DNA from: a bacterium
GTDB taxonomy: Bacteria > Zhuqueibacterota > Zhuqueibacteria > Residuimicrobiales > Krinioviventaceae
Length of the DNA stretch: 64,000 bases
Assembly: GCA_963674595.2 (NCBI GenBank)
Contig: CAXXFV010000025.1
Coordinates: 1 to 64,000, forward strand
Direction: 5' to 3'
Part shown: positions 1-64,000 of the stretch, piece after piece
Position numbering within the stretch: position 1 is the stretch's first letter
Layout: every line of letters starts with the position of its first letter
The notes under the pieces: model-generated
The model's database searches: none
Told to the model about the DNA's origin: nothing
What the model saw: only the letters and a program-made list of their open reading frames with translations
Translations under genes and position numbers: made by a program

Positions 1-764
1 GAAGTTGATACTTTGGAGCTTAAGTTGAGTGATCAAAAATCCCCTGAAACAGTTCGTCTCATATCCTGGAATTACTTCGGCGTCTTGCAAATTTTCAACG
101 AAGAAAACGATACGGGGAAGGGCTCAAGTTTGAAATTTCTATGCCAACTGTAAATAATAAAACAAATGAAGATTTAACTTCGAAGCAGCTGGCTCGGCTA
201 TGGCGTGCTATCGAAGAAGATCATGATATTCAAATTAAAAATATGCTTAAATTATGTATGTTTACTAATTTAAGACGTGGTGAAATTTTCAATATGCAAT
301 GGTCGGATATTGACTTTAATAAAGGAGTTATATATTTACCTGAAACTAAATCAGGAAGGCCACAAGAAAAAGCATTAACTCCAATAGTCGAAGACATTTT
401 AAAAACCCACCCTAAAACTAAAAATAGTAAATATGTATTTCCCGGGCAAGATGGGAAAAAACGACAAGATGCAAGACGATCAGCAAATCGAATCTTAAAA
501 AGGGCTGGGCTAGTTGGTGTAATTCGTCCATTTCATGGTTTGCGACATCTATACGCAACAATAGGTGGAAACCTTGAAAACGTTAATCCAATTATTCTTC
601 AAGAGGATATGCGACACGCTGATCAAAAAACTACCAGTCGATATATTGCGACCCGAAGAGATAATTTAAAGGCTTATAACCAAAAAATAAATGATAGCAT
701 TTTAAAGAGCATCAAAGAGGGAATGGAAACGCTGGCACCAGATGATCAAACTAATGTAGCGTAA
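1..764 (+). pseudogene. Tyrosine recombinase/phage integrase, frameshifted near nt 57-62; N-terminus lies outside the window
   Basis: ORF 141-764 has LRRGEI, TKSG, HGLRH and MRH...TTSRY catalytic motifs. Frame 1 reads KSPETVR and the ORF frame continues HILELLRRLANF; removing 2 nt at cgt[ct]cat joins them. Confidence 0.85.
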
Positions 765-1049
765 ATCCTCACCTACTGATTCATTTTTAAATATTTTTTC
801 TGATTTTAATTCAAAAATACCTTTGTGTGTAATTTTGGTATGACAGTTGCCACTCATTTAGTAAAGTTTGCTTGATCAAGTTTATACTATTTTCTTTAGT
901 TTAGTAATACACAGAAAAAGTATTAAGGTAAAGTGGACACTAAAAAAAGCTATTTAAATCGATAATCACTTGGTCAGATCTGGAAATAAGGTACAAATAA
1001 TCCGAGTTTCAGGTATCAGCTATGACACAGATTGATTATTAGTTTTAAA

Positions 1050-1565
1050 TTAATTGTATTCAAAAATTGTTGCTTTACATTTTTGTGAAAGAACAAATGT
1101 TCCTAAAAGATATGAAGGATAATTTAGTATTTTGTTTTTTGTTAAAACAACTGATTTTTCTTCAAATTTAACAGTCAATTCACCTTCTTCAACAAATACA
1201 TATATTTCAAAAAATGTTGTTTGCCAAGGTTTGGTGAATTTACTATCTGAATCAATTTTTGATACACGACAATTTTCGTCAGAAAATACGGTTTGGATGT
1301 TTTTATTTTCTTCAAAATTATAATCAATAATTGAAATCACTTTTTCAATATCTGATTTATTATAACGGCTATTGAAAATAGCTTCTTGAGGAATGCCGAG
1401 AGATGTTTGAAGATGTAAGGCTAAGCTTAATTTTGGTTCTGCACCATGTTCGATGTTATAAATAGCAGTCTTTGAAACACGACACTTTTTTGCTAAATCA
1501 CCAAGTGAAAGTTTTCTTTTTTCTCGATAGTAAGTGACTAATTCTGAAAAAGTTTTATTTTGCAT
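1050..1565 (-). CDS. XRE-family HTH regulator with C-terminal cupin-like domain
   Basis: LSLGDLAKKCRVSKTAIYNIEHG HTH; EIYVFVEEGELTV cupin-like; likely start MQNKTF at 1565. Confidence 0.75.
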   Translation of the reverse strand: MQNKTFSELVTYYREKRKLSLGDLAKKCRVSKTAIYNIEHGAEPKLSLALHLQTSLGIPQEAIFNSRYNKSDIEKVISIIDYNFEENKNIQTVFSDENCRVSKIDSDSKFTKPWQTTFFEIYVFVEEGELTVKFEEKSVVLTKNKILNYPSYLLGTFVLSQKCKATIFEYN

Positions 1566-2089
1566 AAAAATTTCCTTTGGTTGGAGTAATAATTTTTGTT
1601 TTAATAAGAATGTACTTAATTGTGTGAAAAATACAGCGCTTGATATCGTTTCTGATTGAACCTGTTCGAATCTTTTAAAATAGTATCCCATGAATAATTA
1701 AATGCATTATATAGTCTACTAATAAAGAATATAAAAGTATAATGATGATTGATGAAAAATGCAAGTATTTTATGAAAAACGTTCATTAAACTTGTACAAA
1801 TTTTATATTTTTTTAAAAAAATGAATTTTTAGTACTTGACATTTTCCAAAAATTCGTTAACTTATATTAACGAAAGTAATAAATATTTGTAACGCTATAA
1901 ATTATATTTATTAAAATTTGGAACTGAAAAGCTTGGAAAAATCTGTAGAAGTTTTTAATGACAAAGGGGGTTAAGATACCCAGGATATTTTTTTGCAATA
2001 ACTGTTAATTAAACTTGACGTAATTCATTTTACGCGTTAAATTCAGGCATGATGGTATTTTAAATGAAAAGTATTGTACTATAAAAAAT

Positions 2090-2253
2090 TACCTTGATAG
2101 TCAATTCGACAAAGAAGCAAATTTTTATGTCCTAAAACAAACTAAAATGCCAGCTATTTTAACAGAAAATTTTTTCATGGACAGGTTGAATCCAGATTTT
2201 AAAATTTTATCTTCTCCGGAAGGTATTCGAAAAATCGTCGAATTACATTATTA
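2090..2253 (+). pseudogene. C-terminal remnant of N-acetylmuramoyl-L-alanine amidase (Amidase_3)
   Basis: Manual translation DKEANFYVLKQTKMPAILTENFFMD; no N-terminal half or clear start; not in the ORF track. Confidence 0.7.
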
Positions 2254-2366
2254 AGCAATTTTGATTGTATCAGGATTATCTGATTGGAAAATTTTAAGTA
2301 GTGGGTTAAACCAATTAAATTTTTATTCGAAATTTAACACAGTCAATTAATAAGTTTGTAAAATCA

Positions 2367-2792
2367 TTGAAAATTATCAAAAACCATCTGTGTATTATTA
2401 AAAACGTGCAGTCTCGGTGCCCGGGTACAATAAATACAATTTCGAGCATAAGTTCAAAGCCCGTGAAGGGCAGAAAATCTTGGTGTCCGTGGCAACGTAT
2501 AACAAGGACCCGTCCTGACCGCAGTATAAATATCTGGTCGGCCAACTCATCAAAGACTGGCTGGCGGACTGCCAGGGATTTACACTGCGCCTGGGCATTA
2601 ACTTTCGAGTTGCATTTTAATAAACGTAAGTACCAGGTTTGCAATCTGGACAGGTCAAACACCATCATTGAAAAGGTATTTCCTATTTCAAAAGAACATA
2701 CAAACCGTGAACAGTTGATGCACATCATAGATAGCATGATTGCGCTGATTAACGAGATCGATCCGGATTTCCCCGTCAGTACCTATCATTAA
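2367..2792 (+). CDS. Hypothetical phage protein
   Basis: ORF coupled (TAATG) to the next gene in a GC-richer phage module; start uncertain. Confidence 0.4.
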   Translation: MKIIKNHLCIIKNVQSRCPGTINTISSISSKPVKGRKSWCPWQRITRTRPDRSINIWSANSSKTGWRTARDLHCAWALTFELHFNKRKYQVCNLDRSNTIIEKVFPISKEHTNREQLMHIIDSMIALINEIDPDFPVSTYH

Positions 2793-3139
2793 TGGATGAA
2801 ATTGTACAAAGATTACCTTATGAGCAAGGAGGAACGATGATAATTCAACAAGTGGACAATTGGATTTTCGAGAAGTTTGTAAAACTGTGTTATCAGGGTA
2901 CGTTGAAAGAGTTTTTGGCCGAATTTAAAATACTGCCGGATTGGTCATTTCGTCCGGTGGAAACGGACCCGGATGAAAATTTCTGGTGGCTGGGTCAACG
3001 TTCGGTGGACCGGTTCCTCAACCTCAAAAAAATCTATATCGACGATGTGGTTGCCATAAAGCAGTCCGATGCCGATGCGGGATTCACACCCCTGCCCCGG
3101 GCCAATAATCCACTTTCATTCAAGCGGGCCGTATCATGA
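2792..3139 (+). CDS. Hypothetical phage protein
   Basis: ATGA overlap with 3136 gene. Confidence 0.55.
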   Translation: MDEIVQRLPYEQGGTMIIQQVDNWIFEKFVKLCYQGTLKEFLAEFKILPDWSFRPVETDPDENFWWLGQRSVDRFLNLKKIYIDDVVAIKQSDADAGFTPLPRANNPLSFKRAVS

Positions 3140-4077
3140 CCCGGCTTACCGATACGGAAAAATGGGAAAAATTGTTGCTGTCCATTACCCATATTCCCAC
3201 ACGATTGTTTGTCATGTATTTCTGGGACAAGTGTTCCCACGCGGGCATTCTGTCGAAAAACGAGGCGCTGTTTAAGGTTTATTGCGGACCCGATTTTTCC
3301 CTGGAAAAAGCCAAACAGGAACTGGGCGACAAAATGCTGGAGATCGATAACGGTAAAAAACTGTGGTTTGTGGGCTTTGTGGAATTTCAGGAAAAGGGCC
3401 GGCTCTCCACCGCGCACAACCGGAAAAATCAGGCGCTTAAGGAGCTGCAAAAATACGGTCTGCTGGACCTTATATGTCTGGATAAATCCACAGAACCCGG
3501 TAAAAACAACCTTTTGCACGATGTTTATATTATTTCCGATGTGCTTTTGCAGAATGATGTGGGCGGTCCTTTAGGTAACTGTTACCTGCCCCCCAGGTTA
3601 CAGGTACAGGAAAAGGTATCGGTAACGGAAGAGGTAAGGGAACCGGTAAAAGATAAAGCAGCATTGGCAAAAACAATTCCGCTGCAGGATTTCCGGTTCA
3701 TCGAGTCGTTTTTGGAAATTCATCCGGAATACAACGCCATGCTGGCATCTAATCAGTTTCGTGAGGACGATCCCTATTATTTGTTATATAAACGTTTAAA
3801 ACTGATTTGCAACGGTGATATGATAGGAGGGATGTCCGGATTCCAGGCCCTGAAAACGGCGGTGGAAAACATTAAACAACAAGAGTGGTTTGGCAACAAC
3901 GGCGGTCTGTTTATGCTGATCAATCCCCAAAAATCCGTGGAAAACGCCAAAACCAACATTGCCAAATACATGCGAAAGGCGGCACATGCACATTCCGGAG
4001 GTAATAAAACAAAAACAACTCGACCCTCAGCTCAAAGAGGCGCTGGCCAACCAACGGTTCGCGTCCTTTCGCTCTGA
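3136..4077 (+). CDS. Putative phage replication initiator/replisome organiser
   Basis: N-terminal RLTDTEKW...YFWDKCSHAGI segment typical of phage replication proteins; directly upstream of a DnaC-like ATPase. Confidence 0.6.
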   Translation: MTRLTDTEKWEKLLLSITHIPTRLFVMYFWDKCSHAGILSKNEALFKVYCGPDFSLEKAKQELGDKMLEIDNGKKLWFVGFVEFQEKGRLSTAHNRKNQALKELQKYGLLDLICLDKSTEPGKNNLLHDVYIISDVLLQNDVGGPLGNCYLPPRLQVQEKVSVTEEVREPVKDKAALAKTIPLQDFRFIESFLEIHPEYNAMLASNQFREDDPYYLLYKRLKLICNGDMIGGMSGFQALKTAVENIKQQEWFGNNGGLFMLINPQKSVENAKTNIAKYMRKAAHAHSGGNKTKTTRPSAQRGAGQPTVRVLSL

Positions 4078-4663
4078 GAAACTGCGGATGTTTTTGATCG
4101 ACATGGGCATTGGGCCGCTTTACTGGAACATTGACGAGGACCGGCTGGCCGGCAAAAGTGTGGTTGAGGAATATGTCAGCGATTTGAAAAACAACATCCT
4201 GGCCGGCCGGGGACTGGTGCTCAGCGGCACGGTCGGGGTGGGCAAAACCACGGCCCTGTGTTATATCGCCAAAAAAGTGTTTGGACTGGGCGACATCACC
4301 AAATCCGAATACAACGACGGCTGGCACCCGGTTAAATACCGGCCTTTTTGCAGTGTCAAATTCTCGTCCATAAATCACCTGTTCAGCCAGTTTTTTCAGA
4401 AAAACCGGGCGGCGGACGAGTTTAAAAACTGCAAACTGCTGCTGCTGGACGATTTTGGACGCGAGTATCAGCACGATTTCCCGGTGTCGGCTTTTGAAGA
4501 TTTTGTGGAACACCGATACGCCAATTTACTGCCCACGGTCATCACCACCAATCTGGCTGCTAAACAACTGCGGGACCTGGATATTTACACCCGGGTGGTG
4601 GACCGCTGGTCGGATAAAAAGTTATTTAAATATGTGGAGATTCAGGGCATGTCACAGAGATGA
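3959..4663 (+). CDS. DnaC/IstB-like AAA+ helicase loader
   Basis: Walker A GTVGVGKT, Walker B LLLLDDFG, PTVITTNL, RVVDR. Confidence 0.85.
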   Translation: MPNTCERRHMHIPEVIKQKQLDPQLKEALANQRFASFRSEKLRMFLIDMGIGPLYWNIDEDRLAGKSVVEEYVSDLKNNILAGRGLVLSGTVGVGKTTALCYIAKKVFGLGDITKSEYNDGWHPVKYRPFCSVKFSSINHLFSQFFQKNRAADEFKNCKLLLLDDFGREYQHDFPVSAFEDFVEHRYANLLPTVITTNLAAKQLRDLDIYTRVVDRWSDKKLFKYVEIQGMSQR

Positions 4664-4786
4664 GTTATGAGATTTCTGGTAGACAACGTTTAGGCTGGAC
4701 GCGAACGTAACAGGTTTGTGTCGGAGCTGTATCTGGTGGACATTGAAAAATTGAGACAGGAATCCAACGATAATGTTTAGCGTATT

Positions 4787-5224
4787 TTGGACATCAACGC
4801 CGACGATTCGGACCAAGTTGTGTTTTTGGCAAAAGAGTTACAAGCATCCCGACCAGGCAAAGTATGGCTATGTTGGTATAAAAAAGGGGGGAGTTTGCAG
4901 GATCAGACAGTTGATATTGATAATAAAATTATCGCTCTTGACCGGACACAAGCACTTGATCGTGTTCTAAAGAATATTTTAAAAAGTGAGCAGGATGGAT
5001 TTATCCTTCCTAGAAATTGGAGAAAAGTATCTGATGGAGAGTTATTGGACCATTTTACATTGCCAGTCAGGTATTTTGATCCTAATACGAATCGTCAGGT
5101 TTGGAGTAAGCCCATTAGTGGAGACCACTTACTTCATGCAGCAGTTTATTCGTTAATCAGTGAAGAAATTGGTGGAACAATAGGGGGATCGATGGTGTGG
5201 AGCAGGGCTGGAAAGGCCAGATAA
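4787..5224 (+). pseudogene. C-terminal nuclease remnant of phage terminase large subunit (GpA-like)
   Basis: PGKVWLCWY, DRTQALD and DHLLHAAVY motifs; ATPase part absent. Confidence 0.6.
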
Positions 5225-5244
5225 ATTTAATAGAAAGGAATGAT

Positions 5245-5439
5245 ATGCCAGTACAAATAAATCCTAAATTAGAATCAACAAAGAAGCGTTTGACGATATT
5301 AAGAAATCATATTTATGATATGAGTAAAATATTTGAAAAAAGTGGTTCTAAAAGTCCGGCAAGTGATGCGATTCGAGAGGTATCTAGAAAGACTGGATTT
5401 TCTGAGAGTTATTTACGTGATGTTTATTACAAGTATTGA
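5245..5439 (+). CDS. Small HTH-like protein
   Basis: RBS AAGGA before MPVQ; AIREVSRKTGFSESYLRDVYY resembles an HTH. Confidence 0.5.
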   Translation: MPVQINPKLESTKKRLTILRNHIYDMSKIFEKSGSKSPASDAIREVSRKTGFSESYLRDVYYKY

Positions 5440-5473
5440 GGTCGTGAAAAGCAAATAATTAAATAGCTTGTCA

Positions 5474-5501
5474 AGCCCTACAGTGATGCGGGGCTTTTTT
5501 T
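5474..5501 (+). terminator. Intrinsic terminator
   Basis: AGCCC...GGGCT stem followed by a T run. Confidence 0.6.
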
Positions 5502-5536
5502 GATGGGAAGGGGGGGATAAATTTTTTAAAAACAGC

Positions 5537-5704
5537 TTGCAGGACAAATTAAAAATTTGTATCATTATTTTATCAGACAAAAGGACGATTTTTCAGGACA
5601 ATTTGGTCGTACACGGGAGAGCCTGATACCTTTGGCTGATTTACCACGTTTAAATCATATATATGGGAAGTTACAACACTTACGAGGATGAGATTGAGTC
5701 GGTT
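5537..5704 (+). ncRNA. Sigma70-like promoter plus candidate structured ncRNA, copy A
   Basis: TTGCAG-17-TATCAT, then nested stems ATCAG/CTGAT, AAAGG/CCTTT, TCAGG/CCTGA; homologous copy at 53847-54008. Confidence 0.5.
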
Positions 5705-5929
5705 AGTTAGTCATATTCCCGTTGGTTTACGGTTAATTACTTTTGGGTTGGGTGGGGTGTGCCTATGATAAATAGGAAAATTTTTTAAAGATAAATAGTC
5801 TATTTATTTGTAATTTGAATTTATCATAGTTGTGCAATATATATTTGAAAAAATGGTTTTGTAGTCTTTAGTTAGTCATTATACTTTTTAAATATTATAC
5901 AAATTTTAACACTAAAATTTATAATTAAA

Positions 5930-8308
5930 ATGAATGAAAATTTAGATAAAAATCATAAAACTATAAATATTTTTTATAGTTATTCCCATAAAGATGAAAA
6001 ATATCATAGAGATTTAGAAAGGCATCTTTCCATTTTAAAACGACAAAATATTATATCAGATTGGCATGATCGAATGATATGTGCAGGAAATGAGTTGGAA
6101 ACTGAAATTAACAAAAACCTTATGAATTCAGATATTATTCTTCTATTAATAAGTCCAAATTTTATTGCCTCAGATTATTGTTATGATATTGAAATGCAAA
6201 TTGCTCTGCAAAGACATAATAATGGAGATGCTTCTGTAATTCCAATTATTGTAAAACCTTCTAAATGGGATGCCACACCTTTTGCAAAGCTAAAAGCACT
6301 TCCTAAGGATGGTAAGCCTATTACTTTATGGAGAAATCGAGATGAAGCTTGGCTAGATATCGTTAATCAAATTCAATTAAAATGTAATGAAATTTGTAGA
6401 CAAAATAATTTGTTTAATGAACTTTCAAATTATGAATCAAATGAAAGTAAATCGGAAATTAATACGACGAATAAACTGAATCAGGATACACAAATAAAAA
6501 ATTATAAAAAATTTACAAATGAATACAAAAAAGTATTAGAAAAACAAATTTTTGAAAACTATGAATTATATTCGAAATTCGCTGAAAAGTATAAATTTAC
6601 AAATAATACCGATGAACAAAAGGATGAAATATGGATTTTAAATAAATATAAGAAATTAGTAAGTACCTATATAAGAATCTATTTCCATATGTGTGAAAAA
6701 GAACAACTTCCTTTCAACCCATCAATTGTTGAAATTGCGACATCTATAAATGAAAATCATATTACTGAGAAAATTAGCAATATTGCAAATATTAAAAATG
6801 AAAGCATATATACTTATTTAAACGGAACAAAAACAATACAAGTAGAGGTGTCTCAGCTGTTTAGAATTGCTGATTTATTAATACAACCCGAAAACGTTAG
6901 GGCGAAAAAGTTTTATGATACAATTACAAATATCGATAAAATGCGTCGCACTTTCAATAAATGTGCTACCTTTAAAATTGGAGAATTAGGTGAATTAAAA
7001 CCTATCATTGCAAGTAAGTATGTGTGCGATAATTTTTGGCGAATGGGAGTTCCTGATTTTAGGTTCACTTCAAATGCGCTTTGTTTTATACCTTTTCAAT
7101 TAAATTTTTTACAATCTAAAATATTATATGAATTGAATATAATCCCAGACTCAATATTAGAATCTTCTCTTTTGAAGGGTTGGGATAGCATACAAAACAA
7201 ACAAATTAGTGCGCGATTAAGAATTTATCCACCTGGGGTTGGAGTTATAAAATTAAAAATGGTTTTATCATTCAAAAATGCCGTTAACATAGAAATTGTA
7301 TCACAAATTGCCAGAAATGTAGAAGAACTCCTTTTTGTAGATCCTGATGGCCTAAAAAAACCCTGTGAAACACTATTTTTAGAGATAATTGAGGAAGTTA
7401 TACAAAACATGTTTTTAGAAGAGGGATTTTCATATGATGAAAGACGATGGCGCCCTCCAAATACAACCTTTAGTTTTCGCGATGATTTTGGATTTAACCC
7501 TGAAGAGAATGTAGATGAATTAGCATATTTATTATCTTTGGCACCTCAAAATCAAGAAAATATCCGCTTTTTGAGAAATCGAATATTTAAAATGCTTAAA
7601 AGTCCTCATTGGAAAAGAGATAAAATTTTTACTGTTGTTGGACAAGGAGTTTCTTTATCTTTTATAAAAAGCACATGTGCAACTGGTAGAAGAAATAAAA
7701 TTAAAAATTTATATAAATGGATAGACGAAACATGTGATATGGTTTCAGCTGCTGCATATGCAGAACATGAATTTGAAGAAGAAATTGAAAAGATTGCGGG
7801 ACCCCGACTTTTAGATCATACCTGGTTAGAAGACAATAGTCCAAAATTGAATTATCTTCTAAATCTCATTTTTACAATGAGAAATGTAATGCAAGCTATA
7901 TTTTCAATAAAAAAACATTTGCAAAAACAAGGAACTGGAATCTTAATGGCGTATGCAAGAGATATTTGGACATATAATAATCCTGTAAATTTAAATGAGC
8001 TTTCTAAAGGATTAGATTATATTTTGAACTGGATTAAAAAAGCTCAAGCACAGCATTCAAACCTTGCTTTAGAAAAAATATCTGCTCATTTAGAAGATAT
8101 AAAAAATATGACATCACCTTTCTCTATCCATGAAAACGGTTATCTCAAAAAAGTTGATACTGAACTTCAAGAAGAATTGGAAACGCAAATTCTAGTTCAA
8201 CTTTCAGAAATAAATAATGTAATAAGGGATAACGATTTTGACTTTAATGATAAACTTAACAATCAGTTTAAAAATATATTAATCAATCGTAGATTACTTG
8301 GTATATAG
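5930..8308 (+). CDS. TIR-domain protein with long uncharacterised C-terminus
   Basis: IFYSYSHKDE...SDIILLLISPNFIASDYCYDIEM...VIPIIV TIR_2 signature with catalytic Glu position. Confidence 0.85.
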   Translation: MNENLDKNHKTINIFYSYSHKDEKYHRDLERHLSILKRQNIISDWHDRMICAGNELETEINKNLMNSDIILLLISPNFIASDYCYDIEMQIALQRHNNGDASVIPIIVKPSKWDATPFAKLKALPKDGKPITLWRNRDEAWLDIVNQIQLKCNEICRQNNLFNELSNYESNESKSEINTTNKLNQDTQIKNYKKFTNEYKKVLEKQIFENYELYSKFAEKYKFTNNTDEQKDEIWILNKYKKLVSTYIRIYFHMCEKEQLPFNPSIVEIATSINENHITEKISNIANIKNESIYTYLNGTKTIQVEVSQLFRIADLLIQPENVRAKKFYDTITNIDKMRRTFNKCATFKIGELGELKPIIASKYVCDNFWRMGVPDFRFTSNALCFIPFQLNFLQSKILYELNIIPDSILESSLLKGWDSIQNKQISARLRIYPPGVGVIKLKMVLSFKNAVNIEIVSQIARNVEELLFVDPDGLKKPCETLFLEIIEEVIQNMFLEEGFSYDERRWRPPNTTFSFRDDFGFNPEENVDELAYLLSLAPQNQENIRFLRNRIFKMLKSPHWKRDKIFTVVGQGVSLSFIKSTCATGRRNKIKNLYKWIDETCDMVSAAAYAEHEFEEEIEKIAGPRLLDHTWLEDNSPKLNYLLNLIFTMRNVMQAIFSIKKHLQKQGTGILMAYARDIWTYNNPVNLNELSKGLDYILNWIKKAQAQHSNLALEKISAHLEDIKNMTSPFSIHENGYLKKVDTELQEELETQILVQLSEINNVIRDNDFDFNDKLNNQFKNILINRRLLGI

Positions 8309-8322
8309 GTACATTATTATAA

Positions 8323-9085
8323 TAACCTAGTGGCAGTTCCGTGGTTTTTAATTACGTGAGTGGCTTGAATTTTGTCGTTTTCAAGGCTGGCCTTCAAAAA
8401 TTGAAGTGATACAGCAATTTGAAGATTGTTAAAATCGAGTTGCAGTCACTTTTAAACGACGAAAGTGGCAAAAGAGAATTGAGAGGAGGTGTGTATATGT
8501 GAGTAGGGCGCTTTGCGCCAAATAAAACAATCAATCCTGTGTTAAATGAATTAGGTTTTTTATTGAAAATCTTTGAAAAAACTGAAGTTAAGTTTTTTCA
8601 ATGCTGAACAGATTAATAAAAAATAAAAACTTGAAATATTTAATCAAGAAAGGAAGGAAAGTTGCTTAGAAGCCCATCGGGCTTAGCTTATTATCCAATT
8701 AAAAATAAGTAACTTAAGAAATTAACGTCATGACTCAGATTTGAGTTTAATGCTAGAAAAGGCTGGTTAAATAAGTGGGGTAATGTGCCAACTAGCACTC
8801 AATGTGAGAGTATAATCACATGCTTAATATGATAGCTAAATCATGTGCTTAATTTGAGAGCTAATTCAAGTACTTAGTACGAGAGTAAAGTCGTATGCTT
8901 AGCTTGAGAGCTAATTCAAGTACTTAGTACGAGAGTAAAGTCGTATGCTTAGCTTGAGAGCTAATTCAAGTGCTTTGTACGTGAGCAAAATCGTATAAAA
9001 TCTTGAGATATATCTCAAGTGCTTGCTGCATGAGAGCGATGTCATGCCAACTCAATTTTACTTTTTCTATTATGCCACTAGGTTA
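8323..9085. mobile_element. Non-coding element bounded by 13-bp inverted repeats (MITE-like)
   Basis: TAACCTAGTGGCA at 8323-8335 and TGCCACTAGGTTA at 9073-9085; no ORF inside; no clear target duplication. Confidence 0.5.
8803..9046 (+). repeat. Array of ten ~25-bp units, each a 5-bp stem with an 8-nt loop
   Basis: Pattern TRCTTAR-NNNGA-(gagNNNNN)-TCNNN, with stems covarying between units. Confidence 0.9.
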
Positions 9086-9272
9086 CTTATTTATTTTCCC
9101 ACCCAGAAATTTTTTTCAATTATTGAGTGGGTACATAATTCAATGCCACCAATTAACAAAGCCTTGGTGAAAATGTTGGGTTCATAAAAATAACCAAACT
9201 TACATTTGTAAATATGGATATAGAAATGTATTGAAACTATGTTAGCCACTCATATTAAGATACGGAAATGGA

Positions 9273-10121
9273 ATGTGCTGGACTTCGGAACATATTAAAT
9301 GGTTCGTCGACACCGGTGTACGACTGAATACCGCTGACGGCAAGGAGATCGCGGTTTGGGAGTTCCGTCATAAGAAAGACGAGGCGGTGCTCTCCGCTTG
9401 GGCGAAACACTTTCGTAATCATTACTGCTTGGATACAGAGATCGATTCCCTCCGTGGCAAACGCACGCGATTAGATTATCTGACCAATATCAAGTTCCCT
9501 TGTAAAACAACCAACCTCGGCCCAGGAATCAGAGCAGGAGATTTTGGGGAAATCCTAGTTGCTGATTACCTGCAATGGCTTCTAGGTTATTGGGTGCCCA
9601 GGGTACGGTGGGCATCGAAGGTTGTTCGAGATGAATCACCTAAAGGCAGCGATGTAATTGGTTTCCGATTCCACAAAAGAGATGGCGAAGCCTCCCCCCA
9701 GGATGTGCTGTTTGTCTTTGAATCCAAAACGAAGTTTTCCAGCTCAAGGATCAATCGGTTACAAGATGCCATCAATGATTCGGCAAAAGATCACATTCGA
9801 ATCGATGAATCGCTGAACTTCATAAAGCAAAAGTTATTTGAAAAAAGGGAAATCGAACAGGCTCAAAAGATCGAGAGATTTCAAAACCCTGTAGATATGC
9901 CTTATGAGGAAACCTACGGAGCTGCGGCTATCATTTCTGATGAGTGTTTCGATTCCGAAGAATTGGCTTCGGCAGATTGCAACAAAATCCCAAAATTTTC
10001 AAAATCTAAGAAGTACTTTCCTCATCCTAATGGTGACAGCCTTGTCCTCTTGGTTATCAGGGGACCTGGCATGATGCAACTAGTCCATGAGCTTTACAGG
10101 AGGGCTGCGGATGAGGCCTGA
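9273..10121 (+). CDS. hamA: Hachiman defence nuclease HamA (DUF1837)
   Basis: GDFGEILV, PKGSDVIG, ESK PD-(D/E)XK-like motifs; overlaps an SF2 helicase gene. Confidence 0.8.
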   Translation: MCWTSEHIKWFVDTGVRLNTADGKEIAVWEFRHKKDEAVLSAWAKHFRNHYCLDTEIDSLRGKRTRLDYLTNIKFPCKTTNLGPGIRAGDFGEILVADYLQWLLGYWVPRVRWASKVVRDESPKGSDVIGFRFHKRDGEASPQDVLFVFESKTKFSSSRINRLQDAINDSAKDHIRIDESLNFIKQKLFEKREIEQAQKIERFQNPVDMPYEETYGAAAIISDECFDSEELASADCNKIPKFSKSKKYFPHPNGDSLVLLVIRGPGMMQLVHELYRRAADEA

Positions 10122-13100
10122 ACAGAAATCCCAACTCTTGCTTGGCGTCACCCGGTCAAAGGCCAAGATGCTCGAGTACGGTGTTCCAGAAGAATATCAC
10201 ATCAAAATCACACAAGATCCTGCCAAACTCTTCACGATCTCGATTTGCTTGCTGGGCGACATCGCCGCCGCTATCAACCGGGAGGACCCAGATCCCGGTT
10301 CCCTCTCGGAACTGAAAACCAATCTGCTTTTCTCTGCCCGTTTTTTTGACTCCTATCTCCAATCAAAACTGAACGAGACACTTAATCCATACCTCATGCT
10401 TCTTGGCTCTGCCTCCTATTACCTGTGTGATCTGCCGGGGAGCGCGTCGGTATTGGCGAATTGCATTGATGGCGACTCACCGGACCTGGATAGTGATGGT
10501 TTGGAGAACCTGTTGCTCTGGTTGTCACAGGCCGATCTGGAAACCTATTTTGATGGTGCTGAGGGACCATTCGGCGTATTCATCGACGGGATTTCAAAAA
10601 GGATTCACCAGTTTTTTAAGGATGGGACAGGCGAAGGCAATCTTCTCGATTTGGCAACGAAGTTGAGGAAAGCAGTCTATGAATTCGGTACACCCAGGCA
10701 GCTTTTAATTGGTGATGTGATTGCGGCCGTTCTGAGGAAAAAGCTCGAAAATTCCACGTGGAAGGCTCTTCCATCGTATTCGGGGATGCCCCACGATAAA
10801 TGGCTCCATGCGTTGCAAAAGGAGTCGTTCATCAAAGAGCTCTGGCCTGCACAACACCTCTTGGGCAAGGCTGGCGTTCTCAAAGGCGAGTCTGCCATCG
10901 TTCAAATGCCCACCAGCGCTGGCAAAACAAAGGCAACGGAATTGATCCTTCGAAGCGCGTTTCTGGCCGACCGCGTAGCGCTAGCTATCATTATTGCTCC
11001 TTTCAGGGCATTATGCCATGAAATCAAGAACAACCTCGTCGAAGCATTCCATAATGAATCCACCAAGGTGGATGAATTATCCGATGTCTTACAGACCGAC
11101 TACGAGATTGCCGAACTCCTGGGGCACCAACAGATCTTAGTTGTAACCCCCGAGAAGCTGCTCTACGTTCTTCGGCACGCTCCTGAGCTGGCTACCCACG
11201 TTGGGCTACTAGTTTTTGATGAAGGCCACCAGTTTGATAATGGTGCCCGAGGTATCACATACGAGCTGCTCCTAACATCGCTACGTTCCATGATTCCCGA
11301 AGATGCTCAGAAGGTGCTGATTTCGGCGGTCATAAGCAATGCTGATGCTGTCGGGGAATGGCTGAACGGCGAGACTAATGTCGTCGAAGGAACTACCCTG
11401 ATTCCTACGTTCAGGTCGGTCGGGTTCGCGAGTTGGCTTGATCAATTGGGAAGGATCGAGTACGTTGACAGCCGTAACGTTGAACAAAACGAGTTTTTCG
11501 TTCCGAGGGTGATTGAAAGGTTCAATCTCGGGAGGAAAAAAGGGGAAAGGACGGACCGTTTTTTTCCAGAGAAAACCGATGCGCAGACTATTGCACTTTA
11601 CCTTGGTCTGAAATTGGTCTCGAATGGCAGTATCGCTCTTTTCTGCGGAAAGAAGTCGACAGCGGCAAGCGTCTGCGAAAAGGCCATCAGTATTATCGAG
11701 CGAGGTGTACCCCTGGCCTCACCGTCAGATTTTTCAGACGAACAGGAAGTTGAGCGGCTGACACATTTGCACGTCAAAAATCTTGGTTCTGACGCCCCGG
11801 TGTCCAAGAGCGCAGCACAAGGCATTTTTTCTCATCATGGCAATACGCCGCATGGTATCCGATTGGCGGTGGAGTACGCCATGCGTGACAACCTTGTGCG
11901 ATTCGTTGTTTGTACATCCACCTTAGCACAGGGCGTAAACCTTCCGATTCGATACCTCATCGTGACCAGCGTCTATCAGGGTATGGAGCGTATCAAGGTT
12001 CGCGATTTCCACAATCTCATTGGCCGAGCGGGCCGAGCTGGGATGCATACCGAAGGCAGTATTCTGTTTGCAGATCCGGTGATCTATGACAAGCGGAAGG
12101 CCCGTAATGACAAATGGCGCTGGGATCAGGTGAAAGGACTTCTGGATCCGCGCAATTCGGAGCCATGTATCAGCAATCTCCTATCGATCTTCGACCCCAT
12201 CAAGAGTGATGACGAACAATTCACCATCTCCATAAAGGCTCTGGATTTTGCGAACGCTTACATCAGCGAGCCGGATGAAATTGCCAAACTCGCCGCAGGG
12301 ATTGCCGCACAACATGGGGACAAAAGATTCTCACAAGACGGTGTGGAGCGGCAAGTTGCTTGGAGAATCAGCCTCATCTGTGCCGTCGAGAGTTTCCTGT
12401 TATCCCATTGGGATGAGAATGAGGATGGTCTTTCTGAGGCTGATGTGACCCGACTAGCCGAAGCAACGTTTGCTTTCTTCTTGGCTGATGGACAGAAAAA
12501 GGAATATATCCGCGAGTTGTTTCAGCTCCTCGCTAAGAATATCTCCGCAAACATCACCAATCCGGCTCGCCGTAAAATCTACGGCAGGACGCTTTATGGT
12601 GTTCAGGATGCCCAAGCCATTGAAGGATGGGTTCAGTTCAACGCTGATAGCCTGCTTTCGATTGTTGATGAGACAGAAACGCTATACCTTACCTGGCCAT
12701 TACTCACCCGGCATATAAACGGCGGTGTGTTCACGAAGTTCGATAAGCCGGAGGTGCTTATAGAAATTGCGCTTGGATGGATCAGTGGGCTGCCGTTCAG
12801 CGACTTACTGGGAATCATCCGTGAGCGCGAAGCCAAAATGATATGGGGCACCCGGCGTAGGGAATTCAAGATCGATCATGTCGTTGATGTCTGCGAAGGG
12901 ACGTTAGCTTATGATGGTGCCCTGTTGGTAGGCGCCTTATGTGAATTCATGGAAACACTTGACAAAGACTGCAACGGAGACTTGGTCAATCGCCTACAGC
13001 TTTTCCAAAAGCGCCTCAAATATGGTTTACCCACTGAAACCACCATTGCCCTATACGAACTTGGCTTTTCGGACCGTGTCATCTGTCAGGACTTCGCCGT

Positions 13101-13233
13101 ATCCTTGAACCTGGTAGCGACGCAGAAGAAGGATCTCGTGAAGGCGCTGAAACAAAACCGGGACGGAGCCAAAGTCCTGATGGAGAAATACCCAAGCTAT
13201 TTTCAGGAACGAATGAATGAAATCATGGGCTAG
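10111..13233 (+). CDS. hamB: Hachiman Ski2-like SF2 helicase HamB
   Basis: PTSAGKT, PFRAL, TPEK, DEGH, SAV, TSTLAQGVNLP, GRAGR; downstream of DUF1837 gene; likely start MRPEQK. Confidence 0.85.
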   Translation: MRPEQKSQLLLGVTRSKAKMLEYGVPEEYHIKITQDPAKLFTISICLLGDIAAAINREDPDPGSLSELKTNLLFSARFFDSYLQSKLNETLNPYLMLLGSASYYLCDLPGSASVLANCIDGDSPDLDSDGLENLLLWLSQADLETYFDGAEGPFGVFIDGISKRIHQFFKDGTGEGNLLDLATKLRKAVYEFGTPRQLLIGDVIAAVLRKKLENSTWKALPSYSGMPHDKWLHALQKESFIKELWPAQHLLGKAGVLKGESAIVQMPTSAGKTKATELILRSAFLADRVALAIIIAPFRALCHEIKNNLVEAFHNESTKVDELSDVLQTDYEIAELLGHQQILVVTPEKLLYVLRHAPELATHVGLLVFDEGHQFDNGARGITYELLLTSLRSMIPEDAQKVLISAVISNADAVGEWLNGETNVVEGTTLIPTFRSVGFASWLDQLGRIEYVDSRNVEQNEFFVPRVIERFNLGRKKGERTDRFFPEKTDAQTIALYLGLKLVSNGSIALFCGKKSTAASVCEKAISIIERGVPLASPSDFSDEQEVERLTHLHVKNLGSDAPVSKSAAQGIFSHHGNTPHGIRLAVEYAMRDNLVRFVVCTSTLAQGVNLPIRYLIVTSVYQGMERIKVRDFHNLIGRAGRAGMHTEGSILFADPVIYDKRKARNDKWRWDQVKGLLDPRNSEPCISNLLSIFDPIKSDDEQFTISIKALDFANAYISEPDEIAKLAAGIAAQHGDKRFSQDGVERQVAWRISLICAVESFLLSHWDENEDGLSEADVTRLAEATFAFFLADGQKKEYIRELFQLLAKNISANITNPARRKIYGRTLYGVQDAQAIEGWVQFNADSLLSIVDETETLYLTWPLLTRHINGGVFTKFDKPEVLIEIALGWISGLPFSDLLGIIREREAKMIWGTRRREFKIDHVVDVCEGTLAYDGALLVGALCEFMETLDKDCNGDLVNRLQLFQKRLKYGLPTETTIALYELGFSDRVICQDFAVSLNLVATQKKDLVKALKQNRDGAKVLMEKYPSYFQERMNEIMG

Positions 13234-13302
13234 CAACCGCATCAACTCGGACTGACAATTCCGCTACGTTCCATTACCAGCTGTTTATGCGGAGCGTTAG
13301 CC
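13228..13302 (+). mobile_element. Integron attC recombination site
   Basis: R'' GGCTAGC (1 mismatch to GGCTAAC) overlapping the hamB stop; L boxes CCGCAT(C)AA / TTATGCGG with an extra base; R' GTTAGCC at 13296. Confidence 0.8.
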
Positions 13303-13525
13303 ACTTTAAGATGATATTATCTATAGAACGTCAGGCACTGGCCCAGCCTGACATGTCAGTTATAAAGAATTGTTATGATATGTGGGGATGGACGGTAATC
13401 AAGTTTATAACATATTTTTGTATAATAAAAATTTTTTTCATATATCTGACATTTTTCAACAGGCTATGGATGTAAAATCCCCTAAATATTGCCCTGGGAT
13501 ATTTGATAAATTCCTTAAAAACACC

Positions 13526-13684
13526 TTGCACGGATTCGACAAAATTTGTACTATTTAATTGACTTAATCACCATAGAGGGATTAAGAGTTAACGGACCAG
13601 ATGACCGCATGTATTAACCGAAGGCTAGGTAGTATCCCGAACCTACCTTCCATAGTGCATTGCCGATCATGGGCCCGTTTTTTT
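13526..13684 (+). ncRNA. Promoter plus candidate sRNA (short hairpin, long rod, U-tail)
   Basis: TTGCAC-17-TACTAT; CTTAATC/GATTAAG; long stem 13591-13679; T run. Confidence 0.5.
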
Positions 13685-14247
13685 GTTCATAAGTTTAAAA
13701 GGGGAAAAATATTTCTTGCAGGTAGGATGAATGCGCAGGCAGGACTCAATTACATGAAACTTACTTTGGAAGCATCGAAAGAGGTGAAAAAATTTCCACG
13801 ATTACGAACCTTGAAAAACAGTCAATGCATTGAAGTTACTCTAGTTTCAATTGTTAAAAATAGATTATAGTTATGCAGAAGATCGGATAGCGGTTAGTGA
13901 AGTCTTGGATATTTATATATCTCAGTCCCTTGGAACAAAAAATATTGTAAAGAAAATAGTAAAAAATCGGGGGAACAGGGTCATGTGAAATGTCATATTT
14001 TTGAATATTTTAAAACTGTCTCATAATCGTTGATTAGTAGGATTCGCTAAATATCGAGTTGTTTGTATAAAAAAAATTATTTCTGTTGACATTTTTCCCA
14101 TAATTTTGTAAAATGTTTTCGGGTTTTTAGAATTACTCAATTTTAGATTTTGGTGTGGCATCTAATGTAAGGCTTCTGGTATGATACGACTATCCCATCA
14201 AACTATTTTTCCCTCGCAAATAATTTTTTCAATAAATATTAAAATAA

Positions 14248-14262
14248 CGGCATACTATTTGT
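14248..14262 (+). promoter_or_regulatory. Putative sigma54 (-24/-12) promoter of the T2SS operon
   Basis: CGGCATACTATTTGT: GG-N10-GT, same variant as the Rhs promoters. Confidence 0.5.
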
Positions 14263-14641
14263 TAATAAAGTTTGTAGACCGGGTGTTCATTGTCTTTTAC
14301 GATGGACATTTATATTTCCATTAACATATTTATTACATTATTGGGTAACATTACAGAATTGTAAGAAATTAAATTATTTATTAAGGATTGGTATGTAGAC
14401 TAACTGAATTGAAATAATTATAAATAACCCTTGAAAAAAAAGAGCCCACGCATCATAATTCCCTTGGCCGGAGAATTTTTATGATAATCAGCGTATTTGA
14501 TGGATACGTACGCCTTTTTTGTGCGGGCTCTGTTTGTAATGTATTGTTTTTAATCAATATTTACAAGCTGTTTTTTATGTTCGTCAATCATGACTTTTCT
14601 CGGGGTTCATTTAAGTTTAAATTGTGGTCTGTTATTTTTAA

Positions 14642-16108
14642 ATGGAGGGTAGATTGTCTGAAAAAGATTCATCTTCGATCTCGGCATTTATTCTGGAAAA
14701 TTATCCCTGCTGTGTCCTTTCGCAAAACAATGGGTCTGTTGAGCTGGGCGTCAGTGATCAGTTGTCTGATAAAGAGTTTCAGGAACTTTTGTTTTTATGT
14801 GATGAAAATACCAAGATAAAAAAAGTCCCAAATCAGCAAATTAATCAACGTATTGTGAATGCTCCAAATACATCTGGCGGGCAGCGATTTACTGTTTTGC
14901 AAGAGTTAGCGGAAACCTTACCGGTTAACAAGAAAGATTCGGACACCGATGATGGTCAGGTAATTCAGTTAGTTAATGATCTGATTTCTGATGCAATTTA
15001 TTCCAGAGCAAGTGATATACATATTGAGCCCTATGAATCGGTATTTCGCGTTCGTTACCGATTGGATGGATCATTAAAACAAGTTAAATCTTTATCAATG
15101 ATATTAAAATCACCACTCATTTCCAGATTAAAAATTATGGCGGAATTAGACATAGCTGAAAAACGCCGTCCACAGGATGGACGTATTCGTATGAGTAATG
15201 GTGAACGAACCGTTGATATTCGGGTCTCTTCATTACCTACGGATTTTGGTGAAAAAATAGTATTGCGTATCCTGGACAAATCATCCATTGTGTTCGATGT
15301 GAAAAAAATTGGTCTCTGTGAACGTGATCTGGATTTGCTGAATAAAACTGTTCATTTACCTTTTGGAATGATTTTGGTTACGGGGCCTACCGGAAGTGGA
15401 AAAAGTACAACCCTCTATTCTGTACTTAAAGAGCTCAATACTGAAGATCAAAACATTGTTACAATTGAAGATCCGATTGAATATAACTTGCAGGGAATCA
15501 ACCAATCACATGCTCGAAGCGATATTGGATTTACCTTTGCCAACGCGTTACGGGCGTTTTTACGACAGGACCCGGATGTTATTATGGTCGGTGAAATTCG
15601 TGATAGAGAAACAGCCGAAATGGCGGTGCGTGCATCTCTAACCGGGCATCTTGTCCTGAGTACCTTACATACTAATAATGCGCCGGAAACCATTACCCGT
15701 CTTTTGGATATGGATATTGAACCTTTTTTAATTGCTGCTGCCGTTAAACTGGTTATTGCCCAGAGATTGGTTCGGGTACTTTGCTCGCAATGTAAAGAGT
15801 TAATTACAGACACCAAACTTTTATCCGAACTTGCAGAAAAATGCAAAACATCAACAGATCAATCATTTTATAAAGCTGTAGGGTGTCAGGCATGTCATTA
15901 TACCGGTTTTAAGGGACGGACTGCCTTATTCGAATTGCTTTATCTATCTGAGCACATTGCCCAATCCATTCATTCGCACATTTCCATAAATGATCTCAGC
16001 GAATTGGCCATTAAAGAAGGTATGAAAACTTTGTATCAACAAGGGATTGATTGTGTTAAAAATGGTATAACGACTTTGGATGAAGTGTTACGGGAAACAA
16101 TGAGTTAA
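14642..16108 (+). CDS. gspE: T2SS/T4P assembly ATPase GspE/PilB
   Basis: ASDIHIEP, GPTGSGKST, TIEDPIE, RQDPDVIMVGEIRD, tetracysteine Zn motif. Confidence 0.95.
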   Translation: MEGRLSEKDSSSISAFILENYPCCVLSQNNGSVELGVSDQLSDKEFQELLFLCDENTKIKKVPNQQINQRIVNAPNTSGGQRFTVLQELAETLPVNKKDSDTDDGQVIQLVNDLISDAIYSRASDIHIEPYESVFRVRYRLDGSLKQVKSLSMILKSPLISRLKIMAELDIAEKRRPQDGRIRMSNGERTVDIRVSSLPTDFGEKIVLRILDKSSIVFDVKKIGLCERDLDLLNKTVHLPFGMILVTGPTGSGKSTTLYSVLKELNTEDQNIVTIEDPIEYNLQGINQSHARSDIGFTFANALRAFLRQDPDVIMVGEIRDRETAEMAVRASLTGHLVLSTLHTNNAPETITRLLDMDIEPFLIAAAVKLVIAQRLVRVLCSQCKELITDTKLLSELAEKCKTSTDQSFYKAVGCQACHYTGFKGRTALFELLYLSEHIAQSIHSHISINDLSELAIKEGMKTLYQQGIDCVKNGITTLDEVLRETMS

Positions 16109-16140
16109 TTTATAAAAACAATATAACCTGCGGGTGGAAT

Positions 16141-18042
16141 ATGAAACGTCAAACAATCTTTATATTAGTGTTGTTAATTATAATTTTTTCGGACCTTTTT
16201 GCACAAGAGAAGGGACAGCGTTTCAATAATCATAGGCGTTTTAACGATTCAACCAGAACAACTTTGTTGACAAGTCAAATAATTACTGTTCTGGATTTTA
16301 AAAATACTGACATTAAAGATATCATGCGGGCACTGGCTGAAAAATATGATATTAATATTTTTGTTCAGGACGCTATCGATAAACGTATTACCGTGCATTT
16401 GACCAATATTAGTGTTGATCAGGCCATTCAGTTTATGGTGGACCAATGCCAGCTTTTGCTGGAACAGGAGGGAACAATTTATAAACTCAAATTGCCGGAA
16501 CCGGAACCAGATCCGCCGCCACCACCTTTACGCATATTTATGGAAAACGGCTTGCTGACTGTTGATGTGAATAATGAACCATTAGACCGTGTCATTCGGC
16601 TTATTGCTGAAAAAAGTGGAAAAAATATTGTCCTTGCCAATGGGGTTTCCGGATACATCAGCGGGTTTTTACAAAGTATTGAATTAGAAGAAGGAATTCG
16701 ATCTCTGGCTACAATTAATGGTTTTTCACTGAGAAAACAGGAAAGTCTTTACGTCATTGATTGGGGTATTTTACAGGATACGCAAAAATCAGGACAAAGG
16801 ACCGGACGTTTTTGGGTGAATGCAAAAGATAGTCTTTTATCTATAGATTTTGTCGGTGTGCAGTTGGCCGACGCAGTTCGTGAGATTTCCAATCATTTGG
16901 GGATTGATATTATAATTTATGGTGAAATTAAGGGTATGATTACAGCGAAATGTTCAGACCATCCCATTGAAGAAGTATTGAACCTTCTTTTTAAAGGAAC
17001 CAATTATACTTTTCGCAAAAAAGGACGTATTTTTCTTGTGGGGGAGAAAACAGTTCAGGGTATTTCTTCCACAGAGCTTATACAACTAAAACACATGAAA
17101 GTCGAAGGATTGACAGAAATTTTACCAAAACGCCTAACCTCTGAAGCTGGAGTTCAGATTATCAAAGAGCACAATGGGATCATGGTTACCGGCAGTCAGG
17201 AAATTATCAGCGAGGCACGTGATTACCTGAATCAGATTGATAAACCCATCCCACAAATTTTGATCGAAGCGATTGTTGTGGATTTTAATACAGCCGATCT
17301 TCGTGAGTTTAGCCTGGATGCCGGTCTTGGATCACCTGATTCTTCCAAGGTATCCAGCTTTCGCCAGCTTTTTCCTTTTGTTGAGCAAACAGCTGATGGG
17401 GACTATTTAAATGCTCAAATTGATCTGTACACACCGCGTTGGGGCTTGCCTCAAGTTGGCAGGTTACCAAGCGATTTTTATCTTCGTATTAAGGCCCTGG
17501 AACAGGAAAGCAAGGCCAAAATCCGTTCCCGGCCCCAAATAGCTACCTTAAGTGGACATACAGCCAGCATTAGTATCGGAACAACCCAGTATTTTATTCT
17601 TGAAACGAATACACCTTATCCGGCAACTAATAATATCTATGTTCAGGGCTCCCAGCGTTTTGAGACGATCAAAGCTGAAATGCTACTTGAAGTTACACCT
17701 TGGGTTAGTGCTTCCGGTGAAATTACTACTGAAATTCATCCGGAATTTAGTACTCCAAAGGAGCATCTTGATCCAAATGTGCCTCCGACCATTGATCATC
17801 GAATCCTTAATTCGACTGTGCGTTTAAGAGATGGAGAAACCATTATTCTTGGTGGATTAATTCAGGATATGGATTCTAAAAGTTATGAAAAGTTTCCCAT
17901 TTTGGGTGATATTCCACTATTGGGATATCTGTTTAGAAATCATTCAAAAAATAACACCTCATCCGAACTGATGGTTTATTTGACGCCCCATCTTTATTAC
18001 GAAGACCTCGGAGATGTCGATATTGAGGAAAAGTTGAAATAA
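16141..18042 (+). CDS. gspD: Secretin GspD/PilQ
   Basis: Signal peptide, N domains, QILIEAIVVD, DGETIILGGLI, PILGDIPLLGYLF. Confidence 0.93.
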   Translation: MKRQTIFILVLLIIIFSDLFAQEKGQRFNNHRRFNDSTRTTLLTSQIITVLDFKNTDIKDIMRALAEKYDINIFVQDAIDKRITVHLTNISVDQAIQFMVDQCQLLLEQEGTIYKLKLPEPEPDPPPPPLRIFMENGLLTVDVNNEPLDRVIRLIAEKSGKNIVLANGVSGYISGFLQSIELEEGIRSLATINGFSLRKQESLYVIDWGILQDTQKSGQRTGRFWVNAKDSLLSIDFVGVQLADAVREISNHLGIDIIIYGEIKGMITAKCSDHPIEEVLNLLFKGTNYTFRKKGRIFLVGEKTVQGISSTELIQLKHMKVEGLTEILPKRLTSEAGVQIIKEHNGIMVTGSQEIISEARDYLNQIDKPIPQILIEAIVVDFNTADLREFSLDAGLGSPDSSKVSSFRQLFPFVEQTADGDYLNAQIDLYTPRWGLPQVGRLPSDFYLRIKALEQESKAKIRSRPQIATLSGHTASISIGTTQYFILETNTPYPATNNIYVQGSQRFETIKAEMLLEVTPWVSASGEITTEIHPEFSTPKEHLDPNVPPTIDHRILNSTVRLRDGETIILGGLIQDMDSKSYEKFPILGDIPLLGYLFRNHSKNNTSSELMVYLTPHLYYEDLGDVDIEEKLK

Positions 18043-18060
18043 ATATAAGGGGAGAGTCGT

Positions 18061-19461
18061 ATGAATTTACATAATATAGGTGTCAAATATACCCGGCAAT
18101 TCCTTAAATGGTTTTGTATGAGTGAAAAAGTCGTTGCCATTGAAATTCAAAATAACTTTGTGCGAATTGTGGGTTTGGAAAAGTCACAAGGAAAAATATC
18201 TCAATGGTTTCAGGACACCACATTTATTTCAACACAACAAGAAAATGAACTGACTTTGTTGTTTATTTTGAATGACATCATAGAAAAATATCCCTTTATT
18301 AAAAATGTAGCTGTTGTCATCGTCATGCCGGATTTTCCAGTGCTGTACCGAAACAACAATGGTCAATCGGGCTCTCAATCTTCGTTATTTGAATCTTCGA
18401 ATAATAAAACAGGATCATCTTTTCAGGTCATCAATGATCAGGCAGATCAAGGTCGTTTAGCCCCGACAATCATTTGTAAACATCAGGATTTACATCCTGT
18501 CTTAAATGCATTGGAAAATATCCCATTAAATATCGCATCGTTGGTAAAAGGAGCACCGGAATGGTTAAGCGCCTGGCTGGTGAGTCATGCAGAATTCCTT
18601 GAAATCGAGTGTACGTTAGCTGAACGGAATGATACTCAATCTATTTTGTATCAAGTTGTTCAGGGACGCTGTACCGGGTATGAAATTTTTACTTCAGGTG
18701 AGAATAATTTGCATGCACCGGAGCGATTGAAAGAGGAATCCTGTCAATTTGTATTTGATACGACAGCTTTAGCTGAAAATAATAACAACGGGAATGATTC
18801 CCTTACAAACGATAAAGCATTTATGCGTGCAGAGGGATCAGCTTTATGTCGATTTTTTAATCGATTTTCAAGTTTTAATTTGTTACCACAGGATAAAATT
18901 GCACAATTTGAAACATGGCAGCGTCTGCAAAATGTTAAAAACATTGGCATTCGGGCAGCATTAGCCTGGATGGTTTTGATGGCGGTATTATTGGTTCCGT
19001 TTTTAATAACAAACAGTAATTTGAAGAACTGGGAGAAAAGCTATCGTGTTTTCAAGGGGCAGATTCAAAAGATTGAAGAACTGAAATCAAAGCAAAAACA
19101 GTTATTGGACCGGCAGGAAAATCTTGGGCGTGTTTTCGGAAAACGCAGTGGCTTTGCAGCCGGACTTGGTGCACTGACACAGAAAATGACCAATGAGTTA
19201 TGGCTGGACAGGATTAGTTATAATATGAAAAGCTTGACTTCTTTACAAAAAAAAGACAATTCAAATCTCTTGCTTGAAGGGTTTGCATTAAATGATGAAT
19301 CCGTAATTACTTTGGCAGAGCAGTTACAGAATGATCTTGGCTTTTCCAGGGTCACTGTAGATCTTTTACAAAAAATTCCCAGAGACAAATTGCCCCACAC
19401 TCAGGGTACAAGCAAGTCATTTTTATATCACTTTCAAATTAGCACGGTTGTGACATGGTAA
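18061..19461 (+). CDS. GspL/PilM-PilN-like alignment protein
   Basis: Single TM, coiled coil, LWLDRI...LLLEGFA PilN-like domain; operon position. Confidence 0.7.
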   Translation: MNLHNIGVKYTRQFLKWFCMSEKVVAIEIQNNFVRIVGLEKSQGKISQWFQDTTFISTQQENELTLLFILNDIIEKYPFIKNVAVVIVMPDFPVLYRNNNGQSGSQSSLFESSNNKTGSSFQVINDQADQGRLAPTIICKHQDLHPVLNALENIPLNIASLVKGAPEWLSAWLVSHAEFLEIECTLAERNDTQSILYQVVQGRCTGYEIFTSGENNLHAPERLKEESCQFVFDTTALAENNNNGNDSLTNDKAFMRAEGSALCRFFNRFSSFNLLPQDKIAQFETWQRLQNVKNIGIRAALAWMVLMAVLLVPFLITNSNLKNWEKSYRVFKGQIQKIEELKSKQKQLLDRQENLGRVFGKRSGFAAGLGALTQKMTNELWLDRISYNMKSLTSLQKKDNSNLLLEGFALNDESVITLAEQLQNDLGFSRVTVDLLQKIPRDKLPHTQGTSKSFLYHFQISTVVTW

Positions 19462-20003
19462 ATTGGAAAATATATTTTATCGACAAAAAGACTCGTCTAT
19501 ACATAATTATGGAATGTGCTTTGTTATTGCTTCTGTGTCGTTTTTTTACATTTCCGATGATTGGAAAGATTTTCACTAATATCACCAATTCAAGCCGGTT
19601 TAAAAATCAGGTTATTGAAGCGCAACAGTGGCAGCCATTAAGCCATAAACTGGAAACCCAGCTCAGCTTACAGGAACAAAATCTATCTAACGCGGAACAG
19701 AGTATACTTGTTCGTAATATGTCTGCCTATTTGCGTCTATTGCAAAAATCTGCAAAAGAGAATAATATTCAGTTGCAAACTGTCCGTCCCGGTGATGATA
19801 AAGACAACGAATTTTTAATAATTCAAGTCCAGGCAAAAGGTCCTTTTCACAATTTGGCCAGGTTTATTAACTCTTTAGAACGATCACATATTTTAGCCTG
19901 GGTTGAAGCCTTTGAAATAAAGCATGAAAAAAAGAATTACAAAGCAGTAATTGCTGTGATAAATTTTGGTTTTCAAAAAACAGGTAACAATGCTGAAAAA
20001 TAA
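19455..20003 (+). CDS. GspM/PilO-like protein
   Basis: TM, coiled coil, KGPFHNLARFINSLE motif. Confidence 0.75.
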   Translation: MVNWKIYFIDKKTRLYIIMECALLLLLCRFFTFPMIGKIFTNITNSSRFKNQVIEAQQWQPLSHKLETQLSLQEQNLSNAEQSILVRNMSAYLRLLQKSAKENNIQLQTVRPGDDKDNEFLIIQVQAKGPFHNLARFINSLERSHILAWVEAFEIKHEKKNYKAVIAVINFGFQKTGNNAEK

Positions 20004-20466
20004 AAAAACATTACCGGTACTACTTATCGTGGCCGTATTAGTCTGGGGATTAAATGGTTACCGTTTGATTAAAGGGATAAACCTAACTGATCAGCCGTCT
20101 TTGTTCCAGGACTTGAATTCACAAAATTTTTCAGGTGTCTGGCAAGACTCTGTTTGGTATAAATATCAATATATATCAGTAGATCGGGACCCGATGTTTA
20201 TGCCAATAAAAAAAATGATTATGAAAAAGCAAATTCATAACCGTAAAAAGGAGAAAAGAAAAAAGCCGGAAATCAAATGCCCACAGCTCAGGTTGACTGG
20301 AGTTATTACTGATGAAATGGGTAAACTGGCAGTTATTCTTGATGTAAATCAGTATACTTATTTTGTCAGGCAGAACCAACAGCTTGATTCTGTACAAATC
20401 TCTGCTATCAGTGATTCGTGTGTAATAATTTCTTATAAAAACAAAAAATTTAAACTTGATCTCTAA
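19990..20466 (+). CDS. GspC/PilP-like protein
   Basis: N-terminal TM, RDPM, LRLTGVI...LAVI motif. Confidence 0.65.
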   Translation: MLKNKKTLPVLLIVAVLVWGLNGYRLIKGINLTDQPSLFQDLNSQNFSGVWQDSVWYKYQYISVDRDPMFMPIKKMIMKKQIHNRKKEKRKKPEIKCPQLRLTGVITDEMGKLAVILDVNQYTYFVRQNQQLDSVQISAISDSCVIISYKNKKFKLDL

Positions 20467-21860
20467 TGAAATATATTATCGAAATATTAAAAAAGCAGCA
20501 AGGTTCGGCGCTTGTAACTGTCATGATTTTTTTGACTATAATATTTTTATTAACCTCTGCAATTCTGGTTATTATACACATTCAATTGAGATTTATGAAA
20601 AAAGATGCCAATCGCACACAAGCTATTTATCTGGCCGAGTCTGCTATTTATCGACTTTTGACTGAATCGGATGCAGAACAGTTGTCCTTGTTTATGGAAC
20701 GTGCAACACCCTTATGCGTAGACTTTGAGGATATTAATGGTCATGCAGAACTGACTTTGCGTCCCTGGGGATTATTTTTAAAGGTATGCTCAACCGGATT
20801 TTTTAAAGGCTCAAAAGCAACGATTAAAGTAATTGTGGGTCTACATCGTTCCACACAATTGAATGCAGCTGTTAATCTCAAGCGGTTGGATTTTCCATTA
20901 ATTCTTACGGGTGATACAAAAATAACAGGAAATGTTATTGTGGGTCCCCGTGGTGTACGGTCTGGGAGAATTAAGACGATAAAATACAATTCCAAAGAAC
21001 TGGTCAACGGAGAAATTATCAAATCTGAAAATTCTTTTCCAGAATATGATCTGGATTTTGTGTTAAACCGTTCTTTGGCTTTTTATCGTTATCAACTTCA
21101 GTATCCGGACGGAGTTGTTCTTAGTCAGTCTCTTATCATTGACAGTACCAATGTCGCTATATTGGATCAGGCGGGAAAAATATTTGTTGATGGGGACCTT
21201 ATCATCAATGGATTTTTACAAGGTTATCAAATTAAAGCTTGTAGTTTAGCTGTGGCTGGACAGGTTTTTGTTAATTCTGATATCAGCTTTGGAAACGATG
21301 TTATACTAATGTCTAATGGTGATGTGAATATTTCCAATTGTTCTTTTGCTCAAAGTATTGTTTATAGTCAAGGTATGGTTTCTTTCAACGGACAGGTTAA
21401 TGGTGATGTTCAGGTTTTCAGTGAGAATAAAATAAAATGTTCGGGCAATGTCAATCTGGAATGGCCCTCTATTTTATGTGTGCAGCCTAAAAATTATGAC
21501 TCGGAAGATCCTAATACTGTTGAGCTTGATGAAGGCTCCTATATTGTTGGCAGTGTGCTTTTGTTTACAGATGCATCGGGCGGACCATTTCAAACACATC
21601 GAGTATTTATCGATAAATCAGCTGTTTTAACCGGGTTATTGTATACAACAGGAGACGTAGAGTTGGCCGGGTGTGTTAACGGTACAGTCGCTGCTAATAT
21701 GTTCTATTTTTACCTGGATCCGACCCATTATATGGATTGGTTATTAGATGCAGTTATTGATTTTAGTCGTCTATCTAATGAGTTTGTGGCGCCCTGTGGA
21801 TTTAATAATGAGTCAGGTTTTCGCATTGCTGTCTGGAATTGTGAAAAGCAAAAAAGGTAA
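20466..21860 (+). CDS. GspK/PilX-like minor pseudopilin with beta-helix-like C-terminus
   Basis: QG|SALVTV prepilin site, QAIYLAESAI. Confidence 0.7.
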   Translation: MKYIIEILKKQQGSALVTVMIFLTIIFLLTSAILVIIHIQLRFMKKDANRTQAIYLAESAIYRLLTESDAEQLSLFMERATPLCVDFEDINGHAELTLRPWGLFLKVCSTGFFKGSKATIKVIVGLHRSTQLNAAVNLKRLDFPLILTGDTKITGNVIVGPRGVRSGRIKTIKYNSKELVNGEIIKSENSFPEYDLDFVLNRSLAFYRYQLQYPDGVVLSQSLIIDSTNVAILDQAGKIFVDGDLIINGFLQGYQIKACSLAVAGQVFVNSDISFGNDVILMSNGDVNISNCSFAQSIVYSQGMVSFNGQVNGDVQVFSENKIKCSGNVNLEWPSILCVQPKNYDSEDPNTVELDEGSYIVGSVLLFTDASGGPFQTHRVFIDKSAVLTGLLYTTGDVELAGCVNGTVAANMFYFYLDPTHYMDWLLDAVIDFSRLSNEFVAPCGFNNESGFRIAVWNCEKQKR

Positions 21861-21862
21861 TT

Positions 21863-22240
21863 ATGCAATTTTATAAAATTTTTAAGAATTGTGCAGGATA
21901 CAGTATACTGGAAACTTTATGTGCCCTGATATTGTTAACGGCTGTCCTGGTTCCTGTATGTGGTTTGCTGAGCCGGTTGGCAGTGAATCATATTATCAAA
22001 ACTCAATATCGAAAAGTCAACCTTGCCCGTTCTGTTATGGAAGAAACCCTGGCCCAGTCAACTTTTGTCAATGATTCATGGCAGGTTACACGAGACCGTA
22101 AAACGTGGTTTGTTCAGCGAAAATGCTGGACAGAACTTTCAATGATTCATTTTAAAATAATTGTCAAACAACAAAACACAGACAAAAATGAATATGTGTT
22201 GTACGCCTGTCGTCCTAAATCATTTTATAAACGGTTTTAG
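21863..22240 (+). CDS. Minor pseudopilin
   Basis: AG|YSILE prepilin cleavage motif with E5. Confidence 0.75.
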   Translation: MQFYKIFKNCAGYSILETLCALILLTAVLVPVCGLLSRLAVNHIIKTQYRKVNLARSVMEETLAQSTFVNDSWQVTRDRKTWFVQRKCWTELSMIHFKIIVKQQNTDKNEYVLYACRPKSFYKRF

Positions 22241-22248
22241 AGTTTGTC

Positions 22249-22782
22249 ATGATTGTCAAAAAAAATGATGGTTTTACTATCGTTGAAATTATTGTCGCTC
22301 TTGCACTGACCATGATTATTATTAATCTGGGCTTTCTTTTACTTCGGTATGCACATAAGCAGATACACTTTTGGAAACAACGTGATAAACTAGTTCGATC
22401 TGCTCATGTTTTGGATGAACGTTTTTATAGGGATGTTAGTCAGGCCCGTTCTATTGTCAGCATAACAGAAAAGCAAATTGCATTATTGGACATGGGTAGA
22501 AAGGCTATTGTCTATAATAGTGTAGAAGGGAAAGTTTCAAGAAATCAAATACCAATACTGTCTGAAAATGCCTGGATATCTGATTTTAAATTTGAGGCCG
22601 TATTGGATTTAGATGAGCAAGAGTTGTCTGGCTTATTCACCTTCGAACCATCAGAAATTAACAATTCGGATAATCCTATTAAAGGTATCTGTTATACCGG
22701 TCTTTTAATAGACTCGACCGGTTATCAGATTGAAATCAAAGGATGTGCATCTTTACGAAATCATAAAATAGAGCAAAAGTAA
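22249..22782 (+). CDS. Minor pseudopilin (GspJ/PilW-like)
   Basis: DG|FTIVE prepilin motif. Confidence 0.8.
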   Translation: MIVKKNDGFTIVEIIVALALTMIIINLGFLLLRYAHKQIHFWKQRDKLVRSAHVLDERFYRDVSQARSIVSITEKQIALLDMGRKAIVYNSVEGKVSRNQIPILSENAWISDFKFEAVLDLDEQELSGLFTFEPSEINNSDNPIKGICYTGLLIDSTGYQIEIKGCASLRNHKIEQK

Positions 22783-23918
22783 TGGAAATTTCTGTAAAAC
22801 ATATTCAAGAAATAAAAAGTATCTCTGAAATAAATTCTGAGAACAAAAAAACTAAGAATTCTCTACACAACCGTTTTTTTCAGCGCGTCAAAACCCAGCA
22901 TATTACCCAAATTGTACGTCAATTAGCAACACTGATACAAATGCGCCTTCCGCTTGACCATGCATTGAGCATTATTCAGCAGCAATTGGAACCAGGTCGT
23001 TTACAAGATATTATATCCGATTGTAAAAACCGTGTACAGCAAGGCCAAACATTGGCAGACGCTTTTCAAGCGTATCCAAAACTTTTTCCTGAGGCTGTTA
23101 TTCGTTTTGTTGCAGTCGGTGAACTCACAGGACAGTTAGGTGAAACCCTGGACCAGGCGGCTACTCAGTTGGAAAAAACCGCCCAACTCAAACGAAAGTT
23201 AATGACTGCTCTGTCCTATCCATCTGTTATTATGGTAGTAGCAGCCGGTGCCGTTACCTTTTTACTGGCTGTAGTTGTGCCGACTTTTTCTGAAGTATTT
23301 GCAGATTTTGGAGCAGAACTCCCGGCCGCCACTCAACTGTTGGTTACCTTGGGAGATTTGATTGTTCAGCGCTGGTATGTTGGTGTGATCGCTTGTTATG
23401 CATTGATTATACTGATTCGATGGTTATGGAACCAGCCTAAAATTCGCAGACGTATGGAACATATGTTATGGAAATTGCCTCTGGTGGGTAAAATTATTCT
23501 CAAAGAAAAACTGACTCGCTTTACCCGTACCCTTAGTGCTTTATTGGCTAACGGTATCATGTTACCCACAGCTATTGTTACCAGCGGCCGTACAACCGGT
23601 AGTTTGTGTTTGTGCGAGTCGGCTGAGCGTATGACCGAGCAGGTCAAAAGAGGATTGTCTTTTCACTTGGCCATGAAAGAACAGGGTTTTTTCCCAATTT
23701 TGATTATTCAGATGATTAGGGTCGGAGAAGAATCGGGTGCGCTCAATACCATGTTAAATAAAACCGCTCAGTATTATGAAGCGGAAATCGACGCATCGAT
23801 TGAGTCGTTGAATGCCGTATTGGAACCGATTATTATTGTTGGTCTAAGTATTGTGATAGGTGCTATTTTAATTGCTATGTATATGCAGATTTTTAACGTA
23901 GTCAATGTGATTCAATAA
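22782..23918 (+). CDS. gspF: Inner-membrane platform GspF/PilC
   Basis: RQLATL, GELTGQL, ALSYP, GEESGAL, LEP. Confidence 0.93.
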   Translation: MEISVKHIQEIKSISEINSENKKTKNSLHNRFFQRVKTQHITQIVRQLATLIQMRLPLDHALSIIQQQLEPGRLQDIISDCKNRVQQGQTLADAFQAYPKLFPEAVIRFVAVGELTGQLGETLDQAATQLEKTAQLKRKLMTALSYPSVIMVVAAGAVTFLLAVVVPTFSEVFADFGAELPAATQLLVTLGDLIVQRWYVGVIACYALIILIRWLWNQPKIRRRMEHMLWKLPLVGKIILKEKLTRFTRTLSALLANGIMLPTAIVTSGRTTGSLCLCESAERMTEQVKRGLSFHLAMKEQGFFPILIIQMIRVGEESGALNTMLNKTAQYYEAEIDASIESLNAVLEPIIIVGLSIVIGAILIAMYMQIFNVVNVIQ

Positions 23919-24012
23919 ATTTTAAAATGTTAGAGCCATACATTTTTAACAAGTATAAATTTAAATGAAAATCTAATCAACAGATATATATAACAAAAAT
24001 GAAAGGAATATC

Positions 24013-24429
24013 ATGAAAACATTACGCAAACTTTTGGCTGATCAATCTGGATTTTCATTAACAGAACTTCTCGTAGTTATCGTCATTATTGGTATTTTGG
24101 CAGCCCTGGCAATGCCTAAATTCCTCAGTGTAATTACTCGTGCTAAATCAACAGAAGCCAAACTTATGCTCAAACATGTGCACCAGCTGCAAAAGACCTA
24201 TTATATGGAAAATGACATCTACAGTACCGATCTAACATCAATAGGTTTTGAGCCTGAGCTGTTAAAGACAGAAGGTGGAACTGCCAGATACCTTATCGAA
24301 TTACGCGATGTAACCGCCACTGGTTTTGTAGCCCAGGCAACCGCTGTGGTGGATTTTGATAAGGATGGTGTATTTAATGTCTGGACGGTTGACCAGAACG
24401 GCATAATTCGTGAAGAGGTCCCGGATTAA
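24013..24429 (+). CDS. Major (pseudo)pilin, Bacteroidota T2SS type
   Basis: SG|FSLTELLVVIVIIGILAALAMP; C-terminal AVVDFDKDGVFNVW. Confidence 0.9.
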   Translation: MKTLRKLLADQSGFSLTELLVVIVIIGILAALAMPKFLSVITRAKSTEAKLMLKHVHQLQKTYYMENDIYSTDLTSIGFEPELLKTEGGTARYLIELRDVTATGFVAQATAVVDFDKDGVFNVWTVDQNGIIREEVPD

Positions 24430-24500
24430 TAACATCTGTCTTATAAAAGCATGATAAAAAGTAATTTTCATAATAATTTTAAAAAAGAACTGAAATTTCT

Positions 24501-25271
24501 ATGTATGTCTTTATTTTTTTATTTGGATTGGCTTTTGGCAGTTTTCTGAATGTTTGTGTATACCGACTACCAAAGAGAATATCACTTTGGCAGCGTTCTC
24601 ATTGTCCTCATTGCAGAAAAACTATAAAGTCGTTTGATTTGGTGCCGCTTTTGGGATATGTATTCCTGGGTGGGCGTTGTCGTTATTGCCGTGAACCCAT
24701 TTCTTTGCAATATCCGCTAGTGGAAGTATTGTATACAGGCGGATTGACTGGTTTGTCTCTTATTTACGGTATAAGCTGGGACCTTTTGTTTTATGCATTG
24801 GTCGGCTGGTCTTTACTTGGTACCATGCTGACCGATGTTCGGAATTTTATTATTCCAAATTTTTTTCTGTTTCCCCTGTTTATGGCTTTAATAATTCGTT
24901 GGCATGCCGGAACAGATGTTCTTGTAATGCTTTCCGATATGGGTATTATCCTGGCTGTTGTCCTGGCTGCAGGTTCTATCGGATTTTTGCTGCAGGGGCG
25001 CTTTGGATTTGGTATGGGCGATGTAAAACTACTAACTTTATTGGGTGGTTTATTCGGCTGGTACTTGACACTGGTTATATTTTCTGGGGCAGCATTGATT
25101 GGGGCTAGTTGTGGTTTGGTCGGCGTTCTGTTAAATAAGCTCAATCGCCAAAGTAAACTACCTTTTGGACTGTTTTTGGCGCTGACCAGTTTAGCTTTGA
25201 TATTCATTCAATCGGTTTATCCGAATATTTGGGATTGTTATGATATACAACAATACTTTTCTTTATGGTAA
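24501..25271 (+). CDS. pilD: Prepilin peptidase
   Basis: GSFLNVCVYRLP, CxxC pairs, GMGDVKL, LPFG. Confidence 0.93.
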   Translation: MYVFIFLFGLAFGSFLNVCVYRLPKRISLWQRSHCPHCRKTIKSFDLVPLLGYVFLGGRCRYCREPISLQYPLVEVLYTGGLTGLSLIYGISWDLLFYALVGWSLLGTMLTDVRNFIIPNFFLFPLFMALIIRWHAGTDVLVMLSDMGIILAVVLAAGSIGFLLQGRFGFGMGDVKLLTLLGGLFGWYLTLVIFSGAALIGASCGLVGVLLNKLNRQSKLPFGLFLALTSLALIFIQSVYPNIWDCYDIQQYFSLW

Positions 25272-25351
25272 AATAGTTTGATTTTTAGGAAACATGATTA
25301 AATAAATATTTATTGTTAGCTATGGATAAAGGATTTTAACGGGGTAGTTGA

Positions 25352-26278
25352 ATGAATCACGATCCGTGTGATAAAATAATTGGTAAAAGTAAGCAAATTG
25401 TTAATATAAAGAATCTGATTAAAAAAGCTGCAAGTTTCCCTCAACTTCCGGTTTTGATTACCGGAGAAACCGGAACAGGCAAAGAATTAGTTGCCGAAGC
25501 ATTACATCAAGTTGGAAGTCGGGTAGATAAAAGTTTTGTAGCTATTAACTGTAGCGCTGTACCGGAAATGTTGCTGGAAAGCACTCTTTTCGGCCACCGC
25601 AAAGGAGCTTTTACCGGGGCTGCCTGTGACCAACAAGGCCTGGTTGAAAAGGCTGACAAAGGCACCCTTTTTCTGGACGAAATTGGTGATATGGATATCC
25701 GACTCCAACCCAAACTGTTACGCTTTTTGGAAAATGGAAAATATCTTAAAATTGGTGAAAATCGGGAGCGATACGTAGACGTTCGGATAATAACCGCTAC
25801 CAATAAAAACCTCCTATCTGGAATTAAAGAACAAAAGTTTCGTAAAGATTTGTTTTTCAGATTAAAAGGATTTGAAATAGATTTACCGCCCTTAAGACAA
25901 CGTTTGCAAGATATTCCCCCGCTTACGAAATATTTTCTTAATGGAAATCATCATCTCATTACTTCGGAAATCCATTGTTTATTTTCGAAATATCATTGGC
26001 CGGGAAATATAAGGGAATTAAAAACTCTTTTAGAAAAAATACCTCTTTTGGATCATAATTCTCCTGATTTTGTTGATCAATTAAAAGACTATATGCAGAT
26101 CATTCCTGAGGGTGACATTGATTCTATCAAGACCTTGCAGGAAATTGAATTAGAATATATTAGCAAGGTTTATAAATTTACAGGCTATGAAATTCGTAGA
26201 ACGGCAGCCCTTCTTGGTATTACCCGCAATACCTTAAAAAAGAAAATCAAAGAAAATAATTTGTACAACCAAAATTAA
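25352..26278 (+). CDS. Sigma54-dependent activator (AAA+ plus Fis HTH) lacking a sensory domain
   Basis: GETGTGKE, GAFTGA, FLDEI, WPGNIREL, C-terminal HTH; only 308 aa. Confidence 0.93.
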   Translation: MNHDPCDKIIGKSKQIVNIKNLIKKAASFPQLPVLITGETGTGKELVAEALHQVGSRVDKSFVAINCSAVPEMLLESTLFGHRKGAFTGAACDQQGLVEKADKGTLFLDEIGDMDIRLQPKLLRFLENGKYLKIGENRERYVDVRIITATNKNLLSGIKEQKFRKDLFFRLKGFEIDLPPLRQRLQDIPPLTKYFLNGNHHLITSEIHCLFSKYHWPGNIRELKTLLEKIPLLDHNSPDFVDQLKDYMQIIPEGDIDSIKTLQEIELEYISKVYKFTGYEIRRTAALLGITRNTLKKKIKENNLYNQN

Positions 26279-26286
26279 AAGAACAG

Positions 26287-26553
26287 GTGGGTCAATTATT
26301 GACAACTATAATAAGGTAATTATTTGTTTTTATTATATAAATACAAATTGACTTTCAAGTAAAAAATTAACCCACCCTTATCATTTTGTTTTATCAAACC
26401 TTATAATACTCGGGGAATCCTTAGTGGGTCAAAAATTGATCCACTAAAATTAGTTATTTAAAAACACTATTTTAATGTATGGTTTGTAATATGTTGATTA
26501 ATATCTAGTTGGGTGTGGGGTTGCAAAGCTTCTTTTGTTGGCATGATTGCTGT
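26287..26553 (+). promoter_or_regulatory. Enhancer-like palindromes and sigma54 promoter of Rhs locus 1
   Basis: GTGGGTCAA-N3-TTGAYMMMC at 26287 and 26424; TTGGCATGATTGCTGT at 26538-26553. Confidence 0.7.
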
Positions 26554-26602
26554 CTATAGAGAGTCAAACAGTCAATTTTGTATTAAAATTGGGAGAAAAT
26601 AG

Positions 26603-29600
26603 ATGAAAAGATATTTTTTGAATTGTCTGGCTTTACTCATGATATTGAGTACAACATATGTTTGGAGTGATTCTCATTTTTTTGGTGCACCTCCGTCCAT
26701 ATCAGTTCCTGTATCCAATGTTGCAGAAAATATAAACATGTATACAGGAGAATTCACCGCGAATATGAATTTAGCTGGATTAGTTGGGAAAAATGGGATT
26801 TCATTTGCCTTAAATATTTTATACAGTTCCAATGTTCGTAGTAACTATAATAAAGATAATACGACAAATCAGGCGAGTATTGTTGGATTGGGTTGGAATT
26901 TGGATATTCCTGCTATTGTCGGGAATCCTAATTGTACGACTTCTACTGATCATCACTTTGATTATTTGGGTTTCGTCGCAAACGGATCTTATAACCAACT
27001 GAGGCAGATTAGTACCTCTGATTTTTATAAATTAACAGATTATAAATTTTGGGAAATTAAAAGGACAACAAATGCCAATAATCAAATCCTTAAGTGGGAA
27101 ATTTGGGATGAATCCGGTATGAAATATACTTTTGCTAACCGATGTCACCGGGTTGTAAGATATTACTATTCAGGTACAATTTTTATAGAGACAACGGATC
27201 ATTGTAAAACAATGGGTTATAGATGGAATTTAACCGAAATAGAAGATCCCTTTGGTAACAAGATAACATTACATTATGAAACCCCGGTAATAGAAAAAGT
27301 GAGTGATCTGGAATGGTTGGGAGATAGTTTTTCAGGTTATTCCGATTATACTAAAGCTTATTATCTTGATAAAATAGTTGACCAATCAACTAATAGGACA
27401 ATAAAGCTTTATTACGCAACTGGAAGACAAGATGCTGGTGACAGTAAAAATTATTTTTCACCGCTAACAGATACCAATGAAAATGGTGATAGCTGTCAGG
27501 AACTGGTATTTGAAAAAAATTTAACCGATATTAAAGTATTTGACAAGGACCCGGATATCAATCCTGATGAGACGTGCCTTAAACATACAAAGCTTAACTA
27601 TAATTATGACACTTGGAAAACAGATGATGAGTATTACCGCAAACTAATGCTTACTTCTGTTCAAGAATATGATCCCAGAGATGGTCAACCTGCCTTTCCA
27701 TCTACAAATTTCACCTATGAAACAAATACTGACTCATTAACTCATAACTGTGCTGCATTAAAAACAATAAAATTACCTAACGGGTGCGAAAAAAGTATTG
27801 TATATACGGTATTGACAATGAGTTATACTCGACATTTTTACTATACTACAAGTATTACAGTTGATGATGGCATAAATACCCCTGTTGTTACGCATTATTA
27901 TGGAACCACACCAAAACCTTATAATGATTCCTTATATGTTGGGTATAACTCTGCTCTTTTATCAACACAAGCTGCAGATTTCAGATATTATTTTGAGAAT
28001 CCGGGAGCCAGTTCCGCTGAGTTTTATAAAAGAGGTGTCTTAACTGAAATCGAAACTATGCCAGCTGGAGGAGGTAGTGTAAAAAATGAGGTTGTAAATA
28101 CATACAGTTATACTAATAAAAATGATGGATGTTATTATAAAAAACTAACACAAACTCAAGAAACAACAAATTATTCTTATCCATCTTCCGGTTCTTTAAC
28201 TTCGACTGTAATATATTCCGATTTTGATGATGATAACGGCCAACCAACAAAAATAACAACTACAAATACGGATGGTACTGTAAAGATTTTAGAAACAACA
28301 TTTGCACACGATATTCCGCAATATAGTAATATGACAGAAGACGCAGTACATATGGTTTCCCAGATCGCCCAACAGACGGTTTATGAAACCAGCGATATTA
28401 ATGAGAATGCAAAATCATCAAGTGTTACAACATATAAACAATGGGATACAGCCGACCCGAGTGTAGATACATGGGCGCCGAATAAAACCTATCAATGGTA
28501 TGAAAGAAGTGCTACAAATTCTCTCCAGGCATTTAATTATGCCTCATGGTCTATCCATGGCTATGAACCCACTTCGTCAGACGATTGGATTCAATTATCA
28601 GAAATTGCTAAGAGAGATGATTATGGAAATGTTTTATCAGTAAGATATCCTAGCTCTTTTATAGCGTTTGAGAATGGAAATTTTAGTTCAGTTCAATATG
28701 GGTATAACAATTGTCTCCCTGTCGCAGAAATTAAGAATGCTTATGTAAATGAATTTGCTTACGAAGGGTATGAAAGTGATATCTGCAATTGGGGTATTCA
28801 TGATTCGAACCGGCAATCAGTATCAAATGAAGAGGCCTATACAGGCCGGAAATCGCTCAAGGTCTTGTCATCCGATTATTATAGTGGATGGGGCATCGAC
28901 AAATCTTTTATTAGTTCAGGCTCAGACGATATAGATCAGGATTCAAAATATATTTTTACTGCTTGGGTCAAGGCGCCAGCTATTCATGATAATATTTATC
29001 TTAATATTTATTATACATTATCTGGTGGAGGGTCTGGTTATGCAACACCTTGCTTCTATACTGGAAACGGAGAGTGGCAATTATTGACCTGTATTTTGGA
29101 TCTTGGTACCATCGCCAATGTTGCGACTGTTATGCCGTTTGCGGCTAATTATGGGACTAATAGCATTGCCTGCTATTGGGATGATCTGCGTTTTCAACCA
29201 TATGATGCTGTCATGAAGACAACTGTCTATGATCCAAAAACGTTTCAACCAATTGCTTCATCAAATGCTAATAATTATCCCTCCTTTATTTGTTATGATG
29301 TTTTTGGCCGTCCTATTGTTTCTTTAGATGAGGATAAAGAACTTTTAAGCACATCGAGTTTTTATTTGTCTCGTGTTGGAAGCGGTAGCGATGAGTTTGA
29401 GAGCACAGTTCCCAATTCAACCACGTCTATTTCAGCAATGGGTGGTGGTGAGTTTGATGATTTTGAATTGACCAATTCATTGTCAAAATATACGGAATCT
29501 CAAACACCCAGCGCGGCGACCTGGTCTTTGGATGATGGTTATTTAAAATCTACTCATGTTAATGACGGTTACAGTTTTTTATCTAATCAGAATAATGTAT

Positions 29601-31066
29601 ATACCGATTTAGTATTGGAATGTGATATTAAATATGACAGTGATAATCAATTAGGCGGTTTTTTCGTTCGCAGCCAGGATGGTACCTATAACAATTGTAT
29701 TATTGTCGATGTAAACACAACAAAATTTGGATTTCGCAGACCACCTTACGGAACAACTGAAGGGGTTGTTTATGGTGGTTTAACACACGGTGAATGGCAT
29801 CGGGTCAAAATAATTGCCATAGATACAAAATACGAATTGTATGTCGATGGTGAATTGATTACCAGTATGACGAATTCATCCTATTCCTCTGGTTATTGCG
29901 GAATGATTTCACCCCATTATAAAGACAATATTTATTTTGATAATTTTTCAGTAGCAGAAAAACCGGTTGTAGCGGTAGCTTATACTGATGCCATGGGGCG
30001 TTCAATTCAAAATCAGTCCAGAGACGGTAACTATGATATTATCACAAAGACAGAATACAATTCTTTAGGTAAAGTTTATAAGCAATACAAGCCACAAAAA
30101 ATTAGCAATTCAACCCATGCATTTAAAACAAATGTGACCGGATTGTGCGAAGAGTTTACATACTCTGCCGACGGATTGGCCAGATTGACACAACAAAAAC
30201 ACCCGGACAATGAAGTGATTACTTATGCTTTTGGAAAAGATTTATTTACCTATGATATTGGTCAATCAGACTATTTTCACTATGAACAGGTAACTGATGA
30301 AAAGGACAAAGTTTCTAGGACTTATTTTGACAAATTTGGAAATAAAATCGGTGGTATTTCTGCCTTAGGTAGTGTAAATGATGAAATTAAATCGGCAAAC
30401 GATTACGATGTCTTGGGTCAGGTAACTAAAATAAAACCCCCAAATTATTTTGATCCACCATTAGGTTCTTCTGCTGGAGATTGGGATACTATCATGACCT
30501 ATGATACTATGGGTCGATTAGTGCAAAAACAATCACCTGATGAAGGAATTTCTAGATATGTCTATTATAATGATGGATCTTTATGTTACTCTCAAAACGC
30601 TTATCAGGACCAAACACATGATGGTTTTACTGTTTATAAATATGATAGATCTGGTCGCTTGTTAAAAATTTGTGAGGAAGATGATGTGACTTGGGGGCCT
30701 CCTCTGATATCAAGTATAGCATCCTATGGTTTAGAAACTGGAGAAATAAAGGTTGAGAATTTCTATGATACCGATTATTCCGGATCTGATTCGCATTTTG
30801 GTATTGGTCAGTTAACTAAGGTTATAAAATATACTGGAACCGGAGCCAATGATTTTCACCAAAGTCTTTACAAGTATGACGAATTGGGACATATCATCAA
30901 GAAAAAAATGAAAATTTTTAATGGCATTGACGTTAGCGAAAAAATTATTGAACATACTTATGATCATCTTGGCCGGGAAATTCAGCTGAAATATCCCACC
31001 GGGCATACGATTGTAAATAGTTTCGATAATTTTGGCCGGTTAGATAAAACATATTCATCCAATTAA
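26603..31066 (+). CDS. Rhs/YD shell protein, N-terminal part (no core, no toxin), with signal peptide
   Basis: Signal peptide; NMYTG...ASIVGLGWNL TcB-like start; YDxxGR repeats; carbohydrate-binding-like inserts; ends mid-repeat. Confidence 0.85.
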   Translation: MKRYFLNCLALLMILSTTYVWSDSHFFGAPPSISVPVSNVAENINMYTGEFTANMNLAGLVGKNGISFALNILYSSNVRSNYNKDNTTNQASIVGLGWNLDIPAIVGNPNCTTSTDHHFDYLGFVANGSYNQLRQISTSDFYKLTDYKFWEIKRTTNANNQILKWEIWDESGMKYTFANRCHRVVRYYYSGTIFIETTDHCKTMGYRWNLTEIEDPFGNKITLHYETPVIEKVSDLEWLGDSFSGYSDYTKAYYLDKIVDQSTNRTIKLYYATGRQDAGDSKNYFSPLTDTNENGDSCQELVFEKNLTDIKVFDKDPDINPDETCLKHTKLNYNYDTWKTDDEYYRKLMLTSVQEYDPRDGQPAFPSTNFTYETNTDSLTHNCAALKTIKLPNGCEKSIVYTVLTMSYTRHFYYTTSITVDDGINTPVVTHYYGTTPKPYNDSLYVGYNSALLSTQAADFRYYFENPGASSAEFYKRGVLTEIETMPAGGGSVKNEVVNTYSYTNKNDGCYYKKLTQTQETTNYSYPSSGSLTSTVIYSDFDDDNGQPTKITTTNTDGTVKILETTFAHDIPQYSNMTEDAVHMVSQIAQQTVYETSDINENAKSSSVTTYKQWDTADPSVDTWAPNKTYQWYERSATNSLQAFNYASWSIHGYEPTSSDDWIQLSEIAKRDDYGNVLSVRYPSSFIAFENGNFSSVQYGYNNCLPVAEIKNAYVNEFAYEGYESDICNWGIHDSNRQSVSNEEAYTGRKSLKVLSSDYYSGWGIDKSFISSGSDDIDQDSKYIFTAWVKAPAIHDNIYLNIYYTLSGGGSGYATPCFYTGNGEWQLLTCILDLGTIANVATVMPFAANYGTNSIACYWDDLRFQPYDAVMKTTVYDPKTFQPIASSNANNYPSFICYDVFGRPIVSLDEDKELLSTSSFYLSRVGSGSDEFESTVPNSTTSISAMGGGEFDDFELTNSLSKYTESQTPSAATWSLDDGYLKSTHVNDGYSFLSNQNNVYTDLVLECDIKYDSDNQLGGFFVRSQDGTYNNCIIVDVNTTKFGFRRPPYGTTEGVVYGGLTHGEWHRVKIIAIDTKYELYVDGELITSMTNSSYSSGYCGMISPHYKDNIYFDNFSVAEKPVVAVAYTDAMGRSIQNQSRDGNYDIITKTEYNSLGKVYKQYKPQKISNSTHAFKTNVTGLCEEFTYSADGLARLTQQKHPDNEVITYAFGKDLFTYDIGQSDYFHYEQVTDEKDKVSRTYFDKFGNKIGGISALGSVNDEIKSANDYDVLGQVTKIKPPNYFDPPLGSSAGDWDTIMTYDTMGRLVQKQSPDEGISRYVYYNDGSLCYSQNAYQDQTHDGFTVYKYDRSGRLLKICEEDDVTWGPPLISSIASYGLETGEIKVENFYDTDYSGSDSHFGIGQLTKVIKYTGTGANDFHQSLYKYDELGHIIKKKMKIFNGIDVSEKIIEHTYDHLGREIQLKYPTGHTIVNSFDNFGRLDKTYSSN

Positions 31067-31102
31067 TTGAATTTTATTATAGATAAATGAGAGGATAAAA
31101 AA

Positions 31103-34100
31103 ATGAAAGTATTCTCTAAAGTATATACCCTGCTTTTTCTGTTACTGACTTCTATGCTTTATGCCCAAGAAGGAGTATCGATTATTCCGGATTCTTTATT
31201 AACAAGAATTGAGAAAAAACAAGCCAACAATCGCGGTGTTGAAGTCAAATCTAAACGTACCAATTTTAGCAAGACGTTTATAAATAGTGAAACCGGTAAA
31301 CATACAGTTGTTTTGTCGAATGGATTTATGCACTATCAGGATGCAGGTGGTGAATTTCATGATATTAATCGCAGACTAATGCCAGTAGACAGCACCCACT
31401 ATGGCGTACGTGAAGGTATGTTTTATGCTTCCTTTGCCAAAGATTTGCAGGAAGACTGGCCCTTTACAGTCATGACAAAGGACAGCTCTTTTATTCGCTG
31501 GAGACTGGTATCTATGGTCTATTTTGACCAGGACAAAAAGAGCTATAAAACAGTTTATAAACTAAATCCCTCCGAACCTGATGTTGTTGGTAATTGTATT
31601 ACTTATCACAATATATTTCCGGGCGCAGATCTGCGTCTGGTATACGGGGACGTTGAGGTCAAAGAAGAGATTGTTCTCAGTGATGAGGCACGAAAAAAAT
31701 TGCCCACACCAGAGAGTTTGAGTATGAAAAGCGAGAAAACCAGCATCATGTTTTTAGCTGAAATGCAAAATAGTGAAGATATTCAGGCCTTTTCAGATGT
31801 AGAAATAATTGTTGAAAAATCCTATAATACTAAAAAAGCAATTTTCTTTAAAAATAAATCAAACAAATCACGTTTTATTTTTCCTATAAATTTTGCTTTT
31901 CTGGCAAAGGACCGTGAAGATCCTTTTTGTGAAACATTTGAACTGGATAAGCAATTTTTGTATGTAGATAAAAGTTCATTCTTTCTTTTCGGCATGTCGT
32001 TTAACCAATTTAGAGAGATACCGCAGGGAGACCTAGTCTTTGATCCGACTACAATTATCCAACCGGATGCCGCTGCAGGAAAAGATGCTCGGTTTGGTTA
32101 TTTTACTAACGGTAATTATAACTATGGTGTAAATTATATTTTGCAGTTGCATGCAAACAATTATAATTATTATGGCGGCCGTACCATTATACAATATGAT
32201 CTTGACCAGATACCTTCCAACGCAGATATTCAGTCAGCACAATTAAATATGTATTATTATTCTGATCAAAATATGTATGTGTATCACAACAGTGCTGATG
32301 CCAATATCCATCAGGTCAGCCGAAGCTGGGTAGAAGGAACCGGAAATTGTATTTATTCCAACGACGGTGTAACGTTTAACACTTATAATGGTGTTAGCAA
32401 TTGGACCAATCTTGGTGGTGATTATAATGCAACAGTATTAGATGTAGTGACTTTTTATAAACAGGATTACAAGTGGATGGCCTTTGACCTGACTTCCAAT
32501 GTGCAAGATATGGTGGACGGCACCACCACCAACAACGGTTGGATCATCAAGTGGGCTCAGGATATTTACCCTAATTTTAGTACTTCTCAGGGTGCTTTGT
32601 TCTATTCGTCAGACTATACCACAGATGTATCCAAACGACCCTATTTGGAAATAACCTATTCAGTACCATCCTTGGCGAGTTATGATTATGATTCCATTGG
32701 CCGCTTGTCCAAAGTGACCTATGCCAATGGTGTTGAAGAGTCCTATAGTTATGACACCAACAGAAACTGGATGTCTCGTAAAGAATATGAAAACAACAGC
32801 AATAATGTCTATGATATTGACTACACCTATGATGATGTAGGCAACATCACATCCCAAGTCTATGCTTATGCCATGGAAGACAATACGACCATGAATTATG
32901 ACTATAACGACCTGCATCAGCTGGATGACTTTTGGATTAGCGGTCAAGCACATTTAGCCTATGCTTATGATCCGAATGGAAATATTACTTCCAAAGAGGG
33001 AACGAGCTTTGCCTATGGAACAACCAATAAACTCGACTCAACCGGAGGTTTATCTTTTACTTATGACGCCATCGGACGAGTTATCGGTATTACCGAGTCC
33101 GGATCGACAGATAATATGAGTTATGACTTGTTCAGCAATATGACTGCTTATAACTCTAACAGTTATTCCTATGACTCTTTTAACCAGCGGGTATATAAAG
33201 ATGAAGATGATGTAGAAACCTATTATATTACCAGTGGACAGGTTATTTTGGCTGAGTATGATGGAAGTGACAATTTACAGGCTGAATATATCTATTCCGG
33301 TGGTAACCGTATCTGCACCTTTGATCCGGGACAAGGTCATTTATGGTTTTACACCGACCATTTAGGCAGTAATCGGTTAATGAGCAATTCATCGACAAAA
33401 CGGGAATATTACCCCTATGGAGATTTTTATACCACGGTGGGAGACGATGAAGTGGGCTATGAATTTTCCGGAAAAGAACTTGACTCTGGCATAGGACTTT
33501 ATTATTTTGGTTCAAGGTATTATCATCCCGGGATTGGACGTTGGTTGGTAACTGATCCGGCAGGACAGGGATTTAGTCCTTATATCTATTGCTGTAATTC
33601 ACCTGTGGTAATGGTCGATCCGGATGGTAATTTTTCTGTTTTTGGTTTTTTAATCGGATCTTATATCGGAGGAGCCTTTTTTTCTGGTATAACAGGTACT
33701 AGAGGTTTTATGAATCCAGCTAATTGGGACTATAGCGATCCCTATTTGTGGGCCTCGATGATCACTGGTGGTCTTGCAGGTGGATTTAATATTCCTTATG
33801 ATATTAGCTATGAATATCTAGCAGGAGGAGCAGGAGGAGCAGGAGGATCTTATTGCCTGCGTGCAGGTTTAAATAATTATGATGGTGGATGGCCATCTCT
33901 TAATTTTGGGGGAACAGCAAGTAATGATTGGGGCAATGGATTGGTGTCTGACGTTTCTTTTAATTTTTTCAATGGTGGATTAGGTACTCCACATGGAAGT
34001 AGAAGTTGGCAGTACGATGCATCATTCTCAGTTCATTACACTTATGGTCGTGGTTATGGAAGTGGTGATCCAATGTCGATTTATACATTAAATTACAATA

Positions 34101-34567
34101 CCCAATCCGCAATTAGAAATACATATGGTGCTTGGTCCATTACATATGGACAAATATGGACGTATAATTCTGCAACTGGAGAGCAAACACGACAGGGAAT
34201 GCTTGGAGGAAGGTATGGTGATGTTTCATTATATTATCATAATGATCATGTCGGTGCCCCAGGTTTTGGCGGTGATACAGATCAGGGCTGGACTGCTGGC
34301 TATGGAATCGCTGTTTCACATGGTGGGAGTAGTTATTTATTAGCTCAAGAACAATTTACTGGAAAAGGAAAAGGAGGGCCTGTAGAGATAATAGATGATA
34401 AGCTTTATTATGTTCAAAATCCATACCAAATGAGTTTGAATAAGGCAGATACAATTTTAAGGGTTAACGGACTAGGATTTACTTTCAGCCGTGAGCCATG
34501 GGGACAAAATTATGTTCATGATAGGGCTAATGGGGGAGCTGGAATTCCTCGTTTCTTTTATTATTAA
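31103..34567 (+). CDS. Signal peptide + WapA-like N-domain + DNRLRE-like domain + Rhs C-terminal part/core + Ntox23-like toxin
   Basis: KRTNFSKTF, QPDAAAGKDA, RPYLEITY; TDHLGS, GKELD, YYFGSRYY, PVVMVDPDG; C-terminal ND...D...QNYVHD. Confidence 0.85.
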   Translation: MKVFSKVYTLLFLLLTSMLYAQEGVSIIPDSLLTRIEKKQANNRGVEVKSKRTNFSKTFINSETGKHTVVLSNGFMHYQDAGGEFHDINRRLMPVDSTHYGVREGMFYASFAKDLQEDWPFTVMTKDSSFIRWRLVSMVYFDQDKKSYKTVYKLNPSEPDVVGNCITYHNIFPGADLRLVYGDVEVKEEIVLSDEARKKLPTPESLSMKSEKTSIMFLAEMQNSEDIQAFSDVEIIVEKSYNTKKAIFFKNKSNKSRFIFPINFAFLAKDREDPFCETFELDKQFLYVDKSSFFLFGMSFNQFREIPQGDLVFDPTTIIQPDAAAGKDARFGYFTNGNYNYGVNYILQLHANNYNYYGGRTIIQYDLDQIPSNADIQSAQLNMYYYSDQNMYVYHNSADANIHQVSRSWVEGTGNCIYSNDGVTFNTYNGVSNWTNLGGDYNATVLDVVTFYKQDYKWMAFDLTSNVQDMVDGTTTNNGWIIKWAQDIYPNFSTSQGALFYSSDYTTDVSKRPYLEITYSVPSLASYDYDSIGRLSKVTYANGVEESYSYDTNRNWMSRKEYENNSNNVYDIDYTYDDVGNITSQVYAYAMEDNTTMNYDYNDLHQLDDFWISGQAHLAYAYDPNGNITSKEGTSFAYGTTNKLDSTGGLSFTYDAIGRVIGITESGSTDNMSYDLFSNMTAYNSNSYSYDSFNQRVYKDEDDVETYYITSGQVILAEYDGSDNLQAEYIYSGGNRICTFDPGQGHLWFYTDHLGSNRLMSNSSTKREYYPYGDFYTTVGDDEVGYEFSGKELDSGIGLYYFGSRYYHPGIGRWLVTDPAGQGFSPYIYCCNSPVVMVDPDGNFSVFGFLIGSYIGGAFFSGITGTRGFMNPANWDYSDPYLWASMITGGLAGGFNIPYDISYEYLAGGAGGAGGSYCLRAGLNNYDGGWPSLNFGGTASNDWGNGLVSDVSFNFFNGGLGTPHGSRSWQYDASFSVHYTYGRGYGSGDPMSIYTLNYNTQSAIRNTYGAWSITYGQIWTYNSATGEQTRQGMLGGRYGDVSLYYHNDHVGAPGFGGDTDQGWTAGYGIAVSHGGSSYLLAQEQFTGKGKGGPVEIIDDKLYYVQNPYQMSLNKADTILRVNGLGFTFSREPWGQNYVHDRANGGAGIPRFFYY

Positions 34568-34762
34568 TTTAGTAAATTTCAACGTTATTAACAGAATGGA
34601 ATTTGTTCTAAACTTTAAATTAACATATAAATGATCTTTAATATTAACTTGTGGTTATTTTTGTTCTCTGCTTTTCAAACCAAACGAAAGAAGATTTAAA
34701 AAGAATAAAAAAAGTATAAGCGAAACTAAATAATAGAACATATAATTTAAAGGTATATTGAT

Positions 34763-35326
34763 GTGAATGTTAAATGCTTTTTAATTTTACTAATGGTTGT
34801 CATGGTGTCCTGTGCGACAAATTTAAAAAGGCTCCCGGAAGGTGGATTTCGGCCTAAAATACCGAATTTTAAGCTTGCAAAATTACCTTTTAAGTTAAAA
34901 AATAATGTAATCGATACCAATACTGTTTATTATGAATTGGAATTAGATCGAGATTTTCGAATATCTTATTTTGACACATCATTTTATTTTTATCGATTTT
35001 TTTCAAACGGTAGAGTGTATGTGAGTAAAATGTTTTATAAAATTCCAACTGATGATGCTGATTATAATGAATTGAAATCTGGATATATCGGATATTATAA
35101 AATTGAAGATAATAATAAATTGATAATAGAAACATTTGAGCCGATAAATTTAGGAAAATTTGTAATCAGGTATGGAACTATAAAAGGTGATTCTATCATT
35201 ATTCATAGTGAAGATAACAGTAAACTTTTTTTTGGATTAACAGATGCTAAGATGGATATAGAAGATCTTAGTTTAGTCAAACTTAAAAGTCCTAAAATAA
35301 ATTTATATTCGAAACCTGATTGGTAA
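34763..35326 (+). CDS. Lipoprotein, putative cognate immunity protein
   Basis: Lipobox MVSC; directly after the toxin gene; low GC. Confidence 0.65.
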   Translation: MNVKCFLILLMVVMVSCATNLKRLPEGGFRPKIPNFKLAKLPFKLKNNVIDTNTVYYELELDRDFRISYFDTSFYFYRFFSNGRVYVSKMFYKIPTDDADYNELKSGYIGYYKIEDNNKLIIETFEPINLGKFVIRYGTIKGDSIIIHSEDNSKLFFGLTDAKMDIEDLSLVKLKSPKINLYSKPDW

Positions 35327-35495
35327 CTAACATTATTTAATCGCCCCAGATATCACCCCTTTGAATTAAAGAAGCAAGAATATGCTTTTATAGTCAACCA
35401 GAATTTATTTTTTTAGGGTATTATTATCAAAAAATCCTCAAAGGTTTTCATAACTTTTGGGGATTTTGTTTTTATAAGTACTTGATAATGGCATA

Positions 35496-35682
35496 GGCAA
35501 AGAACTGGTGCTTTTACTGGGGCTTCCTGTGATCAGCAAAGCCTGGTTGGAAAAGTTGATAAAGGGACCCTTTTTCTGGATGGGATTGGAGATATGTATA
35601 TTCGACTCCAACCCTTCTTGGTATTACCCGCAATACCCTAAAAAAGAAAATCAAAGAAAATAATTTGTACAACCAGAACTAA
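35496..35682 (+). pseudogene. Internally deleted duplicate of the sigma54 activator gene
   Basis: Segments match ~25478-25490, ~25605-25711 and ~26208-26278, joined by deletions. Confidence 0.85.
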
Positions 35683-35690
35683 AACATCAG

Positions 35691-35954
35691 GTGGGTCAAT
35701 TATTGACAACTATTTTGAGGTAAATAATTGTTTTTATTGCTTATGTGCAAATTAACCCTTGAGTAAAAAATTAACCCACCCCTATCATTTTGTTTTATCA
35801 AACCTTATAATACTCGGGAATCCTGGATGGGTCAAAAATTGACCCACTTGAATTAGCGTTTCAGAATAGATTTTTTAACCAGTGAATGTAATTTATTTAT
35901 TAATATTGGGTTATGGATATGCTAATGAATTTATTCTCTTGGCATGATTGCTGT
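35691..35954 (+). promoter_or_regulatory. Duplicated enhancer palindromes and sigma54 promoter of Rhs locus 2
   Basis: GTGGGTCAATTATTGACAAC at 35691; TGGGTCAA-AAA-TTGACCCA at 35828; identical TTGGCATGATTGCTGT at 35939. Confidence 0.75.
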
Positions 35955-36080
35955 ATTCTTTCACAAACTCATATATAAACCGTATTGGGTGAATCTATAA
36001 GGGCTTGAAAGCTATATTCTATTGTATAAACCACTAGTAGCTCTTTTACCTTAACTGTTAACTTGAATTAGGAGTAAAGA

Positions 36081-39000
36081 ATGAAAACAAAAATTACTCT
36101 AAACCTTTTCATTGTATTTGTTTGTTTAAAAACTGTTTTGTTGGCTCAAACAGGTGGACCTATTACTGATATGATGTTTGATAATCATATAGCTTCAATT
36201 AAATATTCTTATGAAAATTTGATTGACCTATATACAGGGGATTTCCAATTTGATTTACCTTTATTTGAACTAAAATTACGAGGAGGCAAAACAATTCCAT
36301 TTTCTGCAAAGTATCAATCAGGAATTAAGATGGGACAAGTTGCAAGTTGGATCGGCTTAGGATGGCATTTTAGTCCGGGAAAAATTATGCGATCAATCCG
36401 TGGAGTTCCAGATGATTTTCGTCATTGTTATGTTGAAAAGGAGCAAGTCGGTGAGTTTACTAATTTTTCCTTGAGTCAAAGTTTAACTGGCTTACCATGG
36501 TATCGTTCAATTTGTATTTCTTGGGAGAGAACAAGACAACATACAAAGGATGATATTTATTACTATGGATACTTGTACTATCAATGTTTTAATGATGAGT
36601 ATTATTTTGACCCAAATATTACTTTTTCTGATGAAGTCTGTCGTGAACAGAGCCGGGCAAGGATGCATATGAATTTTTCTGGAAATTTAACAATGCCCTA
36701 TTTTTTAGCAATGGATGATTACTATGTGACTGGATTTGGTCCCCAGGGGAAAATTGCCCCATACAGAGATGGAGCTCAGGCCCATTTATTTTATGATGAT
36801 GAACCGGTTGAACCTATAAATAATTTTATTTTCATAAACAATGATACCAAAGCTAAAGTGAATTACATAACGGATTCGGATGGATTGATCACAGGCTTTA
36901 TTGTTACTGATATCGATGGCACACGATATGTTTATGGTTACCCTGTTTTTAATAACAGTGGGCAAGTTGGTATCGGTTATAAAGACTTTGGAGTGACGAA
37001 TAATAATTACACAAAACATACATACAACCAAAAGTATGCACTTGAATGGCAGTTGACGGCAATTCTTTATCCTGATTTTATTGATAATGGGACAAAATTT
37101 GATGGGAGAACAGTTGATACTGATGGAAACTGGCTTGGCTTGGATTATAACGACGATGGTAATTGGATTTATTTTAAATATTCTTTATATAATGATGTTT
37201 ATAATTGGAGGGTGCCTGAAAGCTCAACTAGAATTTCATCATTATGGGGTGTGTCTTCAAGTGATAGTAAACATGAAGTTAGTTATGGCTCAAAGCAATT
37301 AGTTTATTTAACAAAGATACAAACACCTATTAATGAGGTAAGATTTGAAATCGATCAATTTGAGCGACAAGATGCATTGGAAATATTTTCAAATGGTACT
37401 ATTGGTACAGACAAACCTGCCGCTTTGTCCAAGATTACCGTTTATAACTATGATGAATTAAATAATGGAAGAGGTGAAATTTGGGGTTTTGATTACAAAA
37501 TAAATTTTCATTATGATCACTCACTTTGTACTGGATCACCAAATTCCACCTCTGGTAATGGAAAGTTGACTCTAACGGATGTAGAATTTATAAGAAAAGA
37601 AGACTATTGCATGACTCTTTCAGAACATTGTCAGCCGTCTCGTACAATATCTTTTGAATATAATGATGATCCCAACTGGGACAATATTAAGTGGGATCGA
37701 TGGGGTTATTATAATAATAATGTTACTTTATATAATCATAAAGTTCCTCAAATTGGCTATAATGATGAATATGTTAGGTCCTGGAGCTTGAATAAAATTA
37801 ATTTTCATTCAGGTGGTTATATTTCAATTAATTATGAATCAGATTCTTATCATAAAGTTTTTAATCTAGACCCACAGCAGGGGATTTCCTCTGATTTAAA
37901 ATATGGAGGAGGTCCTCGTGTTAAATATTTAAAAATGAATGATGGACATGATACAGTCAATTACCGTATTTTTTATTCTCGCAATGATGTTTGTGATGAT
38001 TTTTCATTTCAAACTAATCGTGATCAAAGTTCTGGTGTTGCTGAAGGAGAACCGGAACCATTTTGTGCTTTAAATGACTTAGATACTCGACCATGGGAGT
38101 GGTATCCATTCGCAACCTATTCTATCGGATACGAACAAGTGATAGTCGTTCCAAATGCGGTCCAAAAGGAAGAAGCTGGTAATTATGGACATGATATAGT
38201 TGATGAAACAGATGGTAGGATCATTTATGAATTTACAGCGGGTGATGAAATTCCTGATATTTACACATATAATAGTAGTACGTATGAACATTATCGAGAA
38301 AATAATTCTTGGAAAAGGGGAAAAGTAAAAGGAATTAGGTATGGATTTATAGATAAAACTACTGACCAATTTTGTTGTACAAAGGAAATTACTAATCAAT
38401 ATCAGAACCTTGAAACTGAATATCTTGATTTTGATAAAGTAAGTTGGCATGATCAAAACTTTCTTCAAAATGTGAGAGTAAGATCAGATTTTGTCGATGT
38501 AATTGGTGGAAAGGCTGTGGTTAAAACAAAATCTGAATCACTTGATGGAGTTGAAACAACAACAAATATTACATATTCAAAAGTTAATGGGATGCCTGTT
38601 TCTATTTCAACAACGAATTCAGACAATGATTTAAAAGAATCGCAAGCTGTATATGCATTTCAGCAATATAAGACAGGTTTAGTCCCTTCAACTACAGAAG
38701 ATTACAGTCCAATTTTCTTGGCAAGCTGGAGGTTTGAAGAGAGTCAGGGAACAATAGTGAAGGACTATATTAATCCGATAAATACTGGGGATATGCATGG
38801 GGCTGCATGGGAAGCATCGGGAAAAATCGGTTACTGTTTGAATTTTGATGGGATAGATGATTATGTCTCAATACGAAGATCTCCTGAATATAATGTAGTC
38901 AATACATTATCTATTGAAGCATGGATTTGTCCTGATTCTACGAATAGCTCAAGAACAATAATTAGTAAAAGAGGTGCTTATGATTTACGTATAGATTCAG

Positions 39001-42000
39001 GTTATTTAAAAATCGGGGTCCAAAAAGACAATAATTTTATTTGGTACGGCTCGCAAGTTTTAATATCTGCAGATGTTTGGTCACATATTGTAGTTACTCT
39101 TGAAGGTTCAATTTACAAAATATATAAAAATGGTGTATTGGAACAAACATTGTTAACACCAGGAAATAGTACTGATATTTGGGATACAGGTTATGTTAAA
39201 GGAATTTGGATTGGAGCACATGAAGAGGCAAATAGTGTTGGGAGTTCCTTTTTCCAAGGTAAAATAGATGAAGTTTCCTTATACAATAAGGTTTTAACTC
39301 TTGAAGATGTTTCTGCTAGATACAACAGTGGGGCAGGTAAACATTTATCAGGAATGGATGCGAAATATATGTTAAGTCCAGTTTATAGTGGTATTATATT
39401 AACAAATAATAATAAATTTTTATCAAAATTGTGGACAAAATGGTGTGAGCTTGGTGATAGTTTTGTGATGGATGAAGATTGGATATGGAAGGGTCAAGAT
39501 GATGTGGCTCAAGTTCCCAGTAATCCAGGAGAAAACTATACTCTATGTACAAATATTTACAATAAATATGATGAACATAAAAATATTATTGAGACAACAG
39601 ATGCAAACTTGGTTAAAACAACTCAAAAATGGGGGTACGATGGTGCTTTAAACATTGCCACTATAAAAAATGCTATTAATGGGGAGTGTTCCTTTTTGAA
39701 TTTAGAGGATGGATGGAGTGATTGGACATCGGGAAATAGTGATCTTTATCGGACAACTTCTGATTTAGTACCGAACAATCAAGTCCATTCTGGTATTTAT
39801 AGTGCTTATTGTAGTACTGCAAGTAGTGAATATGGTCCCACTTTAAATATGTATATTGGCAGTGATGGAATTGATATCAACAAAAATTATATTTTTGAAG
39901 CATGGGTAAATATTGAAAATGGAGAGGTCAATATTGGTGCAGATGCTAGGAATGCACAAGGGCAATCAATTGCTGGAATCGGATGGTATAATTCTATTTC
40001 CACAGGTGATGGGTGGCAACTCCTTACCGTAGAAATTACTTCAGATCTTATGAGCTCTTTAACACCCGGTTGTTATTTACAGTGTTTTTGTGGTTTTCCC
40101 AATTCTGGTAGTTCCGGATATGTGGATGACCTTCGGTTTTACCCCAAAAATTCTTTAATGACAACTCAAACGTTTGATCTCTGGTCATATAATTTATCAT
40201 GCTACATGGATGAAAATAACATACCATCATTTGCTGAATACGATAATTTTGGCTTGTTAAAAACAATTAAAAATTCTAATTATGATATTTTAAAATCAAT
40301 AAGTTATAGTTATTCAAGAGACAATAATAGTGATCTTTATAACGTAGCTGATCCAAACAAAGTTATCGAAACATTAAATTTTGATGATGTTAACCAAAGT
40401 GTAAAAAGTGTATACTATGATGGATTTGGTAAAAGTATACAAACACAAATTCAAGATGGCGAAAATGATATTATTTCTGCTATTGACTATGATCTTCTTG
40501 GGCGTGAGTATAAAGTGTGGAAACCTTTTGTTGCTAATACAAGCCATGCATTCACCGCCCAATATGATGATAATGAAGATAGTGATGGTATCACAGAGAG
40601 TTGTAAAGAATATTATGATGCTGATGGTCCCGGTGTGAACTGTAATGGTTTTCCTTTTGTTCAAACAGCATATGGAAATGATCCTCTTAATCGAATTTCA
40701 AGGATTGGGAATCCTGGTAACAATTTTAATATTAATAGTGGTCACAATATATCCTATGAATATGATGAAAACTGGGATGAAGTCACATCATATACTCAAC
40801 ATAATCTATTCAAGAATACAACATTTGATGAAAATGATAATCAAAGGGAGATTTATACGGACAAATTTGGTCATACTGTTTTAGAACGTAGTTATGGTGT
40901 CTATAATAATACGTCCTATTATTCAGGAAGTATGGATCCATTGTCGGTCCCAATTACCAATAATTCAGGTGGTATTATAGATGATGATAGGGCGACTTCA
41001 TTTACACCTACTGTATCTTGCGATGCTATCTGTAATGTAAATATTATTACATCAGCAGAGGCAGGAGAAGGCATAGTTGTTGTGAAAATAGGAGATTACG
41101 AAGGAAGTGCAAACATTTGGTATAGGCAATTTACATTTTCTGCAGGTCAAAATCCGACAGATAGTTTCTCATTTAAAGTAGCGGGTGGTAAAACATATTA
41201 TGTTGCTGTTGCTGCTCAAACGGATGATTATTTGGATATTACTACTTGCACAACGACTGTTGAATATAATAATGAATTTATGGCACCAATTGACACCTAT
41301 TTTCATCATAGTATCCTGGGAAATCTTGAAAAAATAATTCCACCAAAGGCAGAGGGTGTTGGTACGAGTCCTTTATGTACCTCTATGAAGTATAATACGC
41401 TTGGTCAGCTTGTTGCCAAAGTAACACCGGACGCCGACGGTGACGGTGATGGTGATCCAACTGATGAATCTATATCAACCGATAATTTCGATTATCAATA
41501 TAAATATGACAACAATGGTAATATACGGTTTACCAAAACAGCTAAAGGAGAATTTATTTATAACAAATATGACGTCTTTAACAGGCTGGTTGAAACCGGT
41601 GTTTATGAAGGTTCGACAACCTTTGATAATGCCAATGCTTCCACATCCGGTGAGCCTCAAACTGATTTTCCGACTTTAGATAAATCAGTTAAAATTATTT
41701 ATCAGTATGATCAAGAACCTTCATGGAACGATGGAACTTGGCCGGCTGAACCGCAAAGTCCCATGTGGTTTTTTAACAATCTAAAAGGCAAAGTGTCAGC
41801 GGTTAAGTATATGACAGATGGATGGGCCTATACCTATTACTCCTACGACAAAGAAGGACGCATCGAATGGATACGCCATAGTTTGCCCAATTTACCCGAT
41901 TATTCCACCATCGAGTATGAATATGACTTGCAGGGAAATATTATACGTCAAAAATATACACGTGCCGAATATATTAGTGAAGGTCAATATTATGATATTT

Positions 42001-42794
42001 TTGATTCTTTTTATATCTGGTATGATTATGATTTACTTGGGCGCTTGTCAGCAGTTTACGCTGGTAGATCATCCTCAAAATCATCCATACCTGTTGTTAG
42101 TTATACATACTGGCCTACAGGACAGGTTAATGAACTGATCTACGGAGATCCTGCTGATCCTCTTCAAACTGTCAGTTATGATTATAACAGTCGTGATTGG
42201 GTCTCTCAAATCGGCAGCAATCTTTTTACGCAAAAATTGGGTTACCAAACAGCGGCTGATATAGCTTCCAGCTCCGCGTTTTCATCAAATTTTGATCCGC
42301 AATATAACGGCAATATTTCCTGGATGTCTGTTCTGCGCAATTCCGGTTCTCTACCTCTGACCCGGACCGGATTGTTGTTTGATTATGATTTTGATAACCG
42401 ATTAACAAACGCTGATTTTGGCTACTATGATACAAGCCAGTGGGCCAATTCTGTCAAGTATGATGTTTCTACAACCTATGACCTGAACGGTAATTTATTG
42501 ACTCTCTCACGGCAAAACAATATAACCAGCACGGCTGCAAAGCTTTACAATTATATTTATTACACAAATTCCAACAGGTTGAAAAATGTAAGCGGCACAT
42601 CAACAATAAAATACAGCTATGACCGTGAAGGTAACCTAACTTTTGATGATTATAAAAATGCGACAATCAATTATGATTATCGTAATCTGCCTTACAGGTT
42701 AGAAGTGCCGGGTATCAAGGTTGTTGGTCATTATTATGATGATAATGGCCAACGTGTTATTAAAAAGAAATCTGAATCAAGCGTAACTCCCTAA
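36081..42794 (+). CDS. Large Rhs/YD shell protein (no core) with signal peptide and LamG/CBM-like inserts
   Basis: DLYTG...ASWIGLGW, DUF6443-like segment, YNGNISW, ends YDDNGQRVIKK. Confidence 0.88.
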   Translation: MKTKITLNLFIVFVCLKTVLLAQTGGPITDMMFDNHIASIKYSYENLIDLYTGDFQFDLPLFELKLRGGKTIPFSAKYQSGIKMGQVASWIGLGWHFSPGKIMRSIRGVPDDFRHCYVEKEQVGEFTNFSLSQSLTGLPWYRSICISWERTRQHTKDDIYYYGYLYYQCFNDEYYFDPNITFSDEVCREQSRARMHMNFSGNLTMPYFLAMDDYYVTGFGPQGKIAPYRDGAQAHLFYDDEPVEPINNFIFINNDTKAKVNYITDSDGLITGFIVTDIDGTRYVYGYPVFNNSGQVGIGYKDFGVTNNNYTKHTYNQKYALEWQLTAILYPDFIDNGTKFDGRTVDTDGNWLGLDYNDDGNWIYFKYSLYNDVYNWRVPESSTRISSLWGVSSSDSKHEVSYGSKQLVYLTKIQTPINEVRFEIDQFERQDALEIFSNGTIGTDKPAALSKITVYNYDELNNGRGEIWGFDYKINFHYDHSLCTGSPNSTSGNGKLTLTDVEFIRKEDYCMTLSEHCQPSRTISFEYNDDPNWDNIKWDRWGYYNNNVTLYNHKVPQIGYNDEYVRSWSLNKINFHSGGYISINYESDSYHKVFNLDPQQGISSDLKYGGGPRVKYLKMNDGHDTVNYRIFYSRNDVCDDFSFQTNRDQSSGVAEGEPEPFCALNDLDTRPWEWYPFATYSIGYEQVIVVPNAVQKEEAGNYGHDIVDETDGRIIYEFTAGDEIPDIYTYNSSTYEHYRENNSWKRGKVKGIRYGFIDKTTDQFCCTKEITNQYQNLETEYLDFDKVSWHDQNFLQNVRVRSDFVDVIGGKAVVKTKSESLDGVETTTNITYSKVNGMPVSISTTNSDNDLKESQAVYAFQQYKTGLVPSTTEDYSPIFLASWRFEESQGTIVKDYINPINTGDMHGAAWEASGKIGYCLNFDGIDDYVSIRRSPEYNVVNTLSIEAWICPDSTNSSRTIISKRGAYDLRIDSGYLKIGVQKDNNFIWYGSQVLISADVWSHIVVTLEGSIYKIYKNGVLEQTLLTPGNSTDIWDTGYVKGIWIGAHEEANSVGSSFFQGKIDEVSLYNKVLTLEDVSARYNSGAGKHLSGMDAKYMLSPVYSGIILTNNNKFLSKLWTKWCELGDSFVMDEDWIWKGQDDVAQVPSNPGENYTLCTNIYNKYDEHKNIIETTDANLVKTTQKWGYDGALNIATIKNAINGECSFLNLEDGWSDWTSGNSDLYRTTSDLVPNNQVHSGIYSAYCSTASSEYGPTLNMYIGSDGIDINKNYIFEAWVNIENGEVNIGADARNAQGQSIAGIGWYNSISTGDGWQLLTVEITSDLMSSLTPGCYLQCFCGFPNSGSSGYVDDLRFYPKNSLMTTQTFDLWSYNLSCYMDENNIPSFAEYDNFGLLKTIKNSNYDILKSISYSYSRDNNSDLYNVADPNKVIETLNFDDVNQSVKSVYYDGFGKSIQTQIQDGENDIISAIDYDLLGREYKVWKPFVANTSHAFTAQYDDNEDSDGITESCKEYYDADGPGVNCNGFPFVQTAYGNDPLNRISRIGNPGNNFNINSGHNISYEYDENWDEVTSYTQHNLFKNTTFDENDNQREIYTDKFGHTVLERSYGVYNNTSYYSGSMDPLSVPITNNSGGIIDDDRATSFTPTVSCDAICNVNIITSAEAGEGIVVVKIGDYEGSANIWYRQFTFSAGQNPTDSFSFKVAGGKTYYVAVAAQTDDYLDITTCTTTVEYNNEFMAPIDTYFHHSILGNLEKIIPPKAEGVGTSPLCTSMKYNTLGQLVAKVTPDADGDGDGDPTDESISTDNFDYQYKYDNNGNIRFTKTAKGEFIYNKYDVFNRLVETGVYEGSTTFDNANASTSGEPQTDFPTLDKSVKIIYQYDQEPSWNDGTWPAEPQSPMWFFNNLKGKVSAVKYMTDGWAYTYYSYDKEGRIEWIRHSLPNLPDYSTIEYEYDLQGNIIRQKYTRAEYISEGQYYDIFDSFYIWYDYDLLGRLSAVYAGRSSSKSSIPVVSYTYWPTGQVNELIYGDPADPLQTVSYDYNSRDWVSQIGSNLFTQKLGYQTAADIASSSAFSSNFDPQYNGNISWMSVLRNSGSLPLTRTGLLFDYDFDNRLTNADFGYYDTSQWANSVKYDVSTTYDLNGNLLTLSRQNNITSTAAKLYNYIYYTNSNRLKNVSGTSTIKYSYDREGNLTFDDYKNATINYDYRNLPYRLEVPGIKVVGHYYDDNGQRVIKKKSESSVTP

Positions 42795-42835
42795 TTGATT
42801 ATAATTATAATGAATATAAATTTTAGGAGAAAAGA

Positions 42836-44467
42836 ATGAAAAAGTATGCCATGTATTGTTTTGCTTGTTTGTTTTTGTTTGTGGGTTTAAGCTATTCACA
42901 GAACAAATCCCGTAAAGAAGTTGTAAAGAAAAGATCTCTATATTCCAAAACATATTATAACGCAGACTCTACCTATACACTTGAGGTTTACACGTCACCG
43001 ATTCATTACCGTAAGGGAGAAAAACTGGTTGATATCAAAGAAGATATTGTTCCTTCCAATACGGATTATGCATACGAAGTCACACAGGGTCGGTATCATG
43101 TGTATTTTCAGAACCATTTTAACGATGATTATCCTGTCTTATATGAAAAAGACGGTGTGATAGTTGGTTTTGGTTTAAAAGCCATGGTTTATTGGGACAA
43201 AAAATTACAAACCTATGAAATTATTGAAAAGGCCGGTGGTAGTCCCTATACCCAAATAGAAAAAAATCAGCTTGTTTACAAGAATGTATTTCCCGGTGTT
43301 GATTTGGAATATGCTTACCTTTCAGACCAACTCAAGGAAGGTATCCGTCTGACCTCCAAGGCGCGCAGCAGCCTTCCATCGCCAACCAGTTTTAATATTT
43401 CTGAAAGTAATGCTTATTTGATGTTTCTCCAAAAAGTAGACCTCGGTTCAACTCTGCCGGCCAGTATTGGTACAGAAAAGATCGGTCGCGGATCGGAAAA
43501 ACGTTCGATTGAAACCTATGATCCGGTATGCTTCAAGGACAAAAAAGGTGAAACTTTATTTCATTTTATTGCGGATTATGCTTTCGTACGTATAGAGGAT
43601 GAAGATAAATTAGCAAACAAAAAGAACGCTGTACGTATGCTTAATCGTTTGTTTAAAGATGGTAACGATTATTACATGTTATCCGGTATACCCTATAGTG
43701 ATTTAAAGGAGCTACCGGCAGGCGACATTATATTTGATCCTACGGTTGAAGATGTTCTTGATAATTCAGATCCTACAAATAAAGACACCCAGATATGTAG
43801 TTATTCTTCTTATGTCGCCTATAATTATGGTGGCCGTGAATATGATATCAAAGCGTTTCACCGATCAAGTTATGAATACCGAACGTTGCTGGAATTTGAT
43901 TGCGGATCAGGTGTTGGTGTGGAGAGCATCCAATCTGCTACGTTGACGATGTATGCGCAGTCTTTTGCAAGTGTTGCAGATAATGTTAATGTTTATGAAC
44001 TTAACACAGAGTGGGTGGAAGGTACCGAGGACGGTACGGCCAACCAAACCGGTGCCACTTGGAATACCTATGACGGGACAAATAACTGGAGCCAGAATGG
44101 TGGTGACTTTAATACCACCATTAAAGGAACATATTATGTTGAACAGGTTGGGACGTGTACTTTCAGCCTGGATGCCACTATGGTTACCGGCTGGTTAACA
44201 ATTCCTGCCAACAACCATGGAATTCTACTTGCCTGTTCACGTGATATTTCAGGTGGGGACGAATGTCGGGTAGGTTTTTCAACATCTGCTAATGCTGATG
44301 CAAGTAAACGTCCGAAACTGGAAATTGTGTATACAGCAGACGATGGCGGTTCGTCTTCAGGTACAGGAGGTTCTACTACAACACTTCCTGCTGGGACCAC
44401 ATTTTATATTCGTGGAGCTGATGGTAATGTCGTTGCCACTTATAAAGGTGAAGAAACCAGTGAATGA
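42836..44467 (+). CDS. Signal peptide + WapA-like N-domain + DNRLRE-like domain + single terminal Rhs hairpin
   Basis: KRSLYSKTYYNADSTYT...PIHY, RPKLEIVY, GS/T linker, TTFYIRGADGNVVATY; paralogous to the N-half of 31103. Confidence 0.85.
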   Translation: MKKYAMYCFACLFLFVGLSYSQNKSRKEVVKKRSLYSKTYYNADSTYTLEVYTSPIHYRKGEKLVDIKEDIVPSNTDYAYEVTQGRYHVYFQNHFNDDYPVLYEKDGVIVGFGLKAMVYWDKKLQTYEIIEKAGGSPYTQIEKNQLVYKNVFPGVDLEYAYLSDQLKEGIRLTSKARSSLPSPTSFNISESNAYLMFLQKVDLGSTLPASIGTEKIGRGSEKRSIETYDPVCFKDKKGETLFHFIADYAFVRIEDEDKLANKKNAVRMLNRLFKDGNDYYMLSGIPYSDLKELPAGDIIFDPTVEDVLDNSDPTNKDTQICSYSSYVAYNYGGREYDIKAFHRSSYEYRTLLEFDCGSGVGVESIQSATLTMYAQSFASVADNVNVYELNTEWVEGTEDGTANQTGATWNTYDGTNNWSQNGGDFNTTIKGTYYVEQVGTCTFSLDATMVTGWLTIPANNHGILLACSRDISGGDECRVGFSTSANADASKRPKLEIVYTADDGGSSSGTGGSTTTLPAGTTFYIRGADGNVVATYKGEETSE

Positions 44468-44537
44468 AATGATGATTAAATCTTGGGCCTAACCTTGAAA
44501 TAACGGTTTGGCCCTGTTTTTTTTAGGAGAATATCAC

Positions 44538-45491
44538 ATGAAATTAACAAAGCTATTGCTAACTGCTGTTTTATTTTCTATATTTACAAGTAATGGATTA
44601 GCTGAAATTACTCCACCACCAGAGACGACAATCGAGGAGAGTTGGTATTACCACATAAACGACCATTTGGGTAGCTGCCGCACGGTTTTCAAGGACACCA
44701 ACGGCACTGCTTTAGTAGTACAGGAATTTGATTATTATCCCTTTGGTATGGAAATGCCGGGCCAGACAGATGTAGGTGGTACCAAGGCAATCTTTACTTA
44801 TTCTAACAAAGAACTTGACGACGAAGCCGGTGTCAACTTACACTATTTCGGGGCCCGGTTTTATAATGCAGAGATAGGGCGGTGGTTGAGTGTGGATCCG
44901 TTGGGAGAACTGCGGGCTCATGAGTCACCTTATTCATATTGCGGCAATAATCCTTTAAGCAGGATTGATCCTACTGGCTTATATTGGGGTATAACTGAAA
45001 TTAATGGTGAAAATGCCTTAATATGGGTTGTTGAAAAACCAGTTGTTGTTTTTGCGGACAGGTATTTTTCTCCATTAAAGATAGCTGGTTTTATTGGACT
45101 TGGGGTTTTTGCATTCGCTGAACCCTCTTTTGCGGGAGAGGCTTTGTTTTATTCAACAGCTATTGCCTCAGGTTGGAAAGTTGGTAGCTATTTAAGTAAA
45201 CAAAAAGAGCGTGAATTAAACGAGGGGAATACTGAAACAGATCAGTGGGAAGATGACGAAGGAAGAGCTCCCGATCCGAATAAAGTGTATGTAGATAAAG
45301 ATGGTAAAGAATATAAATTCAAACCCAAAAGAAATTGGGACGGAAAACCTGATAGAAAGGGAAATTTTGTGGATAAACAAGGTAGGGCTTGGAGTAAAGT
45401 AACTGATCATAAAGGATCGCATAGAAACCCTCATCGTGATATACAATTATCAAATGGTCGTGATTATGTGAGAGTATGGCCCAAGAAATAA
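44538..45491 (+). CDS. Signal peptide + Rhs core + Ntox37-like predicted RNase toxin
   Basis: RBS AGGAGA, MKLTKLLL; NDHLGS, DYYPFG, KELD, YFGARFY, PLSRIDPTG; C-terminal FKPKRNWDGK...PHRDIQ. Confidence 0.85.
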   Translation: MKLTKLLLTAVLFSIFTSNGLAEITPPPETTIEESWYYHINDHLGSCRTVFKDTNGTALVVQEFDYYPFGMEMPGQTDVGGTKAIFTYSNKELDDEAGVNLHYFGARFYNAEIGRWLSVDPLGELRAHESPYSYCGNNPLSRIDPTGLYWGITEINGENALIWVVEKPVVVFADRYFSPLKIAGFIGLGVFAFAEPSFAGEALFYSTAIASGWKVGSYLSKQKERELNEGNTETDQWEDDEGRAPDPNKVYVDKDGKEYKFKPKRNWDGKPDRKGNFVDKQGRAWSKVTDHKGSHRNPHRDIQLSNGRDYVRVWPKK

Positions 45492-45629
45492 AGTAGTGTA
45501 ATATAATAAGTGAAAAGATGATTGCATATAAAGATGGGATAGAATAAATAGATTGAATTTAATAAATTAAAAAGTAAGAAGCATCTATTGCAGGATTGGT
45601 GTTGATGATTTAAATTGTAAGGACAAATT

Positions 45630-46190
45630 ATGATAAGTTACAAAAAATATGAGAAATGGTATAGTGATCATGATAATGATGATACATTCCTATTGATTGC
45701 TGTAAATTATGATCCTGAAAGCAAAGAAAAGTATATTCAGCAGAAAGGATTTGATTTAGAGTGTCCCATTTCAGACATTGAGAAATATTCTGATATACTT
45801 ACTAACGTAATCTCAAAATTTGCAGGTAATTCTTTTCATGTTAAGTTACAATACGAAGAGTTTTCTTGGTACCCTGATTGGTTGTATAAGGAATATAAAG
45901 AAACCGAATATTTAAAAAAATATTTGGAAACGGTAAAACTGAAGAATAATTTTGAAGGTGAATTTGAGATATCAAATATAAAGGAGTTTTTAATTAATTT
46001 TTTAGATTATCCTTCAAAATATAGATATCAAGATATAGAGATTTTTTCAGTTGAATCTGATTTTGCCTTTGTTATTTCAGGGCATGGAACGTTTTGGTTT
46101 GTTCATGAGAATGAAGGTGTTCTAAAGGAGATTGGTAAATTATTAGATAATGAAGGCGTAACAGTAATGCCCTTAAAGTATTTAACATAA
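45630..46190 (+). CDS. Putative cytoplasmic immunity protein
   Basis: Acidic, aromatic-rich 186 aa protein directly after the toxin gene; no signal peptide. Confidence 0.6.
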   Translation: MISYKKYEKWYSDHDNDDTFLLIAVNYDPESKEKYIQQKGFDLECPISDIEKYSDILTNVISKFAGNSFHVKLQYEEFSWYPDWLYKEYKETEYLKKYLETVKLKNNFEGEFEISNIKEFLINFLDYPSKYRYQDIEIFSVESDFAFVISGHGTFWFVHENEGVLKEIGKLLDNEGVTVMPLKYLT

Positions 46191-46292
46191 GATACTATGC
46201 TCGCTCAGGAATTTCTTTTCTTGGTCGCTAAATAGGTTTAGGCATTTGACTTTTATATTTGTACTATATGGTGCAATTATATTTTCCTTGGC

Positions 46293-46335
46293 AGAAAACA
46301 GGTGCGGTTAAATCGCCGCACCTGTTTTCTTTTTT
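46293..46335 (+). terminator. Intrinsic terminator
   Basis: AGAAAACAGGTGCGG...CCGCACCTGTTTTCT plus T run. Confidence 0.8.
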
Positions 46336-46510
46336 AATAAACATTCCGTTAGGCGTTTTTTAGAAATCAGATATATTATTTGGTCAGGCCCAAAAGGTAT
46401 TACCACAAAAACGAACATTTTGGTATCTGCTACTATCTTCATGTACATATTTCTGAATTTTATGTACAGGACAAAACTTTCATGTACTAGGTGTGTACAT
46501 ATTTTATTTT

Positions 46511-47840
46511 GAGACTGTAAACTTTTTTGTGTAAATGAATATTACTATATTTGAATGATCATACGGTCCTTAAAAATAATAGACAATTGCGACACAATAA
46601 TGGGCCAATTAGCGATAGGTTTATTCCACTTTTTAGCAATGTCCCGATAAGCCAGGAACAACATTTTTTTCAAAGCGTCATCATGGGGAAACAAAGATTT
46701 CGTCTTGGTCACTTTGCGTAATTGCCGATGAAGTGCTTCAACGCTATTGGTAGTATAGATCAGTTTTCTGATTTCTTCCGAATACTGGAAATAGTTTGAC
46801 AGGTTGCTCCAATTATTTTTCCACGAGTTTGTCACCACAGGATATTTTTTGCCCCATTTTTCTTCAAGATGTTCCAGTTGCAGTTCAGCATTCTCTTTGG
46901 TCGGACTCTGATAGACCAGTTTCAAGTCTTTGATGAATTCCTTTTGATGTTTGGACGCTACATAACGTAATGAATTCCGGATTTGGTGGATGACGCATAA
47001 TTGTACGACTGCCTCAGGGAAAATCGTGGCAATGGCATCAGGGAAACCTTTTAATCCATCAACGCAGGCAATGAGTATATCTTCAACACCACGGCTCTTT
47101 AAATCGGTCAACACGGACAACCAGAAATTAGCGCCTTCGGACTGGTCGATCCAGATGCCAAGCATTTCCTTCAATCCGTCACTGTTGATCCCCAAAACCG
47201 TATAGGCAGCTTTGTTGACAATACGACTTTCTTCGCGGATTTTATAATGAATAGCATCTAAATAAACAATAGGATAGAGTTTATCCAGAGGACGGGCCTG
47301 CCACTCCACGACAAACTCCCTGACCCGTTCGGTGACATTGGATATAAACGCCGGAGAAACTTCCAGGCCATACAATTCATCAAGGTGCTCCTTGATGTCT
47401 CGTGTGGTCAATCCTTTAGCATACAGGGAGATGATGATCTCATCGATTTTGCCCAGATCACGGTGGTGTTTTTTGATCAAAGCCGGATCAAATTCACCGT
47501 TGCGGTCGCGAGGGACTTTGATTTGAATTTCACCAAAGTCTGTTTTTACGGTTTTACTACTGGCACCATTTCGGCTATTACCACTATTATCGCCTTCTGA
47601 TGAATGCTTCTCATAACCCAGATGTTGGCTCATTTCCGCTTCCAGTATCTGGTCGGACAAACCACGAATTAAATTCTTGACCACACCGTCTTTACCCAAA
47701 AGATCGTCTGCGGTCTTGCAGTTTTCAAAGTCTTTTTCAAGTTGCTTAATAAGTTCTGATGTGAGTTTCATTGGTAAATTCTCCTGTGTTATTTTAAAAT
47801 GTCATTTTCTTTGATAAAACACAAGTGAATTTACAGTCCC
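46511..47840 (-). mobile_element. IS256-family insertion sequence
   Basis: Ends GAGACTGTAAACTTTTTTGTGT and (rc) GGGACTGTAAATTCACTTGTGT flank the transposase; no target duplication seen. Confidence 0.85.
46545..47771 (-). CDS. IS256-family transposase
   Basis: NSRNG, VPRDRNGEF, VYLDA, DGLKGF, QLCVIHQIRNS, IYTTNSVE. Confidence 0.95.
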   Translation of the reverse strand: MKLTSELIKQLEKDFENCKTADDLLGKDGVVKNLIRGLSDQILEAEMSQHLGYEKHSSEGDNSGNSRNGASSKTVKTDFGEIQIKVPRDRNGEFDPALIKKHHRDLGKIDEIIISLYAKGLTTRDIKEHLDELYGLEVSPAFISNVTERVREFVVEWQARPLDKLYPIVYLDAIHYKIREESRIVNKAAYTVLGINSDGLKEMLGIWIDQSEGANFWLSVLTDLKSRGVEDILIACVDGLKGFPDAIATIFPEAVVQLCVIHQIRNSLRYVASKHQKEFIKDLKLVYQSPTKENAELQLEHLEEKWGKKYPVVTNSWKNNWSNLSNYFQYSEEIRKLIYTTNSVEALHRQLRKVTKTKSLFPHDDALKKMLFLAYRDIAKKWNKPIANWPIIVSQLSIIFKDRMIIQI

Positions 47841-47942
47841 TGGCGAAAAAAATGTCAGTAAATCAAATTAGGCCGAAATTCAATAACCCTACGGGTCATT
47901 GAATCCTATGAAATTGATTTACACAAAACTTTGGACACTTCC

Positions 47943-48131
47943 GTCTATGGGAATCCTGCTGCTCCGTTACAGACTGTCGCTTATGATTATAACAGCCGTG
48001 ATTGGATCTCCCAAATCGGTAGTAATCTTTTTACACAAAAACTGGGTTATCAGACGGCGGCTGATATCGCTTCCAGTGCGGCTTTTTCTGCAAATTTTTC
48101 TCCACAATATAATGGCAATATTTCCTGGATG
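47943..48131 (+). pseudogene. Fragment of a third Rhs shell gene
   Basis: YGNPAAPLQTVAYDYNSRDWISQIGSNLFTQKLGYQTAADIASS...YNGNISWM, near-identical to ~42140-42326 with many synonymous changes. Confidence 0.9.
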
Positions 48132-48227
48132 CGTATTCCGGTGAAAGTTGCCACTGATTCCGGCTGAAAGTTTACCACTGAACAATCCAAACATTTAGAC
48201 AATTTTAATTTATCATAGTGGCAATTT

Positions 48228-48968
48228 TCAGCCGGAATGTTTACTGAGAATTTTTCTCATAGAATCTCCATTCATTTCAATTTTATATGAATTATGCACG
48301 AGACGATCACAGATAGCATCAGCAATAGTCGAACTGGCCATCAGCTCGTGCCAATGAGTAACCGGAAGTTGCGAAGTCATGATAGTAGACTGAATGTTAT
48401 ATCTGTCTTCCAACAACTCGAGCAAAATTAATTTACACTGTTCATCGATAGGATGCAAGCCGAAATCATCAATTATCAAGACGTTTTGTTTTTGAATTTT
48501 TAGCAGCTCTTTGACATATGTTCCCTCTGCCTTGGCAAATTTCAATTTCGAAAAGAGTTTGGCCGCATTGAAATAAAAAACAGTAAAACCATTTACGCAA
48601 GCCTGATGTCCGAGAGCACAAGCAATAAAACTTTTACCGATACCGGTTGGTCCTGTGATAAGTATGTTTTCACTTTTTTGTACCCAGTCGCAGTTAGAAA
48701 GACGAAGGAACAAGTTTTTATCCAATTCCCTTTTATAGTTAAAATCAATTTGTTCCAAACAACACTGATGACGAAACCTGGCAGCTTTTAAAATTCGTTC
48801 GAGCCGTCTGTTGTATCGTTCTTCCCACTCTGAATCGACAAGATGAGCGACCAGTTCATCAGCAGTAAAGTTTTGGTTAAAGTTTTTTTGCAAAGTCGCA
48901 TGAAAAGCATTGGCCATGCCATAAAGTTTCATGGTGTGCATTTTATCATAGGTTGCTTGATGAATCAT
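48228..48968 (-). CDS. istB: IS21 helper ATPase IstB
   Basis: GPTGIGKS, IIDDFG, TSQLP, ADAICDRLVH. Confidence 0.95.
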   Translation of the reverse strand: MIHQATYDKMHTMKLYGMANAFHATLQKNFNQNFTADELVAHLVDSEWEERYNRRLERILKAARFRHQCCLEQIDFNYKRELDKNLFLRLSNCDWVQKSENILITGPTGIGKSFIACALGHQACVNGFTVFYFNAAKLFSKLKFAKAEGTYVKELLKIQKQNVLIIDDFGLHPIDEQCKLILLELLEDRYNIQSTIMTSQLPVTHWHELMASSTIADAICDRLVHNSYKIEMNGDSMRKILSKHSG

Positions 48969-50535
48969 GGTAATTCTCCCTGTTATAGTATTTTTGTCCT
49001 CTGACGTTTTGATGCTCCGGCAATGGTTTGTACTGTTCGGGTTGATATGTGTCCATTTTGTTTTCTAAAATTCTTTTTATGCCTCTGTAGGAATAATATT
49101 GAAAGCGAATAGCAATTCGACAAGCATTGTTCAAACGTTCTTTGGTATATTTTTTCTCTAAACCAAGTATCCCCATACAGACTTTATATGCTTGCTCCGG
49201 ATGTTTTCTTTGAGCCAAAACCTGCTCTATGACGTGCTTTACATGGTCACCTGACTTTTGTGCCCAACTGATAAATCTATTCGGACTCCAATCATTGACA
49301 AACCTGTGATGTGACGGCATATGTTCTTTTACAGTTGTATAATGATTTGGAGAACAGTCTCTTTTATGAAAAGCAATTCTCTTGTTTTTGAAAAAAAGTT
49401 CGACAATGCTATCGGTATAAATTACAGTGATTTGCTTGCCACGGTAACGATAGGGCACACTGTAATAATGTTTGTCCTCACTGAGGTAAACATGATAGTT
49501 GAATTGAGCTTTCAGGCATTTAAACCGACGTCTTGTATATTTTTCTTTTGGCAGGTCCCGGAGTGCCGCCTTCTCTGTCTCATCAAATAATGCTTTTCTT
49601 GAGACTTTTAGTTTTTGCATGGGTTTTGAGTTATATTTTTCGAGTTCCTCCATAATCGCCTGATTAAGCTCTTCAAGGGTATGAAATATACGATTACGTA
49701 AACTTGCAAATATCCAGGCATATACGATTTTCACGGCACCTTCAACAAGAGCTTTATCTTTTGGAGCGTTTGGTCTGGCCGGTAAAATAGTTGTCTGAAA
49801 ATGACGGGCGAAATCTATATACTCCGGATTGATATCAGGTTCATATTTATTTCCGATGTTTACTGCCGACTTTAGACAGTCCGGCACGATGGCTTTGGGA
49901 ACACCGCCAAAATAGTAAAGTGCATTTTGATTTGCTTTTATCCAGTCTTCCTTTTTCTGGCTGATGGTGGCTTCCACATAAGTGTGTTGACTGGCGCCAA
50001 GAACGGCAACAAAAACTTCAACCTCCTTAATTTCACCGGTATGTCTGTCGACAATCTCGAGATGTTTACCAGTAAAGTCGACAAACATTTTATCCCCTGC
50101 TTTGTGATGAATATGCATGGTCAATTCGCTGCTGTTTCGCCATTGCTGGAAATGATAACAAAATTGAGAATATCCATACCCATCAGGATATTCAGCTAGA
50201 TACTCTTGCCATAGTCGATGTAGAGTGACCCCTGTTCGTTTTAATTCTTTAGATAAATAATCGAATTGGCTGGATATAATTTTATATCGTTGGGAGTTGG
50301 ATATATTTCTATCTTGTACGAGGGCTACAAGTGTGTCGTCATCCATGTCTTTTATGGCATCATAATTTAGACCGGCATTTTTGATTTGTACAAAATATTG
50401 TTTTATAACGGGTCTGGAAATATTTAGCGCACGAGCTATGGCCCGGTCGCTTAAATTTGCTGTTTCTTTTAATCGGATGATTTCCCGTATCTTTTCCATG
50501 GGTATTCTCCTCATAGGCATAATATGTTCCTCCAT
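48946..50535 (-). CDS. istA: IS21 transposase IstA
   Basis: HKAGDKMFVDFTG, GGVPKAIVPDCLKSAV, PKDKALVE. Confidence 0.95.
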   Translation of the reverse strand: MEEHIMPMRRIPMEKIREIIRLKETANLSDRAIARALNISRPVIKQYFVQIKNAGLNYDAIKDMDDDTLVALVQDRNISNSQRYKIISSQFDYLSKELKRTGVTLHRLWQEYLAEYPDGYGYSQFCYHFQQWRNSSELTMHIHHKAGDKMFVDFTGKHLEIVDRHTGEIKEVEVFVAVLGASQHTYVEATISQKKEDWIKANQNALYYFGGVPKAIVPDCLKSAVNIGNKYEPDINPEYIDFARHFQTTILPARPNAPKDKALVEGAVKIVYAWIFASLRNRIFHTLEELNQAIMEELEKYNSKPMQKLKVSRKALFDETEKAALRDLPKEKYTRRRFKCLKAQFNYHVYLSEDKHYYSVPYRYRGKQITVIYTDSIVELFFKNKRIAFHKRDCSPNHYTTVKEHMPSHHRFVNDWSPNRFISWAQKSGDHVKHVIEQVLAQRKHPEQAYKVCMGILGLEKKYTKERLNNACRIAIRFQYYSYRGIKRILENKMDTYQPEQYKPLPEHQNVRGQKYYNRENYHDSSSNL

Positions 50536-51047
50536 CGGCTTTTGTCCAATGGAGAAAATTAATAATTATGTCTAAATGTTTGGAGAAAAAGAAAACCGAA
50601 AAAATTGGGGTGGCAATTTTCAACCGGATTGGGTGGCAGTTTTCAAACGGAACAGGTGGCAACTTTCACCGGATTGGGTGGCAATTTTGATCCGGAATAT
50701 GCAGTATGATAGCTTATGTCCAATTTTTTAATTTTTTTTCTTACCTTAAAGCTACTAAATAAATATTTGGCAATATTTGTGCAATTGCTGATTCCTGCTT
50801 ATAAGGACAGAATTATAAATGAAATTCGATACAAGGACGCGTCAGGGGACAAATTACCAACAATATAAAAAAGTATAGAGAATGATTGAATCCAAGTCAT
50901 GGGAGAGATGCGCTTATTGACAGCTACCAGGAAAGACTTTATAAAGAGTATCTTTAAATCCACAAGTCTTTCGTTTGTGAGATATGGTATCAATTGATAA
51001 ATATATTTTTTATATATAGAGTCAAGTTTTCTTGACGAAATTTATAA

Positions 51048-51064
51048 TTGGCACGGCAGTTGCA
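51048..51064 (+). promoter_or_regulatory. Consensus sigma54 promoter
   Basis: TTGGCACGGCAGTTGCA, GG-N10-GC. Confidence 0.65.
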
Positions 51065-51124
51065 GTGATATGTTGTAGAATATCTAATTAGGAGAAAATG
51101 ATAAGATTGATTTGTTGAGGTGTT

Positions 51125-51334
51125 TTGTATATGCAAACAGTTTCTAATGAAAAACTGCCTAACTATGTTGATGAATATATGGTTTCTAAAATTACCGGAA
51201 TTAAAGTATCTACTCTACGGGACCAACGGTTTAGACGGAAAGGATTACCATTCATAAAAATTGGTCGATTAGTTCGGTATGACCTGGATGTGATCATTGA
51301 AATATTTAAGAAAAATACTGTTAAATGTGATTAA
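51125..51334 (+). CDS. Excisionase/AlpA-like HTH protein
   Basis: VSKITGIKVSTLRDQR...GLPFIKIGRLVRY. Confidence 0.8.
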   Translation: MYMQTVSNEKLPNYVDEYMVSKITGIKVSTLRDQRFRRKGLPFIKIGRLVRYDLDVIIEIFKKNTVKCD

Positions 51335-51771
51335 AATATAAAAATTGGGAGGGGAAAGATGTTGGTTTTAAATGAAAAAGGCTTAGCTTATTATCTAAGC
51401 TTTTTTTATGTAATTTTTGAGGACCAGCATTAATCTTATGTCCTTTGTGGGATAAACGTAAATCAGTAAAAAAATACGGGGAAATTTTGAAGCCGTTTGA
51501 TAGAATGGTTGCTTTTATTGACGCCTACCAGGAATCATTGATTCAAGTATGTATTTAAGACAAAAAACAGATCAGGGAACTTGTGTAAAAAATAGTTTTT
51601 GATGCAGTATAAATTTTTATAGAAGACAAAATTATATGAGATTAAAATATCAAAATTAGGTGGGGGATAGGGTGGGGGACGGTGTTTTATGATAAAGAAA
51701 ATAGCTTAAAATATTACCATTTAAGCGTATGTTTTTATATAGATAAAAGATGATATATTTTTGCAATTATT

Positions 51772-51820
51772 CATTGGCCTCCGGAGCCAAAGGTTGTGGG
51801 TTCGATTCCCGCCTGGCGTA
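51772..51820 (+). tRNA. 3' portion of tRNA-Arg(CCG), probable att-site duplication
   Basis: Anticodon arm TTGGC-CTCCGGA-GCCAA, T arm GTGGG-TTCGATT-CCCGC; 5' acceptor strand and D arm missing. Confidence 0.85.
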
Positions 51821-51935
51821 CTAAATAAATTATCTAAACACAAAAGCCCGTTAATTTGACGGGCTTTTGTGTTTTATTGAGCACATTTTTTAGCGAAAAT
51901 AGGGGAAAATGATGATAAAATGTGATACAAATGAT
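51821..51935 (+). repeat. Terminator-containing segment, duplicated at ~62793-62905
   Basis: AAAAGCCCGTTAATTTGACGGGCTTTT and flanks shared by both sites. Confidence 0.85.
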
Positions 51936-52705
51936 AAATTTTAGTATTCAAAAGAAATTGAATTTGTTTCTGCTTATGCGGTTCAGTGTGGATTTGCCAG
52001 TCAAGACAAATTATGATGAAGAAAAGTGATTAGACTGTAATGATTCAAGGTAAACTTGAGAATACGTAACATTTATAATATTCGATTTACTCAATAATAC
52101 AGGTCAAAAAAAACAAATATTTAATAAAAGGGTTGACTTTTTTAAATTAAATTATTTGTTTATTTAAACATAGTTTGTATATAAGACTATGTTTAGAATG
52201 ATATGGGCGATTACAAATAATTTCAAACACTATTTAGTAAAAAATTAATAGGGTAGAAGATACTACATTATATTGGAGTAACTTGTCCGTAATTGTATAG
52301 ACATAAAATCGTCTTATTCATGGATAGTTATGAATCTTTTATATTTTTATCTAAATGAAAATGCAGAGTCTATTCGTCTTGGTTTTGCCTGGTAAGCAAT
52401 TGTCAAGCGTTAATAAAGGACACATTGGGTGTAATGGGCCTTTTTCTGTTTGAATTTCTCTGCATTTATAGTATAGAATTATTAGGGTATTATTCAACGG
52501 ATTTTTACCTCTTAGATATTATGGCAAAATATTTATAATAGGAGAGCTGATCTGATTTTATAAGTATATGATTTATTTTTGGAAATATATGATGTAGAGG
52601 TTGCTTTTTAGTGTAAAATATTTGTCTATTATGATCTTAAATTTATTTGCACTGCAAGTTATTTAAATTACAAATGTTTTGACTCATTAGAAATCCTGTT
52701 GATTT

Positions 52706-53110
52706 ATGAAAAGAGTATTAATCGTACATCATTCGAGTAAAATCAGTGGCGCTGAAAAAAGCCTGATTGATTATATAGAGATTGCGTGCCGATTAAAATT
52801 TCACAATTTTCGTTTTCATTTTGTTTGTCCAAGGGGTGATCTTTATACCAAACTATGTTATTATGATGTTGTATTAGACACTTTACCTTTAAAAAGGTTA
52901 AAACGTACTAAAAATATTTTAAAATTAGCTAGGGATGTCATTCACATTGGTTTTATAAATGCCAAAATGTATTATTTTTTGTTAAAAAATAAAATTGATC
53001 TTGTCCATGCTAATACCTCTACTTCTGCCTGCTATAGTATCTTGGCTGTAAAACTTTTAAATATTCCATTTATTTGGCATGTCCGGGACATCCGGGAAAG
53101 TTACTTATGA
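52706..53110 (+). pseudogene. Glycosyltransferase family 4 N-terminal fragment truncated by an IS3 end
   Basis: SGAEKSL, DLVHANT, PFIWHVRD; stop coincides with IS end TGAAGTTTACCTAAAAAATCAGACAC. Confidence 0.8.
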
Positions 53111-53785
53111 AGTTTACCTAAAAAATCAGACACAGAGAAAAGTTCGTTTTTGATTAAATTGTTTTTCAAAGTTAACTGGTGAAATATAATTCAAGCTTGA
53201 ATGAATTCGTTTGTGATTATAAAAGATGTCAATATAGTCAAAGATTTTTTGTTCAGCATCGTGAAAGGATTCAAATCGCTCAAAAGAATAAAATTCTGAT
53301 TTGAATGTATTAAAAAACTATTCCATAACAGCATTGTCATAACAATCACCTTTACGACTCATACTTTGAATAATGCCATGTTCTTTTAAAAAAGTTTTAA
53401 CTTCAATACTTGTATACTGAATACCTCGATCTGAATGAAAGATTAAACCTTTTTCCGGTTCACGACTGATAACAGCCTTCTTTAGAGCGTTCAGTACAAA
53501 GTCCAAAGACAGGTCACGACTCAAGGACCAGCTAATAATCTGCCGGGAAAATAAATCCATAATCGCGACCAGATACATCCACTGATTCCGGACTTTGATA
53601 AAAGTAATATCAGAAAGCCAAATCTGGTCCGGCTGTTCAGCATGAAAGTTTTGTTTTAACAAATTTGCAGCAACACGAAATTTATGTTTTGAATATGCCG
53701 TAGCTTTATATTTTTTCTTAATTTTTGAACGTATATTATTCTCTCGCATCAAGCGTGCAACACGATTTTTACTACTTTTTATGAG
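53108..53785 (-). mobile_element. IS3-family remnant (orfB integrase core, internal stop)
   Basis: WLSDITFI, MDLFSRQII, FHSDRGIQY, SMSRKGDCYDNAVME. Confidence 0.85.
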
Positions 53786-53846
53786 CTATGGTTGAATAAC
53801 CCACAAAATATGGCCCTGGGATATTTAATAAATTTTTAAAAACCAC

Positions 53847-54008
53847 TTGCATTGATTTAACAAAATTTGTATAATCATCTATCAGATATAAAGGATTGCT
53901 TTTCAGGATGATTTGGTCGAACATGGGAGTTCCTGAAGTCTTTAGACTGATTTACCACACACATTAATGGGATTTAAAAACTACACGAGGAATAAATTGC
54001 GTCTGGTT
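53847..54008 (+). ncRNA. Sigma70-like promoter plus candidate structured ncRNA, copy B
   Basis: TTGCAT-17-TATAAT; hairpin starts at 53881; TTCAGGA/TCCTGAA and ATCAG/CTGAT stems. Confidence 0.55.
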
Positions 54009-54123
54009 CAAAATTTTATTCCTACTATAAAACAGATAAAATGCTGGACAGTAAAGCGTCCTGCCTATCTGGTAGTTTTTATTGTAAAGGTTAAAGGTAA
54101 ACTTGAGAAAAGGCATATTTAAA

Positions 54124-55070
54124 TCAAGTTAGTTTTAAGCAGCCTTTACGGTTTTTTTGTTTTCCCATCTTCCTTGGCGGGCTAAGTTTCATATCACGTT
54201 CTTTGAAAATACTATCAACTTTTCCGGATAATTTGTCAAAGGAAGTAATAAATCCAATAGTACTGTGTAACCAGTTTTCGTTGTATTGATGGATATACGT
54301 TGAGACTTTTTCCGGCATCCTCCAGATTAATCATAATTTGAATTCGGGTGCATTCATTTTTAATGCTTTTATGCAAAGCTTCAATTTTACCATTCGAGGT
54401 GAACGATAAATCTCGAAAGTCCGGCGTTCTAAAGGACACGATAGGTAGTTGACGGACTAACAACAACGACATTTTCATCAAGCATCATATAGATCAGTCG
54501 TTTCTAGCCGATTTGCATATGTTCCTTTTTGTATTTTATGATACGTTGACACTCCCACGGTTCCAGCCAAAAGCTGCGAGGTGTGTCGCTATTATGTTGA
54601 TTTGGTTGACCAAAACGGTTTTACCCGTCTTAGTATTGGGTCCATGACAAACCAATGGTCTTGAGTAATAAATTCAAAGGAACACCGGTTTTTGCCTTTA
54701 ACGTTTACAGAGAGAACAAAGCATCATCTCTAACATCAGGAGCAAACCAGTTCTTTTTCAGGTTGCCCCAAAATACTTTTATAGCAAATCAACGACCTCT
54801 GTGGGGAGTTCGGTGATGTCTTTGCATTTTACTGACTTTTGTCTCAAGACGTTTTTCTTTGACAGATTTTCCTTTACGCTTTTTATGCTTGCCGAAAAAA
54901 CCATTAAGCGCATTTTCAAAGAGCTCCACTTCCAACTATAGGATGAATATTATATTGTTTAGCTAATTCGGATATGCTGATCTTATTTTCTAAATGTTCT
55001 CTTAAAAGTTGGACTTTTTCTTCAGCAGTACAGCTTCTTCGTTTGCTCGTTGGGCCTCCATTTTCCATCA
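54124..55070 (-). pseudogene. Degenerate IS3/IS481-like transposase
   Basis: SNGKIEALHKSIKNEC and YNENWLHSTIGFIT in different frames; extent approximate. Confidence 0.65.
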
Positions 55071-55494
55071 TAGACTAATTTAATATTTTGGCCCTTTTCT
55101 TAATTTCAAAGATGAGTATTATAGTTCAATAGACTGGATTCGTGTTTAGGGTCTAGATTTTAGTTTAGAACGTCCAGATTTGACATATTAGTTTCCAACT
55201 CTATCGCCAGTTATACGAATTTAACCGGTACAGTTTTTATCGGTTTTATAATTCTGATAACAAACTTGAAAAAGAAACAATTATTGATTTCATAATGATT
55301 GTATTCAAAGAACCTGAAAATCAATATCCTCCTTTGTCAAATGATCAGGTTACACTCTTAACATAGTAATAGACATTATTTTTTTGCACTTATCCTTACC
55401 GACATTGTCGGAAGGTCTTTAGATGAAAAAATAAATTAACATACAGCTTGTCTTTCTACAAAATCTTGTGATTTTTTAATAGGAGAATGGGAAT

Positions 55495-58400
55495 ATGTGT
55501 AATGTTAAAAAGTGTAAACAAAAATTAGTTTTTCAGGTTATTGTGGGAATATTTTGTTTTGTAATTTTAGCTGATGCTCAAGAGGTCAACTCTGAGTCAT
55601 CGGTTTCAGAAACAAAAAAAATTCTTATTGGACAGAATACAATAAAGCCAAATAAACCAGTCGGGACATCAGATCCTGAAGAGAATAAAATCTATAAAGA
55701 CAAGGTTACTCCGGAAAAGGTTGTCCCGGTTTCTGTTAAAGAGGACAAAATTTATGAAGACAAGGCTACTCCGGAAGAAGTCGTTCCGGTTTCTCTTGAA
55801 GAGGACAAAATCTATGAGGACAAGGTTACTCCGGAAGAGGTTGTCCCGGTTTCCGTTAAAGAGGACAAAATCTATGAGGACAAGGCCACTCCGGAAGAGG
55901 TTGTCCCGGTTTCTGTTGAAGAGAATAAAATCTATAAAGACAAGGTTCCTCCGGAAGAGGTTGTCCCGGTTTCTGTTGAAGAGGACAAAATCTATAAAGA
56001 TGCGAATAACCCTGACGATATTAGCACAAGTAAAATTGTATCCAGCCCTCAATCTTTACCTGATTTAGAACCATATGCCCGCAGTGGCTGGGATAACAAG
56101 ATTGTATTATCCACCTCAACAGGAACCACCACAACAAGTTCAACGATATATAATGATCAGACAATATATGTGGACTATTCATGCATAAATACCGGAGATG
56201 CCAATGCAGGCGCATTCAAACTCGGATTTTATATTGACGGTACATTAAAACAATATGCCTCACTAGCCTCACTAGCAGCAGGTTATCACGGTTACATACT
56301 GGATTCGAATATTGGTACTTTAAGCGCCGGTACTCATACATTTATGATTAAAGCAGATTATGAGAACAGTGTAAGTGAGTCCGATGAAACCAATAATACA
56401 TACAGCCGTACTTTTACAATTACAGCCCGGACAACGGGCAAACCTGATTTGGAACCATATGCCCGCAGCGGCTGGGATAACAAGATTGTATTATCCACCT
56501 CAACAGGAACCACCACAACAAGTTCAACGATATATAATGATCAGACAATATATGTGGACTATTCATGTATAAATACCGGAGATGCCGATGCAGGCGCATT
56601 CAAACTCGGATTTTATATTGACGGTACATTAAAACAATATGCCTCACTAGCCTCACTAGCAGCAGGTTATCACGGTTACATACTGGATTCGAATATTGGT
56701 ACTTTAAGCGCCGGTACTCATACATTTATGATTAAAGCAGATTATGAGAACAGTGTAAGCGAGTCCGATGAAACCAATAATACATACAGCCGTACTTTTA
56801 CAATTACAGCCCGGACAACGGGCAAACCTGATTTGGAACCATATGCCCGCAGCGGCTGGGATAACAAGATTGTATTATCCACCTCAACAGGAACCACCAC
56901 AACAAGTTCAACGATATATAATGATCAGACAATATATGTGGACTATTCATGTATAAATACCGGAGATGCCGATGCAGGAGCATTCAAACTCGGATTTTAT
57001 ATTGACGGTACATTAAAACAATATGCCTCACTAGCCTCACTAGCAGCAGGCTATCACGGTTATGTACTGGATTCGAATATTGGTACTTTAAGTGCCGGTA
57101 CTCACACATTCATGATTAAAGCAGATTATGAGAACAGTGTAAGCGAGTCTGATGAAAATAATAATACATACAGCCGAACTTTTACAATTACGGCGCGCAC
57201 AACAGGCAAACCTGATTTGGAACCATATGCCCGCAGTGGCTGGGATGACAAGATCGTATTGTCCACCACAACAGGAACCACCACAACAAGTTCAACGATA
57301 TATAGTGATCAGACAATATATGTGGACTTTTCATGCATAAATACCGGAGATGCCGATGCAGGAGCATTCAAACTCGGATTATATATTGACGGTACATTAA
57401 AACAATATGCCTCACTAGCCTCACTAGCAGCAGGCTATCACGGTTATGTACTGGATTCGAATATTGGTACTTTAAGTGCCGGTACTCACACATTCATGAT
57501 TAAAGCAGATTATGAGAACAGTGTAAGCGAGTCTGATGAAAATAATAATACATACAGCCGAACTTTTACAATTACGGCGCGCACAACAGGCAAACCTGAT
57601 TTGGAACCATATGCCCGCAGTGGCTGGGATGACAAGATCGTATTGTCCACCACAACAGGAACCACCACAACAAGTTCAACGATATATGATGATCAGACAA
57701 TATATGTGGACTTTTCATGTGTAAATACCGGAGATGCCGATGCAGGAGCATTCAAACTCGGATTTTATATTGATGGTACATTGAAAAAATATGCCTCACT
57801 AGCCTCATTAGCAGCAGGCTATCACGGTTATGTACTGGATTCGAATATTGGTACTTTAAGCGCCGGTACTCATACATTTATGATTAAAGCCGATTATGAG
57901 AACAGCGTAAGTGAGTCTGATGAAAACAATAATACATACAGCCGTACATTTACAATTACGGCGCGCACAACGGGACCTGATATAAATGTAAACCCTCTTA
58001 GTATTACGATTAGAGAACGCAAAAGTAACAGCTCGAATAATTACCTAACCGACTATCATAATCAAATTAATGAATATACCACAGGTCTCATCATCCCAGA
58101 GCATATAAAACAATATTGGATTACTCATGAACCAAAAGCCAAAGGTTATAAAACTATTAATCTTAAAAGTTCTATTGATTGGAGTGTAAATGATAGTCCT
58201 GTTAAATCTCAAGGCTCCTGTGGCTCCTGTTGGGCATTTTCGACAATAGGTTTGATTGAAAATCTTAGTGGATTGTCGGATCTTTCCGAGCAGGTAATCG
58301 TATCTTGTGTGCCACCTGAAAGCAATATGAATAATAATTGCAGTGGCGGATGGTATGGCTATGCTTTAAAATATATTCATTCTGATGGTGTTCCTGAAGA

Positions 58401-60715
58401 AAATTGCTATACTTATTTGGCTGAAAATGGTGACTGTTCAGATAAATGTGATAATCCCGGACTGTTAGTTACCGTAGATGAATATGATGAATTTGGCAAC
58501 TGGGGTGTTCCTACATCATCTACTGTTAATGACTTAAAATCTTTATTACAAAATGGCCCGGTACTAGTAAGTATGCGGGGTACCGAATGATGGCACTTTT
58601 AATGGATATACGAGTGGTGTATATAATTATGAAGGAGGAACTATACCAGAAGATAGGGGGCATGCTGTACTTTTAGTTGGATATAATGACAGCCAACAAT
58701 ATTTTAGAGTAAAAAATAGTTGGGGACCAGGATGGGGTGAAAACGGCTATTTTCGTATTTCTTACGATGATGTAACTGATGATGTACAATTTGGGGGATA
58801 TGCTTGTACAGCATCTGGAACAAATGTTGAAGGAGAGGAAGATAATACTTTCACAATTTTTAATACCGGCAATGAATTATTAAAAGTAGATAATATCAGT
58901 ACAAATAAAAGCTGGTTAATTTTGAACCCAAATGCACCATTATCAATACAACCATCGAGCTCTGAGGTTATTTCGTGTAATGTTGATTGGGATAAAGTTT
59001 ATTCTTCTCAAGATATATGTACTATCACTATTCATTCAAATGATTCTGATGAACCAGTTGTAAATGTACAAGTAACGGCAATACCTGAAGATTATACGCC
59101 TCCACCACCGCCTGATGCTGATATATATTTAACTATCCCTGATACAGAAGCGTCCTCCGGTAGTACGGTCAACATTCCAATAATCGCAGAATCAGGTTTT
59201 AAGGATGTTGCTATAATAGAATTGCACATAGGTTTTGATAATGATTTATTAACTTATTCTGGAATGAGCAGTGATTACGGTTTGACCAGTAGCGATGTAT
59301 CTTTATCGGACGATCAGATCACTATCGTTTGGGTTTATTCAGGTAGTATGATGAATGTTCCGGATGCAGGGAGTTTAATAACATTAGAATTTCAGGTAAA
59401 TAATAATGCAAGTCAGGGTGAAAGTTGTAATATTGAATTTACAGGATCAAATAATATCGGTGATGTCAATGAAAATCCGTATGAACTTGATCTGAGTAAT
59501 GGGATATTTACGGTATCTTCTGGTCATAGTATCTCTGGGAAAATATTATATTGTGCAACTGAGTCACCTTTAATAAACAATAAAATAATATTAAGTGGTG
59601 ACGATAATAAAACAGTATATACGAATTCCACCGGAGAATATCTGTTTGAGACTATTGTGGGAAATCTATTAGTGACGCCACAAAAACCGGGTGATACAAA
59701 TGGTGCAATAAATGGATTTGACCTTTTAAGGTTAAAGAATTATCTGTTGGGTACAACCGAATTATCGGAATATGCACGACTTTCATCGGATTGCAACGGT
59801 GACAAGTCCGTAAACGGTTTTGATCTTTTAAGATTAAAGAACTATATACTTGGAACTCAGGTTGGTGCGCCAATGGGAGAGTGGGTTTTTAGCCCTGCAA
59901 AATATAGTTATAGCCCTTTAAATAGTAAAAAAATCAATCAGGATTTTAAAAGCTATATAATCGGTGATGTGAATTTAAATTGGCTTAGTAGTAATGCATC
60001 TTTAGCAAAATCTGATAATAGCGGCGAAGTTAAATTCAGCGACTGTTATTATGATAATGATAAGAATATTCATGTTTCTGTTAAAAGTGATCAGAATTTA
60101 GCTCTGGGAATGTTGGATTGGTGTATTGATTATGATACCACACTGTTCGACTTTAAAGCTCTTGAAAGCCGGTTTTTAAAACTGGGTGATTATCAAGTGA
60201 GAGAAGGGCAAATACAGATTGTGTGGATTTACTCCGGCAAGGAAGAGGAATTTGCTTGTGATCAAACGATCTGCACACTAGTCTTAAAACCGAAAGAAAC
60301 ATTGTATTCTGGAAAGATTTCATTTGTGGGAGATAATCATTTGTCAAAAGGCAACGAAGCGCCATACAAGTTAGAATATAAAGATATTGAGATTGATCTA
60401 TCGGTATTATCAAAGTTCGAGGAGAGGCAGGTACCCACTGAAACATGTCTTTATTCAAATTATCCAAATCCTTTTAATCCAACAACAACAATAAGTTATT
60501 ATGTGAAGAAAATATCAGATGTGGAAATAAAAATATATAATATTCGAGGTGAACTGCAGAAATCATACTCTTATAAGAATCAGGCGCCCGGATTTTACCA
60601 GGTAGAATGGAATACTACAGAGGCAAGTGGAATCGCTTTACCCAGTGGTATTTATTTTTATAGGTTATGTTGTAACGATAAAGTTTTCACAAAAAGAATG
60701 TTGCTAATCAAATAG
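55495..60715 (+). CDS. Secreted papain-family (C1A) protease with 5 CARDB-like repeats, cohesin, dockerin and T9SS-type CTD; +1 frameshift at 58577-58580
   Basis: QGSCGSCWAF before the shift; GHAVLLVGY and KNSWG after it, in frame with ORF 58922; two NGFDLLRLKNY dockerin repeats; NYPNPFNP tail. Confidence 0.85.
55681..56000 (+). repeat. 60-bp (20-aa) tandem repeats, 5 full plus partial
   Basis: EDKIYEDKVTPEEVVPVSVK units. Confidence 0.95.
56059..57978 (+). repeat. Five near-identical 384-bp (128-aa) CARDB-like repeats
   Basis: Units start at 56059, 56443, 56827, 57211, 57595; PDL...NTG...ESDExNN signature. Confidence 0.95.
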
Positions 60716-60720
60716 AAAAA

Positions 60721-62736
60721 GTGATAGGTGATATGATGAAGAAATGGACATTAATTTTAGGTATCGTTTTTGTAACAAGTATTTTTGGATTTATTCAGAG
60801 TTATGGTGCAACAATCGAACTTTCCTTACCAGATACGTACGCTGAATCCGGCGCTTCAATAACTCTTCCTATAACTGTTAAAGGATTTTCAAATGTTGCA
60901 ATCATTGAATTGCATATAAGTTATGATACAGAGGTGTTATCCTATCAATCAACCAGCAGTAATTATTTGAATGAGGGAGATGTGAATGATATTGGTGGAC
61001 AGTTAAATATCGTATGGATCTATGGCGGTACTCCTTTATCAATTTCGGACGGGAATAGTTTATTGGTGTTTAACTTCGCTGTGGTTGGCAATTCCGGTGA
61101 TGTCAGTAATTTGGCTTTTGTTGGAAATAACAATATCGGTGATCCCAATGAAAATCCATTTACTCTTGATTTAAATAATGGAAAATTAACTGTCTCCTCC
61201 TCCTTAACCTTGTCGCTCAATGTGAGTCCACCGGGATCAGGAACTGTTAGCAAAAATCCGGATAAGACGAATTTTTCTCTTAATGAATCTGTAGAGTTGC
61301 AGGCGAATGCCAAAACCGGCTATCAATTTGATCATTGGGAAGGTGATTTGAGTGGAACTGCAAATCCTAAAATTATTACAATGCAAAAAAGCAAGACAAT
61401 AACAGCCTGTTTTACACCAAGCGAAACTCCGGAAAGCGTATCCCCCCCCAATCAGCCGAGCGGTCCTTCTGATGGCAAAGTCGGGCAAAGTTTATCATTC
61501 ACCAGTGAAGGCTCAAACAGCAGTCTTGGACACGATGTGGAATATCAGTTTGATTGGGGTGACGGATCACAATCAAGCTGGGGCGCTTCAACAAAAAGCC
61601 ACACTTTTAGCAGCACAGGTACTAAATATGTTAAAGCGCGTGCCCGTTGTCAAACGCATACGGATATTGTTTCAGACTGGTCTGCTGTTAAAACTGTTAC
61701 AATATCCTACTGTGTTTTAACGGTCAATATAAACCCTACCGGTAAAGGAAGTGTTACTAAAAACCCAAACAAGACCAATTTTACTTATAATGAAACAGTT
61801 CAGTTGACTGCTAACCCAATTTCAGGTTATTACCTTAATAGTTGGGATGGTGCGTTAAGTGGTAGTTCCAATCCACAAACATTGACAATGAGCAGCGATA
61901 AAAGCGTTACGGCCAATTTCACTCAAAACCAAAGTCAGGAGACCGTCTCCACACCAAATAAACCAAGCGGTCCTTCTAGCGGCAAGGTTGGGCAAAGTTT
62001 AGCTTTCAGTACTGGTGGTTCGAGCAGCAATTTGGGACATACGGTTGAATATCAGTTTGACTGGGGAGATGGCACACAATCGAGCTGGGGGTCGGAAACG
62101 CAGAGCCATGCTTTTAGCAGCTCCGGTAACAAATATGTAAAAGCACGCGCCCGATGTCAAACACACACAAGTATTGTTTCCGGCTGGTCAGGCACAAAAT
62201 CTGTTGCTCTTTCTTACTGTAATCTTGTAATTTCTTCAAGTCCATCAGGTTCTGGTAGCGTGAATATAATTCCAAACAAGACTAACTTTAGTTATAACGA
62301 ATCTGTACAATTAGAAGCAGTAGCAAATTCAGGCTTTACATTTGATTATTGGGGTGGAATAAGCGGAAGCGTAAATCCTAAAAATATAACGATGACGCAG
62401 GATAAGGATGTTACGGCTTATTTTACACCCAGTTCGGACGTAACATGTGAATCTAATGATATTGAAAACATAAAATCTTATCGATTGAATCAGAATTACC
62501 CTAATCCCTTTAATCCTGAAACAACGATTAGTTTCCAGTTACCAAAATTATCTTATATCAAGCTTGCTATTTATAACCTTTCCGGTCAACTCGTAGAGAC
62601 ATTACTTGATGGTTTCCATACTGCAGGAGAATACAATGTAAAATGGAGACCTGAAGGCCTTGCAAACGGAATTTATTTATACAGGTTAAAAGCTGATAAT
62701 TATATTGAGACCAGGAAATTAATTTTACAAAAATAG
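60721..62736 (+). CDS. Secreted cohesin + InlB-B-type repeats + PKD-like repeats + T9SS-type CTD
   Basis: Signal peptide; cohesin paralogous to the upstream gene; FDHWEGDLSG; FDWGDG twice; QNYPNPFNP tail. Confidence 0.85.
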   Translation: MIGDMMKKWTLILGIVFVTSIFGFIQSYGATIELSLPDTYAESGASITLPITVKGFSNVAIIELHISYDTEVLSYQSTSSNYLNEGDVNDIGGQLNIVWIYGGTPLSISDGNSLLVFNFAVVGNSGDVSNLAFVGNNNIGDPNENPFTLDLNNGKLTVSSSLTLSLNVSPPGSGTVSKNPDKTNFSLNESVELQANAKTGYQFDHWEGDLSGTANPKIITMQKSKTITACFTPSETPESVSPPNQPSGPSDGKVGQSLSFTSEGSNSSLGHDVEYQFDWGDGSQSSWGASTKSHTFSSTGTKYVKARARCQTHTDIVSDWSAVKTVTISYCVLTVNINPTGKGSVTKNPNKTNFTYNETVQLTANPISGYYLNSWDGALSGSSNPQTLTMSSDKSVTANFTQNQSQETVSTPNKPSGPSSGKVGQSLAFSTGGSSSNLGHTVEYQFDWGDGTQSSWGSETQSHAFSSSGNKYVKARARCQTHTSIVSGWSGTKSVALSYCNLVISSSPSGSGSVNIIPNKTNFSYNESVQLEAVANSGFTFDYWGGISGSVNPKNITMTQDKDVTAYFTPSSDVTCESNDIENIKSYRLNQNYPNPFNPETTISFQLPKLSYIKLAIYNLSGQLVETLLDGFHTAGEYNVKWRPEGLANGIYLYRLKADNYIETRKLILQK

Positions 62737-62812
62737 TTTATTAGGCTGGGCGTGTGTTAAGAAGCATCCCACAGTTTGGTACGTTTAATAAACTAGATAA
62801 ATTATCTAAAAA

Positions 62813-62843
62813 CAAAAGCCCGTTAATTTGACGGGCTTTTTTT
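62813..62843 (+). terminator. Intrinsic terminator
   Basis: AAAAGCCCGTT-AATTT-GACGGGCTTTT. Confidence 0.8.
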
Positions 62844-63220
62844 GTTTATTGGGCACATTATTTAGCGAAAATTGGGGAAAATGACAATAAAATGTAATAC
62901 AAATTGTAATGATTCGAGGTAAACTTTTGAGAAGGTATATTTTCCCCAAGATAGATTAACCCTCAAAGGTTTCAGCCTCTGAGTCGATCCAGGCTGTTAT
63001 GCTATTTTCTACATTAATTAAAAATCCCTTGATCCGGTATTATTTAATTTGTATCATTTATTTATTCAAAAGCATATCAAAATATAATCAGGATGGCTGG
63101 ACACTTTTTAAAGCTGTAGGATTTATTCCTTCCGCACATTTTAATACCGGCAAATCAAAGCAAGTAAACGGAACAGTAAAATTGCACCCTGCAAAATAGC
63201 CTTGAATTATTAAAATTTTT

Positions 63221-63769
63221 TTGTCCAAGAGGGAATATTCAAACAAATCAAGGCGGCATTTTATGGAAAAGGCCATCATGAATGTAAAATTTATAATATA
63301 CACCATTCTATTAATCAGTATTTTATTTTCTATACCCTTTGTTATGCACGTTGTGGGGGATGCCCAAGTACATTTGGCCGCAGCAGAAGGATTTGCTATC
63401 GGACAGCCCTTTCAATATAATAAAGGTGACGAGTTGGTAAGCGCATCAACCAGTCCGTTATGGACGATATTTTTAACACTGTTTTTTATCATTTCAAAAC
63501 ACTATGCTCCGCTTTTACTAAAAATCATTGTTATTATCATTTGGGGTGTTGCAAGTTTTTTGGGCTATAAAATTTCCTCCGAGGATTGGAAATTTCCAAA
63601 ACTCATTCTTTATTGTTTGTTTGGGATTTGGATGACAAACATAGCGATTGTTGCCAACTCATTAAGCGGAATGGAGAATATCCTGTCATGTATGCAATTA
63701 CTTTTGTTGTATATATTATCATATAGAAACCTGAAAGTTTTAACATGGCCGCAGGCAATGGGCTTATGA
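63221..63769 (+). pseudogene. Truncated GT-C-like membrane glycosyltransferase
   Basis: GDA...YNKG...STSPLW...SGME motifs with multiple TMs; ends early. Confidence 0.55.
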
Positions 63770-64000
63770 TTATATTGACGCCTTACAAGTGCGGGGTAAA
63801 CTTGTTGGACTTTATCAGAATAATAAACCTTATACAAAGGGTGAGGTTGCTAAAGCATTAATAGAGTTGACAAAATCTGAGCAAAAAATTTTAACCACAG
63901 AACAAAGATTGTTGAAAAAATTATTACTTGAATTCGAGGAAGAAATAGATTTTCTGAATAATCATCAAAAATCCAATTATGAAATACAGATTGGCACAAG

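Follow-up and report, generated by a model that had tools for sequence, protein, structure and literature searches.

The filament machine encoded in the stretch of DNA analysed here (the window; 64,000 nucleotides) was found to belong to the pilus-derived, PilT-less 'Bacteroidetes T2SS' clade of the FCB group, of the Cytophaga hutchinsonii type, and not to the canonical type II secretion systems (T2SS). Since the adjacency of this clade to signal-peptide-bearing, often split Rhs genes is conserved, the machine probably provides these toxins with a new route of export, a reading to which we give a probability of roughly two in three. The usual cargo of the clade would then probably be large Sec-exported YD-shell proteins, i.e., Rhs polymorphic toxins and teneurin-like proteins. 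No description of the general pairing of machine and Rhs was found in the literature; for a single species, it had been remarked on in one paper.

Gene content and class of the filament operon

The locus consists of an 11-gene type IV filament operon without PilT, encoding three minor pilins and one major pilin, and an activator gene; all genes are intact and located on the + strand (Table 1). Two Rhs cassettes begin 325 bp after the activator gene. The arrangement described in a first-pass annotation of this DNA (ATPase, secretin, L/M/C-like proteins, four pilins, platform, prepilin peptidase and activator, followed by Rhs loci) was thus recovered as placed. The same linkage of activator and machine was seen in 11 related loci.

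Table 1. Features of the machine operon and the Rhs cassettes (positions in the window)
Feature	Position	Strand	Evidence or remark
Assembly ATPase, GspE/PilB family, 488 aa, short N-terminus	14642..16108	+	PF00437 3.6e-138
Secretin, signal peptide, STN/N0-like domains, 633 aa	16141..18042	+	PF00263 9.4e-44, STN, Secretin_N
GspL / PilM-PilN-like platform protein	18061..19461	+	PilN 0.0023; conserved 3' of secretin in clade loci
GspM / PilO-like protein	19455..20003	+	PilO 0.00034
GspC / PilP-like protein	19966..20466, likely start 19993	+	gspC 0.0028
Large minor pilin, PilX/GspK-like, 464 aa	20466..21860	+	PilX_N 2.6e-5; Atlas matches at 0.96-0.98 to clusters of hypothetical proteins (Fibrobacterota, Bacteroidota)
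Minor pilin, GspI/PilV-like	21863..22240	+	Prepilin-type matches
Minor pilin, GspJ/PilW-like	22249..22782	+	N_methyl
Inner-membrane platform, GspF/PilC	22782..23918	+	PF00482 6.9e-57
Major pilin	24013..24429	+	N_methyl, ComP_DUS; best model Myxococcus PilA; predicted fold matches type IVa pilins
Prepilin peptidase (A24)	24501..25271	+	Profile match
Sigma-54-type activator, AAA+, Fis HTH, GAFTGA motif, without receiver domain	25352..26278	+	
Upstream region of cassette 1	26205..26553	+	Palindromes at 26288, 26425; sigma-54-like site at 26539
Cassette 1 chain A: signal peptide, YD shell N-part, lectin-like insert, DUF6443, 1487 aa	26603..31066	+	
Cassette 1 chain B: signal peptide, N-domain, DNRLRE/CBM96 module, YD repeats, Rhs core with DPxG motif, variable C-terminus, 1154 aa	31103..34567	+	TIGR03696 1.5e-18, NF033679
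Predicted lipoprotein, probable immunity gene (from position)	34763..35326	+	38% homologue on contig C13
Activator-gene remnant and second upstream-region copy	35498..35954	+	89% over 210 nt; palindromes at 35692, 35760, 35828; sigma-54-like site at 35940
Cassette 2 chain A: signal peptide, YD shell, LamG, DUF6443, 2237 aa	36081..42794	+	
Cassette 2 chain B: signal peptide, N-domain, DNRLRE/CBM96 module, C-terminal YD hairpin	42836..44467	+	
Cassette 2 chain C: signal peptide, Rhs core with DPxG motif, variable C-terminus	44508..45491, likely start 44538	+	TIGR03696 1e-19
Cytoplasmic protein, probable immunity gene (from position)	45630..46190	+	No family
Remnant of further Rhs shell gene	47943..48137	+	Matches 42139-42333 at 83% DNA identity; flanked by IS256- and IS21-type elements

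The first-pass description of the machine as T2SS-like was borne out for its PilT-less, secretion-type gene set; it did not extend to a canonical T2SS, since no NCBIfam gsp equivalog cut-off was reached and the major pilin is type IVa-like. Scores against cut-offs were 555/630 bits for E, 174/351 for D, 306/424 for F and 46/89 for G; the ATPase scored almost the same with pilB (554 bits, also below cut-off), and for the secretin and the major pilin the gsp models were outscored by the PilQ and Myxococcus PilA models, respectively. The best folds for the predicted model of the major pilin were PilA4, PilV and PilE, with weak E-values (9e-4 to 7e-3), and an Xcp pseudopilus model came only at rank 16 (E 0.5), so that a GspG fold was not recovered. 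The retraction ATPase PilT, which would mark a type IVa pilus, was found neither in the operon nor in the mapped clade loci; the PilT of the genome belongs to another pilus cluster, on contig C23, and it may serve the machine in trans.

All components of the C. hutchinsonii-type gene set (D, E, F, G, O, L/M/C-like proteins and minor pilins) were found in one locus. Six-residue C-termini taken from published C. hutchinsonii primers matched the pilins and secretins of the clade and not the PilT-bearing system, which points indirectly to sequence kinship with the C. hutchinsonii proteins. A quick ATPase tree placed 54 clade rows apart from FCB PilB (96), in a group that also holds 2 outside rows (support 91), and divided them into two subclades (support 98 and 95). 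A common Bacteroidota secretin (134/251 genomes) was rejected as a component of the machine, since most of its matches score like PilT-bearing or Tad-like systems; the major pilin was used as clade marker for the genome counts.

The first-pass annotation had also proposed that machine and Rhs loci are co-regulated on a mobile island. An upstream region common to both Rhs cassettes supports the former for the cassettes, but the machine has just a motif of the relaxed sigma-54-like type, which was drawn post hoc after the sequences had been seen. A strict sigma-54 consensus scan gave no site ahead of machine or Rhs genes, and the palindrome was absent from related loci except for one control locus (2 mismatches). 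Mobility is suggested by an integrase and IS elements, which surround the locus together with Hachiman and TIR genes, but neither an attachment site nor an empty site was recognised, and the operon has the same GC as the genome. No tRNA was found within the window.

Split Rhs cassettes

Cassette 1 is split into two genes and cassette 2 into three, with a signal peptide on each chain. YD repeats and an Rhs core with DPxG motif, as in Rhs polymorphic toxins, were detected; the core matched TcdB2-TccC3, YenC2 and Tse5, and PDB sequence searches gave no match for the cassette 2 shell or the DNRLRE chain. The tips and the genes that follow them are unrelated between the two cassettes and in relatives, which is the layout of polymorphic toxins, and from their position the small downstream genes are probable immunity genes. 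None of the two toxin tips and two immunity candidates matched a Pfam family; an Ntox21 lead for tip 2 (0.82) was within chance range.

The single-chain Rhs profile was found to be tiled by cassette 2, with chain A ending at 274, the chain B hairpin covering 276-297 and chain C 315-425. Both the C-terminal YD hairpin of chain B and the three-piece layout are conserved, and the three chains are predicted from this tiling to assemble into one shell. The assembled product would comprise about 3100 residues, a size that we counted against the export reading; T2SS substrates are not known to be this large. The possibility that the splits represent a pseudogene was rejected, since every piece has its own ribosome site and signal peptide, and other genomes show the same junctions.

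Linkage of machine and Rhs genes across genomes

Of 251 sampled Bacteroidota genomes, 28 were pilin-positive and 223 pilin-negative. An Rhs core was located within 20 kb of the clade pilin in 22/28 genomes (0.88 expected); around the secretin of the PilT-bearing pilus system that these genomes also contain, the count was 0/18. When the comparison was made by locus, requiring 6 kb or more of non-machine DNA, Rhs genes were found in 28/39 clade loci and 0/44 other-pilin control loci. Anywhere in the genome, an Rhs core was present in 27/28 pilin-positive and 77/223 pilin-negative Bacteroidota. For the phylum of the source genome, the counts were 12/13 against 27/100; the sampled genomes are related, and all these counts therefore overstate independence. 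The first-pass annotation had mentioned gsp-like clusters near rhs genes in Bacteroidota and had made its proposal depend on such enrichment: the clusters are real and the enrichment is strong.

Individual genomes showed the same pattern. The complete genome G043 carries three pilin copies, and all eight of its Rhs cores lie 13-25 kb from one of them. Each of the two machine copies in G008 has its own Rhs cassette, and four of four plasmid records carrying the pilin have Rhs cores beside it. In loci L176, L178/179, L180/181 and L182, Rhs genes are interposed among the machine genes. Co-loss was seen in G230, which contains an orphan pilin and no Rhs core, and in G015, which lacks the machine and whose fetched Rhs locus contains core fragments only. 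Mobile and defence genes around our locus, and R-M and IS genes flanking the G008 copies, would fit a mere accumulation of machine and Rhs genes in mobile conflict regions without a functional tie. We consider this very improbable, since the adjacency survives many gene-order rearrangements in both subclades, and some loci have Rhs genes inside the operon whereas the controls have none.

A large number of the Rhs proteins linked to the machine consist of one chain of 2000-3400 aa, and teneurin-type proteins adjoin the machine in 5 loci. The fetched DNA of 11 of the 39 clade loci (four of them from Calditrichota) contained no Rhs. Three such loci (L034, L050, L054) hold other secreted genes inside or beside the operon, and an array of signal-peptide-bearing, tail-fibre-like genes was found beside one G008 copy and in L191/L192. 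Together with the reduced adherence of C. hutchinsonii mutants to cellulose, described in PMC5553014, these findings could indicate that the machine exports large surface proteins in general (adhesins, tail-fibre-like, Ig-repeat), or displays them as a pilus, with Rhs as the commonest neighbour and not the dedicated cargo. This is unlikely, as YD-shell genes are the sole recurring neighbour over many lineages, and the effect on porins in these mutants was read by their authors as indirect (PMC5553014).

DUF6443-type Rhs were also present in 19/223 pilin-negative genomes, 18 of which lack any GspE/PilB ATPase, and the machine is thus dispensable for this Rhs class. In 12 Rhs loci from eight machine-less genomes, the gene directly upstream was T9SS-tagged in six and barrel-like in three. 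As similar, often partner-linked Rhs occur in these 19 genomes, the machine does not account for the split and is not the sole route. The first-pass view that it accounts for periplasmic assembly of split Rhs, and any dependence of the split on the machine, were consequently abandoned: single-chain Rhs are found near the machine and split ones without it. Rhs loci far from the machine also occur in machine-bearing genomes.

The Rhs chains could accordingly exit elsewhere (T9SS hitch-hiking, a dedicated barrel, vesicles or lysis), with the machine serving a linked step, e.g., target contact or surface holding. SprA of the T9SS is present in the source genome, and the type IVa-like fold of the major pilin would suit such a role. 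As the first-pass annotation stated, the Rhs pieces have no T9SS tail and other proteins do (ORFs at 58922 and 60721); this does not exclude the T9SS, because machine-less genomes often have a T9SS-tagged gene upstream. However, the T9SS-tagged and barrel-like partner families were found neither in the source genome nor as a strong match in any machine locus, and the operon has no PilT for retraction. We regard exit elsewhere as unlikely; the distribution of the partners suggests that they and the machine replace one another.

The absence of VgrG, PAAR, Hcp and PilT from the window, noted in the first pass, was confirmed with Pfam and NCBIfam. VgrG, PAAR, Hcp and TssD were not found in the whole source genome (97.6% complete), which thus shows neither the PAAR/VgrG link nor the T6SS of T6SS-delivered Rhs. 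The TssD model gave matches in 3 other genomes and in 0/27 machine-bearing Bacteroidota. TcA was not found, in a search where no control gave a match.

Proposed export route and comparison with known systems

In the export route that we favour, each Rhs chain would cross the inner membrane by Sec, and strand complementation would join the chains into one shell enclosing the self-cleaved C-terminal toxin, with glycan-binding modules outside. A short filament would push the shell through the secretin or bear it at its tip, leading to release or surface display against neighbouring cells, and the small downstream genes would confer immunity. More tentatively, and only as a combined proposal, the machine may be the FCB group's own secretion system, dedicated to YD-shell toxins and derived from type IVa pili independently of the T2SS; multi-chain Rhs shells may be stitched after Sec by swappable hairpin tags that recruit varied glycan-binding modules; the shells may ride at the filament tip, the position of the adhesin in other pili; and lineages without the machine may rely on a barrel partner or a T9SS-tagged carrier instead, so that one toxin class would have three outer-membrane routes able to replace each other.

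This would provide a candidate cargo for a machine without known substrate, singled out in a survey of type IV filaments as a possible independent secretion system, and a possible T6SS-free outer-membrane route for Sec-exported Rhs and teneurin-like toxins. If true, an interbacterial weapon would be added for many Bacteroidota and their relatives that gave no T6SS marker. Cassette 2 would represent a natural three-chain Rhs shell in which, judged from sequence, a short hairpin attaches the targeting module. Both modules occur on one plasmid in cultured strains, which makes the export question directly testable; cultured non-pathogens that have the two modules include Persicobacter sp. JZB09 and Pontibacter sp. 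G13.

The putative 'T2SS' of C. hutchinsonii (CHU_3191-3202; PMC5553014) branches with type IVa pili and was considered a possibly novel secretion system (PMC6668835). Its mutants have cellulose and outer-membrane defects, and the available portion of the paper identifies no direct substrate (PMC5553014). Our locus has the same gene set, with no PilT listed there either. The order G-O-E-D-L-M-x-C given in Table 2 of PMC5553014 recurs in clade loci; the source locus differs in gene order and in the added sigma-54-type activator, and its ATPase falls in the other subclade than the Bacteroidia-like group. In Flavobacterium psychrophilum CC-ST10, the machine genes of a 35-kb T2S cluster enclose two genes with ABC-toxin (YD-shell) domains, for which a dedicated translocation role and possible involvement in virulence were proposed; this account concerns one species and includes no survey, polymorphic-toxin reading or split chains (PMC5808330, section 17).

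The machine shares secretin, ATPase, platform, pilins, peptidase, the lack of PilT and presumed two-step post-Sec export with canonical T2SS (Gsp, Pul, Xcp), from which it differs by unmet gsp equivalog cut-offs, PilQ/PilA-like scores, a type IVa pilin fold and only four pilins. T6SS-delivered Rhs and Tc BC shells resemble our cassettes in the YD shell, the Rhs core DPxG and the presence of a small gene after the variable C-terminus; Tc toxin BC shells also consist of two chains. Unlike both of these groups, our cassettes have a Sec signal on every chain, no PAAR/VgrG, and glycan-binding modules at the split points. WapA-type Rhs are Sec-exported. A signal peptide, adhesion modules, a YD shell and a polymorphic tip are shared with bacterial teneurin-like proteins (PMC13018210). 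Unlike teneurin-like and WapA-type proteins, the Rhs shells studied here are split and adjoin a candidate outer-membrane machine.

The machine locus and its surroundings

The 89-kb parent contig of the window belongs to a genome of 6.6 Mb. The machine genes (see table) encode an ATPase, a secretin, L-, M- and C-like proteins, three minor pilins, a platform protein, the major pilin, a prepilin peptidase and a sigma-54-type activator. They are directly followed by two Rhs cassettes. In cassette 1, the shell chain (1487 aa) is followed by a chain of 1154 aa that bears a DNRLRE module, the Rhs core and a variable tip, and then by a lipoprotein. Cassette 2 encodes a shell chain of 2237 aa, a DNRLRE chain of 543 aa, a third, short chain that combines core and tip, and a cytoplasmic protein. 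All Rhs chains begin with a signal-peptide-like N-terminus, as judged by visual inspection and a crude hydrophobicity criterion. The absence of VgrG, PAAR and Hcp noted for the window extended to the whole genome, where searches for these and for TssD found none. A separate PilT-bearing pilus cluster and T9SS SprA are also present.

Approximately 270 nt upstream of cassettes 1 and 2 were shown to be duplicated, together with an activator remnant, and these regions contain all 5 palindrome matches of the window (0.29 expected). Co-regulation, which the first-pass annotation proposed for the machine and the Rhs loci, holds at this level between the two cassettes. For the machine it rests on a relaxed sigma-54-like motif preceding the ATPase gene and both cassettes (among 5 matches in all, a number reached in 2 of 100 shuffles); since this motif was drawn post hoc, co-regulation of machine and cassettes is no more than suggested. 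Location in a mobile region would fit the patchy distribution and the presence of IS elements, an integrase fragment and genes for TIR and Hachiman proteins; the ends of the island claimed earlier were not found. The site and small ORF at 51 kb are possibly an island end.

Coordinates of features in the window, in other contigs of the same genome (C) and in loci fetched from other records (L)
Feature	Location	Strand	Remark
Machine with activator, twelve intact genes	14642 to 26278	+	Gene calls, profile searches
Tyrosine-recombinase ORF	141-764		Catalytic part only; apparent frame break near contig start
TIR-domain gene (ThsB-like), intact Hachiman hamAB pair	5930-13233		Hachiman pair of high GC; both upstream of operon
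Perfect sigma-54 consensus site and 69-aa ORF	51049-51334		Site 76 nt before ORF, which resembles excisionase or AlpA-type HTH by eye
CARDB and papain-like protease gene; two T9SS-tagged proteins	55495-62736		Cohesin or dockerin modules on the T9SS-tagged proteins
PilT-bearing type IVa-like cluster	C23 157-167 kb (L193)		Common in Bacteroidota (L169-L173); a further, Tad-like class at L174 and L175
Two orphan Rhs core-plus-tip fragments	C17 (L194:13758-17127)		Without shell or signal peptide
T9SS-tagged partner with Rhs pair	L197:6798-15645, L198:8328-16396, L202, L205, L206, L207		Bacteroidota without machine
Barrel-like partner	L200:12896-14350, L201:14520-15869, L204:12292-13794		Upstream of split Rhs pairs
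Signal-peptide gene arrays adjoining machine	L002:8605-20000 and L003 (genome G008), L191, L192, L017		About 17 genes in G008
OmpH-like chaperone gene adjoining Rhs shell gene	L191:2589-3739, L043:1954-3124		Machine loci
Partial extra machine copy (D, L, M, C)	L186 (genome G043)		Adjoins two T9SS-tagged paralogues; no Rhs core in fetched 40 kb

Pairing of the machine with Rhs genes

In 251 Bacteroidota genomes of at least 95% completeness, of which the centre genome (G041) was not a random draw, searches detected the major pilin, used as clade marker, in 28 genomes and an Rhs core in 104. The genomes are related and hence not independent in these counts: a core was present in 27 of the 28 genomes with the pilin versus 77 of 223 others, and among the matches listed the nearest core lay within 20 kb of the pilin in 22 of 28 (0.88 expected from core density). 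As a control, the secretin of the PilT-bearing system, mostly assigned by score with gene context checked for five, had a core within 20 kb in 0 of the 18 pilin genomes containing it. These neighbourhood counts bear out the enrichment that the first-pass annotation asked for, and the Bacteroidota clusters that it mentioned are real. Among the six remaining pilin genomes, one had a core at 32 kb, four had cores solely on other draft contigs, and G230 contained an orphan pilin with neither machine nor core.

Within the phylum of the window, the pilin (E below 1e-60) was detected in 13 of 113 genomes, 13 further genomes with weak hits only being scored negative; cores were present in 12/13 versus 27/100, and within 20 kb in 7/13. 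Fetched loci, counted with profiles derived from clade neighbours and therefore biased towards the clade, carried an Rhs, YD or teneurin-type gene in 31/72 clade versus 0/86 other-pilin loci. For loci extending 6 kb or more beyond the machine, this was 28/39 versus 0/44, with no Rhs nearby in 11 of the 39. Both modules were present on 4/4 plasmid records matched by the pilin, and the pairing was kept across many gene orders. The machine, an orphan system already known, is genuinely and broadly paired with Rhs toxins that are probably Sec-exported and often consist of several chains, and putative export of Rhs by the machine is the most likely reading (probability about 0.65).

Teneurin-type neighbours, in five Bacteroidota-group loci (L023, L039, L042, L048 and L093), contain many Ig repeats. 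The genes of the arrays adjoining the machine share a tail-fibre-like C-terminal domain and possibly encode further cargo. The OmpH-like chaperone gene beside the Rhs shell gene in machine loci has a counterpart reported for F. psychrophilum (PMC5808330).

Split Rhs chains and Rhs loci without the machine

Aligned to a profile built from 38 Rhs regions of the single-chain type, the shell chain of cassette 2 stops at position 274; the tail of the DNRLRE chain matches 276-297, over a short stretch scoring 10.7 bits, and the third chain spans 315-425. Three related cassettes are split at identical places, one having an unrelated 169-aa middle chain. The N-domain of the DNRLRE chain recurs in 80 of its 150 listed relatives; 28 of those 80 also carry a fused Rhs core, and 16 have the same C-terminal tail. 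The recurring split sites and shared domains show that the split is a conserved design, and the chains would be expected to assemble into one shell. The DNRLRE chain model has a carbohydrate-binding fold, which resembles the modules 7vbo and 8wab that bind alginate and chondroitin, followed by a free hairpin.

DUF6443-type Rhs was found in 40 of the 251 Bacteroidota genomes (21/28 with and 19/223 without the pilin). Of these 19, 18 lacked any GspE/PilB ATPase, and TssD was found in 3. In 12 loci from 8 of these 19 genomes, the gene directly upstream of the Rhs pair was T9SS-tagged in 6 and barrel-like (called by eye from the C-terminus) in 3, with neither in 3. The T9SS-tagged partner, conserved and 540-570 aa long, directly precedes a split signal-peptide pair and could act as a T9SS carrier of these toxins; the barrel-like family, without a Pfam family, has a signal peptide and a long helical region. 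Searches with both families found none in the genome of the window and no strong hit in machine loci. The machine would therefore be one route among several, and the earlier suggestion that it would explain split Rhs fails: it is neither necessary for the split nor accounts for it, and the split in turn does not account for the machine.

Identity of the machine and comparison with known systems

The operon was intact as described, but is not a canonical T2SS: no core protein reached the curated gsp equivalog cut-offs, and secretin and pilin scored better with PilQ and PilA models. The predicted pilin structure (pLDDT 85) matched type IVa pilins, with weak E-values. The C. hutchinsonii gene order reported in PMC5553014 was found again in clade loci, and protein ends derived from its primers matched clade pilins and secretins and not the PilT-bearing system. 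A quick ATPase tree placed the clade, as two supported subclades, apart from FCB PilB, although the group also contained 2 outside rows. Taken together, the machine is therefore the 'Bacteroidetes T2SS'. By record title, its relatives come from Bacteroidota, Rhodothermales, Ignavibacteria, Kryptoniota, Calditrichota and Cloacimonadota, from one KSB1-labelled bin and from two Acidobacteriota.

In PMC6668835 this system is grouped with type IVa pili and termed a possible novel secretion system, and in PMC5553014 C. hutchinsonii mutants showed cellulose and outer-membrane phenotypes, with no direct substrate named in the available text. The 'T2SS' class of PMC3482391 is marked by a signal peptide, and 'secretin' is absent from the first 300,000 of its 357,715 characters. 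Literature searches, with most subscription papers outside their range, returned no title or abstract start with the general pairing, DUF6443 or split chains. Already known are the machine itself and, from PMC5808330, two ABC-toxin-domain genes within the machine cluster of one fish pathogen.

Follow-up and report, generated by a model that had tools for sequence, protein, structure and literature searches.

The cocoons of Rhs and Tc proteins are generally regarded as cages of one or two chains that form in the cytoplasm by folding around their own C-terminal toxin. In the Tc toxins the B and C components exist in both fused and split forms; neither component is known to carry a signal peptide, their assembly taking place in the cytoplasm. 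WapA combines a complete shell with wall-binding repeats on one chain, whereas for a different toxin, the AB5 toxin of cholera, the accepted view is that separately Sec-exported chains come together in the periplasm before leaving via a secretin by type II secretion.

The window analyzed here, i.e., the whole stretch of 64,000 nucleotides from an uncultured KSB1-type bacterium, contains two loci in which the shell, the core and the toxin of an Rhs protein are not on one polypeptide, being interrupted by stops, ribosome-binding sites and new signal peptides at positions 438/447 of a shell profile and after position 662. The splits are real, lie at repeat or hairpin boundaries and are colinear with unsplit shells; as judged from sequence comparison, the pieces probably co-assemble into one cocoon, the two loci then encoding functional multi-subunit Rhs toxins and not broken genes.

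Anatomy and register of the two loci

Locus 1 consists of genes A and B and their 3′ flank:

26603–31066, forward strand: gene A, 1487 aa, ending in ...FDNFGRLDKTYSSN before the stop
29960–31066, forward: shell part of gene A (residues 1120–1487), profile positions 14–436 of 662
31103–34567, forward: gene B, 1154 aa, opening with a signal peptide
31103–32665, forward: N-module of gene B, ~520 aa, with a DNRLRE domain (residues 336–518)
32666–33346, forward: last third of the shell, in gene B, profile positions 450–658 of 662
33407–33628, forward: Rhs core of gene B (residues 769–842), TIGR03696 at 1.5e-18, above cut-off
33638–34564, forward: C-terminal domain of gene B, 309 aa, without known family
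34763–35326, forward: candidate immunity gene for B, 187 aa, lipoprotein-like signal (..MVVMVSC)
35431–35467, forward: terminator-like hairpin closing locus 1, 16 pairs and a T run, from a consensus scan only

In gene A a signal peptide is followed by a ~700-aa head, a lectin-like middle and the first two-thirds of the shell, whose profile match stops 5 residues short of the protein C-terminus; a domain search found neither an Rhs core nor a toxin in it. The YD repeats of gene B open with LASYDYDSIGRL at residue ~522 (nucleotide ~32669). Locus 2 consists of three genes:

36081–42794, forward: gene C, 2237 aa, ending in ...YYDDNGQRVIKKKSESSVTP before the stop
40356–42794, forward: shell of gene C (residues 1426–2237), whole up to the last-but-one hairpin, profile positions 1–661
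42836–44467, forward: gene D, 543 aa, ending in ...TTFYIRGADGNVVATYKGEETSE before the stop
44396–44443, forward: hairpin of gene D, TTFYIRGADGNVVATY, with the stop codon after it
44538–45491, forward: gene E, 317 aa, ATG at 44538
44538–44603, forward: signal peptide of gene E, 22 aa
44733–44981, forward: Rhs core of gene E (residues 76–158), its sole matched domain, TIGR03696 at 1e-19, above cut-off
44985–45488, forward: C-terminal domain of gene E, 168 aa, without known family
45630–46190, forward: candidate immunity gene for E, 186 aa, without signal peptide

Gene C encodes, in this order, a signal peptide, a head, a LamG domain (residues 923–1078) and the shell, without a core; Pfam detects RHS repeats in A and C, with DUF6443 where their shell begins, and RHS_repeat in B as well. 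Gene D consists of a signal peptide, an N-module of ~500 aa, a Gly/Ser linker and a single hairpin, followed by the stop. Its N-module is the same as that of B (29% identity), with DNRLRE (324–497) as the sole matched domain, the first 321 residues matching no Pfam family at E ≤ 1. Gene E opens, past its signal peptide, at the W.YY.DHLGS strand (...EESWYYHINDHLGS) and continues with the core, DPTGL and the C-terminal domain. At the same threshold (E ≤ 1) no Pfam family matched the C-terminal domain of either B or E, nor the two small downstream proteins, which are candidate immunity proteins by virtue of their position. Transposases of the IS256 and IS21 families are located just 3′ of E.

All five genes are intact ORFs, each preceded by a Shine-Dalgarno-like GGAG/AGGAG 7–9 nt 5′ of the start, and all five pass the crude rule, devised within this analysis, by which signal peptides were judged; the preliminary description, which had assigned both elements to every gene, is thereby supported. 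The same crude rule is passed by 22 of 29 genes when the orthologues are included, compared to 8 of the 33 ORFs in the window that reach 150 aa, A–D making up four of the 8. Recoding or read-through across the stops was rejected as an explanation because the downstream genes have their own RBS and signal peptide and because B and D, in addition, start with a 500-aa unrelated module. Export by a T9SS was likewise rejected, there being no Por_Secre_tail in A–E although neighboring genes have one.

The register of the pieces was measured on a 662-position HMM built from the C-type shell. In all five A-type genes the shell match ends at positions 434–438, at the protein's own C-terminus, whereas in all eight B-type genes it starts at 447–461, directly after the N-module, and ends at 656–658, so that the two parts do not overlap on this profile; thus, the earlier claim that gene B resumes in register where gene A stops is borne out. 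C-type genes end at 658–662, and the entire shell amounts to ~660 profile positions plus closing hairpins and core. For locus 2 a natural unsplit relative is available (G135:C131, 2262 aa), whose sequence, ...YDGAGNRVIKE-TTFRRSNNETSDTY-SYYLLDHLGS..., is continuous through both break points. The order proposed earlier for this locus stands insofar as C, D and E are colinear with this relative; it does not extend to full correspondence with B, since one hairpin of B, AEYIYSGGNRICTF, is not found between the D hairpin and the DHLGS strand. This hairpin is absent from the unsplit relative as well, so that locus 2 misses nothing.

Recurrence of the split architecture among relatives

Metagenome assemblies are frequently broken or confused by Rhs repeats, and many related contigs do end within these loci; stops that are not real, or chimeric joins, could have arisen in this way where the genes meet. 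Yet two further runs, of which the first derives from the same sample and the second from a different sample of that study, gave contigs with identical junction sequences: contigs of the former span both locus-2 junctions with 0 differences and a contig of the latter covers the D–E gap. Furthermore, independently assembled genomes of other species, a one-contig genome included, show these junctions too, and each junction is equipped with a full RBS, start and signal peptide, which would not arise from an artefact. The probability of an assembly or sequencing error is practically negligible.

The search of related genomes, suggested by the preliminary description, yielded five intact two-gene loci (the window, G140, G098, G157 and G161) and five intact three-gene loci (the window, two in G085, G040 and G058), i.e., ten loci in nine genomes of six families, all of one phylum, these relatives not being independent observations. 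The intergenic gaps measure 26–139 nt, the adjacent combinations are complementary in 10/10 loci and mismatched in none, and the architecture is kept at 23–47% protein identity. The occurrence of intact split loci in nine genomes of six families argues against decay or misassembly and confirms that the split Rhs shell is real and holds beyond the window; with both split types kept in several families, random breakage is as unlikely as had been surmised. The possibility that homologues would always be single-chain is contradicted by the recurrence of split loci, even though unsplit Rhs relatives of 2000–2900 aa also exist in the phylum. Other searches were less productive: a first profile scan of genome contigs with a two-sequence N-module alignment found no relative, a homologous-protein search with A gave a single distant match, and PDB sequence searches with A, C and a nine-member head profile gave none.

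The smallest element of the system is also informative. No part of D is better conserved than the hairpin, of whose 16 positions 9 are invariant among seven D-type proteins (38 positions are invariant in the remainder of the sequence); the hairpin also persists in a metagenome protein with 41% identity and in a 169-aa "mini-D", in which an unrelated domain of ~100 aa replaces the 500-aa module. E-type genes have signal peptide and core in common and end in unrelated C-termini, and one genome contains two signal-peptide E cassettes in tandem. E-type proteins constitute a family: when a profile of signal peptide plus core was used, 25 of the best 150 cluster representatives examined displayed a signal-peptide-like start followed, after a few residues, by [WF].YY..DH.G. 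The unrelated C-termini, the tandem cassettes and the mini-D lend support to the earlier suggestion that core-toxin and adhesion modules are interchangeable.

These data bear on the view that the loci are recombination scars or decaying genes: the insertion of a toxin cassette bringing its own 5′ end would have severed the old C-terminus of an Rhs gene and left non-functional remnants behind, similar to the classical rhs orphan arrays. In the phylum, orphan cassettes that lack starts or signal peptides are indeed common, two related loci are damaged (G161:C141 is fragmented and G151:C36 frameshifted) and the transposases next to E would fit such a history. Nevertheless, the window presents five long intact ORFs, each with RBS and signal peptide, its 36–70 nt gaps hold no remnant of a displaced C-terminus, the architecture has withstood the divergence mentioned above in nine genomes, and a broken gene would not keep a hairpin-only tail so strongly conserved; decay is a very improbable explanation.

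Somewhat less improbable, but still unlikely, is that the pieces are independent secreted proteins whose exact register is a relic of a one-gene origin: A and C would be large adhesins whose YD sheet is open, B would act as a short toxin resembling WapA, D as a carbohydrate-binding protein and E as a small secreted toxin, whose Rhs core would merely be a self-cleaving pro-domain. Compatible with this view are the DNRLRE-then-core ORFs that have no adjoining shell gene, several of which are fragments or frameshifted, a B-type gene (G021:C27) with no A-type gene within 2.3 kb upstream and the G135:C131 contig, where a D–E pair lies 3′ of an unsplit Rhs gene and orphan cassettes, so that D–E may not need a truncated shell. 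The WapA of S. suis, with the order Sec signal, DNRLRE, Rhs repeats and toxin, likewise stands alone (PMC12704120).

A relic, however, would not hold two break points exact in five loci each across six families, nor would it make a 16-residue hairpin the best-conserved part of D and preserve it in the mini-D. B possesses only about one-third of a shell and E none, the mature N-terminus lies a few residues before the first strand in the 25 E-type representatives found among the best 150, and adjacent genes are complementary without exception. Co-assembly of the pieces is the more probable reading and is followed below.

The upstream secretin cluster and an adjacent sigma-54 activator

Immediately upstream of locus 1 lies a gene cluster resembling type IV filament and type II secretion systems, followed by a sigma-54 activator gene; the preliminary description mentions neither this cluster nor the likeness of B to WapA-type Rhs proteins (signal peptide and DNRLRE) nor the unsplit relatives:

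14642–25271, forward: type IV filament / type II secretion-like cluster (Pfam, NCBIfam)
14642–16108, forward: GspE/PilB-like ATPase
16141–18042, forward: secretin
18061–19461, forward: ORF
19455–20003, forward: PilO-like protein
19966–20466, forward: ORF
20466–21860, forward: PilX_N protein
21863–22240 and 22249–22782, forward: minor pseudopilins
22782–23918, forward: GspF/PilC
24013–24429, forward: pilin
24501–25271, forward: prepilin peptidase
25352–26278, forward: sigma-54 activator, AAA+ and Fis-type HTH, without receiver domain (Pfam Sigma54_activat, 7.2e-65)

ATPase, platform protein, secretin, pseudopilins and prepilin peptidase are thus present in one cluster, which scores below the equivalog cut-offs of the GspE/GspD/GspF and of the PilB/PilQ/PilC models: the ATPase reaches 554.8 with GspE (cut-off 630) and 554.3 with PilB, while for the secretin the PilQ model scores higher. 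With Pfam and NCBIfam, GspC, L and M were not found in the cluster, the PilO-like protein alone being present.

Of 16 other contigs, 8 contain homologues of the cluster along with N-module or split Rhs genes, and the cluster also adjoins single-chain Rhs genes with signal peptides. The PilX_N component occurs in 19 of the 167 genomes of the phylum, and an Rhs core is found in 18 of these 19 (17 of 18 without G162) compared to 54 of 167 overall; these phylum tallies take in the unpublished genomes G158 and/or G162, neither of which is used for locus-level claims. From this synteny and co-occurrence the Rhs pieces may be the cargo of the upstream secretin machine. The machine is not obligatory, given that intact split loci also occur, without the PilX_N component, in G058 (96% complete) and G157 (94% complete), G157 giving no match to the cluster secretin at E ≤ 1e-10 and G058 remote matches only. 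A homologue of the sigma-54 activator occupies the same position in five related loci; the −24/−12 motif of sigma-54 has 23 matches compared to 26.8 expected, none upstream of A or C.

Comparison with known toxins and proposed assembly

The closest parallel is TcB-TcC (TcdB2-TccC3, YenB-YenC2), a YD/Rhs cocoon made of two polypeptides, the second of which has the Rhs core plug and a variable toxin; the colinearity seen here is of the same kind at the sequence level, and the core of B matches the TccC3, YenC2 and TccC2 chains at 1e-10 to 1e-15. Unlike in Tc, Sec-type signal peptides are present on all chains, a 500-aa DNRLRE module opens the second chain, and one form consists of three chains, a single hairpin being the contribution of one of them. 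The SpvB and TcdB mid domains found no match in A or C, nor did SpvB elsewhere in the genome, one of nine heads being matched weakly by SpvB (8.7e-4); the TcA families PF18276 and PF03538 had no match in the genome, the control genomes being silent too.

With the classical single-chain Rhs proteins (T6SS RhsA, Tse5) these loci have in common the YD shell with its DUF6443/plug-like start, the Rhs core and its DPxG, a C-terminus that is polymorphic, a small downstream gene and orphan arrays. They differ in that shell, core and toxin are on separate, separately exported chains, nor did the window show any PAAR or VgrG context. Having their own signal peptide and start, E-type cassettes can be expressed without recombination.

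The gene order of B is the same as that of S. suis WapA-CT1, i.e., Sec signal, DNRLRE domain, Rhs repeats, core and toxin (PMC12704120). NF033679 and TIGR03696 were both detected in the B. subtilis control genome. In contrast to the single-chain WapA, B has shell positions 447–658 only and would need the A chain if the pieces co-assemble; Pfam found no LysM or wall-binding domain in B, and the host, unlike those of the Gram-positive WapA, is diderm and has secretins as well as T9SS-type cargo. NF033679 (DNRLRE/CBM96), a module one member-like example of which binds alginate (PMC9971899), is contained in the N-modules of both B and D, whose first ~300 residues match no Pfam family at E ≤ 1; in this analysis the DNRLRE module was encountered solely in split or orphan forms. 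No description of a multi-gene split Rhs with signal peptides was found in the open-access literature, by title or abstract opening, and no open-access paper naming both KSB1 and Rhs was found.

From the anatomy, register, export signals, conservation and synteny observed, we infer how the pieces may bind to one another, where they may assemble, how the toxin may be encapsulated and by which route it may cross the outer membrane. Each gene product would be exported unfolded through Sec, and the separate chains would then close the YD-repeat cocoon in the periplasm through pairing of their edge strands. At locus 1, A (head and shell 1–438) would pair with B, which would contribute the N-module, shell 447–658, the closing hairpins, the core plug and the toxin. 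At locus 2, C (head and shell 1–662) would pair with D, whose N-module would be anchored by one shell hairpin, and with E, which would supply the first strand, the core plug and the toxin. The DNRLRE N-module would sit outside the cage at the seam, being most likely a carbohydrate-binding or adhesion part, and E-type genes would represent exchangeable toxin subunits. The assembled particle would probably cross the outer membrane via the upstream secretin machine, a situation reminiscent of, and without homology to, cholera toxin AB5, the cargo here being a cage of ~250–300 kDa. The complete picture, that of a periplasmic three-chain cocoon whose constant shell subunit would be closed by a freely exchangeable toxin subunit, with a hairpin-held adaptor bearing a variable binding module, exported or shown at the pilus/pseudopilus tip by a secretin machine dedicated to the Rhs toxins of this phylum, is put forward tentatively, with somewhat less than even confidence.

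The split shell of this uncultured KSB1-type bacterium and of several relatives suggests a toxin built from swappable parts outside the cytoplasm. If this is true, completion of an Rhs cage can follow translocation across the membrane, an accessory domain can be docked by no more than one hairpin acting as its tag, and toxin diversity would be generated via small expressed subunit genes and not by recombination into the main gene. Diderm bacteria of the FCB group would have, besides the T6SS, a route of Rhs export via a secretin machine, and natural separate chains would allow a direct test of how the toxin enters the cage.

Architecture and register of the split genes

The ORF map of the window resolves two consecutive loci comprising seven ORFs, all on the + strand:

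26603–31066, +, gene A, 1487 aa, locus 1
31103–34567, +, gene B, 1154 aa, locus 1
after B, +, ORF of 187 aa, locus 1
36081–42794, +, gene C, 2237 aa, locus 2
42836–44467, +, gene D, 543 aa, locus 2
44538 (ATG)–45491, +, gene E, 317 aa, locus 2
after E, +, ORF of 186 aa, locus 2

A domain search assigned DUF6443, RHS repeats and lectin-like domains to A and C and detected an Rhs core in neither; B displays DNRLRE (residues 336–518), then YD repeats and an Rhs core (769–842), DNRLRE being the only domain matched in D and the Rhs core the only one in E. Since B 42–521 and D 23–501 are 29% identical (E = 5e-55), these two proteins share an N-terminal module of ~500 aa, hereafter the N-module; furthermore, B 748–842 and E 46–157 are 40% identical. 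A GGAG/AGGAG motif lies 7–9 nt 5′ of each of the five starts, and all five products are predicted to carry a signal peptide by a simple rule of our own (basic n-region, no acidic residue, mean hydropathy ≥2.0 in a 10-residue window). The translations agree exactly with the gene ends and starts of the preliminary description, and the ribosome binding sites and N-terminal signal peptides that it had assigned to all five genes are supported by these motifs and by this rule. Just 5′ of the E ribosome binding site, visual inspection of the D–E gap showed a small GC stem (GGGCC...GGCCC) with a T run behind it, at 44485–44524; the terminator scan, which does not accept so long a loop, left it out. 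This element might reduce the read-through that reaches E.

The register of the shell, i.e., the YD-repeat cage, was analyzed with an HMM of 662 positions, built from residues 1426–2237 of C and four orthologues and searched against the remaining proteins. All five A-type proteins (orthologues of A, the other types being named likewise) match from about 11–16 to 434–438, stopping 3–7 residues short of the protein end; the B-types match from 447–461 to 656–658, beginning just past the N-module (8/8; residues 524–701 in B itself), and the C-types reach 658–662, at the C-terminus (5/5). Because the matches of A and B do not overlap and are ~nine profile positions apart, A plus B are colinear with the C shell, and the earlier reading that the repeats of B resume in register after A stands. 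As to locus 2, a natural unsplit relative of 2262 aa from the same phylum, without the N-module (G135:C131, a genome:contig handle), reads ...YDGAGNRVIKE TTFRRSNNETSDTY SYYLLDHLGS..., and the pieces in the window are C, ending in ...YDDNGQRVIKK plus 8 aa, D, ending in TTFYIRGADGNVVATY plus 7 aa, and E, in which the signal peptide precedes WYYHINDHLGS. The breaks therefore lie between hairpins of one continuous sheet.

Both junctions of locus 2, C–D and D–E, are spanned with zero differences by contigs from another sequencing run on the sample, and the D–E gap also by a contig of a different sample in that study; a run containing the whole stretch, possibly the window's own source, is not counted as independent support. 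An assembly artefact at the junctions, an objection anticipated in the preliminary description, is ruled out.

Recurrence of the split in the phylum

A profile of the N-module detected near-full-length copies at about twenty places in 167 genomes of the phylum, and 16 contigs were taken for mapping with the window segments. The two-gene form is intact in five loci, those of the window, G140:C78, G098:C13, G157:C40 and G161:C14; in all of them a shell gene stops at the A point, and the next gene encodes, in order, a signal peptide, the N-module, shell 447–658, the core and the toxin. Five further loci have the three-gene form intact; besides that of the window these are G085:C1, another G085 site, G040:C16 and G058:C368. 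Here the shell genes end in ...YD..G.R[VI].K plus 1–9 aa and the D-types in TT[YF]Y[IV]R[DG]A.G[NQ]V[IV]ATY plus 1–7 aa, and the E-types have a signal peptide, then [WF].[YF]..[ND]DH.G. The gaps within split loci are of 26–139 nt. The search for the same split, as had been proposed, brings the intact loci to 10, the two of the window included, from 9 genomes and 6 families, one of these genomes (G040) belonging to another class of the phylum, with complementary neighbours in 10/10 adjacent combinations. Among the loci examined, the N-module was confined to orphan fragments and to the N-terminal part of second-gene products; the unsplit genes examined had none.

In seven D-type proteins, 30–42% identical overall, 9 of the 16 positions of the short C-terminal hairpin are invariant, as against 38 invariant positions elsewhere, and a metagenome protein 41% identical to D has the same hairpin at its end. 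The middle gene is only 169 aa long at the other G085 site: it combines a signal peptide with ~100 aa of unrelated domain and the hairpin motif (TKYIHGANGETLAKY), and the gene after it is an E-type. When the hairpin served as a search pattern on 185,579 species genomes, six loci came back, the same ones as found in the phylum survey, labelled candidate division KSB1 (3), "bacterium" (2) and "uncultured Cytophagia bacterium" (1).

Six E-types supplied a profile of signal peptide and core, with which 1.84 billion cluster representatives were searched. Among the best 150 hits, 25 have a signal-peptide-like start with DH.G at residue 28–65 (mostly 30–34), 59 start near the core and fail our signal-peptide rule (most being orphan-like, several plainly with a signal peptide), 12 exceed 1500 aa and 54 are of intermediate length or without the motif. 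Ten of the 25 E-type representatives were looked up, nine being metagenome proteins on short contigs and one labelled Calditrichia. Judged from their sequences, the E-type genes are a family; their C-terminal domains are mutually unrelated, and G058 has two E cassettes in tandem, each with a signal peptide. The toxin domains of B and E matched no known family in a Pfam search. Of the two candidate immunity proteins, the one after B carries a lipoprotein-like signal and the one after E none, which hints at a periplasmic target for the toxin of B and a cytoplasmic one for that of E.

Several loci are partial or deviate from these arrangements. In G133 a shell gene and a D-type gene are followed by a gene with a signal peptide but without core; no A-type gene adjoins the B-type genes of G021:C27 and G037:C119, the latter contig beginning at that point; G161:C141 and G151:C36 are fragmented or frameshifted. 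G040:C29 has three additional signal-peptide genes (390, 390 and 718 aa; locus L035, 5095–9592) between the A-like and B-like genes, a dockerin-like D.NLDG motif ending the A-like gene and two of these three. In G135:C131 (1–17859; L047, L057) the unsplit Rhs gene is followed by three orphan core-toxin ORFs that have no signal peptide and are each accompanied by small membrane-protein genes, and then by a D–E pair; from this gene order, classical orphan arrays and split subunits coexist at one locus. Many ORFs (L058, L059, L060, L062 and protein hits P0067, P0071, P0087, P0096, P0101) begin within DNRLRE and pass directly into the Rhs core (…RPKLVVTY…KKYFYLKDHLG) without an intervening D-type hairpin; they look like orphan cassettes with the DNRLRE domain as recombination handle, so that main genes of the form N-module–core–toxin are implied. 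The window's own genome has two further Rhs cores (G000:C17:21962–24404; L001, 13759–17128), whose ORFs (386 and 457 aa) have no signal peptide, are not accompanied by a main rhs gene and are each followed by a small ORF; since their neighbours resemble a higher-GC organism's genes (ABC transporter genes) and the stated genome contamination is 5%, they may be contamination or classical orphan cassettes.

The adjacent secretin machine and its surroundings

Gene A is immediately preceded, on its own strand, by the genes of a complete type IV filament machine (ATPase, secretin, PilO-like and PilX_N proteins, pseudopilins, platform protein, pilin and prepilin peptidase), with a sigma-54 activator gene after the cluster; in NCBIfam, models of type II secretion and those of the type IV pilus score it equally, below their cut-offs. 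Homologues of the machine accompany the Rhs locus in 8 of the 16 other contigs: they adjoin a split locus in G085, G040:C16, G098, G140 and G133, are partial (at most two genes) in G161:C14 and G021:C27 and divergently oriented in G037:C119. None was found within 17 kb upstream in G058:C368 or within 6.4 kb upstream in G157:C40, the remaining contigs being too short or decayed for a synteny call. The same cluster also stands before or after single-chain Rhs genes (2922 and 2764 aa) having signal-peptide-like starts and no N-module. The PilX_N component is present in 19 of the 167 genomes (one of the 19 being unpublished), and 18 of these have an Rhs core, compared to 54/167 overall, kin not being independent. 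Since matches to the machine secretin are only remote in G058 and absent in G157, the link is frequent, not obligatory. We put the export of the Rhs particle by the adjacent machine at even chances.

As to the surroundings, positions 10001–14000 have a GC content of 0.45–0.50 (about 0.36 elsewhere) and contain, just 5′ of the secretion cluster, a gene for a 1048-aa DEAD/ResIII helicase (10087–13233). The sole perfect sigma-54 −24/−12 consensus match in the window (TGGCACGGCAGTTGCA; 51049–51064, +) is far from the Rhs genes. Directly 3′ of locus 2, on the − strand, are an IS256-family (Mutator) transposase (46545–47771) and then an IS21-type pair (IstB, 48228–48968; Mu-transposase-like, 48946–50535). 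Region 55495–62736 (+) encodes a 1031-aa protein with five CARDB repeats and a papain-type protease domain, and two proteins with cohesin, dockerin or PKD domains and T9SS C-terminal sorting domains; by virtue of the latter, the organism has T9SS cargo, unlike the Rhs pieces.

Proposed working of the split particle

The system most alike in working is the BC part of Tc toxins, one cocoon built from two chains; however, A and C gave no match to the TcB head domains, and the chains here bear signal peptides, which Tc B and C are not known to have, so that the loci fall outside the Tc toxins on both counts. No TcA match was found in the genome, control genomes being equally silent for the models used. 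Repeats and core agree with Rhs systems, whereas the one-chain rule does not hold. B shares with WapA, as described in PMC12704120, the order signal, DNRLRE, Rhs, yet no more than a third of a shell is present in it. Literature searches over open-access papers turned up no account of split, signal-peptide-bearing Rhs genes, nor of Rhs in KSB1.

The sequences show that the pieces are translated separately and all begin with a signal-peptide-like N-terminus, that their shell coordinates complement one another, that the hairpin is strongly constrained, as is the place of the cleavage region of the E signal peptide, that the toxin ends are polymorphic and that a secretin machine lies nearby. In the model proposed here, the chains would cross the inner membrane via Sec; the first gene product would fold as an open YD spiral, to whose free edge the second or third chain would join its strands, carrying in the core plug. 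Self-cleavage at DPxG is established for the Rhs family, and by analogy the core would cleave itself there. The toxin of the separate E chain may stay outside the C cage, as in teneurins, in which a toxin-like domain lies outside the cage. The DNRLRE module, ~30% identical to an alginate-binding CBM96 as given in PMC9971899, would come to sit outside the cage at the seam, and the particle would exit through the secretin.

The split of the genes is confirmed, and the interpretation originally given to it is partly supported, strongly so on the comparative side: as far as sequence comparison can tell, it is probable that the separately encoded pieces co-assemble into one cocoon.
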